From: Cirrosporium novae-zelandiae
Lineage: Eukaryota
Reading direction: 5' to 3'
Assembly (NCBI GenBank): GCA_026023565.1
Contig: JAPETS010000064.1
Coordinates: 1 to 64,000, forward strand
DNA length: 64,000 nt
Shown: in pieces, positions 1 to 64,000 of the stretch
Layout of the letters: every line of letters starts with the position of its first letter
Numbering within the stretch: position 1 is the stretch's first letter
The notes under the pieces: model-generated
Told to the model about the DNA's origin: nothing
What the model saw: the letters and a program-made list of their open reading frames with translations, nothing else
Database searches by the model: none
Position numbers and translations under genes: made by a program

Positions 1-587
1 AAGGCTGGGGACTGTAACACCCGAGCTCCGCAAGTAATGTTCGATGAACCTCGGCAGGGATAAAGTCAATCGATTTTCCGCTGAACCAATGAATTAGGCT
101 CTGGCTCTCGAGTAGCGGGTAACAACGGCCGCAGGTCGGATAATCCGTTCCGCGGGCAACGACCCGAATCTCGAGCAAATCAGAAGCCATATTTAACCGA
201 GACTTTCATTAATTCACAAACTCTCCCTTCGGCTTCCTATGCTTCTAGTTCCGTTTGGCCATCCGTTGCATATTTTTCCAGTGCTCTATTTCCTTGCAGA
301 GGCCTAGCAATCTTAGTACCATTACCATAATTTCCATCTCAATGTCCTTCAGTCCTTGATTTGATATACAGTGGCACTGATCCCTGACACTGCTGTTTGG
401 TGCAACAGAATATCGTTATCATATTTCTTCTCTCTCGCTAACATATATTCTGTGGTATATAAAGGAGTGAGCCTACTTTGCTATATAATAGCCTTTATCA
501 ATTTTATATGCAACACAGCTTTAACTCTTTTGTAATATTGCCTCGACACGAAACAATTGAGCAGCAGTAATAGAAACTGTAAACTCA

Positions 588-1850
588 ATGACTTTCAACA
601 TGACCCTTCAACCGATGAACTCTGCTCCGCGCAGAATGACTGTTTGGGATTTTAATCCAAGCATGTCTTACTTCTCTAACATTTCCACGCCAACTTCCCT
701 GTCCGTTTGTCCAATCCCGCGTTCAGAGACTGATCTCTTCGTGAATACTGCGAATATGGTAGCCCAGGACAACACAGTCATGGCAGGATACCAATCAATT
801 GAGGAACCAATAATGTTTACATCCCCAAGCATCATTGGCGGAGTTTCACAAGTATCCGAGACCAAGAACGCAGTAGTTCATATCTCTCGACACCTGCCAT
901 TGAAGCACGAAAACCAATCTCCTGTCTATTCAGTTCCGCCGCAATGGGAGACCTGTTGGGTTCCTCACACCAACGGAACTTCGATCTACAGGGAAACTCA
1001 ATTCAATACCGAGGTCGACATATTGATGAAAGTTATTCAATCTAAGATAAAGCCTGGGAGGTCGGCTCCGCAACAGACAATAATGGCTCCACAAACTGAT
1101 GTTCCTTTCAATCCGAGTATTCAGGACACCCAAAACTTTACCACCTTCACTCGATTTCAGAACGATAGAGGGCAAACGAAGTATCACTGTACATTCTCTA
1201 GCTGTGACAGAAAATTTTCTCAGAAGACGCAGCTGGAGATTCATATGCGAGCGCATACTGGAGAAAAGCCGTATGTGCGTTGACCAAATTTCAGATGCTC
1301 TGGATCTGGACAGAATGGACTAACCATTCTCTTCCAGTTTTGTAGGGAGCCTTCTTGCGGACAACGATTCTCCCAATCCGGAAACTTGAAAGTAAAGACT
1401 CCTTGACAGCTCCAAGGGTAAGAATGCTGCCACTAATTTATATATGGTAGACACACGAAAGACGCCATACCGGTGAACGCCCTTACTCCTGTAAAACTTG
1501 TGGAAAACGGTTTGCTCAACGAGGTAATGTTCGCGCCCATCATATCGTACACGAACAGCACAAACCTTTTACATGCAAACTCGACAATTGCAGGAAACAT
1601 TTCACTCAATTAGGCAATCTCAAGGTCCTGGCTATCCCATTCAATCATATCCAGTGTCCAAAGCTGATAGCCATTGTAGTCCCACCAAAACAAATTTCAC
1701 AGGATCACCCTGCAATATCTCACTTGCAGGTTTGACTCTATCAACCCAGATGATACTCTCTCTGCTCCAGATATAGAGCTCTGGGAATATTTCGCCAAGC
1801 TTTATAAGAACAGCAACAAAGGTATTATGGGCCGGGGGAAAAAAAATTGA
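588..1850 (+). CDS. AZF1-like C2H2 zinc-finger transcription factor (4 fingers, 3 introns)
   Basis: Spliced translation gives [56 protein letters not shown] and the AZF1-type tail [21 protein letters not shown]. Stop TGA at 1848-1850. Confidence 0.85.
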
Positions 1851-2229
1851 AGCGTGAGATTAAATTAAAATGGCGTATGGAAACCATGGTTCATTGTTTC
1901 TCCGTGGTCGAGACTTCATCGTGAACCCTTTGCAAGTTTAACGAAATCTTAGATTAGATTAGATGCAATATAAATATAATTTTCAACTGCTAGGCAAAAT
2001 ATTCTGCTTGCTGCACCATCTTACAGATTTGACACTTCTTAAAGTGGGAGAGAAGAAGTCTGGAAGCAGAAATTCAAAAGAGAGTCGCGCGACTTTTTAG
2101 AAATCTTAGAAAACAGAAACCCTAGGAAAGTAGAAATCCCAGGATAATAGAAACCCCAAGGCAACAAAAACCTTAAGGCAGAAGAAGTCCTAGGGGGAAC
2201 ACGGAATTAGAAAGCCCTTATTACAAAAC

Positions 2230-2530
2230 GCATTCCTTGGAGAACCGAGGAAGAGGTAAGGGTAAGTCACAGGGCCCTTGCCCACAAGCGCTATTCTTGG
2301 AGCATAGAAGAAGAGTAGGGTCAATAAACCCCTACCCCCGGCCGCTGTTCTTGGAATACAGAAGAAGGGTAGGGTCACTGGGCCCCTACCCCCAAGCGCT
2401 ATTCTTGGAGTACAGAAAAAAGGTAGGGTCACAAAGCCCTTGCTCCCAAATGCTGTTCTTGGAGTACAGAAGAAGGGTGGGGTTAATGTAAGCGCCGTTT
2501 TTGGAATATAGACGAAGGGTAGGGTCATTA
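2230..2530. repeat. Degenerate 54-bp tandem repeat (about 5 units)
   Basis: GCT(A/G)TTCTTGGA...AGAAGAAGGGTAGGGTCA units start at 2290, 2344, 2398 and 2452, with partial copies on either side. Confidence 0.85.
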
Positions 2531-3093
2531 TCTCAAGGCGCCATATTTGGAGGCTAGGGGAAGAGGTCGAGTCATAGGAAAAGAGAATCCCTAGAGGAAT
2601 AGAAAGCAAGACTGAGGTTAGAAAATATTGCGTGATTTGAAGGTGGGCGAAGCGCCCATGAAAAATTCTGCTCCAACCAGAGTGAGCGTATAGTAAATAT
2701 CAAGTAAAATAGCATTGTAAATAGGATATTGCCGTAAATATAAAAGTTAGCCCAGTAAAAATCTAAAAGTGGTAAATCTCATTCTAAAGCGCCGGCGCTT
2801 AAGTTGAATGTGATATGGTTATTGGGCGGGACCTCAGTTGTAGTGCCTCCATTGAATGGTGGTCACCAGCTTTCAAAGTACTGGGTGATAATAGACCTAT
2901 TGCTTATGTAATACAAAGTGGAATAAAGTTATGTTTTGATTAAAACGGCACTTATGTAATTAATGAATGATCCACCACCAAAAATACGCCGTACTACAGA
3001 GTACTCTAAAACGGAAGCCACTTAAGTACTTGCTACTAACCTCTGCATTGCCGGCATGTATGCCTGATCCCAAACTCTTACCACTCCTAGATT

Positions 3094-5639
3094 ATGGCTG
3101 AGCTCTCTGCCAGCGAGGTCGCTACCATCAAGGCTCTGCCTATTGAAAATGGGCTTGATATATTTCGTAATACATTCACGTCGAGGTACTTGACTTCCAA
3201 TGACACCGACCTTACACAAGTTATCGATCAACGGCTATGCGATAATACCAGCTCGGGTGAGTAACATTTACCTGGTTTATAGAGTAGCTAATGAAGTATA
3301 GATGAGAAAGATTTGGTCCTTGATCTTATTTTGGCTCTCCAGAGTCAACCAGCCGCCCGAACCCTTCGTGGAAAAACAAATCATGGACCTCTCAGTGGTG
3401 AAATAGCTTTACTATACGCTCAACTAGCTTCTAATCAAATAGACATCCAACTCGTCTCCCAGATCGTCAAACATATCATTACTCAGGCCGATGATACAAT
3501 TATATGGGCTGCTATTCTTGATCTTATCACACAAACCACACCTGCTCCACAGCCAAGAACCCCTCCACCCTCTCTTCCATCCTTCGTATCCTCCGTTCAG
3601 CAAACACCATGGTCCTTCAACACAAGCCAATTTGCGAACACATCCGAATTTAGAGAACATGTTGATCCTATACTCAAGTCAGAGATAGAAGGCAACTTAA
3701 TAATCGATCATCCGCATTTTTTTGATGCATACTTCGGTAGTGTGACTCAGCTGAAGGAAATATCTCAAGTGGTGTTTGAAACATGCAAGAATATGGAGCC
3801 TCCGTTGTATACGGAAAGTACCGGTTGGCTAGATTGGCCAGAGGGCTGTGCAGAGACAGAAGTGTTACACTGGCTCCGGAAACAGATCGATCAGTTTGTC
3901 CTGTTTGCAAAAAACCATGGCTTCCAACCTCCAAGTTGCCGACGATGCTTTACTACACCAAATAAACCAATACATGGATCGGTCAGTAAACGAAAGCTAG
4001 ATATAGGTATCACGTATGATTTGAGGGGTGAAGATCAAGATTGGCAAGAGAAGCCCGGAAATGATAGAAATATGTCGGTTGCAGATTGGTCTGAGATCCT
4101 TGTGTCTGGAGAATTGAAATCTAACCTTCAAGAAGATAATCACAATAGAACCTGGTTAGATCTCACTCGATATGTTCGAGAAATATTCAATGCACAGGAT
4201 ATACGTCGATTCGTTCTTGGTTTTACTTTTTGCGGATCATTATTGCGACTCTGGGAATTTGATCGACTTGGAGGAATCGCATCTCCATCATTCGATATCC
4301 AGAAAGATGGTATGAAGTTGGTATTTGTTATGTTGGGCTATCTGTGGATGAATGAAGAAGAACTGGGGTTTGACCCGAGTGTCTCCCGAGAAAATGACAC
4401 CAGATATCTCGAAATTTCGAATAATAGCCAAATGGAGCGGTTGTGTCTAGAAACATTGATAATGCGCCACTCTGCGGTGGTCGGTCGAGCAACGACCTGC
4501 TGGAAAGCTCATCTCAGTGACGATGAAACCCAGACTCTGATAGTCAAGGATTCTTGGCAATACGAGGAACGACCGGAGGAGGGTCTGCTGTTGAAGAAAG
4601 CAACTGACTTCGGAGTGACTAATGTGGCACGGTATTATTATCATGAAACTGTGTACGTGGGAGGTACTGTTGACGACATCCATAATGTGCGAAAAGGGTT
4701 AAAAGAAGAAGATGGGACGAGTGCATTCCGACAGCGACGGACGATCAAATCCGAAACCATTGTGGGATCTATTACGCCTGGAGATTCAATGACAGAGAGA
4801 CTCAAGAGCAACAGCAGCAGCAGGAGCAGAAACATCACCCGAAAACGGTCATCAAGCTCGCTCCAAACATCTATGCCACCGCCCCCAAAACGTTCATGTT
4901 CAACTTCTCCAGTCAAACAAGACAGAGCGCGACCGCAACAGAATCGTATCCATCGTCGTGTGGTGATGTGTGATACTGGAAAGAGCATCTACTTGGCCAG
5001 CTCTCGAATGGCGACGCTTAAAGGGCTACTGGGGGCGATTAAAGGTAAGTAGTATCTAAAAAATATTTCATGGCTTCACTGATAGATTTAGGACATGAAT
5101 CACTGTTGGATGCCCATATTCTTCATCGCGACATATCGGCTGGAAACATTATGCTGAATGAGGCAGAGGATGACGGGTTTTTGATTGATCTTGATCTTGC
5201 CATTGAAACCAATCGCAAAGAAGCATCGGGTGCACCGACTAAAACCGGCACCAAAATTTTCATGGCGATCGGTGCGCTTTATGGCGAGCAGCATAGCTTT
5301 GTACATGATCTGGAGTCGTTTTTCTGGGTTCTATTCTGGATTTGCGTTCATTGCACCGGCCCAGGTGGGAAATACCGGAAGACCGAATTCGAATCTTGGA
5401 ATTACACGCCAATCGAGAAGCTTGCAAGAGAAAAAGCAGGCCTTGTAACCCAAGAGATGGATTTTATTAGAACAATGGGTAAGGATATTACAGAGTACTA
5501 CCAACCTTTAGTTCCATGGCTTATGAAGTTACATCATGCTGTCTTTCCCAATTATCAAAGGCGGACAAGCGAAGATCGAAGTTTGTATTCTACGATGAAA
5601 GTGGTCTTTCAGCAGGCTCTGAATGACCCAGAGGTTTAG
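3094..5639 (+). CDS. FunK1-type fungal protein kinase (Pkinase_fungal), 2 introns
   Basis: Likely start MAELSASE at 3094. ORFs 3313-5052 and 5070-5639 join across a GTAAGT..AG intron. Motifs GELKSN, RRFVLGFT, WEFDRLG, GRATTCW, VKDSW, LHRDISAGN, IDLD, TGTKIFMA, HDLESFFWV. Confidence 0.9.
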
Positions 5640-6816
5640 GCTCAGTGGGTCACATAAGCCCGTTCGGATGTGATTATACAGTGACTACTATAATCTAGTA
5701 TACCGTACCATATAGTATCCCAAAGCGGGAATCATCTATATCACTTGCTGCTGACCTCCACATTTTCCTATGGTATGTCCCATCTCCAAATCTCTTACCA
5801 TTCCGAGTTCATGACTAAGCCCTCTGCCAATAATCTCGAAGTGATTAAGACTTTTCCAGACTCATCATCTAGATTACCTCGAATGCGGTTGATATTGAAA
5901 TCTTTGCCGCTCTCCTAAAGGGTCAAAGTTGGGATCGATAAGTAGTGCACCTTAGACGCCACAAGTGCATATGATATAAAAATGCCTAATTTGTAGAGTC
6001 TATGATTGCACAAGACTAAAAGCTACCCTTCTCCTTCATCCCTCGATCTCCCTATAAGACATCCTTTGTCCCACCTATGACATACTTTCCCGAACTTCAT
6101 CCGTACCTCAAAGCATATTCCCCAAACTTCTCCCTTCTGTTTTTTCCCAAGGCATACTCCCCAATCCTATTCTCTGTGCGCCTGCTAAAATCGAAAAGTT
6201 ATTAAGCTTCTGGGCGAAGTCTCATCTTAGCCAATAAAATACATCTTTTTGGTTAGCCCTCGCGCCATCCCGTAGAGACAGGGACAAGGTCCCTAAAAAC
6301 GGAGAACTTCATGATCTACATGTACAGTGGAATGAAAAAATGAGGGGCCAAAATGAAAAGAAGTTAAAGGTTAGCTGACCATGGTGGCACAGCCTAATTA
6401 GATTCGTCATCTTTGGTGATGCATGAATCGCCCTTGACTTGATTAGGAACACCAAGTAATGTTTTGCTTTTCTATTCACCAAGCACATAAATAATTGCAT
6501 CTCTACTCTTCATAACTCACCAAGCACATAGTTTTAGTATTCTGAAGACTTAGATCATTATGAAAAATCCTGGTTGAAATGCCGTACTAACAATTATAGC
6601 ACTAAGTACTTGCGGTAAGAAACAAGGGTCAGATAGAGGTAGAATGAGATTCACAACAAGACAAACATTCCCTTAATTCAAGTAACGAATCCAATATTAA
6701 ATAGCAATGGAATCTAAAAACAAGTCTGGATGCTGGATGGTCATCATTAGATCCTCTGATTCTTGCGACAAAATCGATTTTCGTGATACTTCTTTTTAGT
6801 GGCCAGTATTTTCAGT

Positions 6817-8148
6817 ATGGGCGAAGTCTACCGGGACCAACGTCAGAATGAATTATTCTTCTTAACGATCGTGCTCCCCATGCTCGCTCTGTTCTTTGTT
6901 ATTCTACGATTTGCTGCTCGGTATGCAGGGTCCGTTCCTTACGGTTTCGATGACGGCTCAATTGTGATCGCGACAGTAAATGCTAAGCCTTATCACCTCC
7001 AGATTTACAGCATGTTAATCAAACACAGATCCTCTTGTTTGCAAATATGGCCATGAATCTTACATGTATCTCAACGGAAAATATATTATATCAACTCGAC
7101 GTGCTGACTTATAGAAGTGATTTATTATGGACTAGGTCGACATGCCGCTGAATTGGATATTCATCAATTAATTATGATAGGCAAGGTATTGATTGATTAA
7201 CTAGCATTGAATCCTTTCACAAAGCTTATTCTTAATCTAGATTCTGATGGCTTACGAATGCATCTATTGTACCACTGTTGGCATAATTAAACTATCGTCG
7301 CTCTTGATGTACCGTCGTATCTTGTCGGTTAAAAATATAAAAACTACTTTGAACATCATCGGGTTTTGCGTTGTTGCTTGGACAATATCCATCATCTGTG
7401 TCAGTATTTTTCGGTGTACACCTATCCAGAAAATTTGGGATCCGTCTCTTCCTGGTCACTGCATCAATCTTAAAGGGTCATTTATTGGAAACGGGATCCC
7501 GAACATTATCACGGATGTGATTATTCTGTCACTTCCAGGATACTATCTTTGGAACGTCCAGGCAGACAAGATCAGACGTATCCTGTTGACCTGTATTTTT
7601 ATATTGGGGGGCTTGTATGTTAATTGCCCTTGATTTACATATCTCATGAACTGACGTCTGCACATAGTGTCATTTTTGCTAGCGTCTACCGTTTTATTAC
7701 TCTCTTCCAATTTGATGAAGCTGATATATCATGTAAGCTTTTATCCCTCAGTTATATCGAGTGCTAGAACTGATCGACAAATTTCCAAGGGACTCTTGCC
7801 ACTGCCTGTACTTGGTGCGTTGTTGAGACAGCAACTGGAATCATCTGCACATGTTTACCCACTTTTCGTCCGCTTTTCCGCCTGTTATTCATGGGGTTTG
7901 GTCGTGGTAGAAGATCCTATGGAGCAACTGCAACCGGATCAAGGTTGGTTTTTCAACCCATCGACAGTTCGGGGTTGGGGTTTTTCCAGAGGGCCATCAA
8001 TAGCTCTAATCCAATGGCAGTCACATCTAGGGAACAAAAGGTAAATGTGGAATACGACGAAGAATCAGAGGATGAAATACCGCTGCATGCTATCAGGGTT
8101 ATAATGAAACATGGGGTAGAATGCACAATTCAAGGCCTGCAAACATAA
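6817..8148 (+). CDS. PTH11-like (fungal rhodopsin-domain) integral membrane protein, multi-intron
   Basis: LRFAAR..GFDD, GLGRH, IKLSSLLMYRRI, FRCTPI..W, NIITDVIILSLP, IFILGG and GIICTCLPTFRP spread over short exons. Confidence 0.85.
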
Positions 8149-8784
8149 AAGGTGTTTCGGATGAAGTGTGCCGCAAGGATAAATGTTATGTTCACCATAT
8201 TCACCATATGTGACATAGCGAGATAATTTTTTTGGCTGATACTTGAACCTCTGTAATCAATATCAGGGAATATACACAACACTTTGTAGGACTTGGGTAT
8301 ATAGTACTATTAGATCTATAAATATAGCACCTCGACAAAGCAGTTACCAAAAACAAGACCATACTCATAACCGCATATCTTTTATCCACAATTCGGTAGG
8401 CCAACCTCATTATTGTGCTTGAAGATGGCAAGGTTATACAAAAAAGTAATCACACCAATCTTCCGAGAGCTAAAGGAAAATACTATTTGCTGTTTCTTTG
8501 AATAGTATCCCCCACAGCTAAGGTTTTAACATCGTATGGTAGAGTAGATGCGCACACTCAACGAAGAATGCTGTTGTCAATAGCGAATAGAGAAATATGC
8601 AAAGCAATTGAGGTTTTGGACGGAAGATTACTATCAATAGAAAGGGGAATGGTATGCATATATATTCATGCGATGTAACAGTACGAATATAAATAGAATA
8701 GATGAAGCTGAATGGATCTAAAACACCTCGTGGGAAAAGCAACAAATAATAAAAAAAGCAAAAATCCCATAGCAATAGCTCCGA

Positions 8785-10157
8785 CTAGTCTTTCCGAATC
8801 ACTTCTATTACTCCTTCGCCCACCACAGGTGGATCGTAGAATTCAACAACCTCCAAGCCAGCTGATTGTAATAGTTCCCTCCACTCCTTTCGTGATCGTT
8901 CGTGGGATGCTGTTTGAACCATCATCATGATGCTCATTGCTGCATAGGCTAAAGGGCATTGCTTGTCTGGAAGAATAGACTCATTGATAATTAACTTCGA
9001 GTAACCAGGGGTCATGGCTGATGCAATATGGCGGAGTATTCTGCCTGCTTCCTGGTCTGACCAGTCATGAAGGATCCAATGAAGGAAAAACACCCGGGCG
9101 CCTGGTACATAAGATCAGATAATTTTCCTTGTAGAAAGAACTGATGTCTTACCTCGGACAGGTTGTGGGTCAAAGAAATTATGACTCATTGTTTCAATAC
9201 CCTCACTGAGATTAAGCGTGTCTATTGCATAAGAGAGGTCTTGCAGAATCAAACGCCCAGAATGAGGAAATCTTTTTTTGAACAATTCCAAATACTGTCC
9301 ATGTCCACCGCCGATGTCGACCAAAAGCGCATTATCACCTTTATTTTTATCAAAGCCGTCAAGGATTTGTGTTTGAACAGGGAACCACTCCAACCAATTT
9401 GGTTTTTGGATTTGATTGACGATCATCCAAGACTGAAAGGCTTTAGCTTGTTCAGGGTGTTCATTCAAATATTTGAAATAATCCAAATTCGTTTTAAGCG
9501 CATTCTGGAAAGGTGTATCTGTAGGCCCAGTTGGGTACTTGTATCCATTCAGTTCGAAATAATCGGGTGCTTCGTATGCGGTTTTCGCTCCAATATCATA
9601 ACTGAAATAACAAACGTTTAGCTTGTAGTCAATTGTGAGATATAACAGAATACCACTGACCATGCTTTCACAGCTCCTTCAATCGATGGTTTTATCATTT
9701 CCTGAGTGAGCATGGAAGATTTATACATTTCTTCATCACTCTCCATCACAAAACCTATAGCAGCCAGGACTCGCATTATCTGTTTGACGAGTCGTAAATC
9801 CGCGCCACACATAGCGGCTAGTTCGACAGTACTAATGCTTTTGTTGCCTCTTTTGGAAATAATGCGAAACAGATCCAGGCTTATACCAAGTCGAATGCAT
9901 GTGGGTTGAGGAGGAAACTTCCTCAGACAATATTAGTCTCTTCTTCTTTCTATGATTCGAAAAAAAAAGCTCACCATTAATTGCTGAATGATTGTTTCTT
10001 GGGGTGTTTGCAATGCTGTTGTTAATTTGCTAGAGATTTCCAAGACCTTTGAGCGTGAAAACTCATTGCTCCCAGCATTTGTTTCATACTCGACCGCCAT
10101 AGAACCGATCTCTTTCATCAAAGCTAGGACATATGTTTCATGCTCTGAAGAAGTCAT
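8785..10157 (-). CDS. SAM-dependent O-methyltransferase (secondary-metabolism type), multi-intron
   Basis: LLVDIGGGHG SAM motif, LILQDL, HNFFDPQPVRG, ILHDWSD, ERSRKEW; N-terminal dimerisation-like region. Confidence 0.9.
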
Positions 10158-11307
10158 AGCTGCTATCGAATAGTGAAAGAGATTAATGATAAGGCTAAAA
10201 AGGCAAGATACTAGAAAATAAGAACAATGTGTGATTTAAGTTAAAGACAGTCTTTATGAAGGGCATAAATAATATGGATGTGAGTGAAGAGTTTTTTACT
10301 TTAGTACTTCAGAATATATTGTCTCACGTGTTTGAATAGCTCAATAGGTACAGATTAAATCAGGTGTCTTGATCATGAGGTTTTAATGACTTTGATCACC
10401 TTACAAGTACCTCAAACAAATTAGCGTGTGGACCATGCAAGGGAATGACAAGTAGATCAGAAAAAAGTTTAGATTTACATGGTAGTAACTCTTAATTTGC
10501 CTACCTAGGTATAAGAATTCATGTTGCGTGCCTATATACAGTATTATGTCCATGTGTCCGGAGGTGCATAGCTAGTGGAGAAATTGATAAGTAGAATTAA
10601 GCAATGACTCGGCTGGTTTTTATGCCTTCTCGCTCGGTTATCGCTTAGCTACCAGCCGGCGTCTCCTGAATTCGAGTTTCGTTACGTGCTCCAGCTTAGC
10701 TGCGGTAGCTTGTAATTTAACGGTGGTCATGCCGTTCACTAACTTTGAACTATCTACAAAAGCTGTTGGCTATCTTCGGAAAGCCTTTCAGATTGATTGG
10801 CTGAGATAATTATTGCTAACAGATAATATTTTGAATTCACCAAGCACACTAATAACGGAATTGAAATTCACCAAGCACACCAGCAATTGGAATTGGGATT
10901 GAAACGCCTTGAAAATTCATCCTTGTCATTGATCTATTTTGTCACTAAGCATGCAACAATGCTTCAAGCCTCCTGAATGCTGATCCTTGTTATCGATTTC
11001 TTTTACAGCTACCAGTTCTATGAGAATCAGTAAATGCTCATTTAGTGATTATCAATGGAGTAATCAATATAAAGCGTCTTAGATTGGAAATAGAAATTTT
11101 AAGGCCCATAGACATTGTGTTTGCTGTGCCACGCAGTGACAGTACGTGATGACAGTAGGCTTCTTATCACATCTTTATTATTTATATTTTTCCTATACTC
11201 CTTCAGCTCTCATATCAGTGAATATCCTACCTGATCTAAGTCTATAATTTTTCCTCCTTTCAACATTCCTCATTTTTACCATTATAACAAGACTTTCATC
11301 TTTTATA

Positions 11308-12640
11308 ATGTCCTCACTCAACTCAACCGAGAGCGAGTATAGGGGCGGTAAAATTATTGTAGTAAGTATTGCGGTAGCCATTGTCCAGATTATGGTGATC
11401 TTGGCACGATTCTATGCCAGAAAATTCAAAAAGAACCCGTTTGGATTGGACGATTTTTTGATATTTGTTGCGTTTGTATGTACCTATACTTTTCTTTAAT
11501 ACAAAAACAACACAATCTAACATTTTCTAGGTAACAAGCCTTGGGCAGTCTGCTTTGTATATCATTAGTACGTTGGTTTCATCCTTCGCTATTCGTTATT
11601 ATCTTATAGTGACTTGCCTTCCAGTGGTCAAAACTGGAGGTACTGGCTATCATCTAGCCGTTGTCGAGAAACATCCTAGGAAGCTGGTCAATTTACAAAA
11701 GGTACGTTGAAAACTAAATTAAATAGTGACCACTGACCATTTAAATACTTATAGTGTCTATATATCAATGAAATAATGGATATGCCGTTTACAATTACGC
11801 CAGCAAAGCTTTCCATTTTGTGCTTCTATCTTCGAATTTTCTTCGGACAAAGGTTCAAATTCTGGGTCTCTGTGACAGGATTCATGATCCTCGGTCACGG
11901 AGTTGGCGTTTTATTCGCTGCTATTTTCCAATGCTCTCCCATCGCTTACACTTGGGATAAAGCAATTATGGATGGGACCTGCTTTAATCAACAAGCTTTC
12001 TATCGATATGTATCCATTCCTGTCATTGTCACAGATGTTATGATTATGATACTTCCTTTACCCTTCTTATGGAAGTTAAAAGTATCCACTAGTCAAAAAA
12101 TAGCACTGACAGGCGTTTTCATTTTGGGGAGCATGTAAGTGCCACATTGATCACGCCGCAATATTAGATTGAGCTCATCATTTTGTTAGGGGAATTGTCG
12201 CCAGCTGCTTGCGAATGAGCACGTTTTTCAGCAATAGTGCCATGGTTGACCCTACATGTAGGTCCAGGTCTTATAGTCTCTCACGGAGATACTGACATTG
12301 AATAGGGGCATCGGTGGACCTAGGCATTTGGACAATAGTTGAAGGCGCTTTACTTGTGATTGCTGCCTGCTTGCCGTCGTTATGGCCTCTCTTCGTTCGC
12401 ATAATACCTGGTCATAATACCTCCACAAGACCTAATCGACTAATATCGGCCCCAGTGCCAGTTAGAAATAATGGAGCGAATAGCAGCCACAGTGATGAAT
12501 GTGTAGGATTCACCCATTTCGGCGTGGCTCCTGCTCAGGACGGAAGGGCGTCAACCGCCGTATCCCGATCGACGCAAGATGATCATTCTTTATCACAGAT
12601 TGAGATGAAGGTTATTTCGGTCAAAAATCAATTAGCATAA
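11308..12640 (+). CDS. Second PTH11-like (fungal rhodopsin-domain) integral membrane protein, multi-intron
   Basis: ARFYAR..FGLDD, GGTGYH, AKLSILCFYLRIF, FQCSPI..W, VTDVMIMILPLP, WTIVE..VIAACLPSLWP. Confidence 0.85.
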
Positions 12641-13182
12641 CTGGTATTATAACGCTGCAGTACAGTCTAGGGGTTGGTTTATGTGTGAGAAGAAGAGTGG
12701 AAAAAAGGCAGTTGCGAAGATATACTCCATGGAATAAATTGTTTTTAGAGAGTTCTCCTTGGAAAGGATGTGCGGATATATTATGAAAGGATGTGGTAGG
12801 TAGGCTTGAAAGAATTTCGTAAGTTTTGCGGACTTTTTTGTAAAGGATATTTAATAAGACCAAAAACGGCCATGTATGTATCCAAGCTAATAAGTACGAT
12901 CGAAGGATACTTTTCCTAATTTTTGGGGGGTCACGCCTGAAGCGTTGCAATTCTCCTGCCTAAGGTCTCTTGTGCTTCCTAAAGTAATTCAAATCTTACT
13001 TGTCTCAAGATTTTCATTCTCAGCCAGTCTCCACCAGATAAATTGCTGAATTTTTTTTAAGATAGAAAAATAACTCAATTGTGAAATTCTATTGCTCGAA
13101 GCACAGTTATGGTTGGGGCCATCCTTGAGCCTGAGCATGTGAATTCTTGGCCAACACGTTTGCCTTTCATTACTCAATTCCT

Positions 13183-15785
13183 TTATAGCCTTTCTGAGCA
13201 CTGAGATCTGCAGGCCAATGTTGTAAGGCTTTGAGTTCCACGTCGATCTGGAATGACCAGAAAAGGCTGCCAGCTATCATTGAAAAAATCAGGGGGAAGT
13301 CCTGTTAACGTTATTTTTCCGTTCTCATCTATCAATGCTTGTTCATTGCTGATTGATAATTCTTGACTCAGCTTCCTTGTTTCCATGATTTCGTGATCAC
13401 TAATTCCGGAACTGTCTCTCGGGATCCAGACGATAGGCTTCTTCGCATTCATACAATCAGGCCGAAAGCTTTGATATCGCTTTAGATGGTTATCCGGTCG
13501 AGTAGCATTTTCAGATTTTTTTTCGACTTGGTTGATTTCCTCGACGCGTAATGGTAAAAGTTTGAGAAGGGGTTTATATATCTTCCTTAACTTCATATGG
13601 AAAAGCATGGTTGAAAGAGTGGCAAATATCATTAATGATGCTTGCCCGATGCAGACGATGTTGCCGTCCGAATCACGTACAAGGAAAAATAGGCCAATCA
13701 AACAAAGCTCCATAACATAAATACCAGTAAAAAGTTGCATCAACGCCCTTGGGTAGAGCAAACCACTTGTGTCAGCTTGAAAGACGGTCACACGTAACAT
13801 GTTATGTCTATACACTGCCAAAAATATGATGAAGACCAAAACATCGAATATCAAGATGAGAGGTGCAATGACAGCATAAATGATACCTACGTAACTCATC
13901 AGTATTTATCAAGTCCCTTTGAAAGCTTAACCCACCAATGCAAGCTAAGTTGGTATAAACAGGCAGAAAAGTCCCCTCTTGAATGGTGGGAAGATGTATC
14001 AACCTCATCGCTTTTTGTCGTGCAGTTTTATCACAGAATGGGGCTATCACGAACCATCGGAACAGGTTTCCTGCCTGAATAAGCGCAGCCGCACCCATTG
14101 AGAATGCATGGAGCATCAGATACGAGAAAAAATAGTTGCTAGCTTTGGGGAGATTCGTTGCAAGTACGTTGGGCACGGTATAGATGTCTTGTACAAAGTC
14201 AGCTATCGTCGTGGCAATACCCGAAGATAAAGAAACCGTCAGAAAGACTTGAATAAACAAAAATATAAAATAATAGTTCTGAAGCGAGAGTTCGATGGCT
14301 GGTTGAGTGTAGAGTCCCTGTTGATTCGCGAGAAATCGCAACAACACCGGGACCAATGACATTACGCCGGCTAGCAGAATTTGTGGAAAATATCCTTGAA
14401 TAAAACCAAGTACTCCCGTGGGTAGATGATTCAGCCAGTCAAGCCATGGTATCACTGCAATCATATCGCTAATCTGCGATATCAGACCAGTTAAAGCAAC
14501 CGGTCCGGTCCACCCGATGATCAGTGCAGCAATAACCAATGTGACAAGAATTGTTCGGATCTGACGTTCAAGTTGGCTCATCGTCAGGCTTTTCCAGACA
14601 ATATTTTGGGGTGAAACCCCAACGCATTCGGCTAGCATAGTTTGTGGGCGGTAATCTACCACCGACCGACACGCCATGTGTGCCGCAAGGTGGTCATTGA
14701 ATTGAACGAAGGCAGAATCTACCAACGGTAGCTGTTCCGCTTCTTTTTGCATTTCCTCAATCTCGGCATTAAGCCGGTCTAGCTTTTTGCGGTAATTATC
14801 AATCTGATCAGTCTTTTCTCTCAAAATTGAAAGGCTGAACCTCTTCTGATCATGTTCCAAATAGTTTCCTCGCCAGTGGTGATGATCATCATCATTATCA
14901 ATTGAACGCTTTTCAGATGAGGAATTCAACAAAGCGTCCTGAATAAACTTGGTTTCCGCTCGTTCTAGTTTATAGATAACCTCAGCTCGTTCATCAATCT
15001 TCTCCAATAAATTCCGGAGGTCGCGATTAATCCAGATATCACGAATTCCACCCGGAAATTTGTTGTATAGATTACTCAAAGCCTTGACTGTGAGCAATTC
15101 CTTTGGTATTTTAGTTACTAGTATAGTAGCTGCAAAGGTTTGATGACGTTGAACGGATGGGATAAGATATGCTTGTCGGATGCGAGTGTAGGCACGTAAT
15201 TCACCACATACTGTATAGCATACGTAGACCACTACAGCTAAAGCTGATATGAAATGACCCCAATAACGGACTGTATGCTTATAACCTACATTTGCCCAGC
15301 TTAGTTGATCTAAGCCATAAATGCCGTCAGCAGCACCTTTTCCGCCAATATAATTTAGAGGTACAAGCGTTGGAATAATCACCAAAGCCATAGGCACAAA
15401 TATCTTAAGTATTGTACGCAGATAGCGGAGGAATAAGTATGCGTCCAAACTCAACTGTGACAGCAAAGCGTCATCCTGAGACCCCAGAATGAATGCGATC
15501 CAAGATTGAAGCCATGTCAAGGCCGATCTTCCAACCTTCTTATGCTCGAAAGCTGGAGATGCTTTTGGTTGGCTGAATGATTCAGCATCGCTTATTTTTA
15601 TCCTGCGATTCAGGGACTTACTATATTCTAGAGCAGTGTGTCCTCACTAGCAGGAATAGGATCACTTGTATAACAAAAAGCAACATAGATGTGGTGAGTG
15701 ATGATAGAAAGGAGCTTAATGAAAGGCCCTGATCATTTTGCGCTTTCCCTATCGTAGCGTTCATAGAATCGTTGAAATTTGTCAT
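13183..15785 (-). CDS. DUF221 / CSC1-OSCA-like calcium-permeable mechanosensitive channel
   Basis: First exon MTNFNDS..GKAQNDQGLSLSSF; LDAYLFLRYL, SAFVQFN, LATNLPKASNYFFSY, GLLYPRALMQLFTGIY, PIVWIPRD; many TM segments. Confidence 0.9.
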
Positions 15786-16270
15786 CTGTATGAACGTTAT
15801 TGGCTATTGTAAATCTTTCCACGGCAGATCTCGTAGCGTTCGAGTCGAAGATAGTTCCGATAGCCCAGAATACAGGTTTTAATATTTGGAAAGCTCTACC
15901 AAAATATTTCAGGCAACGTACTGCACAATTTTTGAAGAAAGACTGCGTGTTTTGTTCGAAGATGGGAAGTGTAGATAATAGTAGTCTTAACAAAAAGGCA
16001 GCATCAGATGAGCAGCCACCCCTGGCGGGGTATCCATATGAGGAGGGCCTCAATATCAGAATGACCATACAAATTCGAAAGCCATCAACATTAGCAAGGT
16101 ACTTGTATTAAAAGGATAGTAATATGATCGGGTCTACTATAAGGACCATTTTATAGACTGTCTTGAACTGGGACTCATATTCTCATCTGCCATTCACTGA
16201 TAATAATCTTCACTCGGCTTTACGTATTTTCTACAGCTTACTTTATCTTGACGCTCAGAAATTAACCAAT

Positions 16271-17242
16271 ATGCATTCAATGGTCTTTCCTTTGCACCTT
16301 ATAGCGGCCTTAAGCTCCTCAATTGGCTGTTATGCTATTTCATCCAGTGAGATCCTATCAGCTCATCGTTATACCGAGACTTATTTACCTTTAACTAAGT
16401 CCGGGTCGGTGAGTATCTGGCCAGATTATGTTAGTTTGCCTTCGGATTCTTCGGTAGCGACAGGACTTGATACGCTGGATAGTCGGGTGAAACGACACTT
16501 TCTTTCTCGAAATTCCCTCTCCGGATCACAGTTCAGTCACACCACCAGCTGTGGCAGTATCCAAACTGGGAGCTCCTGGAAAATTAGTGGTACTACTGAC
16601 GTGCTTGATTCTGGGTCTATGGTCTCTGATTTCTGCGATTGTACATCCACACCAGCATGCAGTATATCTAGCGGAGTCAACTCTTCAGCTTTTGCTTCCA
16701 CAGCGGAAGGCTCGTCCCCATCCAAGTCGGCAACTGTGACTTCTCTATTTCCAGCAGTCAATGCATCCTCTGTATCCCAATCCGCTCAGATACCCTCAAC
16801 TATCACTGTATCGGAGGCTGGTGCATCTAATTCCCAGTCGATCCTCACTTCTTCATCCAAGATCACGAGAGCCAAAACGACGACATCCACAGCATCTTCA
16901 CAATACACGCAACCCGCAAATTGCACCAATACTAGCCAGAACAGTCAATGGAATATCACGGGTTATGATCTAGGCTGTGACGAGAGTGCTAATATTGTTT
17001 TCTTATTACCCTCGTGTAGTGGTACAGTCTCTTGTGCAAATGTGACGGAAGGATTCTGCAATTTTGAATTCTTTATGAACAGTGATGAAGGACCTCAATA
17101 CAGGGTATACACGTTCTCACATCTTAACTGCTTATATGATGAAGACTCTCCTTTGTATGTGACTGAGCCAGGGACGACGGGGTGTGGAGGGTTCACTGGA
17201 CTATATTATTCTTATAACATTACCTTGTATAACGATGACTGA
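16271..17242 (+). CDS. Putative secreted Ser/Thr-rich protein with Cys-containing C-terminal domain
   Basis: Intronless ORF; hydrophobic leader MHSMVFPLHLIAALSSSIGCYA; S/T-rich middle; several Cys near the C-terminus. Confidence 0.6.
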   Translation: MHSMVFPLHLIAALSSSIGCYAISSSEILSAHRYTETYLPLTKSGSVSIWPDYVSLPSDSSVATGLDTLDSRVKRHFLSRNSLSGSQFSHTTSCGSIQTGSSWKISGTTDVLDSGSMVSDFCDCTSTPACSISSGVNSSAFASTAEGSSPSKSATVTSLFPAVNASSVSQSAQIPSTITVSEAGASNSQSILTSSSKITRAKTTTSTASSQYTQPANCTNTSQNSQWNITGYDLGCDESANIVFLLPSCSGTVSCANVTEGFCNFEFFMNSDEGPQYRVYTFSHLNCLYDEDSPLYVTEPGTTGCGGFTGLYYSYNITLYNDD

Positions 17243-17671
17243 GGGTATTATAGCGAACTCATCAAGAGAAAAACAATATGAGGCGAAGTACATCAGCTGG
17301 ACTGGTTAGAATGATACAATCTCGTTTCCATTTTTCTGCTTCTTCTTTCTCCATGTATATATCACCTACATGTGAGAGATCTTGGAATAACTATTCGCCA
17401 CATGCTGGCAAGTGCGACAGCGACTTGGTTTCCACTTGTAAAATTATAGATTTTAGAAATTGAACAGAACTCACTAGAGCAAGACAAAATTAAATGTTTA
17501 TAGAAGTGTCATCACTCCAGGTTCTTGGAACCGCAGCTTTGATTTCACTTCCAGGGCGAACGTCAAACACAAGATGACGAAAGCTGCACCAGTAACTGAA
17601 GCTCTTATCTTTTAGAATGTGAAGGATTTTCGATGTGAAGGATTTTTGAGATCTGCCGTAAAAATTGATTG

Positions 17672-18309
17672 ATGATGATGATTCATTTTATTGTCCATAT
17701 GGTCACCTTTAGGCGATGACGGGCATCGCTAAAGGGGCTTTCCGGCTACTCTTCGCAACCTTTGCGCCCTCAGCGCCCCCGTATGGATACTATCTATTAC
17801 GCGGGGTTGTGGGGATAATCCCCTCGCCTAGGTTTGACACCCAGCCCATGATCCTAAAGACAAAATGAAACGTCGCATGAGGACCTAGCCAGGTCCTTCT
17901 TAGCGCCCTTTTGAGTGGGATATTCCTATCCTAAGCAGCAATTTTTTCTGCTTTGCTCTGAGCTATCCAGAACTTTTCCACCTGCGCCGCCTACGTGGTC
18001 CCCAATTGAGGTACGCCTCACTGGCTTCCCTTTGGGCTCTTGCTCAGTATTGGGGCTTCCCTACCTCTGTGGTCTCGAGGTATTTCAACCACACTTTCCA
18101 CAGCCTGTGGGCTTTTAGCAGCACCGCCAGCTCTTTCCTATCTGCCACACAAGGCTACCATATCCTTCGCTTTTCCGCTGCAGCTCGCATGGGTTCCTTA
18201 GCCGTTTTCTGTTTAGGACAAGCTATAATGAATTGAAGGACGTTTTGATATGGAGCGCCACACTACTAGCATTTGGGAGACGTATTTGCCTCAGTACGGT
18301 ACATATATT
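17672..18309 (-). mobile_element. 5'-truncated non-LTR retrotransposon (LINE) 3' fragment with TSD
   Basis: Minus strand reads YMYR..SPKC**CGAPYQNVLQFIIACP (degenerate ORF2 zinc knuckle) ..KYLETTEVG, then AATAAAATGAATCATCATCATC tail. Flanked by CGTAAAAA(T/C)TGATTG at 17657-17671 and 18310-18324. Confidence 0.85.
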
Positions 18310-19279
18310 CGTAAAAACTGATTGGAATTCTGAAACCTGATCGTATTATCGAAGGGGTGTTTCAGTGACACTATCAAAATTGGAGGGGTGCCTGTTACGG
18401 CAGAATTAACGGCGAAAGGCATCCCCTCAATTGATGAATGGGGGGTCTATTTGTGTCTGGAGGTCATAAGTGGATGGGCGACAAATTATGAGGATCTCTA
18501 TTCTGTTGAAATATTTTATTGAAATATCTCGCCGGTTAGTCGTTAGAATCTAGTAGTTATAATCATTGACGTCTGTCTACATACATCCACACCAAAATAT
18601 CTGAATTATCGAATTTAAGTTGTGTTGAATATGTGTTATATTGTTTTATTCATCAATGCAGATAATCAACGTGTCGAAGCTGCGATGTCCCGAATCAAGG
18701 AAAACAGAAGGCGATTAATCACTAAGTGGTTGCCATTCAAAAAGAGGCAATCGATGGAGGATAATGCCCCTCCACCGTACAAATATGAGTTCGTGCCTCG
18801 TCTCAACATCAAATCCACAGAACAACATCGCATCCACTGAAAGCGGGGGTGATTATGGATCTTTCATTCGAATTAGAGGAAATAAAACGGCTGGAACTGA
18901 AATAGCATCAATGAAGACGTTAAATTGTTCATCTATAGCTGCTCAATGAAGCTTAACACAAGTCAGGGGAGGAACATTATTAGTTGCATTCACGAAATTT
19001 CTAGCAATTATTATCCTGCTCTGGGCTGACAAGACTCCCACGTCATATTCTCGTTACATTTCACAAGCGGATTGGGCATCCATCATCATCCCTACTTCAT
19101 CGTAGGTCTCAATCCATCTCGGCAGAAGTGAAATGAGATCAGTTCGTCTATTATCCATGAAAATTCCATTCCCAGCCTGAGGTCTGAGGGATGTCAGAGG
19201 AAAAGAATCTCACATTAAATAGAACAATGCTATAGAAATATATTCCAATCGATTCCTAAGCGATCTCAGCGAAACCTAC

Positions 19280-19737
19280 ACTTGACGGATTCTCTTCACT
19301 CTCCAATTTTCTACTCCTGTCCATTTTCTTTTCTGGTTCGGCGAAAGCTCCCGAAGCGCATCAACCTTTTTCGAGCTTCGTTTTCCGGATTTTTGGAGAC
19401 TCGTGAAAATGATTTTTTGAATCTGATCTCGGACTTGACTCTTAGTTCGAGGAGATGGAAGACTCTGGCTTGACATTCATTTCTTTTTTGCTTGTCTATG
19501 CCGGTTTGGTGTATCCATAGTATCTGGCCCATTATCCGATCCACTCGAAGATTCTGGAGTATCGCTCCGGACAACCGCCGGCGAGTCACGTCTATTGCAG
19601 CCACCGGAGTCTTTTGATGTGAAAGATTTATCGGTTTGGATGGTAAGGGGTTTAGAAAGGAGAGTATGACAGATCTCAAGATATTCTGCTTGGCGTAGGA
19701 GTTCTTGGAGATGCTCAACGGTAGGATTGTCCGACAT
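19280..19737 (-). pseudogene. Internally deleted remnant of a fungal accessory gene (EYLxxCH..L.IQTD-type N-terminus)
   Basis: MSDNPTVEHLQELLRQAEYLEICHTLLSKPLTIQTDKSFTSKD resembles N-termini of long repeat-associated fungal proteins, but the frame ends after about 86 aa. Confidence 0.35.
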
Positions 19738-21176
19738 GATCAAAGCAAAGCGTAAGGTGACAATAACTATAAACCAAGTTTGTGCCTTTGTTAGCCAATA
19801 ATCAAAGCAAATGGGAAAGTCTCCATCTCTGACGGGAGCACATCAGAGTTGGGTTGTGAAAGGCAATCTGTGATATAGGATGGAACGGAGGTCCGGCGAG
19901 ATTGATAGTTTTTATCTAGTACTAGAACATGCAAAACCGTAGTTGGGTCAACTCAAACCAAATAAACTATCGCCCGTTCGAGTAAAATATACTTCTACGT
20001 TTTACTAACGGCGATAAAACAATAACGATTCTTTAGAATAAAGGTTTACGTGATACTAACGATCTTGTTTGTCCTTTGGCAAAAGTGCCATAGGGACAAA
20101 GCTATTAGAGCCACGCTTCTGCTTCATCCGACTAATCCCTCACGTTGTCAGCTTGTCTACCAATAATTGTGTGGATCAACTTTACAGTAGTATCCGATGA
20201 GGTATTTTTACATCAAGCTTTATGAAAGGTCCCTAACACCTTGTTTTCTGCTAGCAAAATTGAAATTGACAAACTCTACCGTCACGTTCATCCATAATAT
20301 TCAACCCGACAGAGACTGAAGGATATTACTCATAACCATCCAAGAGCTTCGAAAGGCATGTCATATCCTTACAGTGATTGCATTGATAACATTTATTATA
20401 GTTTCAGGCTCAAATCCTTGCAGTCTCAGAGAAGCTGGTTCAACAAGCTCCACAATGTATTCTCGACGTTCTTGATTATGTACGTAGTCGACTCCTTTAA
20501 AGAGAAGATGACTTGCAAGCATCTATTCACATCAGCAATTATCAACTCATTTCCTATCGTCAATATGTTCATATCGACAAAGACATCTTCTAATTAATCA
20601 CTAGTATCCAAAGCAATGGAAATCAGATAATTATTATTTATGCGGAGATGATGAAAGACATCGGTTCTTAGGAAATCGTTATTACCATCTCGCCTCTTTC
20701 CGACAAATTTTGGAGGATTCTGACCCTTCCTTGCTTATGAGTCCCAGAGCTCCGGTTTCATTTGCCTATTATACTCTTTACTGTTAAAGCAGAAACAAGG
20801 AGCAGCGGACCTCTACGATCATTCACACAGTTATGACGTGGCTCTCCAAAATCGTGGATGCGTTGGAGAAGACGACATATACTGATGAAGTGGACAAGAC
20901 AATGACAAAAAAATTTGTTGAAAAATCTTATTGATCGTCCGCCAAAGTAGGTCTTGGGCTCGGATGACGTATAGATTTGGTTCGTCGATTCTACTTTTTC
21001 TATGATCTTCAGTGAAATACACGAGTCCCTCATTTCGATGATCAAAAGCTAACTTTCAGATTCCTAAGATTGCAGTTTCGTTCACATGATGCCAAAAAAT
21101 TCTTGTATATTCTTTCCCGGATACGTCCTTCACTCCCTCACAAGACACCTTATTCTCGTAATCTCTTGACCCTCAA

Positions 21177-23469
21177 TCATCCAACATTGTGGTGAAGACA
21201 CCATGCTCGAAATGAATGTCCGAATGCTTCAATTTCATCAACTTGATTTTTCCCACCAAAAAAGATTACTCTTTCGTAGTCAGGATCAGAGGAGTTGGCC
21301 ATTTCATAAACCTTAGATACCTGGACCGTCTTGAGATGGTCATTTTTTAAAATGGCCAATGTCTGTTCTTTACTGTCCAATTCTGGGAAATGACCTCCTG
21401 CTACGAGTCTAGCTTGCTCCTGAATCAAATTTTCCTCGTTTAGTACTTTCATATATCTCCCGGTCTTGAATTGGAAAAAGGCAACTTGAGTTTCCCGGAG
21501 GCATTGCGTTGACAAATCTCTTAATTGTCTCGTGACGGCAGCCTCTGTCGTAGGAGGTCCTTGGTCCACCGAAACAATAACTTCTTCTGGATTAGATGGG
21601 ACCAAGGAACTATTAATCGCTGCTTCATTTTCACGTTCACTTCTACAACCACTTAAAACTTCCATGCCTTCGTCTTCCATATTTTGATCCTCATTATCTC
21701 CAAAAGCTTGGCCTTCCTGTGGAACTTCGCTATCTAGGAGGGATTCAATATCGGAGACTGTTTCAGGAATCAGATTGCCTGAAGGAAAGGGCGGGGAAGC
21801 TTCGTGGCCAAAAAAAGCATGAAATATATCATGTTTGACTGCAAATGATGTGATTTTTTCACGTGGACTCTCAGTTGGATGGTAATCCATCCATTTGAGA
21901 AATAAATATTTTTTATCGCATCGATAACTACTCATTCGTGGCATCCCACATCTTTCATCCACAGGCGCACCTCCAGTATCCACACTTAGCTGAGGAGAAT
22001 TGAGGACGTTATATTCACGAGTATCATGCATCGGCGCATGGCGAGCTTCCCGAATCTTCTCGGATCGAAACCCAAGGTCGAAAGCTAAATTCGCAAAATC
22101 GCTCCAACAACCGTCATTGGGCTCCTTGATCATTGGTTTAGGTTGACCTGGATCTCTTAAAGGACTAATACCAATCATATCGGGATAATGTCGCATACAG
22201 AATAACCAAAGGGCATGATAATCGAGAAGTCTTTTTTTTTCAACGGATTCTATTATTTCTGAACCTTCCTTGATTAAACGTTCACTTAGATCATCTCTGC
22301 TTGTATAGATTTTGAAATACTCCCGCTGAATTGAACTCTGGAACTTTTCAGGCAGCATTGCTTTCATAATCTTTGCACATGGTTCCAGGTAAATCGTATT
22401 TTTTTGGAAGGTATGTAAAGAAGGTATTATGTATGGTATATTCAAGATTTGCGAGAGAATTTCCGATCGATGGTTTGGATTTTTCACTCGCTTGAAGATT
22501 TTGTTGCTACTCATCAGCCTCTGGACCGAAGTACGGTCTGCTCGGCAAGAATTGGGTGCCAGACATTGTAAGTATTCTACAGTTTGTGCATCCACAAGCG
22601 CTTTCCAATCCGTTTGATGACAGATAATTGCAGACCACGTGTTTAAGATAAGTTCGAGATAGTGAATGATCTCCTAGCAAATATATGGTCAGCATGAATA
22701 CGTGCAGCGTGAAGCGGATAATATACTTCTTGGCAATGTAATGGGAGTATCCGATTCAGAGTCCCCAACTTCAAGGCCGGCCACAACCCATAGAAAGGCA
22801 GCAAAGCATCAAATGTTTGGATTAACTGATGATTCTTTTTAAGCTGCCGATAGTTTGACAGCTTTTTTGCGCTGAGACGAGCCTTCCATTTCTTTATGCC
22901 CCACTTGTTACCATGTCTATCATAATAACGAAGCTTCTGATATATATCCCCATCCGAAAATGCCTTAGAATTCGCATATTCTTCGCAGATCTGTGTTTGT
23001 ACAGCATCTGAAATATCTATACACTCATCAGTGAAAGACAGCTTACAATCTATACGCAATACTGACCAGACGTATATAAATCTACAGTCCACCATTGATC
23101 TCCCGGCCTTAAAAAAGTCCGTGCGGCATAGATTCGATGTCGACCGTGCAAACAAGATAATTTCATCCAATTAGGTATGGCGAGATAGTATGGTTCCGTT
23201 TGTGGCTTGAGAAGGTCGGTTGGGCTTACATTAGATTTTTGCAACACCAGATTCAAATCCTCGTCGTTGATGAGAGCAGGGACATGATGCTCCGGTTCTA
23301 ATCGATTACAACCTTGTTCACTTTTGAACACGTTAATTAGACGAGATATGTTGGCATAATCGAGCTCCCGTACTAGACGTTTAAATTGGAGATGCTGTAA
23401 GTCTATACGTGCTGTCCCGCGAAAGCAGGATTGCTTTTCTTTGTAAATCTGGTCGGTTGAACTGGCCAT
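21177..23469 (-). CDS. DUF3723 protein (Starship accessory gene), 2 introns
   Basis: FRGTARIDL, GCNRLEPEHHVPALI, CLHGRHRIYAA, WWTVDLY, EEYANSKAFSDGDIY, FDALLPFYGLW, IPSLHTF, LWLFCMRHY, RCGMP; three ORFs joined by GT-AG introns. Confidence 0.9.
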
Positions 23470-23693
23470 GCTGCAAAGATGGAGATAATTTTGAGATTGG
23501 TTTTTTGCTGAATTGTTACCTCTTTTGTAGGGGGGTACCCGTCCAGTTTTGATGGCAGGCGATATTGTGGTTACACCCTCAGCATTCGGTGGACCTCTAT
23601 CATTTGGACCATATAATTAGCTATCAGGAAACAAAGAATCTGGCGTTGTTGAAAAGAATGTCAATACTCTTCTCTCTTTTGTCCTCAACAATT

Positions 23694-26600
23694 ATGGTGA
23701 GTTGTATACACGTTCAATGGTTGCAGATATCAGAGGAGAAGAAGCAAGGGAATCACAGTTGGTTGTTGACGTATGGAGCTCGTCTTGATCAAATCATTAA
23801 AGGGTTACCTTATCCTGCCGAACAACATCCGACATTGATTTTCTTCTCCGGCAAAAAAGTCAAGACGGAAGCACTCCAAGCCCTTTACCGCGACAACAAC
23901 ATCTTAAGACGTCGAGGTCATGGTATCGCAAATCTCTATATCGACCAAAAATCGACCAGCGGCATATATCCAACGTTGTTTGCCGATAGCAATCCTGATG
24001 ACAAATCTGTTGAAGCCATCCACTGCGATGGCTGCCACGAGATAACCCAACTCCGAATCCCAAATGGGGCTGAAGACCTGAATTATCAGGATCTTGTTAA
24101 CGCCATTCATGCTCGACTATTCTTTATTTTTACAGATGTTCTTTGTTTGTTCGCTGATGATTATGGTGGTTTGACAAACACTATTAACCAGCTACAGGCA
24201 TGGGCTCAATATAGTTCATCCACTCTTCCAGTTCGACCCCGAGTCATTATTATTACTTCTGAAATTAATCCCGGAGAACTCGCCATTGAGTCATCTCCAT
24301 CCTTTCAACGGTTTTTCTCATCCTGCAAACTTTTACCTCTTCCACACAGAAACCAGTTGTCAAGATCTTCGGCGTACCTGCCGCTCCAGGAGGCGATTTC
24401 GAAAGAGGCTGACAGTGCACGGGATGCTCGAATTCGATCCCATACCCTGTTCTCTGCTGTTCACTTCAGTGCACTCTTCGATCGTGCGTACAAGCACATT
24501 GCATCGATTGTTGATCAACCGTTCGATTATATCCAAGCATGCCGAGAAAGAAATATCGTGACGGAAGATTTCACCACACATCTTAACACTTTTGAGCAAG
24601 CATGTCTGGTAAACGATATTTCTGAGGAAGCCTTTGTGACATTCATAGCTTCCGTCATCCTTCTCGACAGCTATCCTCCACATATGCCTCGTAAGCTATT
24701 AAAAACACCAACCTATTTTGTGAGCCACGACGTTATTAATAATTTCTTGACAGACCTTGACCCAACGGCCATCTTCCAACAGATATACGAAAATTTCTGT
24801 TTAAATGCTATCCACAGCCATTATCCCCCAGTTCGAGCACAGGTTCTCTGTCAATCTATTAAAAATCGTCTCGTGGCCTTATTCCAACGGATTGAAGTAG
24901 GTGGCCGTGCTTCTGAAGTGCACCGTGAAAACCTCCAACCCTGGTCTGCATCTTGGGCCGCCCTCAAGAGCACGAAAACGTGTTTCTTCTGCCTTCGCCG
25001 TAGCCCTGAACATATTCTTGCCTGTGAACATGGCATCTGTGACACCTGCGTCCGTATTTTCGGTGTACCCCAAAAAGGCAATCCGTATTGTTATGACTTC
25101 ACCGAGTGCATTTTATGCATGAAACAGATGGATATGTCGGTAAATTTAAAACCACCAACTGCTGAGCCACGTCTGCTATGCATTGACGGAGGAGGCACAC
25201 GAGGTGTTGTTGCACTGGAATTTCTCGAAGCCCTTCAACAAATTTTAAATCTGCCTTACCCTCTTCAGGAACATTTTGACTGCGCTTTTGGTACTAGTTC
25301 AGGTTTGCCACAACGGGCCGTCCAATCATTCCCCTTTATTAATTGCCTGTAGGTGGTCTTCTTGTTCTCAAATTATTCATTCAAAATTCGAGTGTGGAGA
25401 GCTGCAAGTCCGATTTCAATAAATTCGCCAAACGTGTTTTTTTTCAAAATTTTGGTTGGGATAGAACGTTTTTTGGTCGTTTCAACCGCTTCGTGATTTC
25501 TCTCCTTTCTGATAGCCACTATGACCCTATAATTATGGAGAGATGCTTGCAGGAGAATTTTGGAACAAATCGCCGCCTGTTTGGTGTTATGACCTCGAAA
25601 CCGTCTGGTACCAAAGTCGCAGTCACCGCAACCACCATTACCAACGCTAAGCTCTGTCTCTTCACCAATTACAATGGAACTGGAAATCGTGGAGCTGATC
25701 TAGGTAGATACTATTTTCATTTCTGTACCTTTTGTCTCTTCAATAATGTCCTTGACGATATGACTATAGGCTACAAAATACTCCGACCGGAGAATCCTGC
25801 AGATGAAATTATGGTCTGGGAAGCGTATGTCCTTCTATCTTGCTGCTTTGGCTCTCATACTGACCGTTCAGGAAGTGCTAGATGTACTTCAGCTGCCCCA
25901 TGGTAAGCTGCAAGCATGAGAGCTCTAGTTATTCGTTCACACCCAGACTAACCAGTATAAGGTATTTTTCTCCTTATCTTTCTAAATTTGGACCATTGCA
26001 GGACGGAGGCTTGAGATGTAATAATCCCATCGATATTCAACTACAAGAAATGTTTCAAATCTGGCCGATGGATTCAAAACCGGACATTGTGGTTTCCGTC
26101 GGCACCGGTTTCTCCCCCCAACCCATATCACCCAAAGTACCCCTTATCAGAGGCATCTTTCACGATGGCTTTATTCCACGACTGTTCCGAGCTTGGAAAT
26201 GGTCTCCTTCCATGGACGGCCAGATTAGCTGGAATGATCATGTCAATCGTTTAGATGAAATAATGAGGAATAATCATTTTCGGCTCAACTCTGCATTACA
26301 AGGAGAGGAACCAGGCCTTGACGATGTGGATAGAATGGAAGAACTTCGCCATAGTGTGACCCATTATCTTTTTACGCATGATGATTTATACGCTGTTGTT
26401 AGGGCACTGTGGGCTACAGCATTCTATTTTGAACTCGACGATCTTCCATTATTTTCCAGAGGTACCTACAGATGCTATGGGTCGATATTGAGCCGCAGCC
26501 CTGATAGTCACGCGCTTATCAATGAAATGATTCGATCATTTCCAGCGGCTCGTTTTGTGACTGATGACAAAATCACTCTGGGTATCCTGAATTACCAGGA

Positions 26601-26907
26601 TGGATGCGAGACATGCGGTTATTTCAGGAAGCATGTCGTATTTGATATTCAGCATCTCGACGAAGACATCTCCATTTATTTAACTCTGAACAATTTATTC
26701 TCTCGAAGGATCAGCGGATTTCCTCATCCGATTTCTTGGTTCGTACAGCAACAAATGTTAGATACAAAATTTGGCACGCCAGACCATCAAACAATTGATC
26801 TACCACTCTATCGTCATTGTCGATGTTCTAGCCGTTGCGAAAGGGCTGGACGGAAAAGGACTATTTCATATGATATTCTGCCTTCTTCCAAGAGACTTCG
26901 ACATTGA
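23694..26907 (+). CDS. Patatin-like phospholipase (Starship PLP type) with Cys-rich central region, multi-intron
   Basis: IDGGGTRG, GTSSG nucleophile elbow, ARCTSAAP, QDGG; CFFC..CEH..CDTC..CILC; divergent from DUF3723. Confidence 0.9.
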
Positions 26908-27789
26908 ATACTTAGTTTTCCTTGTTAGTACAAGCTTTTCTGATATGAAACCTTGATAAAAATTCTGTAAATTTAGGCTAATTATGTTTATAGTCTCTGT
27001 AACACTCACCTTTGAACAAGATAATGAATGATGTTTTTAAGCATTACGGAAAAATATATGTAAAAATCATAAGTAAAAGCTTTACAATTTAGATTTGTGA
27101 ATCGTAGTTATGCTAGGACTTGAGCTCTAGGCTTCCCGCAAATAAAAATTTTTTGAAGTAGCTTCTGATGTAATTCACATCCTTACAATGCTACTATCCC
27201 CGGTTTTTCCCACGTGTAGCCTAACTCTAGCCCACACCCTAGGTTTACAATGTTTTTTTTATGTAAGAATCTCGAACTCGGCACTTAATTTTGAGAAATA
27301 AGTTACAACAAAGACCATTTGTCAACTTCCTATAATCATAACTTGGTATTAGTTTTCGGCAACCGCTGAAAGACAATTCCACAACGATCGCATCGGTAAA
27401 TAGGGGGGGGTAAGGTTCATTACGCATTTTCGGAAAAACTTCCGTAATCTATTAGCCTATGGGTACCTGACTGCGCTTTGACTCAACTGATTGTACCGAG
27501 TTTTGCCGATTACGCTAGCACAAATCATTCCAAGGGATAATTTCCATGAAATTCTAAAATGCTACCTCACAACAGTCTCACCATCATGCCATTCCAAAAA
27601 GTTACGAAGCACAATATTCACTTCAATTATACTACTCCTATAAGTATTAATCTATGATCAATACGCATAAAAGAAACCCCAGAGATAATTGAAGAGCTGA
27701 GATTTTGCAGCAAATGCCCTAAGAATTAATAATCCCACAGTATTGTTGACACTCAACTACCCCATGAAATGCTGTGCCACAGAATGCTA

Positions 27790-28456
27790 CTATATACATG
27801 GACTAGATGAGTCGCGTTCTCCCTGATTTCTCCTTAACTCTCCCAAGCTCGCTACCGATTGAGGGGATTCAGATTTTATTAATCCTTTTTCGTTATCCTT
27901 AGCCGCCGCCGGATTGGTATCAATTGGTTGTTTGACACGTTGTAACTCCTCATGGTACCACCGGTAGGCGCCTTGAAGCCGTTCGATTTCTCTTTTCATT
28001 TCTTCCGACTGTGCTTGTAGACTATTGTTCGCTTTCGTGAGCTCATCCACAAGTCGTCCATTTCTTTGCGCAACGTCATATGTTGTATCAAAAGCTGATT
28101 GAAGCTCCTCACGTTGACTATGCTCTATTTGGAGAGCGTTTCTGCATGCCTGATGTTCATATCGCTCAGATGCTAGGGCTTCTTTGCATAGAAAATGCTG
28201 ATGGCGCTCAGCACTTAGAGCCTGTTGGCAACAGGCGTGTCGAGCTATCTCCTGTTCTAGTTTCTTCTGGGAGACCTCTTTGGCTTTTTCAGCTTCATCC
28301 ACGTGTTGATAGAATTCCTTTAGAAAATCCCAATTGGAGGATTGATCGCCTCTAGTGTTTCTAGCAGGTGCCTTAATCCACGTCAACACTACACAGTATA
28401 CACCACGCAGTGTAAAGATATTGGAAACTTACAAGATTCCTCGTATTGTTCGGCAT
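27790..28456 (-). CDS. Hypothetical coiled-coil protein with repeated ER.xH..C..AL units
   Basis: 199-aa open exon with heptad character; short first exon MPNNTRNL followed by GTAAGT. Confidence 0.55.
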
Positions 28457-28725
28457 GTTGAACGACCTTTGGAGAGATCGATTTCGCTTTGACCGTGGTC
28501 TTCATTTATAAACACAGAACCTGGACGTTGAAGGTAGAGAATCATCACTTTTTTTGGCGAAGCATTCACCAAGCACACTTAGCTACTCACATGGCTGGGT
28601 GCTCGTGCTCATCATTATTTCAAGGATGCAAAATTGAAAGTCTTCCAAAGAGTAAAACTGTGCTCCACTTTCTTGTATGAGAAACACACCCAGACTATGC
28701 TATGTAACTATGTACGTATAATAGT

Positions 28726-29595
28726 CTACCAACATCTCTCACTGTCCGCAGGTCCATTACCTTGGCTGGAACCAAGTCTGTTTTGCTCTTCATGACACAT
28801 GAAGATATTCACTGGCAATATTTCCCCAGTCTCATCTGCATATTCCAACGAGCTCGGCTCTTCCAAGCCTAGTAGATTTTCGGTGGCTGAATCCAAGTTC
28901 AGGCTAGCAAGATCTATATTACTCCACGCTTGGAAAGCTCGAGGTTGAAGGTTAGAATTACCCCCAACCATTTCAATATTCTGAGATAATGTACTTTCCT
29001 CAGAATGTCCTTGGAATTTGGGACTCCAATCGGAAGGATACACATCGTTCATAGAACAAGGACCGACTTGCTGAAGAGTACTATTATAGGGCACGCAATT
29101 CATATATCCCTCGGAGAACAAGTTACTAGACATGCTGGCACCAATATTGTCATTCTTCAGAAACCACCCTTCGTCTCTGACGGCTTGTGGGAACTCGATA
29201 CGAATACTGCTGTCGAACGAAATGGCTTTCCGACTTGGCATTTGTGTCACAGGAAGTTCCATAAGTGTTATCAAGTCGTTAAGCGCCGCTTCCTCGGAAA
29301 TTGGAGATGGTTCGGCAAGTATCGAGGAGGAAGGTATTGGGACCTCTTCAGAAGGTGGTGACTCTGGGGGTGTGGAAGGATTGGCACCCCCTAAATGAGG
29401 ATCGAGGGCTACTCCTGCGGCGGATTCAAGCAACGCTTTACACTTTTTTATTACAGCATCCTCGGTTCTTGGTCGTTCTAGATGAACTATATTGTATCTT
29501 CTTGATAGTTCTGACCATTTTTCATTTGGAAATTTTTGTCTCAGTTGTATAAGGTATGTCTTTTCGTCGTCATTCCATTTTCCATAGGATGGCAT
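28726..29595 (-). CDS. Myb/SANT-like helix-turn-helix protein with acidic Pro/Ser-rich tail
   Basis: KWNDDEKTYLIQLR..KWSELSRRYN..RTEDAVIKK Trp spacing resembles a Myb-like repeat. Confidence 0.65.
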   Translation of the reverse strand: MPSYGKWNDDEKTYLIQLRQKFPNEKWSELSRRYNIVHLERPRTEDAVIKKCKALLESAAGVALDPHLGGANPSTPPESPPSEEVPIPSSSILAEPSPISEEAALNDLITLMELPVTQMPSRKAISFDSSIRIEFPQAVRDEGWFLKNDNIGASMSSNLFSEGYMNCVPYNSTLQQVGPCSMNDVYPSDWSPKFQGHSEESTLSQNIEMVGGNSNLQPRAFQAWSNIDLASLNLDSATENLLGLEEPSSLEYADETGEILPVNIFMCHEEQNRLGSSQGNGPADSERCW

Positions 29596-31259
29596 GATTT
29601 CTAGCTGGGCGATATAGAACAAAATGGAAGGTATAGATGACCAAGTATCCTGAGGTGGTCATGAGAAAAGAAATTTGTTAATAGATAAGGGGTATCAAAT
29701 AATCGATATGTGATCACTAGCATGCATACATATATCAACAAAGCCTAATATTATTGAGGCCTCAACTCCAGGAGCAGTCCTTGACATGAATTATCTATCC
29801 AAAATCTTACCTCTTAGGCATGATACACAAGTTAGTAGCTCGCCAATTCGTATATGTGATTGGCTTAAAGATGTAATGAAGCTCTAACTCGGGTTCTATG
29901 GGCTCAACGACTTGTTGAGAGCACAGGCCCAGGTTCCGGCAGATTTTCAGGTGATCCATTACTCCATCCAATCGGAATCTATCAGCGTTTAGCGTTGGTT
30001 TAAGAAATCACTACCCCCCAATTCCTTTTTTGGGCGGCTATTTGAGACCACTCGGTTTTAACATCCGTGCTGGAAAGGTATATGGCGGGAAAAATCCTTG
30101 ACCAAATTCTATTGCGGTCACTAGAAGCGGGCACAACTAATTTGATATAAATTATGCCAAGGCCCCTAGATTATCATCGCTCGAGCGCTAATTAAATATT
30201 GCATAACATTCTTAGTCAGTTAAAAGTTTAAATCAAAAGCTGCTACGAGTCAATGTATAAACTTGAGTGTGAAAAACTAGTATAGAACCTTACAATCTCG
30301 GGCTGTGAAAGACAGTCGGTCCGGCTTACGCCAAACGAACTACACAAGCAAAACTCTCCAGGAACAATCCATTCGATATATTACACCCTATTTGCATACT
30401 CTAGTTATCTTCTTACACGTAACCTATAATTCTAAGACTGCCACCACAGTCTTACATTACGTCAGCGTTTAGAGAGGATCCTCCCATGAGGTTGTAGAGC
30501 CCATGTAAAATTGGTGTGGTAGGTAACTATTCTTTAGCCTTAATAAACGCGTTACAATGCTCGGTCAATTTTATGGGCAAAACTATTTGTATTATGTCGG
30601 TTGATCTTCATGGTATATCGAAAATATAACCAACTCCATCATAGCACTAATGAGAGATACGGCTCGGTTATTTTTTGTTCTAAACCACAATCAATTTATT
30701 ACATGCTCTAGCAGCAGCCTTTTGACGATAAGCCAAAGATTTTGCTTTCTTTTTCGGCCCTAGCGCTAAAGCTCAACTTATCCGCGGTTTGTTTCCTGCA
30801 TATCATAGTTACGGAAAGCTCCCCCCGAGATCTTGAGGCTTTTTCCTTGTAGGCACGGTCCATAAAGCTCTCAACGGTGAAAGTAGCTTCCATCGACAAA
30901 GTGGATATCCGTCGGGGGCATACCTCAAGTGTCCGCGAGCTACTAGGAAACATTTACCCTCTAACTCAAGTTAGCATACTCAGCGAAAAAAGGTCAAAGG
31001 AATAGCACTAACTCACCAACTAACTTCTTTTCAAATATGAGAACATATCCTATCTCCTTGTATAGCTTTAGAGAAGGCATCCAGAACCTATTAGTTTTCT
31101 TTTTACGATGTAACTTCGGCAGTTCTGATTTCCATAGAATTCGGCGAGCACCAAATTTCTATCTCCCAAGAAAATCTTTTTATAATTTATCAATCCTATA
31201 GATATATTTGATACGTCCTCTCAACGGAATTGGACGCCGTTTTAGGTGTAAAGAGCAGC

Positions 31260-31843
31260 ATGGACGATTTTTTGCAAAGATTTGCTTCAGAGGGTTTCTC
31301 TGAGGGACAATTACCCACCCTTGATTTCTTGGAACCGCAGGACAACCCTGAGATCCAAACTCATGACCAAGATGGGTTAAGTAGGAACGGGACTAATCCC
31401 AATGTTCAGCAGTGGATAAATGAATGGAGTCAACCCTTTCCACTACTGGATAAACAAGAATCGATTCCCAATGACCCAGGTCAGTCTATTCAGTTAGAAT
31501 CCATGCAATCCCAAGATATGATTCGGATCTATGGAGAGCTCGAGCAGCTTCGCAAGCAGATGGAGGAGCTCCACGAACAGGTGGAACGAATGAAGAGAAA
31601 GTAGGTACAGTTTCAACATTCAAAATTCCTTTGGGTATTAACTTTTGTATACAGGCTTCAAGAGGAGTCACAGTAATATACGTCATCTTTTTATAGGAGT
31701 AAAAGTTGATTGGAAGTAGGAAAACCGAACAATATTTCAAAGAGCTGTTACCCTGGACCCTAAATATCAAACGGGCACTGATGGACCTGATGGAATATGT
31801 TAAGAAGCTTTCCATTGATTCCGAAAATAGACGATCAGGATAG
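31260..31843 (+). CDS. Small hypothetical coiled-coil protein (2 introns)
   Basis: MDDFLQRF..ELEQLRKQMEELHEQVERMKR exon; GT-AG introns lead to KTEQYFKELLPW..RRSG*. Confidence 0.5.
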
Positions 31844-32032
31844 TTTAGAATCCATAGTTACGGTAGAAACTACCAACCAAGGCATGCCTGTTAAATGGTT
31901 GCAATGATGGCGTGAGCTGGAATTTCAGGGTTAGAAAACGGGGAGCCTGCTAAATCCTCAATCTAAGTTCTCCCCTATTTAGTTTCCAAAGATCCCCGAG
32001 ACGCTGGATTAAAACTTATCGAACCTAGTGAC

Positions 32033-32451
32033 ATGATGGCGCCGTGGAGTTCAATTGAAACCATTATCATTGTATTCTTTGCATCCCGCAATGTGTCCCA
32101 TGCGGCTTGTGCAGAGCTTTTGAAAAGGCGGGTTCCTGATTCCGAACATACAACCATTGGAATTCGAAGCAAGCTTACCCATCTTCGAGTTCAACGAGCG
32201 TCCCAGCTCTACAATCTGACGAAGAAGTCTTGGACAGGCGAAGACGTGGACGCATTGAAGTCAGAAATGAGTGCGGAAGATTTAGAGAAAGCTCAGCTCC
32301 GGTTTGATGAAGCAGATAGAGAGATTATCAAAAAGGTATTTGGGACATTCAATACATCTAGACCATGCATAAAATTTGTCTGACTGTTGACCTATAGTAT
32401 CGGAATAGCAAGAATGTGCAAATGGAAGAAGAGGGATTCGAGAAATTTTAA
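32033..32451 (+). CDS. Small hypothetical protein (possible HTH-like)
   Basis: MAPWSSIETIIIVFFASRNVSHAACAELLKRR..; one intron (32336-32397) then YRNSK..EKF*. Confidence 0.5.
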
Positions 32452-32466
32452 AAAATCGCTTTACTT

Positions 32467-33605
32467 TCACAGAGCCAATAGCTTCCAGTCGCGGTGTGCG
32501 GACAGTATAGTAGTGTGAACATGTGGCCGCAAGCTCTGCGGCCCAGGGGACTTTTTCAGAAATAGGCTTGACTAGAGCAGAGTTATCAACATGGAAAGGG
32601 AGAAGAAGGTGAAAAGGTTTCGTACTTCAAGAAGTTTTTGAGGTGAAGTGGATTTGGTTTGGATGAGGAAGTCCTGTGCTTCGGAGGACCACCTCTCAGG
32701 ATTCTTAAGACATAGTAATTTTAATCTCTCTTGGTCGGCATCTACTTCCATCATCTGTAAAGCCAGCCGACCGAGATCCTGAAGGTCTTTTGTTGAAGAA
32801 ATGGAAACATATCTTTTGTATAGCATACTGTCGCCAACATTCGCTATATCAACAACTTTAGTGCTCTGGAAGTTTTTGGAAAACTTTAAAGACATTACCG
32901 ATCTTAATATCACTGGAAGTGGAAAAAAGTATATTATTAGGTTGGATAGAACCATGTGTACAATGAAGGATGTCGTGAAGATAGCAAATGCCATTCAAGA
33001 CCTAGGCGAGTTAGTTCCGCTCTAGAGAAAAACAAATAAATTGATCCTACCTCGGAACAAATCGCTGCAATATGATGTTCTTCTAGACTCAACGGGCAAG
33101 CAATGATATCAGATAGAGAGATATACATGTCTCGATATTCATAAATAATGGCAACAGAACCATTATAAATATATATATCAAGCAAGGTCAAAATATTAGG
33201 GTGACATGGCTTTTTGAAAGATACCAACTCTCCTTTATTAATATGGGTGGAACTTTTCTTAATGGCCACAATTTCAAATGACGGGTCTTTCCGATGAGCG
33301 AGAACAATTGGGTCATCACAATCCAATTCAAGATACTCTTGATAATCATCAAAGGGATTTCTTGCTTTCCAATTGAGAGATTGTGTAGGCCTTTCGACTG
33401 AATTCTCGACCTTCGGCTTTTCCGGCAACGGCAACTGAAACGGACGTGGACTTCTTTGGCTCTGAACATGTGGCTGGCCTCCTTTGTGTAACTTAGAAGT
33501 ATTGTGGGGCTCGTTGATCTGTAGCTTCATGGGTGGTTCATTTCTACTCCCTGAATTGATAGGATAATTATTTCTAGGGAACAATGTCATGCGTGACGAA
33601 CTCAT
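32467..33605 (-). CDS. Divergent protein-kinase-fold protein (probable pseudokinase), multi-intron
   Basis: VAIK, HPNILTL, IAAICSEVLNGICYLH present; HRD replaced by THG and DFG by ANVG. Confidence 0.7.
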
Positions 33606-33872
33606 GGCTAATAATTTATATAGAGGAAGTTTGATGTCGAGAGACTCGACCATTTTTTTTTTCGTGGTGCAGGTACAAGTATAGGCGTTTCCCTCATAGG
33701 GAGGTTCAATCCAAGGGGCCCTCAACCTTGATACTCCCACCATTTTTCCCCTGAGCCATCAAAATGTTGTAGGCCCGACACTTTCTAAGTCCATGTTGTC
33801 TATAAATGAACCAAAAATGAATTTCAGATCTTTCAACCCTTCAATATATTTTTTCCAGAACCATCGAAGGTC

Positions 33873-34340
33873 ATGGAACCCCAAAAGTTAGATATGAAGC
33901 ATATGAAAGCCAAACCGCCGGAAGTCAACCTCCTCGATCATCTCATCAGTCTACGCGATGGCTCCACCTCAGCTCTGGAAATAGCCAACCACCGACTACG
34001 AGCGGCCAAAAAACATCCACCATCAAGTGCGAAGCAATGGCTTGAAGAGGTCACAAAGGAACTTGGTCATCTACGTCTAGAAGTCAGCTTCTACCGAAGA
34101 TGCTTTGATTTGTCACAACAGTTCCGAGATGATGTTTATCAGCTTGCGCAAAAGATTGAGGTCGCATATTACTTTGAGGAAAAGGGAATGGCTGCAGAGA
34201 TTGGATATGAATATGCACTTGCGTTGAATGATAAAGTTGAATGGTTTGCGGATAAACAAACCAGAGCAGAGTATGAATGGCTTAATTTCTGGAATGTATC
34301 AAATATGGACATTCAGACAGCAGCTATTCATCAAATCTGA
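33873..34340 (+). CDS. Hypothetical helical protein, divergent from the kinase-like gene
   Basis: 155-aa ATG-initiated ORF with coiled-coil-like ELGHLRLEVSFYR segment. Confidence 0.55.
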   Translation: MEPQKLDMKHMKAKPPEVNLLDHLISLRDGSTSALEIANHRLRAAKKHPPSSAKQWLEEVTKELGHLRLEVSFYRRCFDLSQQFRDDVYQLAQKIEVAYYFEEKGMAAEIGYEYALALNDKVEWFADKQTRAEYEWLNFWNVSNMDIQTAAIHQI

Positions 34341-35238
34341 TACCTGTGTTGTGACCGCATTGTATGTCTTACTTATTATTGACGTTGGAGATTCCCAATA
34401 CTCTAGCATCGTCTGGATCAGCTTTTCTATCAACATCTCCCTTGATATATTTTCATTGCAGCGTGAGAGTGTTATGAATTTCCCTGAACCATATGCTGCT
34501 GCCTTAGACATTTACGTTTGAATGAAATAAGACTCATTTGTCGGCCTCCTCACCACTACCCACCAATTTCCCACTGGATGTATGTATCAGATAGTATTGA
34601 TGAATCTTAACTGTATTTTTCAACTAGCAGATAGACTATAGATATCTATCATTCCAGTCGCCTCTCATTCAGGGACATCTAGATCATATTGCCGTTAAAA
34701 ATGCATCATGATCAAGATAATAATACTGACCGGACTTCTTCCTTTGATTCTTGGGCTTTCGTTTACTAGGTTTCTATTGATGTGTTCAGCTGATTACAGC
34801 TCTCTGGAGTTTCCCAAATAGTGGAGTTGTATGTTAACTCAAGTATACAAGTGTATTCTATTCCGTTATCCAACAGACAGGTAATATTCAAAAATAATAT
34901 AGATTGAAAGAATTTTATTATCAGGACCAAATTTTCTAGATCTTAATATCCAAGAAACTTAATTTATTAAGAACTAGAAAGTGCGTTCTATAACAGGAGA
35001 CTTCGTCATGAAAAAGAATGATCTCGCCGAACAAGAAAAGGCCAAGCACGTAAGAATTTCCGCCAACAACGATAAGATTCACCAAGCACAGGTACAGTTC
35101 AAATTTAAAAGATCCTCTCTGACTTACTAAAATCTTTGGCACATTCAAAATTAAACACAGCGACACTCAAACGTAGATAGTAACATATTGACTGAAAGAA
35201 CTGACGAGAATAAAAAGAATTTTCAGGCTAATTGTTTA

Positions 35239-37075
35239 TCACGGTCGACTGCTTCGGAGCTCAATAGCTTTCTCCGACATTTCTCCTTGACACCAGTAAT
35301 CCAATTCCGATGATAACGGTCGCGGTCTGGTAGGAGGATGGAAATCTAATTGGACAAGGCGTAGATTGCTATCCATTTCACTCGTGACACAATTTTTGAT
35401 TATATCATTTATGACCTCATCTGTGCATGCTATTCATGAATTAGTGACACAAATTTTGAGCCACTTTGGAATATTATACACAAACTTGAGACAAGAGTTT
35501 TTCCTTTTCGGTTGGTAATTTCATCTTTCAGAATTTCACCAACTTTCGCAGGGGCGTATATGGTACGAATTCTATTGTGGTACCCATGAGAAACGACCTC
35601 AGCAAAATATCTCGGGACAAGATAGTCCCCTAACACATAGAGAGATATTTTGAGGATCTATAAGACACATTAGAATAACCACAAAGCTGCTGCTCGGGAT
35701 CTCATACACGGTCAGTATCAGCTTGTAACACTTCATCCATCCATTCGCTGACCCATTCTTGATGACCTGAGATAAATTTCAGTGATGGAAGACAGTTTTT
35801 GAGATTGAAAGCGTTATTTACATTCTTTGTCAAGTTGCCAGACAAGTATGATATATCGAGTCCGAACTACACGATTATTATAGCCGTGCACAAGTTCTTT
35901 CAGATAAGGCAAATGGCCCGCAATTCCGATACCAGTTGCAAACATGATGATTGTACCGAAAGAACCGAAATCGTGAGATACTCCATAGGGTCCATCAATG
36001 ATGGTCAGTGGCAACTGGTCTCGGTATCTCAAAAGTCGAGCGGTAAAGCCTTTTCGGCATTGAACCAAGCAAGCAATCTGTAGACTGTTGCCCTCGCCTT
36101 GGTTCCACCAAATCACCATGAAAGGGTGGTTTTGAAAAGCTCCCCAGAAGCCAACTCCTGGCATACACAATAGCACATATTGCCCCGCTCTAACATTCCA
36201 TTCCCTAGGAACGGCCAAGGTAATTTTTAAAGCATCAGCATCAGTAGAAGAAATTCTGGCCCTTGCAAAAGGCCTATGAGATAAAAGGTTCCTGAAAATC
36301 AATATACCCCAGTGAACAACCGTTGAGCAGGACCAGAAACCGATACCACCAAGCAGAAATACCATGTTTATCCCTTTTTTCTGTCGATTGTATCGCCAAA
36401 GAGCGACAATGGTGATAATAGAGAGCACCATATGACATTGGAGGAAGATCTCATAGGCGAATCTTCGGAAGAAAGCTAAGGATATAACACCTATCAACAG
36501 CATAGCAGAACCACTCTAATAAATATATATATTAGCCTCAGTAAATAGAATCGTAGAAAAAAAACATAAAAGAATCACTGTACTATTATAATATTTGCCG
36601 AATGCCAATTCAGTGAGGGGTTACTCAGTAGATAAAGGACAGTGCGGAGAATTCCTTGGAAGATGGCTACTCTACCAATCCATTTATGTATGATCATAAA
36701 GTTGTCGAGAGAAATTCCCAAACAATTCGAGATGAGATGAAGCCGTGATCCGGTGAGAAGAGGGATTAAATTGATCGTGGACAGTAAACTTGCTCTGTCC
36801 GCGAGCTGATTTTTCGAACTTACTCGAATAATCATGCATACGATATTCGTTACAAGATATGTCACAATACCAAGCGAGCGAAATCGAGTACAAGTTCGAA
36901 CCAGTCGAGCACGTGAGAAAAGGTTGGGATAGAAAAGATGCTTTAAAAACAAGAAAGCGAGAAAAAGTCCGATCCATAAAAAAAGCCGAATGAGCAGGCG
37001 TAGAAGAATCCAGAGGATGAATATTCCACAGAGAAAAATTCCGTACCAGACAGTCACGTCCATTTCGATAGGCAT
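35239..37075 (-). CDS. Ferric reductase-like transmembrane flavoprotein (Starship FRE type), multi-intron
   Basis: HKWIGR, AGQYV, QNHPF (FAD), DGPYG, FATGIGIA (NADPH), LVWQ, C-terminal LDFHP. Confidence 0.88.
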
Positions 37076-37314
37076 TGTGCTTTCCAAAGCAAGGCTTGAC
37101 AGAACGCCCAGATGTCTTAAGAAGTAGCCTAGTTGCTCTATGCATCTTGAGGGGGGTTCATTTCAGGGGGGGGGGGGGAGGAGCTCAGTCAAAGGAAGGC
37201 CGTTCTTTCAGCCGACGGATATCGCCGTGGTTGGTGAATTAAGACGTACCATATTAATATCGAGCATTCGATTAAAAGGGCAAATTATTATGTCCGTTAC
37301 GCATACATTTCATC

Positions 37315-37871
37315 ATGAATATATCTAAAGAAACGAATAAACCAAACGATTTCAAGAAATCTAATAGGGCTTTGAATGAACAATTTCGCAAACGCCGAAA
37401 TAACTTTTTAAAGAAGGCAAACGATATCGCAAGAATTTCAGATGCCAAGGTCTATGTGATCATTGAAAAGAAAGGTCGATTAATAATTTACAACTCTGAA
37501 GACCCATCATCATGGCCACCAAAAGAAAATGATCTTGTGAGTTTTTTTTTTGGCTCAGAGATTAAGAATCTTTCACTAATTGTATCAAGAGACGATATTA
37601 TCCTTTGCCAGTTCGCAAGAGCCCTGCAGATTTTAATCTTAAGTCGCTCTCGAAAATTAAAATTCGAAGTCCCCCGGTTCCAGGTTGTTTTTCTTCACCT
37701 AAGTCACCATCTATAGTAAGCGATGATGGAACATCTACTGAGAAGGCCCTGTTTCCTTTGATCAAAGTAGAGAGTCCACCGATGATGGTCATGGAACACT
37801 CTTCAACCAAAAATCGAACTCAAGGTCCAGAAGATACACCAGAAGGAACAGACAGTTGTATTTGGACATAG
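37315..37871 (+). CDS. MADS-box (SRF-type) domain protein, 1 intron
   Basis: QFRKRRNNFLKKANDIARISDAKVYVII matches the MADS core F.KR..GL.KKA.EL...C.A.V..II; followed by WPP; divergent from FRE. Confidence 0.75.
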
Positions 37872-38699
37872 TTTGGTTTTTATATAGTTTTTTTGCTTGC
37901 TTTCTTCTTTAGACAACATGAAAGAAACAGCACACGCAAATAATCGAATTTCTGGTCTTATGAGCCCCTTATTTTTTTATTTCCCAATTTTTTAAGTACC
38001 ATTCAAGCCTACAAGGTCTTTCATAGCATCTAGATTAATCTTTATCCATCAGTCCGCGACTCTCAAATAGCTTAACTGGTGCTTCAGACACGAATATCCA
38101 ATGTAGCGCGACCTTCCCACCATTACTATCGGGGATAGATATCAAAGAATAACATTGATTACTCTGACAATCTTAGATATACAATATCGAACACCCTTTG
38201 TACGAAAGAAATGTAAATCTTCATTCTCATTATCAAGATGGAAATTGTATTTTACGTGACTCTTGTATCCTTTTTCTTTACTGAACCTCCAAACCCACGA
38301 CATTCAACCTGTCTATATCTGAAAATACCAAATGAACTGGATGCCACAGATCTTTGAGAGACTAAAATGTGGGAAATAACTAAAAACTAATTTCTACTAT
38401 TAATTATTAGGGCCCTACAAAATATTAAAACTCAATTCCTGGACACCCTCAAGTAACGTGGCCCTCCAACTCTGGGGCCCCTCAAATAACGATGCTGATA
38501 ACCAATTTCTAGACCATTTCAATTAGTAGTGCCCTCCAAATAAGCGTGCCCTCCAAATAAGCATGCTGGCCTTCGAGTTGTGCTGGCCCTCCAATTATGC
38601 CGATTAGCTGTTAAAGATTTTCCCGATTGAACCTGCGCATTTGGAATATTATAAAAATCAAGATTATCAATATGAGGATCCATTATCAAACCAACTACC

Positions 38700-39929
38700 A
38701 TGGCTCCTAACAACTTCCCAGAGAAGAAATTGAAACCAGAAATTCACAAAGCACGAGAAAAAACAATCAAACGAAAAGAGGAACACAACGCTCGTAAAAA
38801 GAGAATCGAGGAAAATTTACGCAATGCTTCGAGCGACGAAGAACGGCAGAAGCTTGAACAGGAGAAGAAAAACCTGGAGGAGGATACGATGGAGCTGGAC
38901 AATAATGAGGAATTGCCTGGAGAGCCTGAACATGATCAAACGGATAAAGGTGACGTGATCACCGAAGAAATTGTTTCACCACCTGTGCCAGAGATAGCTA
39001 TTACGGATGCCGAGAACGGAACCGCCTCATTGCCACTAGATATTGACGAGAATGACGATCATGACCCAGAGACTTTACTCACTCCAGGAGCATTTCGGAA
39101 ACGTCTAGGATTGGATCATGGCGGATACGTTGTGGCCAAAAGGGAGATTGGACGGAGAGTGCAGTTGCTTCTGGAATACGGTCCACCAAACGCCTCCATG
39201 TTTAGGTTTAAGGGTGCTGCAGACGTCGACACTACTTACGATGAAGAGAAAATTCCTGATATTACCGACCCAGAGAACAGAAGGGGACATCTGAGAGTAC
39301 GAAAAAAGTGGACATACACCAGTAAAGACGTTGCAGCTATTCAAGGGGTTGTGTGGATATTTAATGAGGAGTCTGGAAAAGAACCTCTAGATCTATTGGA
39401 TCCCGACATGATGGCCGAGGACAAAATGCACAATCCAGGGACAAAATATCCACATACCTACGTTAAAATTAAGTGGACCGACGGGGAAAAGACTTGGGAA
39501 CCTCGAGCCAATTTCGTACGAGTCTGGGGAAAATCGAAAAAGGCAGCCGATAAAGCGATTTTCATGGCAGCGGAGTACCAAGAAAAGAGATATAAAGAAT
39601 ACTGTAATAATCAACGCCCACCAGAAGACCGATCTCCAACACCAAATCCAGATATTCTGAGAGTGAAACGAGAAGACTCGGTCGACGGGCTTCCGGAAGA
39701 ACAAAGGAGCAAAAAAGGGACAAAAACCGGAACTCAAGCTCCCGATGAATCTAGTAGTGGAGAGGAAATTTCTGAACCTATACCCAAGCTTCATGATGTG
39801 ACGTTATTCAGAACAAACTGGTGCAAAGTGAAACACAAAGATCCTGAAAATCTTTCCGATCTTGATGAAGCAACCGTGTTAGCAACATGGGAGCTTGCCC
39901 AGCAAATATCGGCTACATTGAAGGTTTAA
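38700..39929 (+). CDS. Hypothetical charged protein with a chromo-like segment
   Basis: 409-aa intronless ORF; N-terminal coiled coil; YVKIKWTDGEKTWEPRAN resembles the chromodomain Y.VKW..TWEP motif. Confidence 0.65.
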   Translation: MAPNNFPEKKLKPEIHKAREKTIKRKEEHNARKKRIEENLRNASSDEERQKLEQEKKNLEEDTMELDNNEELPGEPEHDQTDKGDVITEEIVSPPVPEIAITDAENGTASLPLDIDENDDHDPETLLTPGAFRKRLGLDHGGYVVAKREIGRRVQLLLEYGPPNASMFRFKGAADVDTTYDEEKIPDITDPENRRGHLRVRKKWTYTSKDVAAIQGVVWIFNEESGKEPLDLLDPDMMAEDKMHNPGTKYPHTYVKIKWTDGEKTWEPRANFVRVWGKSKKAADKAIFMAAEYQEKRYKEYCNNQRPPEDRSPTPNPDILRVKREDSVDGLPEEQRSKKGTKTGTQAPDESSSGEEISEPIPKLHDVTLFRTNWCKVKHKDPENLSDLDEATVLATWELAQQISATLKV

Positions 39930-40090
39930 AGATTGATCGAGACTATTTCAGCGAATTTCATTGAATATGTTTTGCACTGTTGCACGTACTTTTTCCAAAT
40001 GAGTTTTTTTTTATTTCTAGTGTTTGATAGCCGCCACTCAATGTTAAAAAATATTAGTCTAGGTGAAAAGCATAAATTTGTCTATCTCTT

Positions 40091-40207
40091 TTTGTTATTT
40101 TGTGTAAAGATAATAAATTAAAACTATGAAAATTATCCTAATTATACTATCTAGTCTTGGCACGGAATCTTCCGGAACATCATTGCAACCCCTGTAGAAA
40201 ACCACAT
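40091..40207 (+). repeat. ~115-bp non-coding element, copy 1
   Basis: TTTG(T/C)TATTTTGTGTAA...TACTATCTAGTCTTGGCACGGAATCTTCCGGAACATCATT aligns with 43315-43428 (-) and 47293-47409 (+). Confidence 0.85.
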
Positions 40208-40629
40208 TCTGAAGCCGTATTATAGATCACCAAGAAGATCTAATCTGATACGGAAAAAAACACCATGCTTAGTCAGAAGCTGGAACCCGATCCGGATCAT
40301 CCTGACCACAGCGCAAGGTAGTTAGTCACAGGTTTAGACTAGACTATCCCTTGTTATATGAGGCTAAGAGCCTTGTACAACCATAGTAACATAATTAATC
40401 AGCCACTACGATCATAATAAAACTAAAAGATTATGCATAAGGTTATGAATTGGATGACTTAAAGATATAAGGTCATATTAGCACCATTGAAAAGCTGTAT
40501 ACATCTAGAGGGTTGTGAAAAAACTTAATAGAATAAATCAATCAATCAATATTTTTCTAAAAGCTAGTTCTAGCCTTATTCCTAATTCATGATACCTTCA
40601 TTTACTTGCCAATTATCAAGCTCACCGAG

Positions 40630-41147
40630 CTAGATAGGCCTTCCCCGCGGTCTATCTCGTTTCTCAAAGTCTTCAATTAACTCTGGAGAATTCTTGAAAT
40701 GACTTGCTGGCATCCATTTCGATTCAACTAGGGAATACTGCTGGACAAGGTATTGCTGAATTATTTTTCCTTCAACTCTTTTCTCTCTCTTATCTACAAT
40801 TTCGGCAATCCATTCATTATCATCGAAAAATCCTCCATCGCTGATATCCTGTCAATATTAAGTGTTATAAGAAAAGCCTATACCAGAAGAATCTAGCACA
40901 CTCACCGGAACCGGTTCACCCTCTGAGCTGGTATTATCCATCTGACTATCCAATATGAAATCTGCCAATGAGGATTCCGGACTTTCACAATCTTTTTGCA
41001 TATAAGCTATCTGGAATGAAAGATGACGAAACATCCGAACTCACATTCTCCGGATGGTTCTTGAGAATTGCCCTTGCACATTTCTGGGGGGAGCAAATAT
41101 GGAGAATCGCCGAGAACTACGTGCGTGTCTTTGATATTTGAATTCAT
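40630..41147 (-). CDS. Small chromodomain-like protein A with C-terminal AT-hook-like RPRGRP
   Basis: Last exon 40848-40630 reads DISDGGFFDDNEWIAEIVDKREKRVEGKIIQQYLVQQYSLVESKWMPASHFKNSPELIEDFEKRDRPRGRPI*. Middle exon has ESPESSLADFILD. First exon is tentative because it needs a 38-nt intron. Confidence 0.7.
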
Positions 41148-41703
41148 TCAGTACGATTGGATGTGTGGCGACTGAAGAGGGGAAAGGGGGACATTCGTTA
41201 ATAGTAATTAGTGACAAGTAAGATCTGCTGGCAAGCCTGGTCTTAAAAGTAGAAAAATGATTCACCAAGCATAGAAACAATGCGATAATCTGTGTATCGA
41301 CGAATATTACAGACATGATTCGGGTCTACTATTTTTAGGGTAGGCAGATGACAACAAGTATTAACCAAGGATAGAGGGTTCTGGAACGATATTTCTCAAT
41401 AATTTACTAAGCACAATATTCCTGGTGACTTAAAAGTTAACCAAGCATAAGCATGGTAGAATAGATAGAAAGCTACCTCATTCATAGGGTAAAAAGATAT
41501 TTCACGGTTCTAGATTAGGCCCATCGAATTGTAAAGATTTTTGTAACTTCACCAAGCACTATAGTTTTGACAAGGATGCAACAGTCGTTAGCCGGTATTG
41601 GCCAAGTATAAGGCTCCAACATTCACGAGACCTTTCACAGTTCAGAGCACCAATCCTTGCTGGTTCCCTTGAACAATGGTTCGAGCTGAAAGAGACCAGA
41701 AAT

Positions 41704-42054
41704 CAGTGTTGGCAATAGACTAGACCAAATAGACGGTCTACCATAGACGGTCTATAGACCTTAGACCGACCAGACGAAGCTTTTAGATAGACCAGACCGA
41801 CAAGACCGAGCTTTTTGATAGACCGACCAGACCTTAATTGTCCAAGGTCTATTCGGTCTATATAAATACGAATTATAAGGTGGGGGGTATATTTTTGTAT
41901 TATGAAGTTTGTTAGGGCATCGGAGCTCGGTATTTTATTTTATCTTATCTCCACGTGATATCACGTGGAGATAAGATAGTATGGTGAATCGAGATTCAAA
42001 ATTTCTGTCCACGCTCCGCGCGGATTATATTATCCGGGTGTCATGCCAACACTG
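41704..42054. mobile_element. Non-autonomous hAT-like element (MITE), 351 bp
   Basis: 11-bp TIR CAGTGTTGGCA / TGCCAACACTG; perfect 8-bp TSD CCAGAAAT at 41696-41703 and 42055-42062; subterminal AGAC(C) repeats. Confidence 0.92.
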
Positions 42055-42244
42055 CCAGAAATCAATTGTTACTTGGAATCAAAAAAATTGAAATGATATT
42101 AATAGTGTGATGAACAGTCTATATGAAGGAGTGGGGTTGAAATTAAAGAAATCCTCATTGCCATAATCAATGATCCCAGCAACTCTTCCTAGATGCAAAA
42201 GCTTATCCTGCATTCAACTAGCTTAGAGCCCGCAATTTTTGTTA

Positions 42245-42833
42245 CTACCATTCGCTATTTCGTGGCCAGAGCTGACGCTTTTGAGACCTTCCTCGCAGGC
42301 TACTCCGCCTTTCGAAATCTTCAATCAACTCTTGAGCATTATTTAGTTGACTTGCCGGCATCCAAGTATTTTCCCACACAACTAGGTATTCCTGGATCAC
42401 TGCTTCTCTCGCCCTAACATTCCTTTTGTCAATGATTTTTGAAATCGGCCATTCGTCTGCGGTAGATTTTTCTTGATTGTTCTGACACAGTTAGCATCAT
42501 CGAATACGACTGAAATATAAAACTCACTGTTAGTAGTCCAGTTTCGTCTATAGAACTTTCTCCTTCGTCATCGAGCATAAAATCCGATATATCGGATTGC
42601 GGGCTTTCGTCTATTTGTGTAGACGGGCTACCTTTGATCAATGTAAGCAATAGGTTGAATAAAACCGTAACTCATCAACACTAACTTTGGTTACTTGATT
42701 CCTCGGCTTCCAGAAAAGTATGGGCACGGATTCTCTGTTGGCGTTCTCTGATTGGAGCGGTTGAAGATTCAGAGTAGATACTGTCGAGTTTTTGCACGGA
42801 TGCACCAATAGTATCATGATTTTGGGATGTCAT
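42245..42833 (-). CDS. Small chromodomain protein B (162 aa, 3 exons)
   Basis: Exons 42833-42686, 42631-42528 and 42481-42245 splice in frame at GT-AG sites. Last exon: DEWPISKIIDKRNVRAREAVIQEYLVVWENTWMPASQLNNAQELIEDFERR. Confidence 0.82.
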
Positions 42834-43314
42834 AATGTTTGATGGAACATACAAAATAATAATAATGTTGTTAGATGATCAATGAAGACCAAGAAAAGAC
42901 ATCAGTATATATTTGATATGTGAGGGACTCCGAATCGTTTAACTTCATTATTGAATCCACCAAGCACACCGATCCTTTTCCGAAAGAGGTTGTAAATATT
43001 CACCAAGCACAAGGGTAAAGGGTCTGACGGGCCCCTCAAATTCGCTTAGCCAGTCGAAAAGACTTGTCAATGTTCCATAAGCTATCCCCGGCTTTATCGT
43101 ACAGCGACAACGAAGGCCTCTATTTGTATAAGCTAACTTAATGAAGGAAATAGAAGTATACTTTTCAGATAACCAAAATTGAAAAGCTGGACGATTATCG
43201 ATTAGTACGCGGAGCGGATATCGGAATCCGCTCATTAGGAGAAAGCGCCACAGCTTCCTTTCAAGGCTAAGCTATCCGCTTAGCGACCAGATAACGAGTA
43301 GCAGCAAAAACTAC

Positions 43315-43428
43315 AGCTGTGAACAGGGATATAAAATAATATTCCGGAAGATTCCGTGCCAAGATTAGATAGTATAGCTAGCATATTTTTCACAGGTTCA
43401 TTTCTATATCCTTATACAAAATAACAGA
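43315..43428 (-). repeat. ~115-bp non-coding element, copy 2 (inverted)
   Basis: TTCCGGAAGATTCCGTGCCAAGATTAGATAGTATA...CAAAATAACA is the reverse complement of copy 1 with substitutions. Confidence 0.85.
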
Positions 43429-45574
43429 ACTTCTTCTTCAGGAGAAGCTTTCATCTCAGACGACACTATAGCCAATATTATGGTTTCTACCCTGCACCCT
43501 CACAGCACTAACATTAGTTTGGTCAATCCAAGGTAAGTCAATAATACAGTATGTCATAGTGTCAACTGACTCTCATATAAAAAATTACAATATAATACAG
43601 GCTAACTGATCGGGATCGAGAACGAACATGGTTTTTGATATTTGTATACCATGCCTGGTCGGGGTCTAAGTCTATACTTTATGAGTCCTGGTTTGAAGGT
43701 AGGAACCAAAAATCACATTGGTGGGAAAATAATTTGGAACTCACTTGTCGACAGACCCCTCCTAACTTGGAAAAATGCAGACTTCACATGAACCTGCCTT
43801 TCAGCTAAGCTACCACCCTCTTCCTCGATGATCCAGTCCTCATATCAACTCCGGTCACGCCAAAATAGTACATCACCGAATATTGTTTCTGCCAATATTC
43901 AGCTCTCTCGAACATACTTCAGGCTCTATCATTTCTGTATCCACCGTGTTCTTGATTTTTGTTCTTGTCATCGTGGCTTCTCCTGAATGTATTTTCAACT
44001 CCATAGGTGAAAAGACAAACAACTTGAATTTATTTCATACGATATTAGAATTCTGCGATTATAACCTTTTCCATACACCATCTTTTTTTTCATAATTCAA
44101 CTCCTTTCCAGTCGAATGCGAGCTTTCTGTTCCATGGTAGCTAGACAGAATAGCGAATCCATGAAAGGCTATCGATTGAATAGATACCTGTCTATTGACA
44201 TGGCCCTCCAAATTTATTATTCGTGGATACATTAAAACTAACTCCCCCTATACAGTCTCTATCCTAGTTATATCGCCTATTCAAACATACAGTTGTTGAG
44301 TATGTTCAAACAAGTTATCGTCAGCCTAGGTATTACTCCCCAAAAATATACAGTTGAACACACCTATATTGAACAACATCACGTCTATGATCCGATTTCC
44401 AACGCTATGTCCCGAAACCTTAGGGTTTCTGCAGGAAGAATCAGTGGATAGGTCTCTACCTTTTCAGCGAATGATGATAGGAGCAATGGTGCAAACCAAC
44501 AAATCGGTGCCATTCCTCTATCATCAGATGACTAAATTTGATATGAAAATGGAACCATACGATAACTGCTGTATGGAATACTGATACACCGGTTGATCAT
44601 AGTGAACTACTAATTAGTACTAATTCTATTGAACAGTCTCATCGATTCTAACGGAATGTAATGACTTAAAGATTTTAGGATTAGTTTTGCCATCCTCTGA
44701 AGCCTACCCACCAGCTCCACCATTTTACGACAAAATGAGGATTTTGAATAGATTCAAGAAGCCTGACAGAGGGGTCCCAGAAATAAGGTAGGTATATTTC
44801 TGAGAGACAGAACTCTACACATCATGGACACCTGGTCCAGACCTTAAATGTATCCTAGAATTCCCTATTTGGAAATCCAAACATGCATTTTCAACTGCCT
44901 CTCCGGTGACTTCCAACATCCTCTGTTCATTTATCCATTTGGCCAGTCCCTCCCGCTGCTCTGACACAGCGAAAGTAGGTTTAGCATTCTCATGTCCGGT
45001 TGCACTGCCCTGTTGTCTATATTTGCGATACGACATTAGACCTGACATGCATCTTGTGGCACAATATGCAGTTCAATAAGAGCTATAGTATATCAATTAG
45101 CGAATCAATCAGAACATACAGTCCCTCTACTCATCCACCCAAACGACTCCTCTCTCTAAATGCATCGATCTGGCTGTGACAAATATTTAGTTCATAACAC
45201 GTTGTGTCCTAATCACGCATTGCCAACATTGCCATTCCTCGGATCGAGATCTCATACCAGGCTTAGACCCATGTATAGTCTGATAAAATGATGGTTGTGA
45301 TTGAAGCGGCCTCAATACTGGTCCTGCTCGAGCTGGCGTGAAAGCCTTATATGCATCAGAAGGTATTGAGACACGAAGAATTGTCGGCGACGGCCGTGTC
45401 AGACTTCGGGAAATGAGGCCATGTCTCTACCTTGGCCCAGGGACATCCAAATATATAAAGGGCAGCTTTTCCTTCCAAACTGATTGTTGCTCTACTTTCA
45501 CTCCATTCGGTTTCCGCTTTTTCTCCAATCCTATATATTCATACTTCATTCCAATTATTCAAACATCATCTATC

Positions 45575-46513
45575 ATGCAGTCTTCACGCCCTTCCACCTC
45601 CAGTTGGTGTCCTCTTGACATTCTGTGCATCGATCCTGAAGGAGATGCTAGTTGTGTCGGCATAGCCTGCTCCAAAAATCGAAAATGCAAAGTTGTTGTT
45701 GCCAAAGCGACCCGAACCAAGGCTCAGAAGCTTCTTGATGAAATTGCTCAGCTTCCAGCCAACGCAGAAGAAGTCCGGCAGAAGCTTATTGACCTTGCAC
45801 ACTATCTTCTTTGTAAACGCTTCCACCAGAACCAGGCGGATGAGATGATGGAAAAATGGTGGTCGAAAATTCAGCAATCAACGGAACTGTCTCCACAGAA
45901 TCTTACGCCTCCACCAAGTCCCCGAGTATCAGGACGACATAACACACCCTCGATTCGATCCAACCGTACCCGGCTAACATCGAGGAATACCAATGTGCAG
46001 TCAGCTGCAACTATTTCTTCTGCGCCTTCCCGAGGACCAGCTGCAGTCTCGACACCTCCACCCAGTCCTCGTCCGACCGTGGGCCGACGCAATTCCAGTC
46101 CAAGACAAAACAACCAACAGTCAGACAATGATGATAATGATGATGATGAATCAGTTTTATCACTCACGCAAGAGCATCACGATTCCGTTTTGATTTCATC
46201 ATCTATCCCAAATAATGTCCGCTCTTCGCCTCATGAAACCAATGGAATTGATTTAACCGACTGCTGTACGATTTGTCAGGAATCCTTGCAAGGACACTGG
46301 GGAGCTTATTATGTATGCAATCAGTGTTCTAAAGCACTTCATTCCGGATGTTATCAACGTCTAAGAGGATCTCGTCGGGATATTCCTCCATGTCCGAGTT
46401 GGTAAGTTTTTTCTTTCCAGATTTTGTGAATGCAATAGTTACTAATTTTCGGTTGTAGTCGCTCTAGAGAAGGGTTCGAATGCTATTCACGCCTTCGGAA
46501 CAGAAGGTCTTGA
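45575..46513 (+). CDS. RING-variant (C4HC3) zinc-finger protein with N-terminal Cys/His domain, 1 intron
   Basis: CTIC..CNQC..LHSGC..CPSCR after splicing; N-terminal CVG..RKC..LLCKRFHQ; Pro/Ser-rich linker. Confidence 0.75.
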
Positions 46514-47292
46514 TTGATACGCCATGTTCTTGTCAAAATGTTGATACAAAGTCAGGATTTTATAGTAGACGAGGACTTAGTATGTAAAAGGACTTCAGTG
46601 TTGGAACTATAGTCATCATTAGTTTTATTTATTGGGTTGATGTCAGTTCTGGAGAATTAGGGCACCGTTTTTTATAATAAATTTTTTTCCTCTCCAGTCC
46701 ACGTTTTATCTATGGGTTACATATCTCACCAAGTTATAATTTTTGATGTCTATAAGCAATACTATGACGTATATTTTATCTGGTCTATCATGCTCGAAGG
46801 CGCCAAATCAGACCGTCAAGTGCTCTCGATTTCGCTTTCTATGATCTCAAGAGTTTGCGATGAGCTAATAAGTCGAATATTCTATTCCTAGCACACGCCA
46901 TAAGGAATGAAATGGACATAAGGGCAGAAATTGACCCAAGTCAGAAAATTGACCTGGGGACTTAACTAACTTGAGTCAATTCTCGAACATAGGTCAAGAG
47001 CTTGACTTACGGCCGAGAATTGACGTGAGGAACGGATTGACTTGAGGAATAGGTTGACTTGAGTGATAGCACTCCCAAACAGAGTACCATCAGTTGTAGG
47101 GCGGGGTCCTACTGTGATGCCCCCCCATTGAATAGTAGTCACCAGTTCATGATGGTGGTATTGTTCTGATATTGTCCCATTTCTGTTTAGATTCGTATAA
47201 TAGGGTTTAATTATAATAGAGGCTAAAAATAATATGCAATATATTCCAGTAACTGAATCATGGTAGACATACTGAAGGTGATACGGGCCTTG

Positions 47293-47409
47293 TTTGCTAT
47301 TTTGTGTAAGGATTGTGAATTTGAATTTATGAAAAATATACTATCTACACTATCTAGTCTTGGCACAGAATACTCCGGAACATCATTATATTCTTACCAA
47401 CAGCCACAT
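47293..47409 (+). repeat. ~115-bp non-coding element, copy 3
   Basis: TTTGCTATTTTGTGTAAG...ACTATCTAGTCTTGGCACAGAATACTCCGGAACATCATT. Confidence 0.85.
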
Positions 47410-47963
47410 CGTATTCAGTGATGGCTCAAAACCAGGATCGGATAGCGTAAGCAGTACACTGCAGACCGTAATGCGAATGCGAGTATCTTTAGCATTATTT
47501 ATATATGACCGTATAAAGTGGTAGGAAAACGTCTGAAAATTTTTTTAGTTAGTGTAAGAATCGTGCGTTAGAATTGTTGATTCTTTTACTTCTCTGGTTA
47601 CCATTAAGAGGTAACCGTCTACGGTTAAGCACTAAGCGCTTGTAATTAAGCGTTAACCGCCTATAGTTAAGCCTTAAGCGCCAGTTGGTTATGGTTTTGA
47701 CCTTATGGCTCTGACAATTAGGATTACTAGATTTAGAACAATTGACACTACCAATTTAATGCCAAGCCAAAAAAATCACAAAACTAAGATTAAGTATTGA
47801 GTTTTAAATTTAATGTCAGCTTTTACCTTAGTTATTTAGTAGTGGGATAACCAATTTCTGATTAATCTTAATTCTATTGGCCAATGATTCTAGAATCCCG
47901 GCCGGTGAATTAAATTCTTAATGTTTTAAATACGTCTTAATAATAATATTTTTTATACAAGAC

Positions 47964-48106
47964 TGTTACGGATGCCAAGCCACATACACGTGACATCAGT
48001 GACCTGGTCACATGACACACTGTATATAGATCCCTGAGCCTTGCACGTTAGATTCTAGACGATAAGTTATATAATCCACACAAAGTTACCCCTAGGAGTC
48101 GTAACA
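47964..48106. mobile_element. Solo LTR (143 bp)
   Basis: TGTTACG...CGTAACA termini; flanks AAGAC/AAAAC (5-bp TSD with one G>A change); first 25 bp identical to 58756-58780. Confidence 0.8.
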
Positions 48107-48976
48107 AAAACTTGTGTGCAGCTTAGAAAAATTGTTAGAACTAGAACTGGATGGTTTAAAACTTAATCGTTGATAGTTAGCGCTTGGCAGTAACAATTAA
48201 AGCAACTGGGGAAACTCAAAAACCCCCCAGCATTAACAGATGACTCTTACAAAAATCCAATGCATAGGAACAGAAATATCAATATATTCTTTGATTTTAT
48301 TTACACCAATTCCAGAGTTTCTTCCGGTATGCCTTGCGTTTGATTACAAATATACTGATAATGTAGGGATTTGATCATAGTAAAAACGGCAATTTGAAGC
48401 TATAGAGTTAGCCAATCGATCATACAAGTGGGACAAAAGGATCATACCGTTGCTAGATACGCCCATAAAAAATCAAAAAAAAAACTCAAAGTGGCAATTA
48501 TCAGGCCGATAAGAGACAGGAACGCTGTCATGGTTGTAGCCATCCATAACACCCGCTGATGCCAGAGCTGCGGTACCCTGGACTGGAAGATGAAATTTCT
48601 CAAATAAAGTATGAAATCAATTAGACGGGGAGATCTGATCTCATGATAGGATTCGTGAGATATCTGGATTTCTTGTCGGATGCAGGTCGAAATCACCCAG
48701 AGGCGGTAGCACATTCCAGACCAGATAAACCCTTGAACAACATTCACGGTAAGTAACCCGGAGTTAATAAAATAACGCGTTGAATGAGAGAGGTGATCGT
48801 CAAAAAACCTACTAGCATAAATGAGTGCTCTATAAATGCAAGGTAATGCTTACAATAACAATAAAGTTATTTTAAGCCCAGAAAAAAATATAATGGCTAT
48901 AGCTATCAGACGAGGAGCTTGACTCCAAAACATAAGATACTAATGATAATTAGCACAGATTGTCAAATGACAGTGT

Positions 48977-49333
48977 TCACGATTTCACCTCATGCAGAAA
49001 CAGTACCACCAATAAGCAACCAAGATTAAAATGGAGAATCGGCCTGGATGAATCTATTCCATGTGTGATTAGTGACGTCGCAGTATCCCATAATGATTTA
49101 ATACCTTGTTTGAAGACTGGAGCGAGCACAGTCAGAAACAGCAAACTTATAGTTCCTGCAATCATTGCTATACCTAGGACCACTTGACAGAGGAAGAGTG
49201 GTTTTCGAGATAGTGATATAATTTCTGAAAGCTCTCTCTTGGTTCTATAAGTCAACCAAATCCAGAAACTGCAAATGGCACCGTATAGTGCTGCTGCTGA
49301 AACCATCAACTGAAAGATTTTGGAATTATCCAT
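48977..49333 (-). CDS. Possible small membrane protein (may continue into 48442-48747)
   Basis: ATG-initiated 118-aa ORF with about three hydrophobic segments; no recognisable family. Confidence 0.3.
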   Translation of the reverse strand: MDNSKIFQLMVSAAALYGAICSFWIWLTYRTKRELSEIISLSRKPLFLCQVVLGIAMIAGTISLLFLTVLAPVFKQGIKSLWDTATSLITHGIDSSRPILHFNLGCLLVVLFLHEVKS

Positions 49334-51113
49334 TGAGTAAGTTCACAAGATCCACAAAGAAATAATATCAGTATCGCAGCGCAGTCATGACATACATCCA
49401 ATATATGCATGCTGACCAGGTCACAGCCACCTTACAGGTATTCTACAAAGCTAGACCGTGCATAGAACAGTCCCACACTAATTTTCAGCTCACTGCTAGT
49501 ACAAGAATACCTCAATAGGTGGATAATTTTCTCCTTTGCTGCTGGATTCTCATTCATCTCCATTCGCTTTTTGCAGTCTAAACATCGTTCTTTTGACTAT
49601 CCATGGCTCTGATAAACAGGGTCATAGGTTTCTTAGGGGTAAATTTTATACCGAAAGGAGAGATAGCACTTGAAGTGATTTGATAAAAAAATTTGGACAT
49701 TTTTGGCATCTCTAAGGAATGTCGCTTCTTCTGTTCAAGCTTCCAATGACTACAAGGGCTGGGAGAACTCAAAGGTTCATGGGATCACATGTAGTAGGAA
49801 TGGTGGACTGTTCTCTGCATCCATCCTAAGTTTATCCTGGTAGTAAAGAGAATGTCCTTGTGATGTTGAGATGAGCTGCGTATGCGAATAGATCCTTAAT
49901 GGAGACTGTCATGTTAACTGAGCTGAATGAATGACTTGTCTCGAATGTGCTCAGGAATGGAACTGTTGGATTTTGAGGTCTCATCCAGGCAGTGCATCTC
50001 AATCAGCCCTTCTATTTCGCATGAAAAGGTCCACCAAATCATCAAATCATTTCAAGGTGGATACCAAACCTGCAGTGTTGAAGGCCCCTTTTCCCATCAA
50101 CCAACCATCTGGCCGAACCGCATAGCAGATGATTCAATAAATATCAGTGCCGGTTTGATATTCCACAAATTACTTTCGATGCAGAAAGGTGTTATTAGCG
50201 TTATAATCCAGAAATATTTTAGTACAACCATCATGACTGTGATGAAGTATTGGGTTATCGGACCTTATCCTGACTGAATTACGGGAGGAAAGGGGGCTCT
50301 GCTTAAGCCGTCTCATATCGATGATCGAATTCTACGCCAGCTAGATCTAGAATGAAAGAACACGAAAAAAAAGATAAAGTGAGAACGATTGACTGGTTCA
50401 TCTATCACCCGATCACACCTATTTTGTGGCAATATTTGTCAAAAAAAATAGGCAAGCTTTCGGTTGTACGGAAGTTGCCTCATATTCAGCAGCAATTAGG
50501 CATCGAATTCATTCTTATCCCCCTTCATATTAACATATAGTCACTCTCTCATAATCTATTGGCCCAAAGCACAAGGAAACGGCTACGCGGCCACGTAGGC
50601 CTGAGAACGCTTTCTGGAATACTCCCAGATAGCACCTCTCTCTACTATTGCTTTTTTAGTTATAAAAGATGCCCTAAGCTCTAGCAATGGTGCAAAAGCC
50701 AAGATCTACAGGAACCTCTTAATATCTAGTAGTAAACACGAGAGGTATTTTCTATAAAAACAATAATAGACAATGAATTAAAATATAGGGCGCTATTTAG
50801 TGTTCTATCAGTTGTAATATATTTTATAGCACTTACGAATATTGGGTTTATCTTTCCAGGATCGCTTCAGCCATTATACCATTTAAACAGAAAATATAAG
50901 AGCAATCAACCCGCGTGGTTGATTACCTCTAGTCACTAGATATATACCAAATAAATTCAACTAGCCTCATACAGCTAGATCAAAGCAACGGAAGCCCCAA
51001 GGTCTTGACAAATCTATACTATTTCTATAGGGATAAAACATAGATAGAATAGCAAGAAAAAGATAATTAATAAATTCTAATCACAGTCACGGCATCACCA
51101 GCAGTACTATTAG

Positions 51114-53580
51114 TTATAATACCTTCTTTCCTTGAATTGTTGGTCGATCTTGCACTAACACCTTAGTTAAAAAAGGAGGTAGGCGACGAACTCGTAAATG
51201 CAAATCATATTTGTGTACAATTGCGATATGGTTGAGGAGAGCAACGACATTCTCAAAAGGTTCGAGCTGTTTACAACAAGAGCAGGGACATGGAGCACAG
51301 TCCTCATGAGAAAGAGGCTGGAGATGTAGGTTCACCAAATGGCGCCTAAGTGAGTCTATACGTTGTTTTTTGGGGGGGTGCAAGCCACCGAGGCTCTTCT
51401 CGCTATAGCAGAAAATGCATCGATCCATAGGAACTTCGAGGGTATCAGGATTTGGCGTTTCATTGCTTGCATTCTCGTCGATATTGGTCCAATCGAACTT
51501 TTTAACTCGACTACAAGGTTCTCGCAGTTGACAAAAGCGGACTAGATTTTGAATAGTCTTGATTCTCTGCATCAGGTCCTGGTTGCCAGTCATGGACTCG
51601 GCCTGGGACCCAAAAAAAGCGTCTTCAATTTGAGCTTGTTCGGGAAACAGGTACTGAGGGACCGGAGGTTTCCATGGATCATCCTCATAATCTGAGACAT
51701 CCTCATTGGAAGCCAGTTCAAGCATTTGATCAATTTGCTTATCAATTTCAATGACCGGCATGGTTTGATAGTAATCTTTCTTTGCTTTGGCCTCTTCTTC
51801 TCGGTGGTATGCATTTCTCACTTTTTTGATCTCTTTGTCTATTTCAGCATGACGACGGTATTGGTCAGTGTCCGTTGCATTCCGTACGAAATTCCGCATT
51901 GATCTCATCTCTTTAAAGAGTTTCTGTTTTTCCTTATGGAGTTGGGCGAGATAAGGTTTCTGTGTAATAGCCTTGCGCTGTTCTTCCGAAAGGCCCTTTG
52001 GTGCTAACGGATCCCGATTCCTATTCATCTGGGCGACAGCCCGGTACAAGGAATCTTGGGTAGGCCGTAGAAGGACAACACTCTGCACATCACGGCTGAT
52101 AAAGTGATCCTGGTAGTGCTTCTCGAAAATCTTAGTTCCCGATTGACCCAAAATTCGGTTTCGTTCTTGGTCCGTGAAAGCCCCTACGTCATAATAGAAA
52201 TTAATACCAAATCATACGATATAATAAACAAAAATTACACAATGACAAAATGACTTACGATTGGCTTCATTCGCCACCCAACGCCGAAAATTATAGTGAT
52301 GAATAGGATACTCGTAGCCAGCATCGACCCCTAACTGTTTGATTGCTGAATTGCTAGTGTTATATTTCATTGGTTGAATTGGGTGGACATCAATACCATA
52401 GGGCGTCTTATCGATGTGTCGCAAAAGGGGAACATTCCGCATCTCATCTTTCCACGGAATGGGCAAAGAATGTAACCGTTTCGGAACCTTTAGTCGTAGT
52501 ATCACTTCTGGTGTCATACGGCGATTTTGAAATGCATGATCGGCATGTGCAAGCGAAAGGAGAAACATGATAGGACAATACACTAGCTGATAATCTTGAT
52601 GCATCAAAAATTTGGTCCTGGGCACTCGGAATATGAGCATGGAATTCAGCGCAAAAGCTCTAGGGGGAAGGCAAAACTGACCCATCTGCGCCTTGTTCTG
52701 AACCTTTTAGGTTTCTGAAATCAATTAATGCAGCGACAATATCACGACCCCCAGACGGATTTCGAATAACAAAAAGTTCGATATCCCGGTAACAAATCGT
52801 GTGAGGCAACTGGTCCAGCCGAATGAAGTCAGGCATGCGGCTATTTAGAGATGTTCTTGGTGTGGGCTCCGTGGAAGGGAGCAACACACCCGGCCGTGTT
52901 CCTGTAAACGCGGAAAAAAGCATGATCAAAGTAATTTGAATCAAATGTCGCCCATTCGGGATGGGTTTCCCATATACCCAGAGTTGATGTAAAAGAATGC
53001 CGAGGTCTTCAGAACTCAAAATGTCTTTCCGCCTTTTGCGGACGCTCACATGATGTTCAGCTCGCAAGCCTTGATTAATGTACTACCAGAACTGTTCAGC
53101 AAGGAAATTCAATCAGAAATAAAAATGAAAATAAGGGACGACAAACCCGTCTTACTTGCACACGGACATCTTCATGCATCCGACGATGAGCAAAAAGAGA
53201 GTAGTATTCACATAATCGTCTCCAGTACATATCAAGCGTTTCTTTCCCTTTCCGCTTCGATGTACGAGCTATCCAGTCCAGGAAATTCATATAGACAGTC
53301 GCTTCCTCTTTCATCAAATATTCGATGTCATCTACCTGCAAATGATTGCAATGCCTAATAGATAATGTTAAATGTGTATCGGGGATCAAGAACCAAACAG
53401 CCTTACTTACTTTTGCCAGTACTTCTCTACAACTTTGATGCCTTTGATAGTAGATTCCTTGTAAGTTGGAGGTAGCCATCCTTTCTGTTTGAACTTCTCT
53501 AGCATCGAATATGTTTCCTCACGGGATATAGGGTCGGTCCAATGCCGACTGCCAGGTGTGCACGAAGCCAGCACAGTCAT
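51114..53580 (-). CDS. DUF3435 tyrosine recombinase (Starship captain), about 5 exons
   Basis: Start MTVLASCTPG at 53580, intron 53410-53355. YR-type motifs FTGTRPG (R), NLKG (K), CPI..LL.LA.AD.AF, YNFRR, RNRILGQ, FEKHY (Y), RDPLAP; C-terminal CIFC..LRRH..H and CPC..C..H..H fingers. Confidence 0.92.
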
Positions 53581-54036
53581 GGAGAATCAAACAAATGTGT
53601 TTTCACAAGACAGAGATGCGGAAAATAGTAAATGAGCATTAGAAATGCTCCGGAAATATAGATCGACGAAAAGTGTATTCGAGTTTGCCAAACAAGATAT
53701 GAGATAAAAAAGTAAGATTTTATTATTATCAAAAGAAAACAAGAAATTTAGTATTAAAAGACTAATACGAGAGAATACCATGGCCAAAATGAGAAATAAT
53801 ATAAAGCGTGGTTGGTGAATTAATGGAGCTAAGGTTGAAAAATGAAGGGTCTACCTTTTCGTGAGGGTATTCCGTTTCAAACATGCCATGTAAGAAAGTT
53901 ACCAGGGATATACCAAGGAATTAAAGCGGCGATAAGTCAAGTTAAAAGGGTATTGGTATGTGTGGGAAAGCCTTAAAAAACGGCGGCACAACCATCCATT
54001 TTCGAAGGTTAATTCACAAACACATAGATTCATATC

Positions 54037-55026
54037 GTAAATTATCGGGTATATCGATATTTATATTTTATTAAATAATAATTTTCGGTTTTTTATTTTT
54101 TATATATTATAAACTGGAGTTTTATTTTAATTAAAATAATATTTTTTTTAATATAAATCCGGTTTATATCCGTTTTTAATAATATTTTTCCGACGTTATT
54201 TATACGATTATCGTATTTCGGAATAATAAAAGAAATTTCATATTTTTATTTAATATAAAATTTTGAATAAATATATATTTATTATTATATTATTTATTTT
54301 TATTATAATTTTTAAAATTTTTTATTTATATTTAAATAATAATATATTTGTATTAATTTTTTTATTAAATATAATTTTTAAATTTTTTTTTTTTTAATAT
54401 AAATTTTTTATATACGTAATTTAATATTAATCGCCGTTATTGTTAATATTATAAAACCCGAATATTTAATTTTTTTTTTATTAAAAATTAATATTTTTTA
54501 ATTTTTAAATTTTATAATCCTGTTTACCGAACGAGTATATTTTTATTTTCGGTATTTAATTATTTATTATTTTATTATTTTTATATAAATATTCTCCGTA
54601 ATTTTCGGCGTCGGTTTTATAAAAATTTATTTCGGAATTTTTGGTATTAATAATAAGGTTTCTCATTTAATTATATTTATTATTTATTAAAAAATTTTGT
54701 ATATTTTTTTTTCATTTATATTATTATTATAATTTTTTTTAATTTTTTTTTAAATTTTTATAATTTTGTCGTTTCGTTTTTTTAAAATAAAGATTATAAT
54801 ATTTAATCGTTTATTTTTATTATAAAATTTTATTTCGGTTCGTTTAATTTATTTTTTAGGCGCTGTCGCTTTTTCGTACCCGTCTGGTTCTCGCTGACGG
54901 CACGCACGTTTATAGCCCCCGATTCTTTCCGGCTATTATTGAGCTTTATAGGTCCTAGATAGGTGTTAAATATTTAGTATAATGGTCGTCACAGTGGTGA
55001 ATTGATTTGGTGGCCTAGGGTCACCA
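54037..55026 (-). mobile_element. RIPed repeat family copy A, truncated at the Starship junction
   Basis: GC-richer terminus GGTGACCCTAGGCCACCAAATCAATTCAC shared with copies B and C; aligns to copy B up to TTAC at 54037. Confidence 0.8.
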
Positions 55027-56627
55027 AAAGTCCTTTTTACCTTTTTTTTTATTTCTCTATTTATCTATTTAAAAACAAGAAGCTATAGATAATCTACGTT
55101 TCGTATATATATTGTGAAAGAGTTACCAGCTTTTGGCTGTTTAAAGCACCGAATAAGGGCAAACCTTTATTCGGAAAACTCTAGGTAAACAAGAACAGGG
55201 GACAATATATCGGAATCTCGGAATTAGTTCTTTATCTATTTCCGTATTAATCCTGGATCTAGAATACAATTATCTATTTATATAAATAATTATATATTTC
55301 AATAAATATATATAAATAATAGATTTTTTTATTTTTTTTATTTTTTAATCTTATTTAATTGATTTATTTATTTAGATCTTATATACGATACCGTTCATAT
55401 AACTGCCCCAGGCCCCTTATATTCTATACCCACAGCTCTATCTAAATACTCAATCCTAGCACTGTTTCACAATATAATAAGAGAATATTATTTATTGTAT
55501 AAAAATAAATAGATTTTTTCGATCCGATATAATTAACTATAATATTCCAAAATTAAATATTCTATAATCGTATATAATTTTGATTAAATTAATTATACTC
55601 GTCTCTATTATATAAAAAATATATTTAAATATTTTAGACTATCGATCCACGATAATTAATATATTATTATAAATTTTTTTTTATATTTCGTAAATAATAA
55701 TCTAATAATAAAATTTATATTTGTTGTAAATAATAGTCTAGGAGGTCCACTTAATAATAGAGGGGCTATATATATACCGCATACATGTCTTAGATGCCCA
55801 GCTTAAGCCTAAAACTGATTTACTAATAAGTTAATAAATCTATATTATAAAAAAAAATATCTATATTTAATAATTTTTAATAAAAATATATAATTATTTA
55901 ATACGCACCCTTTTTTTCCCCGGATTATCTAATAGAACTAATATTTTAAAATAAATTATAAAGCCCGATTAATATTAAAATATAAATATTATAATTAAAA
56001 CGTAAAACGTATTTATTACGTAAATTATACGTATTAAATACGGATATATTACGTAATAACAATTTATTATAATTTTTAAAACGTTTATATAATCGGAAAT
56101 AATAGACATTTATATAAAATTAGATTTATAATTACTTTTTATATATAAAATATTTGAAATATAATTATATTCCGGGAATTATTTCTTTAAAACGTTTATA
56201 TAATATAAATCGATAATTTTCGATATTTATTAATCGATTTTTTTTTTATTTTACAATAATTAATTTTTTAATTAATTTTTTAAACGATATTAATAAATTA
56301 ATTATATAATTAGAATATATATAAATCGTTAACGATCCGTATTTTATAATAAATAATATTTAAGTTATACGTAAATTAATCGAAATCTTTATGTATAATA
56401 ATTATAATCAATAATTTAAATTAATTAAATATTATATTGAAACGAAAAAATTGTATTAAATAGTATTATTTATAATAAATATAATTTTAAAATTATATAA
56501 AAAAAATAATATAATAATATAATTGATATTAAAAAAATATATAAATAATATAAATTAAAAACGAATAATAAAATACGTTTTTATTAAAAAATTATAAAAA
56601 AATTTTAAAGTAAAGAAAAAAGTCTTG

Positions 56628-58750
56628 TGGGGACCCCGGGCCACCAAAGCAATTCATTATTATGACGATCGTCATATGAAATATTTAATATTTACTTAAG
56701 GCCTATAAAACCCAGCAGCAGCGGGGAAAATTATAAATTATAAAGATTTATACCGTCAGCGAAAATCAGACGGATACGAAAGGGCGACAGCGTCTAAGAA
56801 ACGAATCAAACGAACCGGAATAAAATTTTATAATAAAATCAAACGATTTAATACTATAATTTTTATTTTAAAAAAAAATCAAATAAAAAAATATTATTAA
56901 AATATTTTACGAAAAAATAAATTAATATTCGGGATATTTTAATTAAATAAAGGATTAAATATATTAAATTTTGAAAACCGACGATTTTATAATATAATTA
57001 CGGAAAATACTTTTCGTTTTTAAAACCCGAATAATTATTTTAAAAAAACGAAACGACAAAATTATAAAAATATAAAATAATTAAAAAAAATTATATATTA
57101 TTAAATATAAATTTCTAATAATTAAAAAAAAATTATAATAACGATTTAAATATTATAAATCCGGATAAAAATCGTAAAAACCGTTTATAATAGAATAAAA
57201 AATTCTATAAATAAATATTATATAATCCCGATTATTAAATTCGAACAAATAATAAAAAAAAATATATAATATTTTTTTTAATAATATTCTAAACGGGAAT
57301 AATAATCGGATCGTAAATATCGAATACGCGGATAATAGTATAAACGAATAAAAAATTCTATCGTTAATACCGAAAATTCCGAAATAAATTTTTATAAAAC
57401 TGATATTAAAATTTATTAAGATTATTTATATAAAAATAATCAATAAAATAAAAAATAATAAATAATTAAATCCCGAAAATAAAAACGTATTCGTTCCGTA
57501 AATAGAGATATAAAATCTAAAAATTAAAAAATATTGATGTTTAATAAAAAAAAACCGAATATTTAGATTTTATAATATTAATAATAACGGCGATTAATAA
57601 TAAATTAATTAATTTAAATATATTATTTGAATTACGGATACAGGAAATTTATATTAATAAAAAAAATGATTTAAAAATTATAATAAAAATAAATAATATA
57701 ATAATAAATATATATTTCTTAAAAATTTTATATTAAATAAAAATATAAATAATATTTCTAAAAATATTTAAAAATTTAAATAAATTAAATTTAATAAAAA
57801 AAAAATTTAAAAAAAAAATATTTATTATACCGAAATACAATAATCGTATAAATAGCGCCAAAAAAAATACAGTTAAAAATAAAATTCCCGTTTATAATAT
57901 ATAAAAAATAAAGAATTATTATTTAATAAAATATAAATTTAAATGTATTTAATAATTTATATTAAAAATAAATAAAACGTATTTAAAATATATTTAATTA
58001 AAATATAAAAATAGATTTTTTAAATATACGATATATACGGAAATATACGAAACGTAAAATTACTAATATCGGATAATAAAATATAGATCTGCGCGTACGG
58101 GGGTTTATATATATATTCTATTAAAATATATAAATTATTTAGATTTTTATATAATTATTAACAGACAATATTTAACGATCCAAAAAATAAAAATAGAATA
58201 TACGAAAAAAAAATATCGAAAAAACGTTATATAATTATTTTATATATTTATATTTTTTTAAAAAAAAAATCTATAAAATTTTAATTAAAAATCAAAAACC
58301 CCCGAACTAATTTAAAAAAAAACAAAAAAAAAATATAAATGATATCTGAAATATTAATTATATCGAAAATATTAATAATATTTATATCGTAAATAAATAA
58401 TGATATATCTGAATTATAAATAAAAATATTATAATATAATTATTATAAAAAATACGATACAACGATTACAAATTTAGAATTAGTTATATAGATTAAAACG
58501 AATATAATATTATTATAAAAATTTAATCAAAAATTAAAAAAAAAATATTATATTTAATATAGGATTTTTATTGGCCCGAATTAGGAATTTAAAAGAGAAA
58601 TAAAATCGTAAAAACGGTCACTGCTATACGTAAAAATCGATTTAATTAATTATTTTTAATAAAAATAAAATAATATTAATAACAAATTTTAACATTTATA
58701 ATTTAATATGAAAATCCGAACGAATTATTTATATAAATAATATATTTTTA
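56628..58750 (+). mobile_element. RIPed repeat family copy B (possibly LINE 5' region)
   Basis: Starts TGGGGACCCCGGGCCACCAAA; ~190-bp head is the reverse complement of 54835-55026 and 62653-62842; internal segments match copies A and C. Confidence 0.75.
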
Positions 58751-58755
58751 ATAAC

Positions 58756-58920
58756 TGTTACGGATGCCAAGCCACATACATGTGACCCTAGGTCATATGA
58801 CCCACTGTATATAGATCCTCACCTTGTATCTTAGACCTAGCCTTCACAGCTATCGAATACTATATTAATTATATACCTAGATTAAGTTTTATAGAACCCT
58901 ATATTATAAACGTCGTAATA
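58756..58920. mobile_element. Partly RIPed LTR related to the 47964 solo LTR
   Basis: TGTTACGGATGCCAAGCCACATACA start; ends GTCGTAATA (CGTAACA with C>T). Confidence 0.7.
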
Positions 58921-60977
58921 AATAATTATATAATTTACGAAATAATATTCTATTTATTACTGCAGTATTTTCTGATAAATATTATTTTTTGGATTTTACG
59001 TTTATTAATATTTTGTTAAAAAATTTAAATTTTATAATTCTAGATTTTTTAAATATTCTGTTTATAAAGATTTTCGTTTTTTTTTTATTAATGACGTAAT
59101 ATTAATTTTCGATTTATATAATTAATCTGAATTTTTTAATTAAATAATTTTAAATTTATTTTTATTAGTATTTTCCTACTAAAAATCAGATTTTTTGAAT
59201 AATTCGTAAAAACTATTAATTCATTTATCCTGTTTATTTTATAATAGTTTTATTAATCTCTATTTTATTAATATTTTATTAATAAAAATAAAAAATTTCG
59301 AATAATTTACGAAAAACGTATATCTGATTAATGAATTTTTTCTATCAAATTTAATCTTTTTTTATTAAATTAATATAATATTATAATCTAAATTCTATAT
59401 TTTATTTTTTAGAATTCTTTATTTTTTTATTTATTTTTTATTTTATTTATTTTTAGGCATTCGAATCTCAAATTTCTTAATATTTTATTAATTAGTTTGA
59501 GAGTTTTTCCGTAAGTCTTCCCGCAAGCCTTTCTATCACCAAAATATTCAATATAAATCAGATTTTAGAGGACCTCCCTGCCTCCGATACCGAAAAAATA
59601 AAAGAAATATATATATAAATTTACAACAGAATTTTTTCGATTTTATTATAAAATTAATTAATCGGATAATTTTATAAATAATTAAAAAATTAAATTAAAT
59701 AAAAAATAATATAAATTAGCGTTTTATTATAATAAAAATTATATATTCTAGAAATTCTCGAGATTCTAGATTTATTTTATCCGAATATTAATTAATAGAA
59801 TTACTAAATTATAAAATGAAAAAAGAATTTATATTTTATTAATTAAATTTAATTGGTTTTTTTATATTTAAACGTATAATAAAACAAAAATCAATTTTAT
59901 TAATATATAAAAACGCGATTTTTGATTTTATTAAAATTATTATTATTATAAAATAATTTATTTCCTAATAATAAAAATTTACGGAAATATTAAAAATGAT
60001 TTTTTAAAAATCGTTAGAATAATCTAAAATATAATTTATCGATACGCCTGAAATAAATATATTTTATAAACTTTTTTATTAAACGGAATATTTGAATTTC
60101 TGATACCGAATTTAATATTAATAACGTTAATTAATTAAATAAAATATTTTTCGATTTTATTTTAAATTTTAATTTTCTGCAGCGGTATTATTAATCGAAT
60201 TTATTTTTTTATTAAAATTAAATTAAAATTCGGTTTCTGGATATAATTAAAAACGTTATAATTAATACGAATTATAACGTTATTTATTAATCAGAAGATA
60301 TTTTATAAAGAATTTTCGGTCGTTAAACGAATATTTTAATACGATATTACGATATTTTTATTTAATAAATTAAAATTATTTTTTAACGATTATATAGAAA
60401 AATTTAATTTAAAATTTTAAATAATACGTTTCCGTTTTTATTTCTATAATTACCGAAAGTGAATTTAATAAATAAATTAAATAAATACGGGAATTATTAT
60501 TTTTTAGATGTTGATTATTTTTTTATTCGTAGAACTTTTTTTCGTAAAATAATATTATGTTTAAAACGTTAATAAATAAACGTATTAAAATTAATTATTA
60601 ACGAAATTTATTAATTAAAAAATTTCGTATAATCGTAATAAAAATATTTTTTTTAAATTAAATTTTAAAATTTTTTTTAATAATTTAATCTGGCCCGACG
60701 TTAATAAAAATATATTTAAATTTAATTATAAAAATTATTTAAAATAATATTTTAATAATAAATATTTGAAAAATTATTACGTTTTCGTTTATAAAATAAA
60801 TTTTCGTTCGTACGTATATAAAGAAATTCTAATTTATATTATTAATATTTAATTTTTTTTTTTAAAATATATTATTATTCGAATTTTATTTTCCGAAAAT
60901 ATTTAACGTACGATATATTTTAATTTTAAAATTATTATATCGTTTATAAATCGTCATTTAATTAATAATCTCGATTT

Positions 60978-61230
60978 ATGATGATGATGATTATTCATTG
61001 TTTTATATCCATATATCGCTTAGAAGCTATGACGGACTCTACTCGGGGGTTTTTAGGCCCCTTTGTATCCCCTTTCGGGCTTACTTTTAACTAAGGTGGT
61101 GGGGGTTACCCCCCTGGTTCGGCTATATAGCTTCCCCCCTTTTTTGGGTTTCCTAGAATCACCTGACTTATCTAACCGGATAGTCTTTTAGCGCTATTTC
61201 GGTGTTCGTAGCCTATAAATAGGCCCACTT
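60978..61230 (-). mobile_element. LINE-like 3' end with (ATC)n tail
   Basis: ATGATGATGATTATTCATTG..TCCATAT..TGACGG resembles the tail region at 17672-17722. Confidence 0.6.
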
Positions 61231-61249
61231 ATTAAATTAATTATTAAAT

Positions 61250-62842
61250 AATAAATCGATTTTTTTTTAAGTTAAATATTTTAAACGGTATTATTTTATA
61301 TAATTAAATTCTATTTTTTTATAAACGTTATTAAAAACGCGCCGTTCATATAAATAATCTATTCGGGTTTTTTATATTAGATTATAAATATTAAAATTTT
61401 TTATTAATATTATTTTATTTTTATTTTATATTTTATAAAATTTTTTTAGATTTTTATTATCGGTTTTATTTTTAAAAATATATATTTTTTAATTTTTGAT
61501 CGTAAATATTAATTATTTTAATCGGGTTTTTTATTTTTTTATTTATATTTATTTTATTGATATTTAACGTTATAAAATAAAAATAATTAATTAAATCGGT
61601 TTTTACGATTATTTTAAATATAATATTTTTTCGATTTTTATATATAATAATAACCGTTTTTACGATTTTATTTTTTATTTAAATTTTTAATTCGGATTAA
61701 TAAAAATCTTACGCCGAATATAATATTTTTTTTTTTAATTTTTAATTAAATTTTTATAATAATATTATATCTATTCCGATTTATATAATCGATTTTAAAA
61801 TTATAATTATTATATCGTATTTTTTATAATAATTATATTATAATATTTTTATTTATAATTCGGATATATCGTTATTTATTTACGATATAGGTATTATCGA
61901 TATTTTTAATATTATCGATATTTTTAATATTATCGATATTTCGGATATTATATATTTTTTTTTTTTTTTTTTTTCTAGATTTCTAATACGGGGGTTTTTA
62001 ATTTTTAATTAAAATTTTATAGATTTTTTTTTTTTAAAAAAATTAATACGTAAAATAACTATATAATATTTTTTTAATATTTTTTTTTTATATATTCTAT
62101 TTTTATTTTTCGTGTTATTAGGTATTTTCCGTCCGTGATTATATAAAGGCCTAGATAGTTTGTATATTTTAACGGGATATATATAACCCCCGTTTATAGA
62201 ATTTTTTATTCCGTTTTACGTAGTTTCTATAATTTTTACCTGGATCTATAATATTTAGATTATTATTATAACTGTTTTTTTAATTATTAGAAATTTTTAT
62301 TTAATTATATATAATTCTTTTTAATTTATTTTCTAAATTTTTATAATTTTATTGTCTCGTTTTTCTAAAACGATTATTTAGATTTTTAAATCAAAAAATA
62401 TTTCCCGTAATTATATTATAAAATCGTCGGTTTTTAAAATCTAGTATATTTTCTCCCCGATTACGGGAAATATACGTATTATTATATATTTAATTATTTA
62501 TTCTATTAAAATATTCTGGTTATTAATCTATTTTTTTTTAAGATTTTTTTTTTTATAAAACTTTTCGACGACGTTTTTCCGGCTGATTATTTTTTTTCTA
62601 GAATAAGGATCATAGTACCGAATCGCTAGATTTTATTATAAGTTTTTACCCTGGTTCGTTCGATTCATTTTTTAGGCGCTGTCGCCCTTTCGTGTCCGTC
62701 TAGTTGTCGCTGACGGCACGTATTCTTTTAATCCCCGATTTTTCCCCGCTGCTGCTGGGCTCTATAGGCCTTAAATAAATATTAAATATTTCGTATAACG
62801 GTCGTCACAATAGTGAATTGATTTGGTGGCACGGGGTCACCA
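61250..62842 (-). mobile_element. RIPed repeat family copy C
   Basis: Head TGGTGACCCCGTGCCACCAAATCAATTCAC; 62161-62195 matches 58096-58132 in reverse complement. Confidence 0.72.
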
Positions 62843-64000
62843 AAAAAAAATTGCCAACTATTAAACCCGAATAAATATAATAACCATTATATATATATAT
62901 ATATATATTCGTATATATATTTAAATATTAATAATTATTAGTAATACCGTCAAATTAATTCTATTATTTTATTATATTTTAAATAATTTATTTATATAAT
63001 TTTTTTTCGAATAACGGTATCGTGAGAAATATACGCCCCGTCGTTATATCGTATTAGATTCGTATCGTTTATATTTAATTTATTTTTTAGAATTTTTTTT
63101 TGGAATTATTTATTTGGAAATAATTTCTAAATTTTATTTCTATATTAAGCGTCCCCGTTCTGCAAAAATATAAAATAATTAATAAACATATCTAATATAT
63201 TATTATTATAAAGTGATATTTTTCCGCGTATTTCTCGTATATATTTACGTACGGATTACGTAATTAATTATTTTATAAATTTTGAAATATTTATTTCTAT
63301 TTTTTTATTATATTTAAATATATCGTTTATATTATTTATAATTTTTATAATAAATTTAAATAAATTATTATTTATATTTTTTATTTTAATATTTTTAATA
63401 TTTTTAATATTTAATTTTTTAATTTTAATTTTTTTAAGTTTTCGGTTTTTTATTATAATTACGGTAATCATTTTTTTTTTTTATTTAATTATCGGTATTT
63501 TTTATATATTATTTATAATTTTTTTTTTGTTTTAATTTTTATTATAAAATTCAAAATAATTATTCGTTTTTTAATTTTTTAATATTATATTCCGGTTTTC
63601 GAAATAATTTATTTATTAAATTCAATTTTTTTTATAGAAAAATAATTTCGAAATTATAAATAATAAAATTTTTAATTTAATATATTTATCGTTTATTTAA
63701 TTTTTTTATTATTGTAAAATAATATAAATTTTTATGATTATTTAATATTTATATTATATATAACGTTTTTTTAAAATAATATTTTTATTTTTTAAAAATT
63801 TCTATAATTATTATTAATTCTATATTATAAATATTATAATTTAATTCCGCGGTAATTAATTTCTAATATTAGAATATATTCGGATATTATTTATTTCCTA
63901 TATTTCTTTTATATAAAATAAATAATTAAAATAAAATAATTATAATTATAAATGCCGAAAATTTTTTTTTAAATATATAATTATAGATTAAAATATCGTA

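Follow-up and report, generated by a model that had tools for sequence, protein, structure and literature searches.

Homotypic clusters of transcription-factor sites occur in the promoters of physically linked fungal genes, in pathway- or cluster-specific regulons. In bacteria, FtsK-orienting polar sequences (KOPS, GGGNAGGG) guide FtsK to XerCD/dif; they are frequent, genic as well as intergenic, switch strand at dif and are read by a translocase. The attC sites of integron cassette arrays are imperfect folding inverted repeats, one of which stands at the end of each cassette. Among transposons, the Myb-like protein of Harbinger3_DR binds a 9-bp subterminal motif, according to PMC9710019 (citing Sinzelle et al. 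2008). For Starships, PMC12256816 reports MYB/SANT genes as structurally conserved, compares them with Harbinger and places them at the far edge, in opposite sense to the captain. Moreover, the authors who described the Tardis direct repeat, CTACGGAGTA, suggest that it could be a transcription-factor site (10.1101/2024.06.28.601215).

Here we describe the 14-mer ATTCACCAAGCACA, found in a Starship-like region of Cirrosporium novae-zelandiae; the window is the whole stretch of 64,000 nucleotides that was analysed. Like the fungal homotypic clusters, it is a short over-represented non-coding word which is repeated within promoters and is common to functionally unrelated neighbouring genes and to diverged paralogues. 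It differs from them in being long (14 bp, ~19 bits), non-palindromic, unusually invariant and in one orientation throughout, in having one cluster outside any promoter, and in its host, a Starship-like mobile region. With KOPS it shares the combination of a strand-biased oligomer and a tyrosine-recombinase system on the same DNA, whereas its copies are grouped in six clusters outside coding sequence, a translocase gene did not turn up and the reverse relatives form no clean switch. Harbinger/PIF transposons likewise combine a recombinase, a Myb/SANT-type protein (sub-threshold here) and a short repeated non-coding word; however, their sites are subterminal, while those described here extend across 36 kb of the interior, and close to the captain end there are just a variant 17-mer (53807) and a look-alike at chance level (54012). 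The Tardis repeat is also a short, highly over-represented Starship-linked word suspected to be a transcription-factor site, but it stands at element ends and was counted genome-wide, whereas our copies are internal, clustered, oriented and counted in the window. Integrons, too, have a tyrosine recombinase beside an array in which one site recurs, always facing the same way, between genes that are unrelated to each other. As attC-like cassette boundaries the copies do not qualify: they are direct repeats without a hairpin, number up to five per gap and are missing from several gene boundaries.

Copies and clusters of the 14-bp word

The domain content supports the Starship setting that the sequence-only reading had assumed: a captain gene, which gives the region its polarity, lies near one end, together with typical accessory genes. 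Three of the ORF pieces of the captain match Pfam DUF3435 (E 2.7e-37, 3.5e-35 and 1.7e-12), and further Pfam matches are to DUF3723 (E 2.5e-68), ferric reductase (FRE), SRF-type MADS and, weakly, patatin. Of the element ends, the window includes just the one on the captain side, at the GC/AT boundary near 54.0 kb. A search for a locus related to this region found none.

The 12-mer core, TTCACCAAGCAC, occurs in seven exact copies, all on the + strand (6475, 10836, 10867, 28565, 35078, 41548 and 42999), against 0.01 expected from 100 dinucleotide shuffles, not one of which reached seven; this agrees with the sequence-only reading both in the position and strand of every copy and in its estimate of far fewer than one by chance. 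With up to one mismatch there are 13 matches, where 0.10 would be expected. The full word is represented by six exact 14-mers and six to seven near copies. A position weight matrix (PWM) gave 12 strong matches on the + strand, and 17 matches exceeded 11 bits compared with 2.2 per shuffle. The statistical excess of ATTCACCAAGCACA is clear: within bases 1-54000 no word is more over-represented, it ranks top for k = 8-12, and in Markov-3 simulations (n=30) four copies were never reached by any 12-mer. The information in the copies is limited to the 14 positions, with no relation between their flanks. Six of 13 copies are letter-perfect across the 14 bp, more uniformity than is usual in a set of transcription-factor sites.

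On the + strand, the copies group in six non-coding clusters spread over 36 kb (6.5-43 kb; Table 1), and all seven neighbour pairs of scored copies inside clusters are arranged head-to-tail. The three pairs previously placed 31-43 bp apart measure 41, 31 and 43 bp (clusters 1, 2 and 6). We also recovered the one-mismatch copies already noted at 6516, 41261 and 42956. Among the weaker ones, those at 41403 and 41437 held up, whereas the one near 10941, the third copy of cluster 2, matches at only 9 of 14 positions and falls under the PWM threshold. Copies beyond that earlier list are a degenerate one at 41360, a partial one at 35040-35050 and a one-mismatch copy at 38743.

Table 1. Positions of the word, its relatives and two element genes. 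ATGs are inferred.
Feature	Position	Strand	Composition	Context
Cluster 1	6474..6528	+	ATTCACCAAGCACA at 6474 and ACTCACCAAGCACA at 6515, head-to-tail, 41 bp spacing	Copies precede ATG 6817 of a Fung_rhodopsin-domain gene (+) by 343 and 302 bp
Cluster 2	10835..10953	+	Exact 14-mers at 10835 and 10866 (31 bp spacing); weak third at 10940-10953	Gap flanked by divergent genes: O-methyltransferase (-, ATG 10157) and the second of the Fung_rhodopsin genes (+, ATG 11308)
Cluster 3	28564..28577	+	Lone exact 14-mer	Between coiled-coil ORF (27793-28428, -) and Myb/SANT-like ORF
Cluster 4	35040..35090	+	Exact 14-mer at 35077 and partial copy GGCCAAGCACG at 35040	No coding sequence recognisable over 1.5 kb; ORF 33810-34337 (+) on one side, FRE ORFs (-) on the other
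Cluster 5	41260..41560	+	Five head-to-tail copies at 41260, 41360, 41402, 41436 and 41547; four degenerate	113-400 bp upstream of ATG 41147 of chromodomain gene A (-)
Cluster 6	42955..43011	+	ATCCACCAAGCACA at 42955 and exact 14-mer at 42998, 43 bp spacing	Copies precede ATG 42833 of chromodomain gene B (-) by 122 and 165 bp, and ATG 43480 (+) by 525 and 482 bp
Near copy	38742..38755	+	ATTCACAAAGCACG, one mismatch	5' part of ORF 38676-39929
17-mer	37226..37242	-	TTAATTCACCAACCACG	Between FRE and MADS genes: 151-167 bp upstream of FRE ATG (37075, -), 73-89 bp upstream of MADS-box ATG (37315, +)
Second, identical 17-mer	53807..53823	-	TTAATTCACCAACCACG	328-344 bp upstream of captain ATG (53479, -); ~200-250 bp inside the GC/AT boundary
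Look-alike	54012..54024	+	ATTCACAAACACA, degenerate and gapped	Edge of AT-rich flank
Captain	51114..53518	-	DUF3435 tyrosine-recombinase gene, four ORF pieces	
Myb/SANT-like ORF	28729..29595	-	Candidate DNA-binding ORF, weak N-terminal Myb/SANT-like domain	Mid-region, same sense as captain

Placement and a putative regulatory binding site

None of the 15 + strand copies and neither of the two reverse relatives falls in coding-like sequence according to our ORF map, on which such sequence covers ~53% of the region. The claim that all copies are intergenic holds in this sense but not in every detail. The deposited 483-aa gene model around cluster 3, about which we have doubts, puts 28565 in a 354-nt intron, and the one-mismatch copy at 38743, probably a chance occurrence, lies within a long ORF. 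Five of the six clusters are located 19-680 bp upstream of a start codon, with start codons taken as the first Met codons of ORFs and gene models likewise inferred. The exception is cluster 4, which occupies a gap of the 3'-3' type with no evident promoter and no recognisable gene to regulate. Since much of the local non-coding DNA is promoter-proximal anyway, a position within promoter range is weak evidence. Two paralogue pairs, with protein identities of 25-34% and 52%, carry the word upstream; the copies nearest to the ATGs of the chromodomain paralogues lie 113 and 122 bp upstream. Both pairs are old, and self-BLAST revealed no DNA similarity between their promoters besides the word, which was therefore either maintained or independently gained.

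On balance, we favour the view that the word is a putative cis-acting site, arranged head-to-tail and bound by a single sequence-specific protein which would co-regulate neighbouring genes. The sequence-only reading had likewise proposed a binding site that unites cargo into a regulon, and this part of it fits the strictly non-coding placement, the head-to-tail clusters, the mostly upstream positions and the apparent retention in old paralogue promoters. The protein, probably multimeric, would bind copies spaced ~31-43 bp in the six non-coding gaps and so co-regulate the flanking genes, which encode two Fung_rhodopsin-domain membrane proteins, an O-methyltransferase, a small coiled-coil protein and two chromodomain proteins, as well as the gene starting at 43480. 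The opposite-strand TTAATTCACCAACCACG, present both in the promoter of the captain and in the divergent one of FRE/MADS, would probably link these core genes to the same or a paralogous factor. Both the binding of a protein to ATTCACCAAGCACA and the coordinated expression are what we infer from these sequence features.

A possible, though doubtful, candidate for the binder is the element's own Myb/SANT-like protein. Its N-terminal 85 aa match Myb_DNA-bind_6 with E = 0.0016 and 19.1 bits, below the Pfam cut-off of 22.9; the sole remote relative of this N-terminus is a multi-Myb protein. Atlas structure rows for the ORF are of the Myb/HTH type (TM 0.56-0.65), and Foldseek gave no fold match at E <= 0.001 for its AF2 model (pLDDT 63.9).

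Orientation and alternative readings

All 12-13 strong copies, and hence six out of six clusters, lie on the + strand regardless of the strand of the flanking genes, and comparison with the inferred genes confirmed the earlier remark that orientation does not follow the neighbouring gene. The two-sided P value for the clusters is 0.03 if six are counted as independent and 0.13 if four are, with paralogue promoters counted once. The uniform direction is thus less remarkable than at first sight, and we read it as partly inherited and partly due to chance. One orientation in six clusters against mixed flanking genes is not what would be predicted for a plain enhancer-type site. No exact reverse copy of TTCACCAAGCAC was found, as noted before; however, two one-mismatch reverse copies are present at 37227 and 53808. 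Both read TTCACCAACCAC and belong to the identical 17-mer TTAATTCACCAACCACG, which had gone unnoticed. The look-alike at the boundary may be a chance match.

The common direction relative to the captain end could point to a polar or architectural signal at the level of the element. A protein encoded by the element (the Myb/SANT-like one, acting as the Myb-like partner does in Harbinger, or the captain) would bind the copies, and over tens of kb their direction would orient or assemble the transposition machinery or make them a one-directional barrier to replication or loop extrusion. We consider this unlikely. The strong copies do ignore gene strand, and a distinct variant accounts for all their reverse relatives; one of these lies just within the boundary on the captain side, the expected place for a polarity switch. 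The one at 37226, however, is interleaved with the + clusters (35.1 kb on one side, 41.3 kb on the other) and breaks a simple switch. The degenerate ATTCACAAACACA right at the boundary would suit this reading, but it is within chance (1.3 such matches per shuffle on average), and the copies are spread over 36 kb rather than subterminal. The conserved MYB/SANT genes of Starships, with the Harbinger comparison drawn in PMC12256816, and the subterminal motif of Harbinger3_DR as relayed in PMC9710019 offer precedents for such a binder, yet the Myb-like gene here lies mid-region in the sense of the captain and not in the published arrangement. Moreover, a guide motif has no need of the strict avoidance of coding sequence. 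The KOPS-like role put forward in the sequence-only reading, which had the uniform orientation as its only basis, is unsupported because that orientation rests on only 4-6 independent loci; in addition, the closest relatives are on the other strand, and no translocase-type domain gave a Pfam match in 193 ORF scans (38 + 94 + 22 + 39) of the window.

It is very unlikely that the word is a landing pad, that is, a preferred integration target (of the direct-repeat type) of some captain, or a genome-wide motif of the host which captains exploit, with the internal copies as potential nesting sites instead of regulatory sites for the cargo. The Tardis repeat, 10 bp long and strongly over-represented genome-wide in Aspergillus fumigatus (10.1101/2024.06.28.601215), and the look-alike at the GC/AT boundary of the element lend themselves to this idea. 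No copy shows an insertion, though, the boundary copy has a gap and is no more than chance would give, and neither pairs 31-43 bp apart nor five copies within 300 bp would be expected of a target site. We give even less credence to the idea that the copies are functionless and remain from a small dispersed repeat or from local duplications. The two copies of cluster 2 are partly alike in their spacer (GGAATTG...ATTGAAA after each), compatible with a local 31-bp duplication, and four of the five scored changes in cluster 5 are CpA to TpA, as in decaying sequence. However, the flanks outside the 14 positions are unrelated, and a 14-bp leftover is not expected to be letter-perfect six times amid diverged surroundings. 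The repeat finder and self-BLAST detected no longer or multi-copy repeat containing the word, contrary to the possibility, raised in the sequence-only reading, that all copies are remnants of one small repeat; nor did the repeat finder detect an inverted repeat at the word sites. Depth from the source run was taken in 667-base bins, seven of which overlap clusters 3-6. Five of these are at baseline (361-365); the two raised bins, 41508-42174 (depth 9931) and 42842-43508 (637), each also contain a repeat. Known repeats elsewhere have a depth of up to 3154, and true nearby repeats reach 9- to 27-fold. Least probable of all is an RNA-level signal on + strand transcripts, e.g. a small-RNA target or processing signal: strict strand specificity would be in keeping with it, but the window contains no Rfam family and no tRNA and, because the neighbouring genes lie on both strands, the signal would require unannotated + transcripts for clusters 3, 5 and 6 at the least.

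Beyond the co-regulation of neighbouring genes which we favour, the word might, though this seems improbable, be a polar signal intrinsic to Starships, with head-to-tail pairs bound by an element-encoded protein. The candidate binder would then be the Myb/SANT-like protein, possibly with the coiled-coil protein encoded alongside. The interior sites would all point one way relative to the captain end, and the opposite-facing variant would mark the captain promoter by the terminus. For the captain recombinase, such an array would bring a very long element into orientation or draw it together; alternatively, the captain, FRE/MADS and cargo genes would be switched on together at mobilisation.

A dispersed, non-repetitive 14-bp word

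The 12-mer TTCACCAAGCAC is present in seven exact copies, all on the plus strand and each where the sequence-only reading had placed it, against 0.01 expected in 100 dinucleotide-preserving shuffles. Allowing one mismatch gives 13 matches against 0.10 expected (11 on the plus and two on the minus strand), and a 13-mer with two mismatches gives 16 against 1.31, with 14 of the 16 on the plus strand; the core words CACCAAGCAC and CCAAGCAC are wholly one-sided (9:0 and 10:0). An alignment of 12 copies limits the information to the 14 positions of A-TTCACCAAGCAC-A (~19 bits), with uninformative flanks, and this 14-mer (ATTCACCAAGCACA) is referred to as the main word. Position-weight scanning recovered six letter-perfect 14-mers, 12 strong plus-strand matches and an extra degenerate copy at 41360, while block shuffles gave 2.2 matches above 11 bits on both strands combined. 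The main word and its sub-words are the commonest k-mers (k = 8-12) in bases 1-54000, and in third-order Markov simulations (n = 30) no 12-mer occurred in four copies. The main word is a real feature and statistically a very strong one. Its previously noted pairs of copies were recovered with spacings of 41, 31 and 43 bp; a weak copy proposed near 10941 is present (10940-10953), although just 9 of its 14 positions agree. One further plus-strand copy with one mismatch, at 38743 within a long ORF, may be due to chance. Two other words found on the plus strand only, CAAAATTGAAA and AATTCTATTG, were rejected as partners of the main word since neither keeps a fixed position relative to it. Some of their copies lie within coding sequence, and choosing words by their single-strand count biases towards one-sidedness.

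We also considered whether all copies might be remnants of a known small repeat, and found that they are not part of a repeat. The repeat finder links them via the 14-mer alone (family D4, 69-76% over 29 nt), and sensitive self-BLAST detected no similarity among the regions of the six clusters into which the plus-strand copies fall (see table). Sequencing depth was assessed with contigs of the probable source run mapped on 27501-47500, which leaves clusters 1 and 2 outside; among the seven bins that clusters 3-6 touch, five were at baseline (361-365). Bin 41508-42174, with ~27-fold depth, combines the final cluster 5 copy (41547) with a MITE-like repeat, and bin 42842-43508, with a depth of 637, contains cluster 6 and one copy of a 95-nt repeat. 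Genuine repeats are conspicuous by depth: ~9-fold for the 95-nt repeat, ~27-fold for the MITE-like insert and ~3- to 6-fold for 45.2-47.5 kb. Many source-run contigs end or join at the MITE-like insert, and the first two copies of the 95-nt repeat are inverted and flank two chromodomain genes together with clusters 5 and 6. In the source run, the stretch 45169-47500 with its C1/PHD-like ORF (45305-46405) is multi-copy (~3- to 6-fold), and one other copy of the stretch differs chiefly by transitions.

Three sequencing runs searched at 80% likeness, one of them the probable source, yielded neither a relative of the region nor a further copy; the two others gave one and two short partial pieces, less than 90% alike. 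When metagenomes were scanned for paired copies of the 11-mer core, at least 127 loci were returned, with no relatives among the matches listed; these loci are unrelated tandem repeats, many in high-GC contigs (12 inspected by eye), and none of the 127 listed matched the window by BLAST at E <= 1e-5.

Starship-like setting and neighbouring genes

GC content is 38-44% from position 1 to ~54.0 kb and drops to 15-20% from 54 kb, and we take the captain-side boundary of the element to lie near 54.0 kb, with the other end outside the window. A Pfam scan of ORFs no shorter than 120 aa (38 of 48, overlapping antisense ORFs omitted) identified, besides the captain, DUF3723, a ferric reductase, an SRF-type MADS box, a FunK1 kinase, an RSN1/CSC1 channel, two Fung_rhodopsin-domain genes and a weak patatin match. 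With the minimum length lowered to 60 aa (94 of 239 ORFs scanned), a four-finger C2H2 gene, an O-methyltransferase and two small chromodomain genes were also identified. The gene set is Starship-like. A MADS-box gene is reported to adjoin freB and DUF3723 in another Starship (10.1101/2024.06.28.601215), and in agreement with this the ferric reductase/MADS-box pair in the window would represent a recurrent module. The ferric reductase gene (35242-37162, minus strand) has Ferric_reduct and FAD_binding_8 matches; a NAD-binding domain is absent from every downstream ORF scanned, and the gene may be truncated or very divergent. A larger third ORF (38676-39929, plus strand) carries a chromodomain-like stretch, YVKIKWTDGEKTWEP, as judged by eye. 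Searches of the window against Rfam (gathering threshold) and for tRNAs revealed no family and no tRNA.

Start codons were inferred as the first Met of ORFs supported by Pfam and a simple coding-potential score. The copies are non-coding, as had been proposed: none of 15 plus-strand copies and neither of two reverse relatives falls within the ~53% of sequence that looks coding. Their orientation is likewise independent of the strand of the neighbouring gene, the nearest genes being faced in both senses. Overall, the main word is common to at least seven cargo-type genes; the small ORFs near cluster 4 and downstream of 43480 gave no family (39 scanned of 60 listed). At cluster 3, a Myb/SANT-like ORF and a coiled-coil ORF are merged into one protein in the deposited 483-aa model (27793-29595, minus strand). 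Seven relatives detected by an exhaustive profile search match the coiled-coil part alone; they are stand-alone proteins of 155-258 aa and begin just before the SxWDFL motif (conserved SxWDFLxxFY start). Because these relatives stand alone, the fusion is doubtful and two genes are assumed instead, and we think that the coiled-coil gene probably has the cluster 3 copy in its 5' flank.

Features of the window by position, with the placement of main-word copies relative to genes
Feature	Position	Strand	Remarks
Tandem array, 54-bp unit	2258-2527		~4-5 copies, 76-80% matches; inside minus-strand ORF without family
Cluster 1	6474-6528	+	302-343 bp upstream of Fung_rhodopsin gene (+)
Cluster 2	10835-10953	+	442-473 bp upstream of second Fung_rhodopsin gene (+); 678 bp upstream of methyltransferase gene (-)
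Word AATTCTATTG	13085, 30105, 35568, 44622, 47870	+	5 copies, above Markov simulations
Word CAAAATTGAAA	14822, 20255, 28629, 43174	+	4 copies, above Markov simulations
Cluster 3	28564-28577	+	copy at 28565, in 354-nt intron of deposited 483-aa model joining Myb-like ORF to coiled-coil ORF
Cluster 4	35040-35090	+	within 1.5 kb lacking recognisable coding sequence; flanking ORFs convergent
17-mer TTAATTCACCAACCACG	37226-37242, 53807-53823	-	identical copies, one base off main word
95-nt repeat	40090-40184, 43335-43429, 47293-47387	+, -, +	three copies in window, ~80-82% alike
Small Chromo genes, consecutive	40633-41147, 42248-42833	-	Pfam matches 40633-40851 (below cut-off) and 42248-42490 (above)
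Clusters 5 and 6	41260-41560, 42955-43011	+	upstream of the two chromodomain genes (-), nearest copy 113 and 122 bp from ATG; cluster 6 also ~480-525 bp upstream of ATG at 43480 (+)
MITE-like insert, high-copy	41704-42045		31-bp tandem repeat 41754-41833; perfect 38-bp palindrome 41941-41978
DUF3435 captain (tyrosine recombinase)	51114-53082	-	three ORF pieces, Pfam
AT-rich flank	54000-64000		15-20% GC, 10 kb; begins ~570 bp upstream of captain start codon

Identity amounts to 25-34% for the pair of Fung_rhodopsin proteins and 52% for the pair of chromodomains, and the promoters of these paralogues have no DNA similarity apart from the main word. The copies have therefore either been kept amid divergence or been gained independently, and in both cases they would point to a function. 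Of five scored deviations from the consensus in cluster 5, four change CpA to TpA, which is the signature of repeat-induced point mutation, and the copies of this cluster therefore look like decaying ones.

Reverse relatives, direction and candidate binders

The sequence-only reading had seen no exact reverse copy, and indeed none exists, but two one-mismatch reverse relatives had been overlooked. Both of these minus-strand matches (37227 and 53808) represent one variant, in which a C replaces the invariant G of the main word, and they lie in the two copies of the 17-mer. The copy at 53807-53823 precedes the inferred start codon of the captain by 328-344 bp; the copy at 37226-37242 lies between the divergent ferric reductase and MADS-box genes, in the short gap that separates them. 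A site related to the main word is thus present on the captain and ferric reductase/MADS-box promoters, and the 17-mer could be a control site that Starship core genes share. At the GC/AT boundary lies a gapped look-alike (54012-54024), which is at chance level, with 1.3 such matches per shuffle.

Within clusters, all seven neighbour pairs of scored copies are arranged head-to-tail, including the pair 10835/10866, which may be a local 31-bp duplication. Between clusters there are just six loci (two-sided P = 0.031), or four independent ones if each paralogue pair inherited its promoter (P = 0.125), and the split becomes 6:2 if both reverse 17-mers are counted as the same family. The claim of a single direction holds in that six of six clusters are on the plus strand, but this striking direction-keeping depends on few independent loci. 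A polar role, by analogy with the bacterial KOPS sequences that guide FtsK, could account for a uniform orientation over genes of both strands, which a plain enhancer-type site does not predict, and the reverse 17-mer near the captain end would fit a switch of polarity. However, the other reverse 17-mer lies between plus-strand clusters at 35.1 and 41.3 kb and is unfit for such a switch, a translocase-type domain was detected in none of the ORF scans of the window, and avoidance of coding sequence is typical for regulatory sites and not for guide motifs. Given these three points and the small number of loci, we regard a KOPS-like signal as improbable.

The likeliest reading, held with moderate confidence, is that the copies of the main word are putative protein-binding sites that would couple a group of Starship genes. 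Of the two readings proposed earlier, the regulon is the one favoured. In kind, the closest match is a homotypic cluster of transcription-factor sites in linked genes, whereas the comparison with KOPS, Harbinger subterminal sites, integron attC sites and dispersed repeats breaks down in each case on one or more of the defining features tested.

As to the protein that might bind these putative sites, the C2H2 gene (561-1773, plus strand) encodes four fingers, with introns between them, that have Q at -1 and Q or N at +3. Finger recognition rules assign A-rich triplets to such residues and would not predict the main word, making the C2H2 protein a poor candidate. The MADS protein was rejected as well, as the only CArG boxes of the window (2541 and 30024) are not near any cluster. 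A relaxed scan revealed a weak Myb match on ORF 28726-29658, within its first 85 residues (E = 0.0016; 19.1 bits, under the 22.9-bit cut-off), and the only remote relative retrieved for this N-terminus carries several clear Myb repeats. Structural neighbours of the Myb-like protein in the Atlas are Myb/HTH proteins with TM values of 0.56-0.65, which we treat as leads only. A single-sequence AF2 model was of low confidence (mean pLDDT 63.9) and gave no Foldseek match at E <= 0.001, SANT/Myb entries appearing solely at E > 1 and not being counted; a PDB sequence search gave a weak match to the coiled-coil part only. A homologue search with the Myb-like ORF retrieved nothing beyond the window's own deposited protein P0003. 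On this thin evidence, the Myb/SANT-like protein is the most attractive candidate binder. In published work, Starship MYB/SANT genes are placed at the edge opposite the captain, in opposite sense, and likened to the Myb-like partner of Harbinger elements (PMC12256816), which binds a 9-bp subterminal motif (PMC9710019). In contrast to that Starship family as described there, the gene in our window lies in the middle of the region and runs in the captain's sense, and because of these differences in position and sense it was not placed in the family.

Precedent and implications

CTACGGAGTA, the direct repeat of the Starship Tardis, is over-represented genome-wide in A. fumigatus, and the authors who describe it suspect a transcription-factor site (10.1101/2024.06.28.601215). 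This repeat is a relevant precedent that was counted genome-wide, whereas the main word was counted within the window alone. In the literature surveyed, we found no description of the main word or of a Starship-wide regulatory motif. To our knowledge, nothing is known about the regulation of Starship captains and cargo genes, or about how the two ends are brought together in elements that span tens to hundreds of kilobases. The window offers two easily mutable test sequences, the 14-bp word and the related 17-mer. Interest would be high only if the main word proved element-specific, with a constant direction relative to the captain, across the genome and across elements. If it is host-wide, it would be an ordinary promoter element that is merely dense here; if it is element-specific, it would represent the first cis-regulatory code on record for a Starship.

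Follow-up and report, generated by a model that had tools for sequence, protein, structure and literature searches.

Both stand-alone chromodomain genes on Starships and Starship recombinases ('captains') with a fused CHROMO domain are already known. The Sanctuary element (ROU50, Bipolaris sorokiniana) contains a chromodomain gene in its conserved last 3.1 kb and the Frontier element (Alternaria ventricosa) bears one at its far end (PMC12506042, PMC11857905). The authors of PMC11162782 describe CHROMO domains in Enterprise captains, propose that integration is tied to heterochromatin and pose the question of how Starships choose their sites and why some families occupy AT-rich silent DNA. In Pyricularia, Enterprise elements are covered by H3K9me3 and the heterochromatin load differs between Starship families (10.64898/2026.01.28.702382). 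Chromodomains of the fungal Ty3 integrase type are reported to recognise H3K9me and to direct integration to heterochromatin (Gao et al. 2008, as cited in the Starship literature). The idea of chromodomain proteins on a Starship, which an initial annotation had put forward for the locus studied here, was thus in print before (PMC11162782, PMC12506042, PMC11857905). We compared these systems with two small genes in a 64-kb stretch of Cirrosporium novae-zelandiae DNA, which was analysed as a whole and is called the window in the following.

By its sequence the window looks like a Starship-like region with only one candidate border inside it. A gene for a DUF3435 tyrosine recombinase, the captain, is located at one end (51114..53586, minus strand) and is transcribed inward; it is split over several open reading frames, and Pfam DUF3435 was matched by segments covering profile positions 2-81 (52660-53082), 89-210 (52212-52706) and 212-416 (51114-52211). 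The 5′ end of the captain faces AT-rich DNA and is found ~0.5 kb from a compositional switch at ~54040, beyond which a block with a GC content of 12-23% and a RIP-like dinucleotide bias flanks the captain (54040..64000; TpA/ApT 1.0 and (CpA+TpG)/(ApC+GpT) 0.52 versus 0.74 and 1.3 elsewhere in the window). The captain contains a clean 75-nt GTAAGT..TAG intron at 52258-52184. Near 52700 its reading frame undergoes an unexplained +1 shift, because of which the element may be dead; reading this frame change as an intron yielded no candidate with a consensus donor. DUF3723, FRE, PLP and NLR genes are the conserved cargo of Starships (Table 2, PMC9156397). The window holds a DUF3723 gene (21177..23616, minus strand; Pfam DUF3723 231 and 90 bits) and a ferric reductase gene (35814..37162, minus strand; FAD_binding_8 31.3 bits; for Ferric_reduct, two scores of 27.4 and 22.0 bits did not reach the cut-off of 28), while a patatin match was weak (Pfam, 23.7 bits at a cut-off of 27.7). 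The initial annotation had described a Starship sitting in AT-rich DNA: the captain beside RIP-like DNA, the DUF3723 gene and the ferric reductase agree with this description, though for what is a candidate element, as neither a second border nor an empty site was found. The two chromodomain genes are co-oriented with the captain and lie 8 kb downstream of it; the captain thus separates them from the AT-rich border, which is 11-13 kb away.

Two tandem spliced genes had been proposed at this place on the minus strand, and their translations turned out to be identical, letter for letter, to two NCBI proteins. Copy B (42245..42833, 162 aa, M1834_008509, P0001) begins with an ATG at 42833 and is composed of the exons 42833-42686, 42631-42528 and 42481-42245, separated by introns of 54 nt (42685-42632, GTTAGT..AAG) and 46 nt (42527-42482, GTGAGT..GCTAAC..CAG). 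Copy A (40630..41147, 135 aa, M1834_008508, P0002) is composed of the exons 41147-41045, 40991-40906 and 40848-40630, with introns of 53 nt (41044-40992, GTGAGT..AAG) and 57 nt (40905-40849, GTGAGT..CAG) and a stop codon that ends at 40630. The splice junctions of both copies are predicted from sequence logic and the NCBI models. As exact NCBI protein matches exist, the genes are hidden from the open reading frame track only, and not hidden in general as had been stated: both are annotated as hypothetical proteins. The two genes have open reading frames and three exons each, share the positions and phases of their introns (phase 1, then phase 0) and encode proteins that are 41% identical (E 8e-24) and hence paralogs. 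The previously noted motifs ESPxSxxxDFxLD and EW..I.DKR..YLV..WMPAS..N..ELIEDFE are present in both spliced proteins, and copy A carries the RPRGRP end ascribed to it. In both proteins the N-terminal half is disordered, acidic and rich in Ser, and a chromodomain and a short arginine-rich tail make up the C-terminal part. These data show that both copies are intact, tandemly duplicated genes, and we hold it for almost certain that they are real chromodomain genes. We found no further chromodomain paralogs in the 64-kb window, and a word-index homolog search with the last exons of A and B returned the window's own proteins only. The neighbouring 417-aa open reading frame (38676-39929) was considered as a third chromodomain protein and rejected: Pfam and a PDB sequence search gave nothing relevant, and a match to a custom chromo HMM that spanned only 20 residues (E 0.03-0.04) was not accepted.

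The chromodomain of copy B (42284..42457, minus strand, residues ~93-150) is made up of three strands and a C-terminal helix with a short W-ENT-W loop, while copy A contains a divergent chromodomain (40657..40803, minus strand, residues 79-127). In comparison with Pfam Chromo (PF00385, curated cut-off 25.1 bits), copy B scored above the cut-off with its last exon (28.1 bits, E 1.9e-6) as well as with the whole protein (26.0 bits), whereas copy A stayed below it in both cases (22.5 bits, E 1.1e-4, and 21.5 bits, respectively; E 1e-4 to 2e-4 overall). Since copy A alone misses the cut-off, its assignment as a chromodomain rests on its paralogy to B. The best matches in a PDB profile search were chromodomains of CDY/CDYL and HP1 (E 4.5e-6 to 0.04). 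An AF2 model was built for copy B only, from a 46-row alignment; a single-sequence run gave a pLDDT of 52 and helices only. In the alignment-based model residues ~95-150 reached a pLDDT > 90, with strands at 100-108, 111-118 and 123-126 and a helix at 131-154, and residues 1-90 were disordered. Nearly all Foldseek matches listed for this model are chromodomains (one of them of cpSRP43), most of them solved with H3K9me3 peptides; the probability was ~1 for the first 20 matches, with E values of 0.02-0.36. Over 54 residues VIA aligned the model with the chromodomains of Rhino and MPP8 (Z 8.2, rmsd 1.0 Å); the 50 matches listed were without exception chromo or chromoshadow domains. At the level of the predicted structure, a chromodomain fold of copy B, in which a C-terminal helix packs against an antiparallel sheet of three strands, was thereby confirmed. 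The proposal that A and B are stand-alone chromodomain paralogs was thus borne out, for B by Pfam, AF2 and structure comparison and for A by paralogy. A chromoshadow domain was found in neither copy, Pfam detecting Chromo alone, and neither the rve integrase core nor SH3_Tf2-1 was found in them by Pfam.

Chromodomain readers of the HP1/CBX/CDY type have a complete three-residue aromatic cage, which the alignments reveal in neither A nor B. According to the alignment, the aromatic residues at cage positions in copy B are W95 and W120, and a deletion of six loop residues takes out the third, leaving two of three positions. The initial annotation had counted two cage tryptophans and a short loop in copy B; count and loop are correct, but W124 in the 'WENTW' loop corresponds to the structural tryptophan of the TW(E)P motif and does not belong to the cage. 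Its statement that copy A has lost the second cage tryptophan agrees with the alignments, in which this position is occupied by Q; copy A, with a loop four residues longer than that of B, retains only the first of the three positions. As the cage is incomplete in both copies, methyl-lysine reading is not a given.

A family profile search yielded 41 proteins at E ≤ 1e-3, of which ~38 are of the small family type and two are HP1-like (P0021, P0119); these two, both distant, are also the only ones of the 41 that contain PF01393. We define the family by a W-xx-[TS]-W loop, the motifs EW.I..I..KR and L.NA..L..FE and a basic tail. The short loop was present in 35 of 37 members checked; six loop residues have been lost, among them the third aromatic-cage position, and the positions of W95 and W120 are nearly invariant. 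A family HMM built from 33 members, with the window proteins left out, assigned 64.5 bits to copy B without a loop gap in the alignment, and 21.3 bits to copy A, which is no better than with generic Chromo. Judged by these sequence comparisons, copy B is a clear member of an unnamed fungal short-loop chromodomain family and copy A a divergent paralog. Four family members tested against Pfam Chromo scored 17.7-24.8 bits and thus remained under the cut-off. Looking up the names of 20 matches gave nothing informative. Matches in the ESM Atlas scored 0.84-0.86 only and were regarded as leads at most. The six best non-family matches of the family HMM (45.9-59.3 bits) all contain SH3_Tf2-1 beside Chromo, while HP1-like and multi-chromodomain proteins reached 41.6 bits at most; on this sequence basis the family chromodomain is closest to the chromodomains of Ty3 ('chromovirus') integrases. 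The Ty3/gypsy chromoviral integrases (e.g. MAGGY), the nearest outside relatives at 46-59 bits, share EWEIxKI..KR, WLP and L.NA..L..F with the family. However, family members carry no integrase, RT or SH3_Tf2-1 and have lost six loop residues, the third cage aromatic among them; instead, their N-terminal half is disordered, their tail is basic, and they ride a DNA element. HP1/Swi6, CBX, CDY, Rhino and MPP8 display the same fold (Z 6.7-8.2, rmsd ~1 Å), and their first two cage aromatics are kept in the family, but the family lacks a chromoshadow or effector domain as well as the third cage residue and does not consist of conserved host genes.

The AT-hook-like tail that had been noted was found in copy A, where RDRPRGRPI (40633..40659, minus strand) comprises an RGRP core at the extreme C-terminus (RPRGRPI) with no basic residue after the core. 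The core is absent from the tail of copy B (LRGRS). Among 32 family tails, with a mean K+R content of 35%, RGR occurs in 19 and [RK]GRP in six. The end of copy A and some family tails with core and basic flanks (KRGRPAR) resemble an AT-hook of the HMGA type; in contrast to HMGA, the motif occurs only once, right at the C-terminal end, and neither copy B nor 26 of the 32 family tails possess its core.

In order to characterize the genomic context of the relatives, we analyzed 80 metagenome loci out of 212 found, with flanks of ≤10 kb per side, which fall into 48 distinct groups. The counts given below are not independent because the loci derive from related assemblies and represent copies of one element lineage, and they were compared without a random-locus control. 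Homologs of DUF3435 or DUF3723 were found in 12 of the 48 groups, seven of them confirmed by Pfam. All 12 are located 3′ of the chromodomain gene, eight of them no more than 2.5 kb away. When the flank lengths are taken into account, this corresponds to chance values of 4.5e-4 and 1.2e-4. Within the flanks of ≤10 kb, the other 36 groups showed no captain or DUF3723 homolog, and some groups have ordinary housekeeping neighbours. Locus L012 contains the same set as the window, namely DUF3723, a homolog of the open reading frame at 32.9 kb and a ferric reductase. Relative to the stop codon of the chromodomain gene, the groups share DNA homology between roughly -3.7 and +0.25 kb. On its upstream side this block breaks off sharply with a conserved end sequence, which was found in 16 of the 80 loci, in each case as a single copy and on the same strand, and 13 of 22 full-length blocks adjoin DNA with a GC content ≤ 0.31. 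In the relatives, where the gene is part of a conserved terminal module of large elements, 3.3-3.7 kb separate it from a sharply defined element end; it points inward from this end, which often abuts AT-rich DNA. A small transposon bounded by terminal inverted repeats was considered around the relatives' gene and rejected, as the end motif is single in each locus and never found inverted within 10 kb. The family gene is multi-copy and its neighbourhoods are variable. We consider it probable that the family is linked to Starship-type elements: the captain or DUF3723 homologs in 12 of 48 groups and the element end next to AT-rich DNA support the association with Starships that had been suggested for the homologs.

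The final 3.1 kbp of Sanctuary, as described, are similar in size to the terminal block of 3.3-3.7 kb. The genes of the window resemble those of Sanctuary and Frontier in being stand-alone chromodomain genes apart from the captain. However, in Sanctuary and Frontier the gene lies at the far end, whereas in the window a tandem pair lies near the captain end without the terminal module: in a tblastx comparison with the module of the relatives, the module was not shared and the last exon of copy B alone matched. The Sanctuary and Frontier papers (PMC12506042, PMC11857905) do not mention a short loop or an AT-hook-like tail, and neither the short-loop/AT-hook family nor its place at an element end was found in the main texts of the Starship papers covered by a literature search. 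With Enterprise captains the window shares the association of a chromodomain with a Starship DUF3435 recombinase. In Enterprise the CHROMO domain is fused to the captain, whereas Pfam recognizes DUF3435 only in the captain of the window and the chromodomains are encoded by separate small genes.

Our best guess, to which we give slightly less than an even chance, is that the pair belongs to a Ty3-type chromodomain family in a Starship-like region and may act for the element as a tether to AT-rich heterochromatin. The protein would hold on to AT-rich, H3K9-methylated chromatin via two weak contacts, one of the chromodomain with the histone tail and one of the basic tail with the minor groove of AT-rich DNA. 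It would act in trans for the element, either biasing integration by the captain or retaining the element within chromatin of this kind, and the stand-alone protein would represent a split counterpart of captains with a fused CHROMO domain. Whether the protein binds AT-rich or heterochromatic chromatin we regard as evenly balanced; that it serves captain targeting seems doubtful to us. In the furthest-reaching form, which we think rather unlikely, a retrotransposon-derived chromodomain and AT-hook protein would rank as a second core component, hitherto overlooked, in one clade of giant transposons of the Starship type. It would be encoded in the terminal module or duplicated near the captain and would, in trans with the tyrosine recombinase, aim insertion at AT-rich heterochromatin generated by RIP or anchor the element there.

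Alternatively, the chromodomain might not read methyl-lysine but serve as a protein-protein or nucleic-acid adaptor that could bring in a host factor, DUF3723 or the captain, the tail providing general DNA affinity. The third cage residue is deleted, with the second also lost in A, the deletion recurs in 35 of the 37 members, and the tested members fall below the Pfam Chromo threshold. Incomplete cages are also known from chromodomains with other ligands, such as those of cpSRP43 and of group II of the plant chromoviruses, a precedent that fits such a role; CHD1, on the other hand, binds methyl-lysine with two aromatic residues, which speaks against it. So does the near invariance of the W95 and W120 positions in the family, and the nearest relatives are the fungal Ty3 integrase chromodomains, a type reported to recognise H3K9me (Gao et al. 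2008). We regard an adaptor role as unlikely.

Smaller still is the probability that we assign to an effector-less reader that competes with HP1 for H3K9me3 and, as an anti-silencing decoy or boundary factor, keeps captain and cargo expressed. Such a role would be compatible with the lack of a second folded domain (Pfam detects Chromo alone and the N-terminal half is disordered), with AT-rich, RIP-like DNA adjoining the elements and with the heterochromatin load varying between Starship families (10.64898/2026.01.28.702382). However, a role in integration accounts no less well for the position at the element end and for the parallel with CHROMO-fused captains, and because its cage is incomplete the protein would be a poor competitor of HP1.

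Just as improbable in our view is a captured fragment of a chromovirus integrase that was duplicated and is drifting as a passive passenger without function for element or host. The nearest non-family relatives are indeed the tails of Ty3 integrases, and copy A, with its cage lost and a score of 21 bits, has degenerated. In addition, a repeat of ~100 nt, which matched three times in the window and not once in 100 shuffles, flanks the gene pair on either side in the manner of a captured cassette: copy 1 (40090..40184, plus strand), 3′ of the copy A gene, and copy 2 (43335..43429, minus strand), 5′ of the copy B gene, form an inverted pair with 82% identity over 95 nt, and copy 3 is found at 47318..47387 (plus strand). 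An Rfam search of the whole 64-kb window gave no match. Furthermore, at E ≤ 1e-30 a search among 1.84 billion representatives returned only A and B themselves, i.e. the pair is without close orthologs. However, the frames of A and B are open with conserved intron positions, the domain, the short loop and the basic tail are kept across ~38 clusters, and within the conserved terminal module the gene keeps to one place and one direction, all of which points to selection. Finally, ordinary host heterochromatin genes of the HP1/Swi6 type that merely happen to be located here are extremely improbable: H3K9me3 readers are indeed the nearest matches to the fold, but a chromoshadow domain and HP1-type orthologs are absent, and the family is multi-copy, has variable neighbourhoods and sits in an accessory element.

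If the proteins were passengers, the locus would amount to an ordinary pair of hypothetical genes. In the preferred reading as a tether, the family offers a small, easily expressed protein as a candidate targeting or chromatin-anchoring factor. Its signature, a short-loop chromodomain with a basic tail, is mostly missed by standard Pfam thresholds, and its fixed place near the element end suggests a marker for the non-captain end in fragmented assemblies. The family would also exemplify the transfer of a domain from LTR retrotransposons to giant DNA transposons and, if it is indeed a core component of the elements, a targeting device would have passed from one class of mobile elements to another.

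The minus strand of 40300-43200 holds two genes in tandem, copy A (40630-41147) and copy B (42245-42833), which we identified by manual intron placement checked by script. For each gene a single GT..AG solution yields a publicly recorded protein of the same contig: copy B corresponds to 'MAG: hypothetical protein M1834_008509 [Cirrosporium novae-zelandiae]' (P0001, 162 aa) and copy A to hypothetical protein M1834_008508 (P0002, 135 aa). Both genes comprise three exons; their introns measure 54 and 46 nt in copy B and 53 and 57 nt in copy A, intron positions and phases are identical, and a GCTAAC branch site lies within the second intron of copy B. The two proteins share 41% identity (E 8e-24) as well as the motifs named in the initial annotation. 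Because unique splice solutions match recorded proteins, intron positions and phases are shared and the proteins are 41% identical, we regard copy A and copy B as real gene models and paralogs, splicing being predicted from consensus sites, paralog conservation and NCBI models. The tandem spliced genes described at the outset are thus borne out. Their designation as 'hidden' holds for the stop-to-stop ORF list, which contains their last exons as ORFs of 73 and 81 codons and misses the genes, but not for the public record, where both were already deposited as hypothetical proteins.

The spacer between the two genes carries a perfect 36-nt palindrome (41942-41977) with the centre GATATC and two CACGTG boxes, adjoined by a dense cluster of GGTCT/AGACC words at 41700-41880; both are possible regulatory sites of copy A. 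Copies of a ~100-nt repeat at 40090-40184 (plus strand) and 43335-43429 (minus strand) form an inverted pair that encloses exactly copy A and copy B, with 3150 nt between the arms, and a third copy lies at 47318-47387 (plus strand). No target-site duplication was seen at this repeat by eye; it could be a MITE-like element or represent the ends of a captured cassette. Convergent to copy A lies a lysine- and glutamate-rich ORF of 417 aa (38676-39929, plus strand) containing YVKIKWTDGEKTWEPRANF, which resembles the middle of a chromodomain. This ORF gave no Pfam or PDB match, and our own chromo profile matches 20 residues only (E 0.03-0.04).

A chromo fold was found for copy B both by profile and by AlphaFold. 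Its last exon scores 28.1 bits against Pfam Chromo and that of copy A 22.5 bits (cut-off 25.1), the entire proteins reaching 26.0 and 21.5 bits, respectively. In the PDB, a profile of the two proteins matched the chromodomains of CDY, CDYL and HP1 (E 4.5e-6 to 0.04). The AlphaFold model of copy B, which rests on a 46-row alignment (a single-sequence run was useless), displays three strands and a helix at residues about 95-150 with pLDDT >90, and disorder at residues 1-90. Listed Foldseek matches of this model in the PDB were nearly all chromodomains, most of them solved with H3K9me3 peptides; their E-values, 0.02-0.36, are weak, as a stretch of 55 residues would lead one to expect. VIA-align superimposed the model on Rhino and MPP8 with a Z of 8.2 and an rmsd of 1.0 Å over 54 residues, and 50 of 50 listed rows were chromo or chromoshadow domains. 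In the alignment, copy B keeps aromatic-cage positions 1 and 2 (W95 and W120); position 3 is lost together with the six-residue stretch that contains it ('KGY...' in canonical chromodomains), so that W120 is directly followed by ENT-W124. In copy A position 2 is a Q, and the loop exceeds that of copy B by four residues. The shortened loop ascribed to copy B and the second tryptophan said to be lost from copy A agree with the alignment; the two cage tryptophans of copy B are W95 and W120, W124 of WENTW being a structural one. Copy A ends in RPRGRPI, the AT-hook-like core noted before; the tail of copy B is basic and reads LRGRS.

Searched exhaustively with HMMER, 1.84 billion representatives yielded 54 matches to the profile of copies A and B at E <= 1e-3. 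No protein other than the two queries reached E below 1e-30, and top scores belonged to proteins with several canonical chromodomains. Copy B's short loop was found in eight of the 54, and a profile of these matches retrieved 41 proteins, about 38 of them small (83-242 aa), on contigs up to 1.86 Mb. None bears a name beyond 'hypothetical protein', and only 10 of the 41 have a precomputed Pfam Chromo match. The C-terminal half of this family reads approximately EEWEIxKIxGKRRxGxxYEYxVRWKSTWLPRSELGNAQxLLxEFEAxxRAQxGRKRGRPARxDK, and the short loop is present in 35 of 37 sequences checked. The tails are basic (mean K+R content 35%); RGR occurs in 19 and [RK]GRP in 6 of the 32 tails of at least 8 residues. 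A family HMM built from 33 members, with the window's proteins left out, scores copy B at 64.5 bits, gap-free at the loop, and copy A at only 21.3 bits; copy B is a family member and copy A its degenerate paralog. In all six of the best non-family matches (P0014, P0019, P0015, P0035, P0031 and P0013; 45.9-59.3 bits) the SH3_Tf2-1 domain of Ty3 integrases precedes the chromodomain, P0035 being a full RT-RNaseH-integrase polyprotein. Since multi-chromodomain and HP1-like proteins score lower (<=41.6 bits), the domain of the family is of the chromoviral type, in shortened form.

The window, which is one window of a metagenome-assembled genome, contains Pfam matches to the DUF3435 recombinase of the captain (51114-53082, minus strand), DUF3723 (21177-23616), ferric reductase (35814-37162) and, weakly, patatin (23553-25352), all among the conserved Starship genes in Table 2 of PMC9156397; a fungal kinase and a PHM7-type channel are further genes. 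The chromo pair shares the captain's strand and lies 8 kb downstream of it, with the ferric reductase and DUF3723 genes located beyond the pair. On the side of the captain's 5′ end, at about 54040, the sequence changes to DNA with 12-23% GC and RIP-like composition: TpA/ApT is 1.0 (0.74 elsewhere in the window) and (CpA+TpG)/(ApC+GpT) is 0.52 (1.3 elsewhere). Captain, DUF3723, ferric reductase and RIP-like flank speak for the Starship in AT-rich DNA that had been claimed; however, a second border is not in evidence within the window, so 'Starship-like region' is the safe term. The AT-rich block (54040-64000) carries many inverted pairs of 100-215 nt with 75-92% identity (for example 58331-58545 with 61727-61941), which fits an origin from one or a few repeats whose copies were degraded by RIP. 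Pfam detected no chromodomain in the captain, whose frame is interrupted: a clean 75-nt intron (GTAAGT..TAG) accounts for one break, and another is compatible with a 73-nt intron (GTAAGA..TAG). Near 52700 the frame moves by +1, next to four consecutive A at about 52705, and no intron with a consensus donor bridges 52600-52760; this shift could be a frameshift mutation that leaves the captain dead, a mistake in the assembly or an intron of unusual type. Upstream of the gene for the fungal protein kinase, at 2266-2481, three copies of 108 nt overlap to form a tandem repeat with a 54-nt period and 75-81% identity.

Relatives of the chromo gene are linked to captain and DUF3723 genes elsewhere as well. 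A scan of metagenome contigs gave 338 pattern matches, 212 of them encoding relatives; the best 80 of the 212, studied with up to 10 kb per side, collapse to 48 distinct locus groups. Their chromo genes are intronless, and flanking ORFs are not conserved across groups: the chromo gene (53 loci) is the one widely shared cluster out of 339. Pfam analysis of 208 representative flanking ORFs of at least 180 aa revealed NLR-type genes (NACHT/NPHP3_N with TPR, Ank or WD40), HET, kinases, transposases, OTT_1508 deaminase and PKS, besides ordinary genes (ERGIC, Coq4, phosphoglucomutase), with DUF3723 in loci L012 and L023/24 and DUF3435 in L035, L043 and L045. In phmmer comparisons using these locus proteins together with the captain and DUF3723 ORFs of the window, captain/DUF3723 homologs occur in 12 of the 48 groups (Pfam confirms seven; L003 is weak), an association with Starship genes in line with the initial annotation. 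They lie 3′ of the chromo gene in 12/12 groups (chance 4.5e-4 given flank lengths) and within 2.5 kb of it in 8/12 (chance 1.2e-4), counts and chance values that refer to related, non-independent loci of the best 80 of 212 without a random-locus control. In L012 the chromo gene is followed by DUF3723, a homolog of window ORF 32937-33758 and ferric reductase, which is the window's gene set. L034, with three chromo-family ORFs on one strand within 9 kb (9746-10564, 13678-13941 and 18451-18675), is a further case of local duplication besides the window pair. Same-strand fragments matching only the C-terminal part of DUF3435 lie 250-550 bp after the chromo gene in L006 (1274-1705), L022 (7031-7453) and L035 (4076-4693); they include a CxFC zinc-finger-like stretch also present in the window's captain and look like truncated captains.

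The family is also linked to an element end adjoining AT-rich DNA. Between groups, DNA homology extends only from about 3.7 kb upstream to 0.25 kb downstream of the stop codon of the chromo gene and falls off sharply on both sides. This conserved GC-rich block (3.3-3.7 kb, GC about 0.55; L038:2535-6380, L030:93-3900, L018:6900-10640 and others) ends just after the chromo gene and at its other end meets unrelated AT-rich DNA in a sharp junction. No ORF in it besides the chromo gene has a Pfam match, and parts are kept at the protein level between loci. When the upstream edges of ten loci were aligned, seven passed at one point from unrelated AT-rich DNA to a conserved GC-rich end sequence. A 26-nt piece of this sequence was found in 16 of the 80 loci (up to 5 mismatches allowed), with a single occurrence in each that invariably shares the gene's strand and lies 3.3-4.2 kb before the stop; it was never found inverted within the 10 kb flanks of the 80 loci and is absent from the window. 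GC beyond the edge was <=0.31 in 13 of 22 groups with a block reaching -3.0 to -4.2 kb (in three of the 13 the available sequence beyond it is shorter than 150 nt), and 1-kb windows of AT-rich DNA are present in 16 of the 36 groups that span at least 5 kb, chiefly on the 5′ side. Most simply, the block is read as the terminal module of a large element, in which the chromo gene is the innermost gene, is transcribed inward and is followed by variable cargo.

L045 (7030-14221) carries the end motif, the chromo gene and, 1.7 kb on, a convergent DUF3435 gene; L043 (33-4146) has the same two genes 2.2 kb apart, and the end motif was not found in the L043 DNA examined. Both DUF3435 genes look full-length and lie on the strand opposite to the chromo gene; L044, the same locus as L045, is AT-rich from 16.7 kb on. 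This arrangement may represent a minimal element of roughly 10 kb made of captain and chromo module. The terminal block echoes, by description, the Sanctuary Starship, whose conserved last 3.1 kb is described as holding a chromodomain gene (PMC12506042), and the Starship Frontier, for which such a gene is reported at the far end (PMC11857905). In tblastx the window matched seven terminal blocks in copy B's last exon only; the window pair therefore belongs to the family by domain and differs in arrangement: it lies near the captain end, contains introns, is duplicated and is enclosed by the inverted repeat pair.

The initial annotation had proposed that such proteins steer the captain to heterochromatin or act as anti-silencing decoys; its observation is confirmed and its interpretation partly supported. 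Against binding to chromatin stand the incomplete cage and the true RGRP core in only a minority of tails, and use of the chromodomain as a non-histone adaptor is conceivable, if unlikely. Slightly less probable is the decoy, in which the protein would counter silencing, and the same low probability applies to a passive passenger derived from a chromovirus. A host HP1-like gene is highly improbable.

A Starship-associated chromodomain, fused or stand-alone, is of a kind already in print; for the family with its short loop and tail, and for its position in a terminal module, we found no description in the main texts of the Starship papers searched. In Neurospora, RIP-mutated AT-rich DNA is H3K9me3 heterochromatin. 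Chromodomains of chromoviral integrases guide insertion into heterochromatin (Gao et al. 2008, as cited), and Enterprise elements are described as heterochromatic in Pyricularia (10.64898/2026.01.28.702382). Some captains are reported to carry a fused chromodomain (PMC11162782), which by Rosetta-stone logic would link the two functions. On these grounds we favor binding to chromatin over the alternatives: the chromo protein would bind AT-rich, H3K9-methylated chromatin and, bound there, may help the element.

Follow-up and report, generated by a model that had tools for sequence, protein, structure and literature searches.

Starships, the Hephaestus family, the target TTAC(N7)A, and the insertion of Starships into AT-rich remnants of transposons are all in print already. 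In the accessible portions of the accounts of Starships and Hephaestus, short direct repeats and terminal inverted repeats are described, and the Hephaestus family is assigned a direct-repeat core of TTAC and the target TTAC(N7)A. A 2026 preprint on the circular intermediate gives, in its available part, a 40-nt sequence for the Hephaestus circle junction, with the recombination point TT//AC. According to the available text of PMC10104507, tyrosines Y381 and Y416 of HhpA are necessary for Hephaestus transposition. The Nebuchadnezzar elements are Hephaestus-family Starships of Aspergillus fumigatus, with a predicted target of TTACA(N5)AAT in the published Table 1; the covered part of the supplement to PMC12153272 lists for them the direct repeat ttaca and the terminal inverted repeat gaggacctgtgaa. 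Starships of the Prometheus and Phoenix families are found mostly in AT-rich sequence and often inside transposons, a preference that is not, in the text covered, a trait of the Hephaestus family. DUF3723, FRE, PLP, and NLR genes are named as auxiliary gene families of Starships in the accessible sections of PMC11162782. A full-text search of open-access papers and bioRxiv preprints found no paper that reports a Starship in Cirrosporium or the Xylobotryomycetes.

Here, we describe a window of 64,000 nt (the whole stretch of DNA that was analyzed) in which a junction, an intact captain gene, a conserved terminus, a cut repeat copy, and a sharp switch in base composition lie together. We propose that positions 1-54036/54040 hold the part next to the captain, 54 kb or more in length, of a Starship of the Hephaestus kind that was inserted at a TTAC within a repeat decayed by RIP. 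We place the probability of this reading at roughly 0.78. The captain, its terminal sequence, and the junction are as follows.

51114..53580, minus strand: captain gene, a DUF3435 tyrosine recombinase of 732 aa in five exons (Pfam; identical database protein P0001)
53580-53410, 53353-53156, 53082-52681, 52616-52257, and 52181-51117, minus strand: captain exons, with stop codon TAA
53958..54036, minus strand: conserved 5' terminal sequence with GAAT, TGTGAA, and CGAAAA blocks (profile match and likeness to Hephaestus)
54037..54040, minus strand: 5' (captain-side) junction TTAC, the last bases in common with repeat copy B (TTAT there) and the start of the conserved terminal sequence

The captain was recognized through DUF3435 matches in Pfam on three adjacent open reading frame (ORF) pieces within 51117-53082 on the minus strand (E values of 2.7e-37, 3.5e-35, and 1.7e-12). 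When spliced, it is identical to P0001, which NCBI files as a hypothetical protein on a contig of 104,663 nt and whose source label is a metagenome-assembled genome (MAG) of Cirrosporium novae-zelandiae. The five-exon map of P0001 includes four introns of 56-75 nt. Thus, the apparent in-frame stop and frame change in this gene are due to introns rather than to damage. The ATG lies 457 nt in from the edge of the element, and transcription is directed away from the junction, into the element. The sole ORF between captain and junction encodes 87 aa and had no Pfam match.

Next to Hephaestus of Paecilomyces variotii, the captain is alike over the full length: it is identical to HhpA (P0053) at 311 of 727 positions (43%). 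P0053 is named HhpA by UniRef and belongs to a 90% cluster represented by P0012, and in a search of 5.8 billion proteins this cluster was among the best matches (646 bits, against 666 for the top match). The two tyrosines tested in HhpA, Y381 and Y416, are kept as Y365 and Y400 in the window, and both are invariant in an alignment of 15 sequences. Altogether, 49 proteins matched the captain at an E value of 1e-20 or less, the best of them 40-45% identical over about 96% of the length. The best relatives come nearly all from Penicillium, Aspergillus, Talaromyces, and Paecilomyces, and the captain P0025 of A. fumigatus Af293 is 40% identical to that of the window. Six locus tags of captain matches occurred in no paper found and in none of the covered parts of the NAR and mBio supplements.

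A tree placed the captain apart from HhpA. In a quick maximum-likelihood tree of 39 proteins, rooted at the midpoint and built without captains of other Starship families, the window captain sits on a long branch. It groups with two captains from a MAG of Vezdaea aestivalis (SH-aLRT of 100), outside a clade of 36 sequences from the Eurotiales that holds HhpA and the Af293 protein. The host, by its label, belongs to the class Xylobotryomycetes and not to the Eurotiales. On sequence comparison, the level of membership that the data support is therefore worded as "Hephaestus-like."

The edge of the element was examined on the minus strand, where an AT-rich run ending in CCCGATAATTTAC is followed by GATATGAATC, with TTAC at 54040-54037. 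This TTAC and the captain gene read on the same strand. The arrangement matches Hephaestus, in which the captain is at the 5' end and points inward and the TTAC of the captain-side junction is oriented likewise. Composition changes at the same point. GC content is about 41% over 1-54037 and 12-23% from there to 64000, and the 100-nt bins across 54037/54038 read 0.40 and 0.39 and then 0.13 and 0.20; the drop from 0.39 to 0.13 in adjoining bins agrees with the initial annotation, which had seen base composition switch at this TTAC. We found RIP-type dinucleotide indices to be normal in all 2-kb bins of 1-54000 and strongly skewed in all bins from 54001. There was no gradient or decay of these indices on the GC-normal side. 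The RIP of the flank would largely have preceded the single-copy element or have spared it.

Three copies of a repeat in the flank bear on how this edge arose.

54038..55038, plus strand: repeat copy A, RIP-like, with GC of about 0.17, cut at the junction (BLASTN and composition)
56616..58755, minus strand: repeat copy B, inverted relative to A and unbroken through 57959/57960, used as a proxy for the empty site
61327..62845, plus strand: repeat copy C, which matches B collinearly to either side of the break and lacks B's 57230-58097

Copy B allows the junction to be compared with an unbroken sequence. Both strings on which the initial annotation had based its claim are present as quoted, that of A at 54080..54029 on the minus strand and that of B at 57917..57970 on the plus strand; A and B are mutually inverted, an orientation that the annotation had left out. 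It had also held that their similarity stops at TTAC/TTAT, and an ungapped comparison and BLASTN both break there. The TTAT of B, which is the counterpart of A's TTAC, ends at 57960. When the two copies were anchored and compared without gaps, the 45 positions up to the C/T of TTAC/TTAT contained 36 matches, 7 transitions, and 2 transversions, and the 45 positions after it contained 14 matches, 10 transitions, and 21 transversions. The earliest transversion beyond the junction is 2 nt after TTAC. The excess of transitions over the last 45 aligned positions (7 against 2 transversions), in duplicated copies, is a RIP-type pattern. Together with the skewed indices and with the way copy A ends in the middle of a unit while B runs on, it bears out the view of the flank as a RIPed repeat.

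How precisely the crossover can be placed was overstated as "resolved to the base." TTAC is a microhomology common to the target and the element, and the crossover lies somewhere inside its 4 nt. The motif itself is informative, since TTAC is rare in the flank: it occurs 31 times in 9,963 positions on the minus strand of the AT-rich flank (0.3%), which makes a break directly after one improbable by chance. The N7-A part carries almost no weight at such an AT content: it follows 18 of the 31 TTACs of the flank.

The TTAC(N7)A consensus given for Hephaestus in the initial annotation agrees with published statements, as far as the accessible text goes. The annotation had held that both the junction and the inferred empty site fit it. 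The junction reads TTAC-N7-A, as the consensus has it, and here the window resembles Hephaestus, in which TTAC-N7-A likewise holds within the element's own end. The corresponding site in copy B reads TTAT-N7-A, which departs from the consensus in its fourth base, and its A is uninformative at this composition. Copy B would fit the target motif only if a RIP-type mutation had turned an original TTAC, followed by A, into TTAT; a C that precedes A is the context favored by RIP. With the same substitution, that is, if TTAT is read as TTAC, copy B would also fit the target predicted for Nebuchadnezzar, and the element end in the window has AAT at the same offset. The window differs from Nebuchadnezzar in the base after TTAC, which is G and not A.

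A truncation of copy A offers another account of the same junction. The 5' end of the Starship could be real and copy A could have been truncated earlier or later by a deletion or rearrangement, in which case the far end would not be followed by the remaining part of the repeat and B would be invalid as a proxy for the empty site. Only one end of the element is visible, and nests of AT-rich repeats are prone to rearrangement: within 10 kb, 867 nt of B are missing from copy C, and part of B is duplicated locally when compared with A. However, the A/B homology runs through TTA(C/T), exactly where the terminus starts, so that a truncation would have to coincide with this point to within about 2 nt. 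We consider it improbable.

The alignment of A and B is far longer than 44 nt. With the low-complexity filter off, BLASTN aligned 54038-54683 with 57959-57332 (71% of 680 columns; E value of 2e-96) and extended the similarity further, to 55038 and 56616. Copies B and C match at 79-83% over B 58097-58755 and C 62193-61327 and at 74% over B 56625-57230 and C 62845-62173. Thus, B is collinear with C on either side of the break. Copy A shares B's 57332-57959 and then ends 137 nt before the B-C homology resumes, which argues for an interruption inside the repeat unit rather than a natural terminus of the repeat. Because copy C does not have the segment that holds the break, only B spans it, and the argument for an end in mid-unit is weakened to that extent.

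These relationships also speak to a reading in which A and B are the inverted arms of a single foldback or long-terminal-inverted-repeat transposon (54038-57959) that the Starship merely adjoins. A and B are indeed inverted, and their outer ends are the exact break points. However, B beyond the break is collinear with C, and C also has the inner arm, so that one repeat unit spans the break. The break is, moreover, 137 nt inside the segment 57230-58097, with C-homologous DNA on both sides of it. We regard the foldback arrangement as very unlikely. In the reading that we prefer, the element entered an intact copy A, and the rest of A would follow the far end. Within the window, the 20 nt after B's TTAT matched B alone, and the continuation of B past the break matched only copy C and an 85-nt stretch at 47939-48033.

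The repeats gave no Pfam match within copies A, B, and C when translated in six frames through stops. Outside them, an RT_RNaseH match on the minus strand at 63686-63919 was below threshold (E value of 2.6e-4; 21.5 bits, with the cut-off at 24.8), a hint that some of this AT-rich DNA may derive from a decayed LTR retrotransposon. A GC-normal islet at 58752-58870 lies inside the RIP-like flank and begins where the B-C homology ends (58755). Some 85 nt of it (81%) recur in the cargo at 47939-48050 (aligned by BLASTN over 47939-48033). The common piece begins TGTTAC and contains a palindrome of the GTCACATGAC type. Another small mobile element or LTR, present in cargo and flank alike, may have its end in these two stretches.

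We then compared the sequence inside the junction with that of related loci. Metagenome contigs were scanned with the captain alignment, which gave 17 loci, three pairs of which are apparently one sequence filed twice (by comparison of parts). In four distinct metagenome loci and in the window, TTAC-N7-A occurs 454-499 nt upstream of the captain match and is followed by similar sequence. When these loci were aligned, nothing was conserved before TTAC, and about 80-90 nt were conserved after it, with the blocks GAAT, TGTGAA, and CGAAA. Mean pairwise identity was 0.30 over the 36 nt upstream of the first four bases, against 0.69 over the 36 nt downstream. No terminus of the set diverges further than that of the window, which has an identity of 0.53-0.61 to the four model loci over 36 nt. 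The conserved region, 53958..54036, is likely a captain-binding or terminal-repeat region.

A first profile of this terminus included the window, and it was therefore rebuilt from the four metagenome loci alone. The window-free profile matched 54038-53960 on the minus strand (E value of 1.5e-8), which was the sole significant match in 64 kb on both strands; the next-best match had an E value of 0.12, and the profiles gave no better than 0.12-0.67 at 46796-46841. The first profile had also found the terminus, at the corresponding place, in four further distinct loci, none of which had been used to build it.

L001: held-out profile match, E value of 3.5e-17
L009: held-out profile match, E value of 4e-12
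L010 (= L011): held-out profile match, E value of 9e-9
L014: held-out profile match, E value of 2e-7, partial

Overall, of the 13 metagenome loci in which 600 nt or more lie upstream of the captain, 11 have the terminal sequence (8 of 10 when only distinct loci are counted), and it starts about 450-550 nt before the captain match; the other four of the 17 have too little upstream DNA for the terminus to be judged. In L002 and L017, the profile search recognized no terminal sequence within 4 kb upstream. The captains of these two loci are related (best-segment identities of 37% and 55%) and may lack an intact element end or have a different terminus.

Among the distinct loci, the terminus opens with TTAC in four cases, TCAC in two, and ATAC in one; the AC is constant. 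At the ATAC and TCAC starts (L001:3509, L009:927, and L010:2030, the last equal to L011:3450), the terminal sequence that follows is conserved. A constant AC behind two variable bases is what a TT//AC exchange would give in these relatives. From the aligned termini, it seems that the target supplies the first two bases and the element supplies the AC.

The conserved blocks also have counterparts in the named elements, as far as these are described in the accessible text. The Hephaestus circle junction has GAAT at the same offset as the window. The 5' end of Hephaestus is identical to the window at 9 of the 18 bases after TTAC (compared by eye), and several metagenome loci are much closer to it. 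The Nebuchadnezzar terminal inverted repeat gaggacctgtgaa, from the covered part of the supplement, ends in TGTGAA, which is kept at the matching place in the window; at this offset, the metagenome loci carry GGACCTGTGAA where the window carries TGTGAA. From the shared terminus and the published Hephaestus end, it follows that the experimentally anchored first bases of the element coincide with the noted junction. The initial annotation had called this junction a Starship end, and the DUF3435 captain, its homology to HhpA, and a conserved terminus that begins at TTAC back it as the captain-side boundary. The location in AT-rich sequence is as described for Prometheus and Phoenix elements, but the captain and the terminus of the window instead resemble those of Hephaestus.

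The position of the terminus bears on the concern that the junction is an assembly artifact, in which an AT-rich repeat contig was misjoined to the end of an element in a MAG contig. The matching database protein, P0001, is labeled as coming from a MAG. A single sequencing run contains the stretch (share of 0.87), and as it is possibly the source of the assembly, it provides no independent support; two other runs from that study have almost none of its words. However, it would be unexpected for a misjoin to land precisely on the opening base of the conserved terminus, directly behind a TTAC that continues the homology with B. We give this account scarcely any credence.

The interior of the Hephaestus-like element was surveyed with Pfam scans.

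1..51113, no strand assigned: cargo region, continuing past the left edge of the window (Pfam scans)
561-1732, plus strand: C2H2 zinc finger (Pfam)
3295-5636, plus strand: fungal kinase (Pfam)
7241-8145 and 11755-12637, plus strand: two paralogous genes with Fung_rhodopsin domains (E values of 4e-33 and 4e-34)
8788-9932, minus strand: O-methyltransferase (Pfam)
13186-15643, minus strand: RSN1/PHM7 channel (Pfam)
21180-23616, minus strand: DUF3723 (Pfam, E value of 2.5e-68)
23553-25349, plus strand: patatin-like, a weak match (23.7 bits, under the Pfam cut-off of 27.7)
35817-37162, minus strand: ferric reductase (Pfam)
42248-42490, minus strand: chromo domain (Pfam)

DUF3723 and the ferric reductase are clear members of the auxiliary families of Starships, and the Pfam scans found no NLR gene in the window. 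The scans also showed no metal-resistance cargo in the 54 kb in view, in which the element is unlike Hephaestus. No AT-rich block was found within 1-54037. The O-methyltransferase gene, on the minus strand, is flanked by the two Fung_rhodopsin paralogues on the plus strand, and the trio may be a small duplicated cargo module.

Several repeats are present in the cargo. The 14-nt word ATTCACCAAGCACA occurs six times in intergenic cargo, always on the plus strand (6474, 10835, 10866, 35077, 41260, and 42998), and may be a shared regulatory site. Three copies of a repeat of about 95 nt, 82-83% alike, are found within 7 kb of cargo, two of them direct (40090-40184 and 47293-47387) and one inverted (43335-43429); the repeat looks like a miniature transposon. 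A tandem array at 2266-2527, with about five copies of a 54-nt unit, lies inside an ORF on the minus strand (2193-2699) that had no Pfam match.

Searches of the 64-kb window for the far end found no second TTAC boundary. BLASTN-short with the terminal 204 nt gave only 13-nt chance words as candidates for an inverted copy of the terminus, and a repeat search found no inverted repeat pair in the window that is relevant to a far end. The 17-nt terminal word, with up to 3 mismatches, matched itself alone in the window. The repeat word of the family, with up to 2 mismatches, gave 10 matches against 10.65 expected and none on the plus strand, as a far end would require. Thus, unless its far end has diverged too much to be recognized by the searches used, the element spans 54 kb or more.

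By analogy with Hephaestus, the captain (53580-51114, minus strand) would bind the conserved terminal sequence that starts at TTAC and excise the element as a circle that leaves no footprint. The TTAC at the joined ends of the circle would recombine with a target TTAC, and no target-site duplication would result. With a target inside repeat copy A, itself heavily decayed by C-to-T and G-to-A changes, such an event would give a 5' junction in which the repeat runs up to TTAC and the element follows. The element would be, or would have been, mobile.

Starship boundaries are usually called from empty-site genomes. The junction described here is a base-level 5' boundary of a Starship in the Xylobotryomycetes that was obtained without an empty-site genome. 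A terminal-sequence profile anchored on the captain finds the edge of an element in a single assembly and could help to annotate genomes that are fragmentary or known from single isolates. Whether Starships select decayed repeats or merely survive in them is, in the accessible literature, an open question, and the insertion in a RIP-decayed repeat adds a case to it. The element leaves knowledge of how Starships work unchanged.

A further proposal, which we regard as possible but doubtful, is that the element represents a deep-branching and still intact Hephaestus-like lineage outside the Eurotiomycetes, in which a terminus of about 80 nt was kept as the captains diverged to 43%. In the tree, the nearest relatives of the captain come from another lichen-associated MAG (Vezdaea). 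If this proposal is true, the AC, GAAT, TGTGAA, and CGAAAA blocks would be the minimal cis-acting site that this group of captains reads; their spacing from the crossover is fixed, and they lie about 450-550 nt before the captain gene. They would then provide a testable map of how the recombinase recognizes DNA and of the dependence of the TT on the target, given the ATAC and TCAC starts of the relatives.
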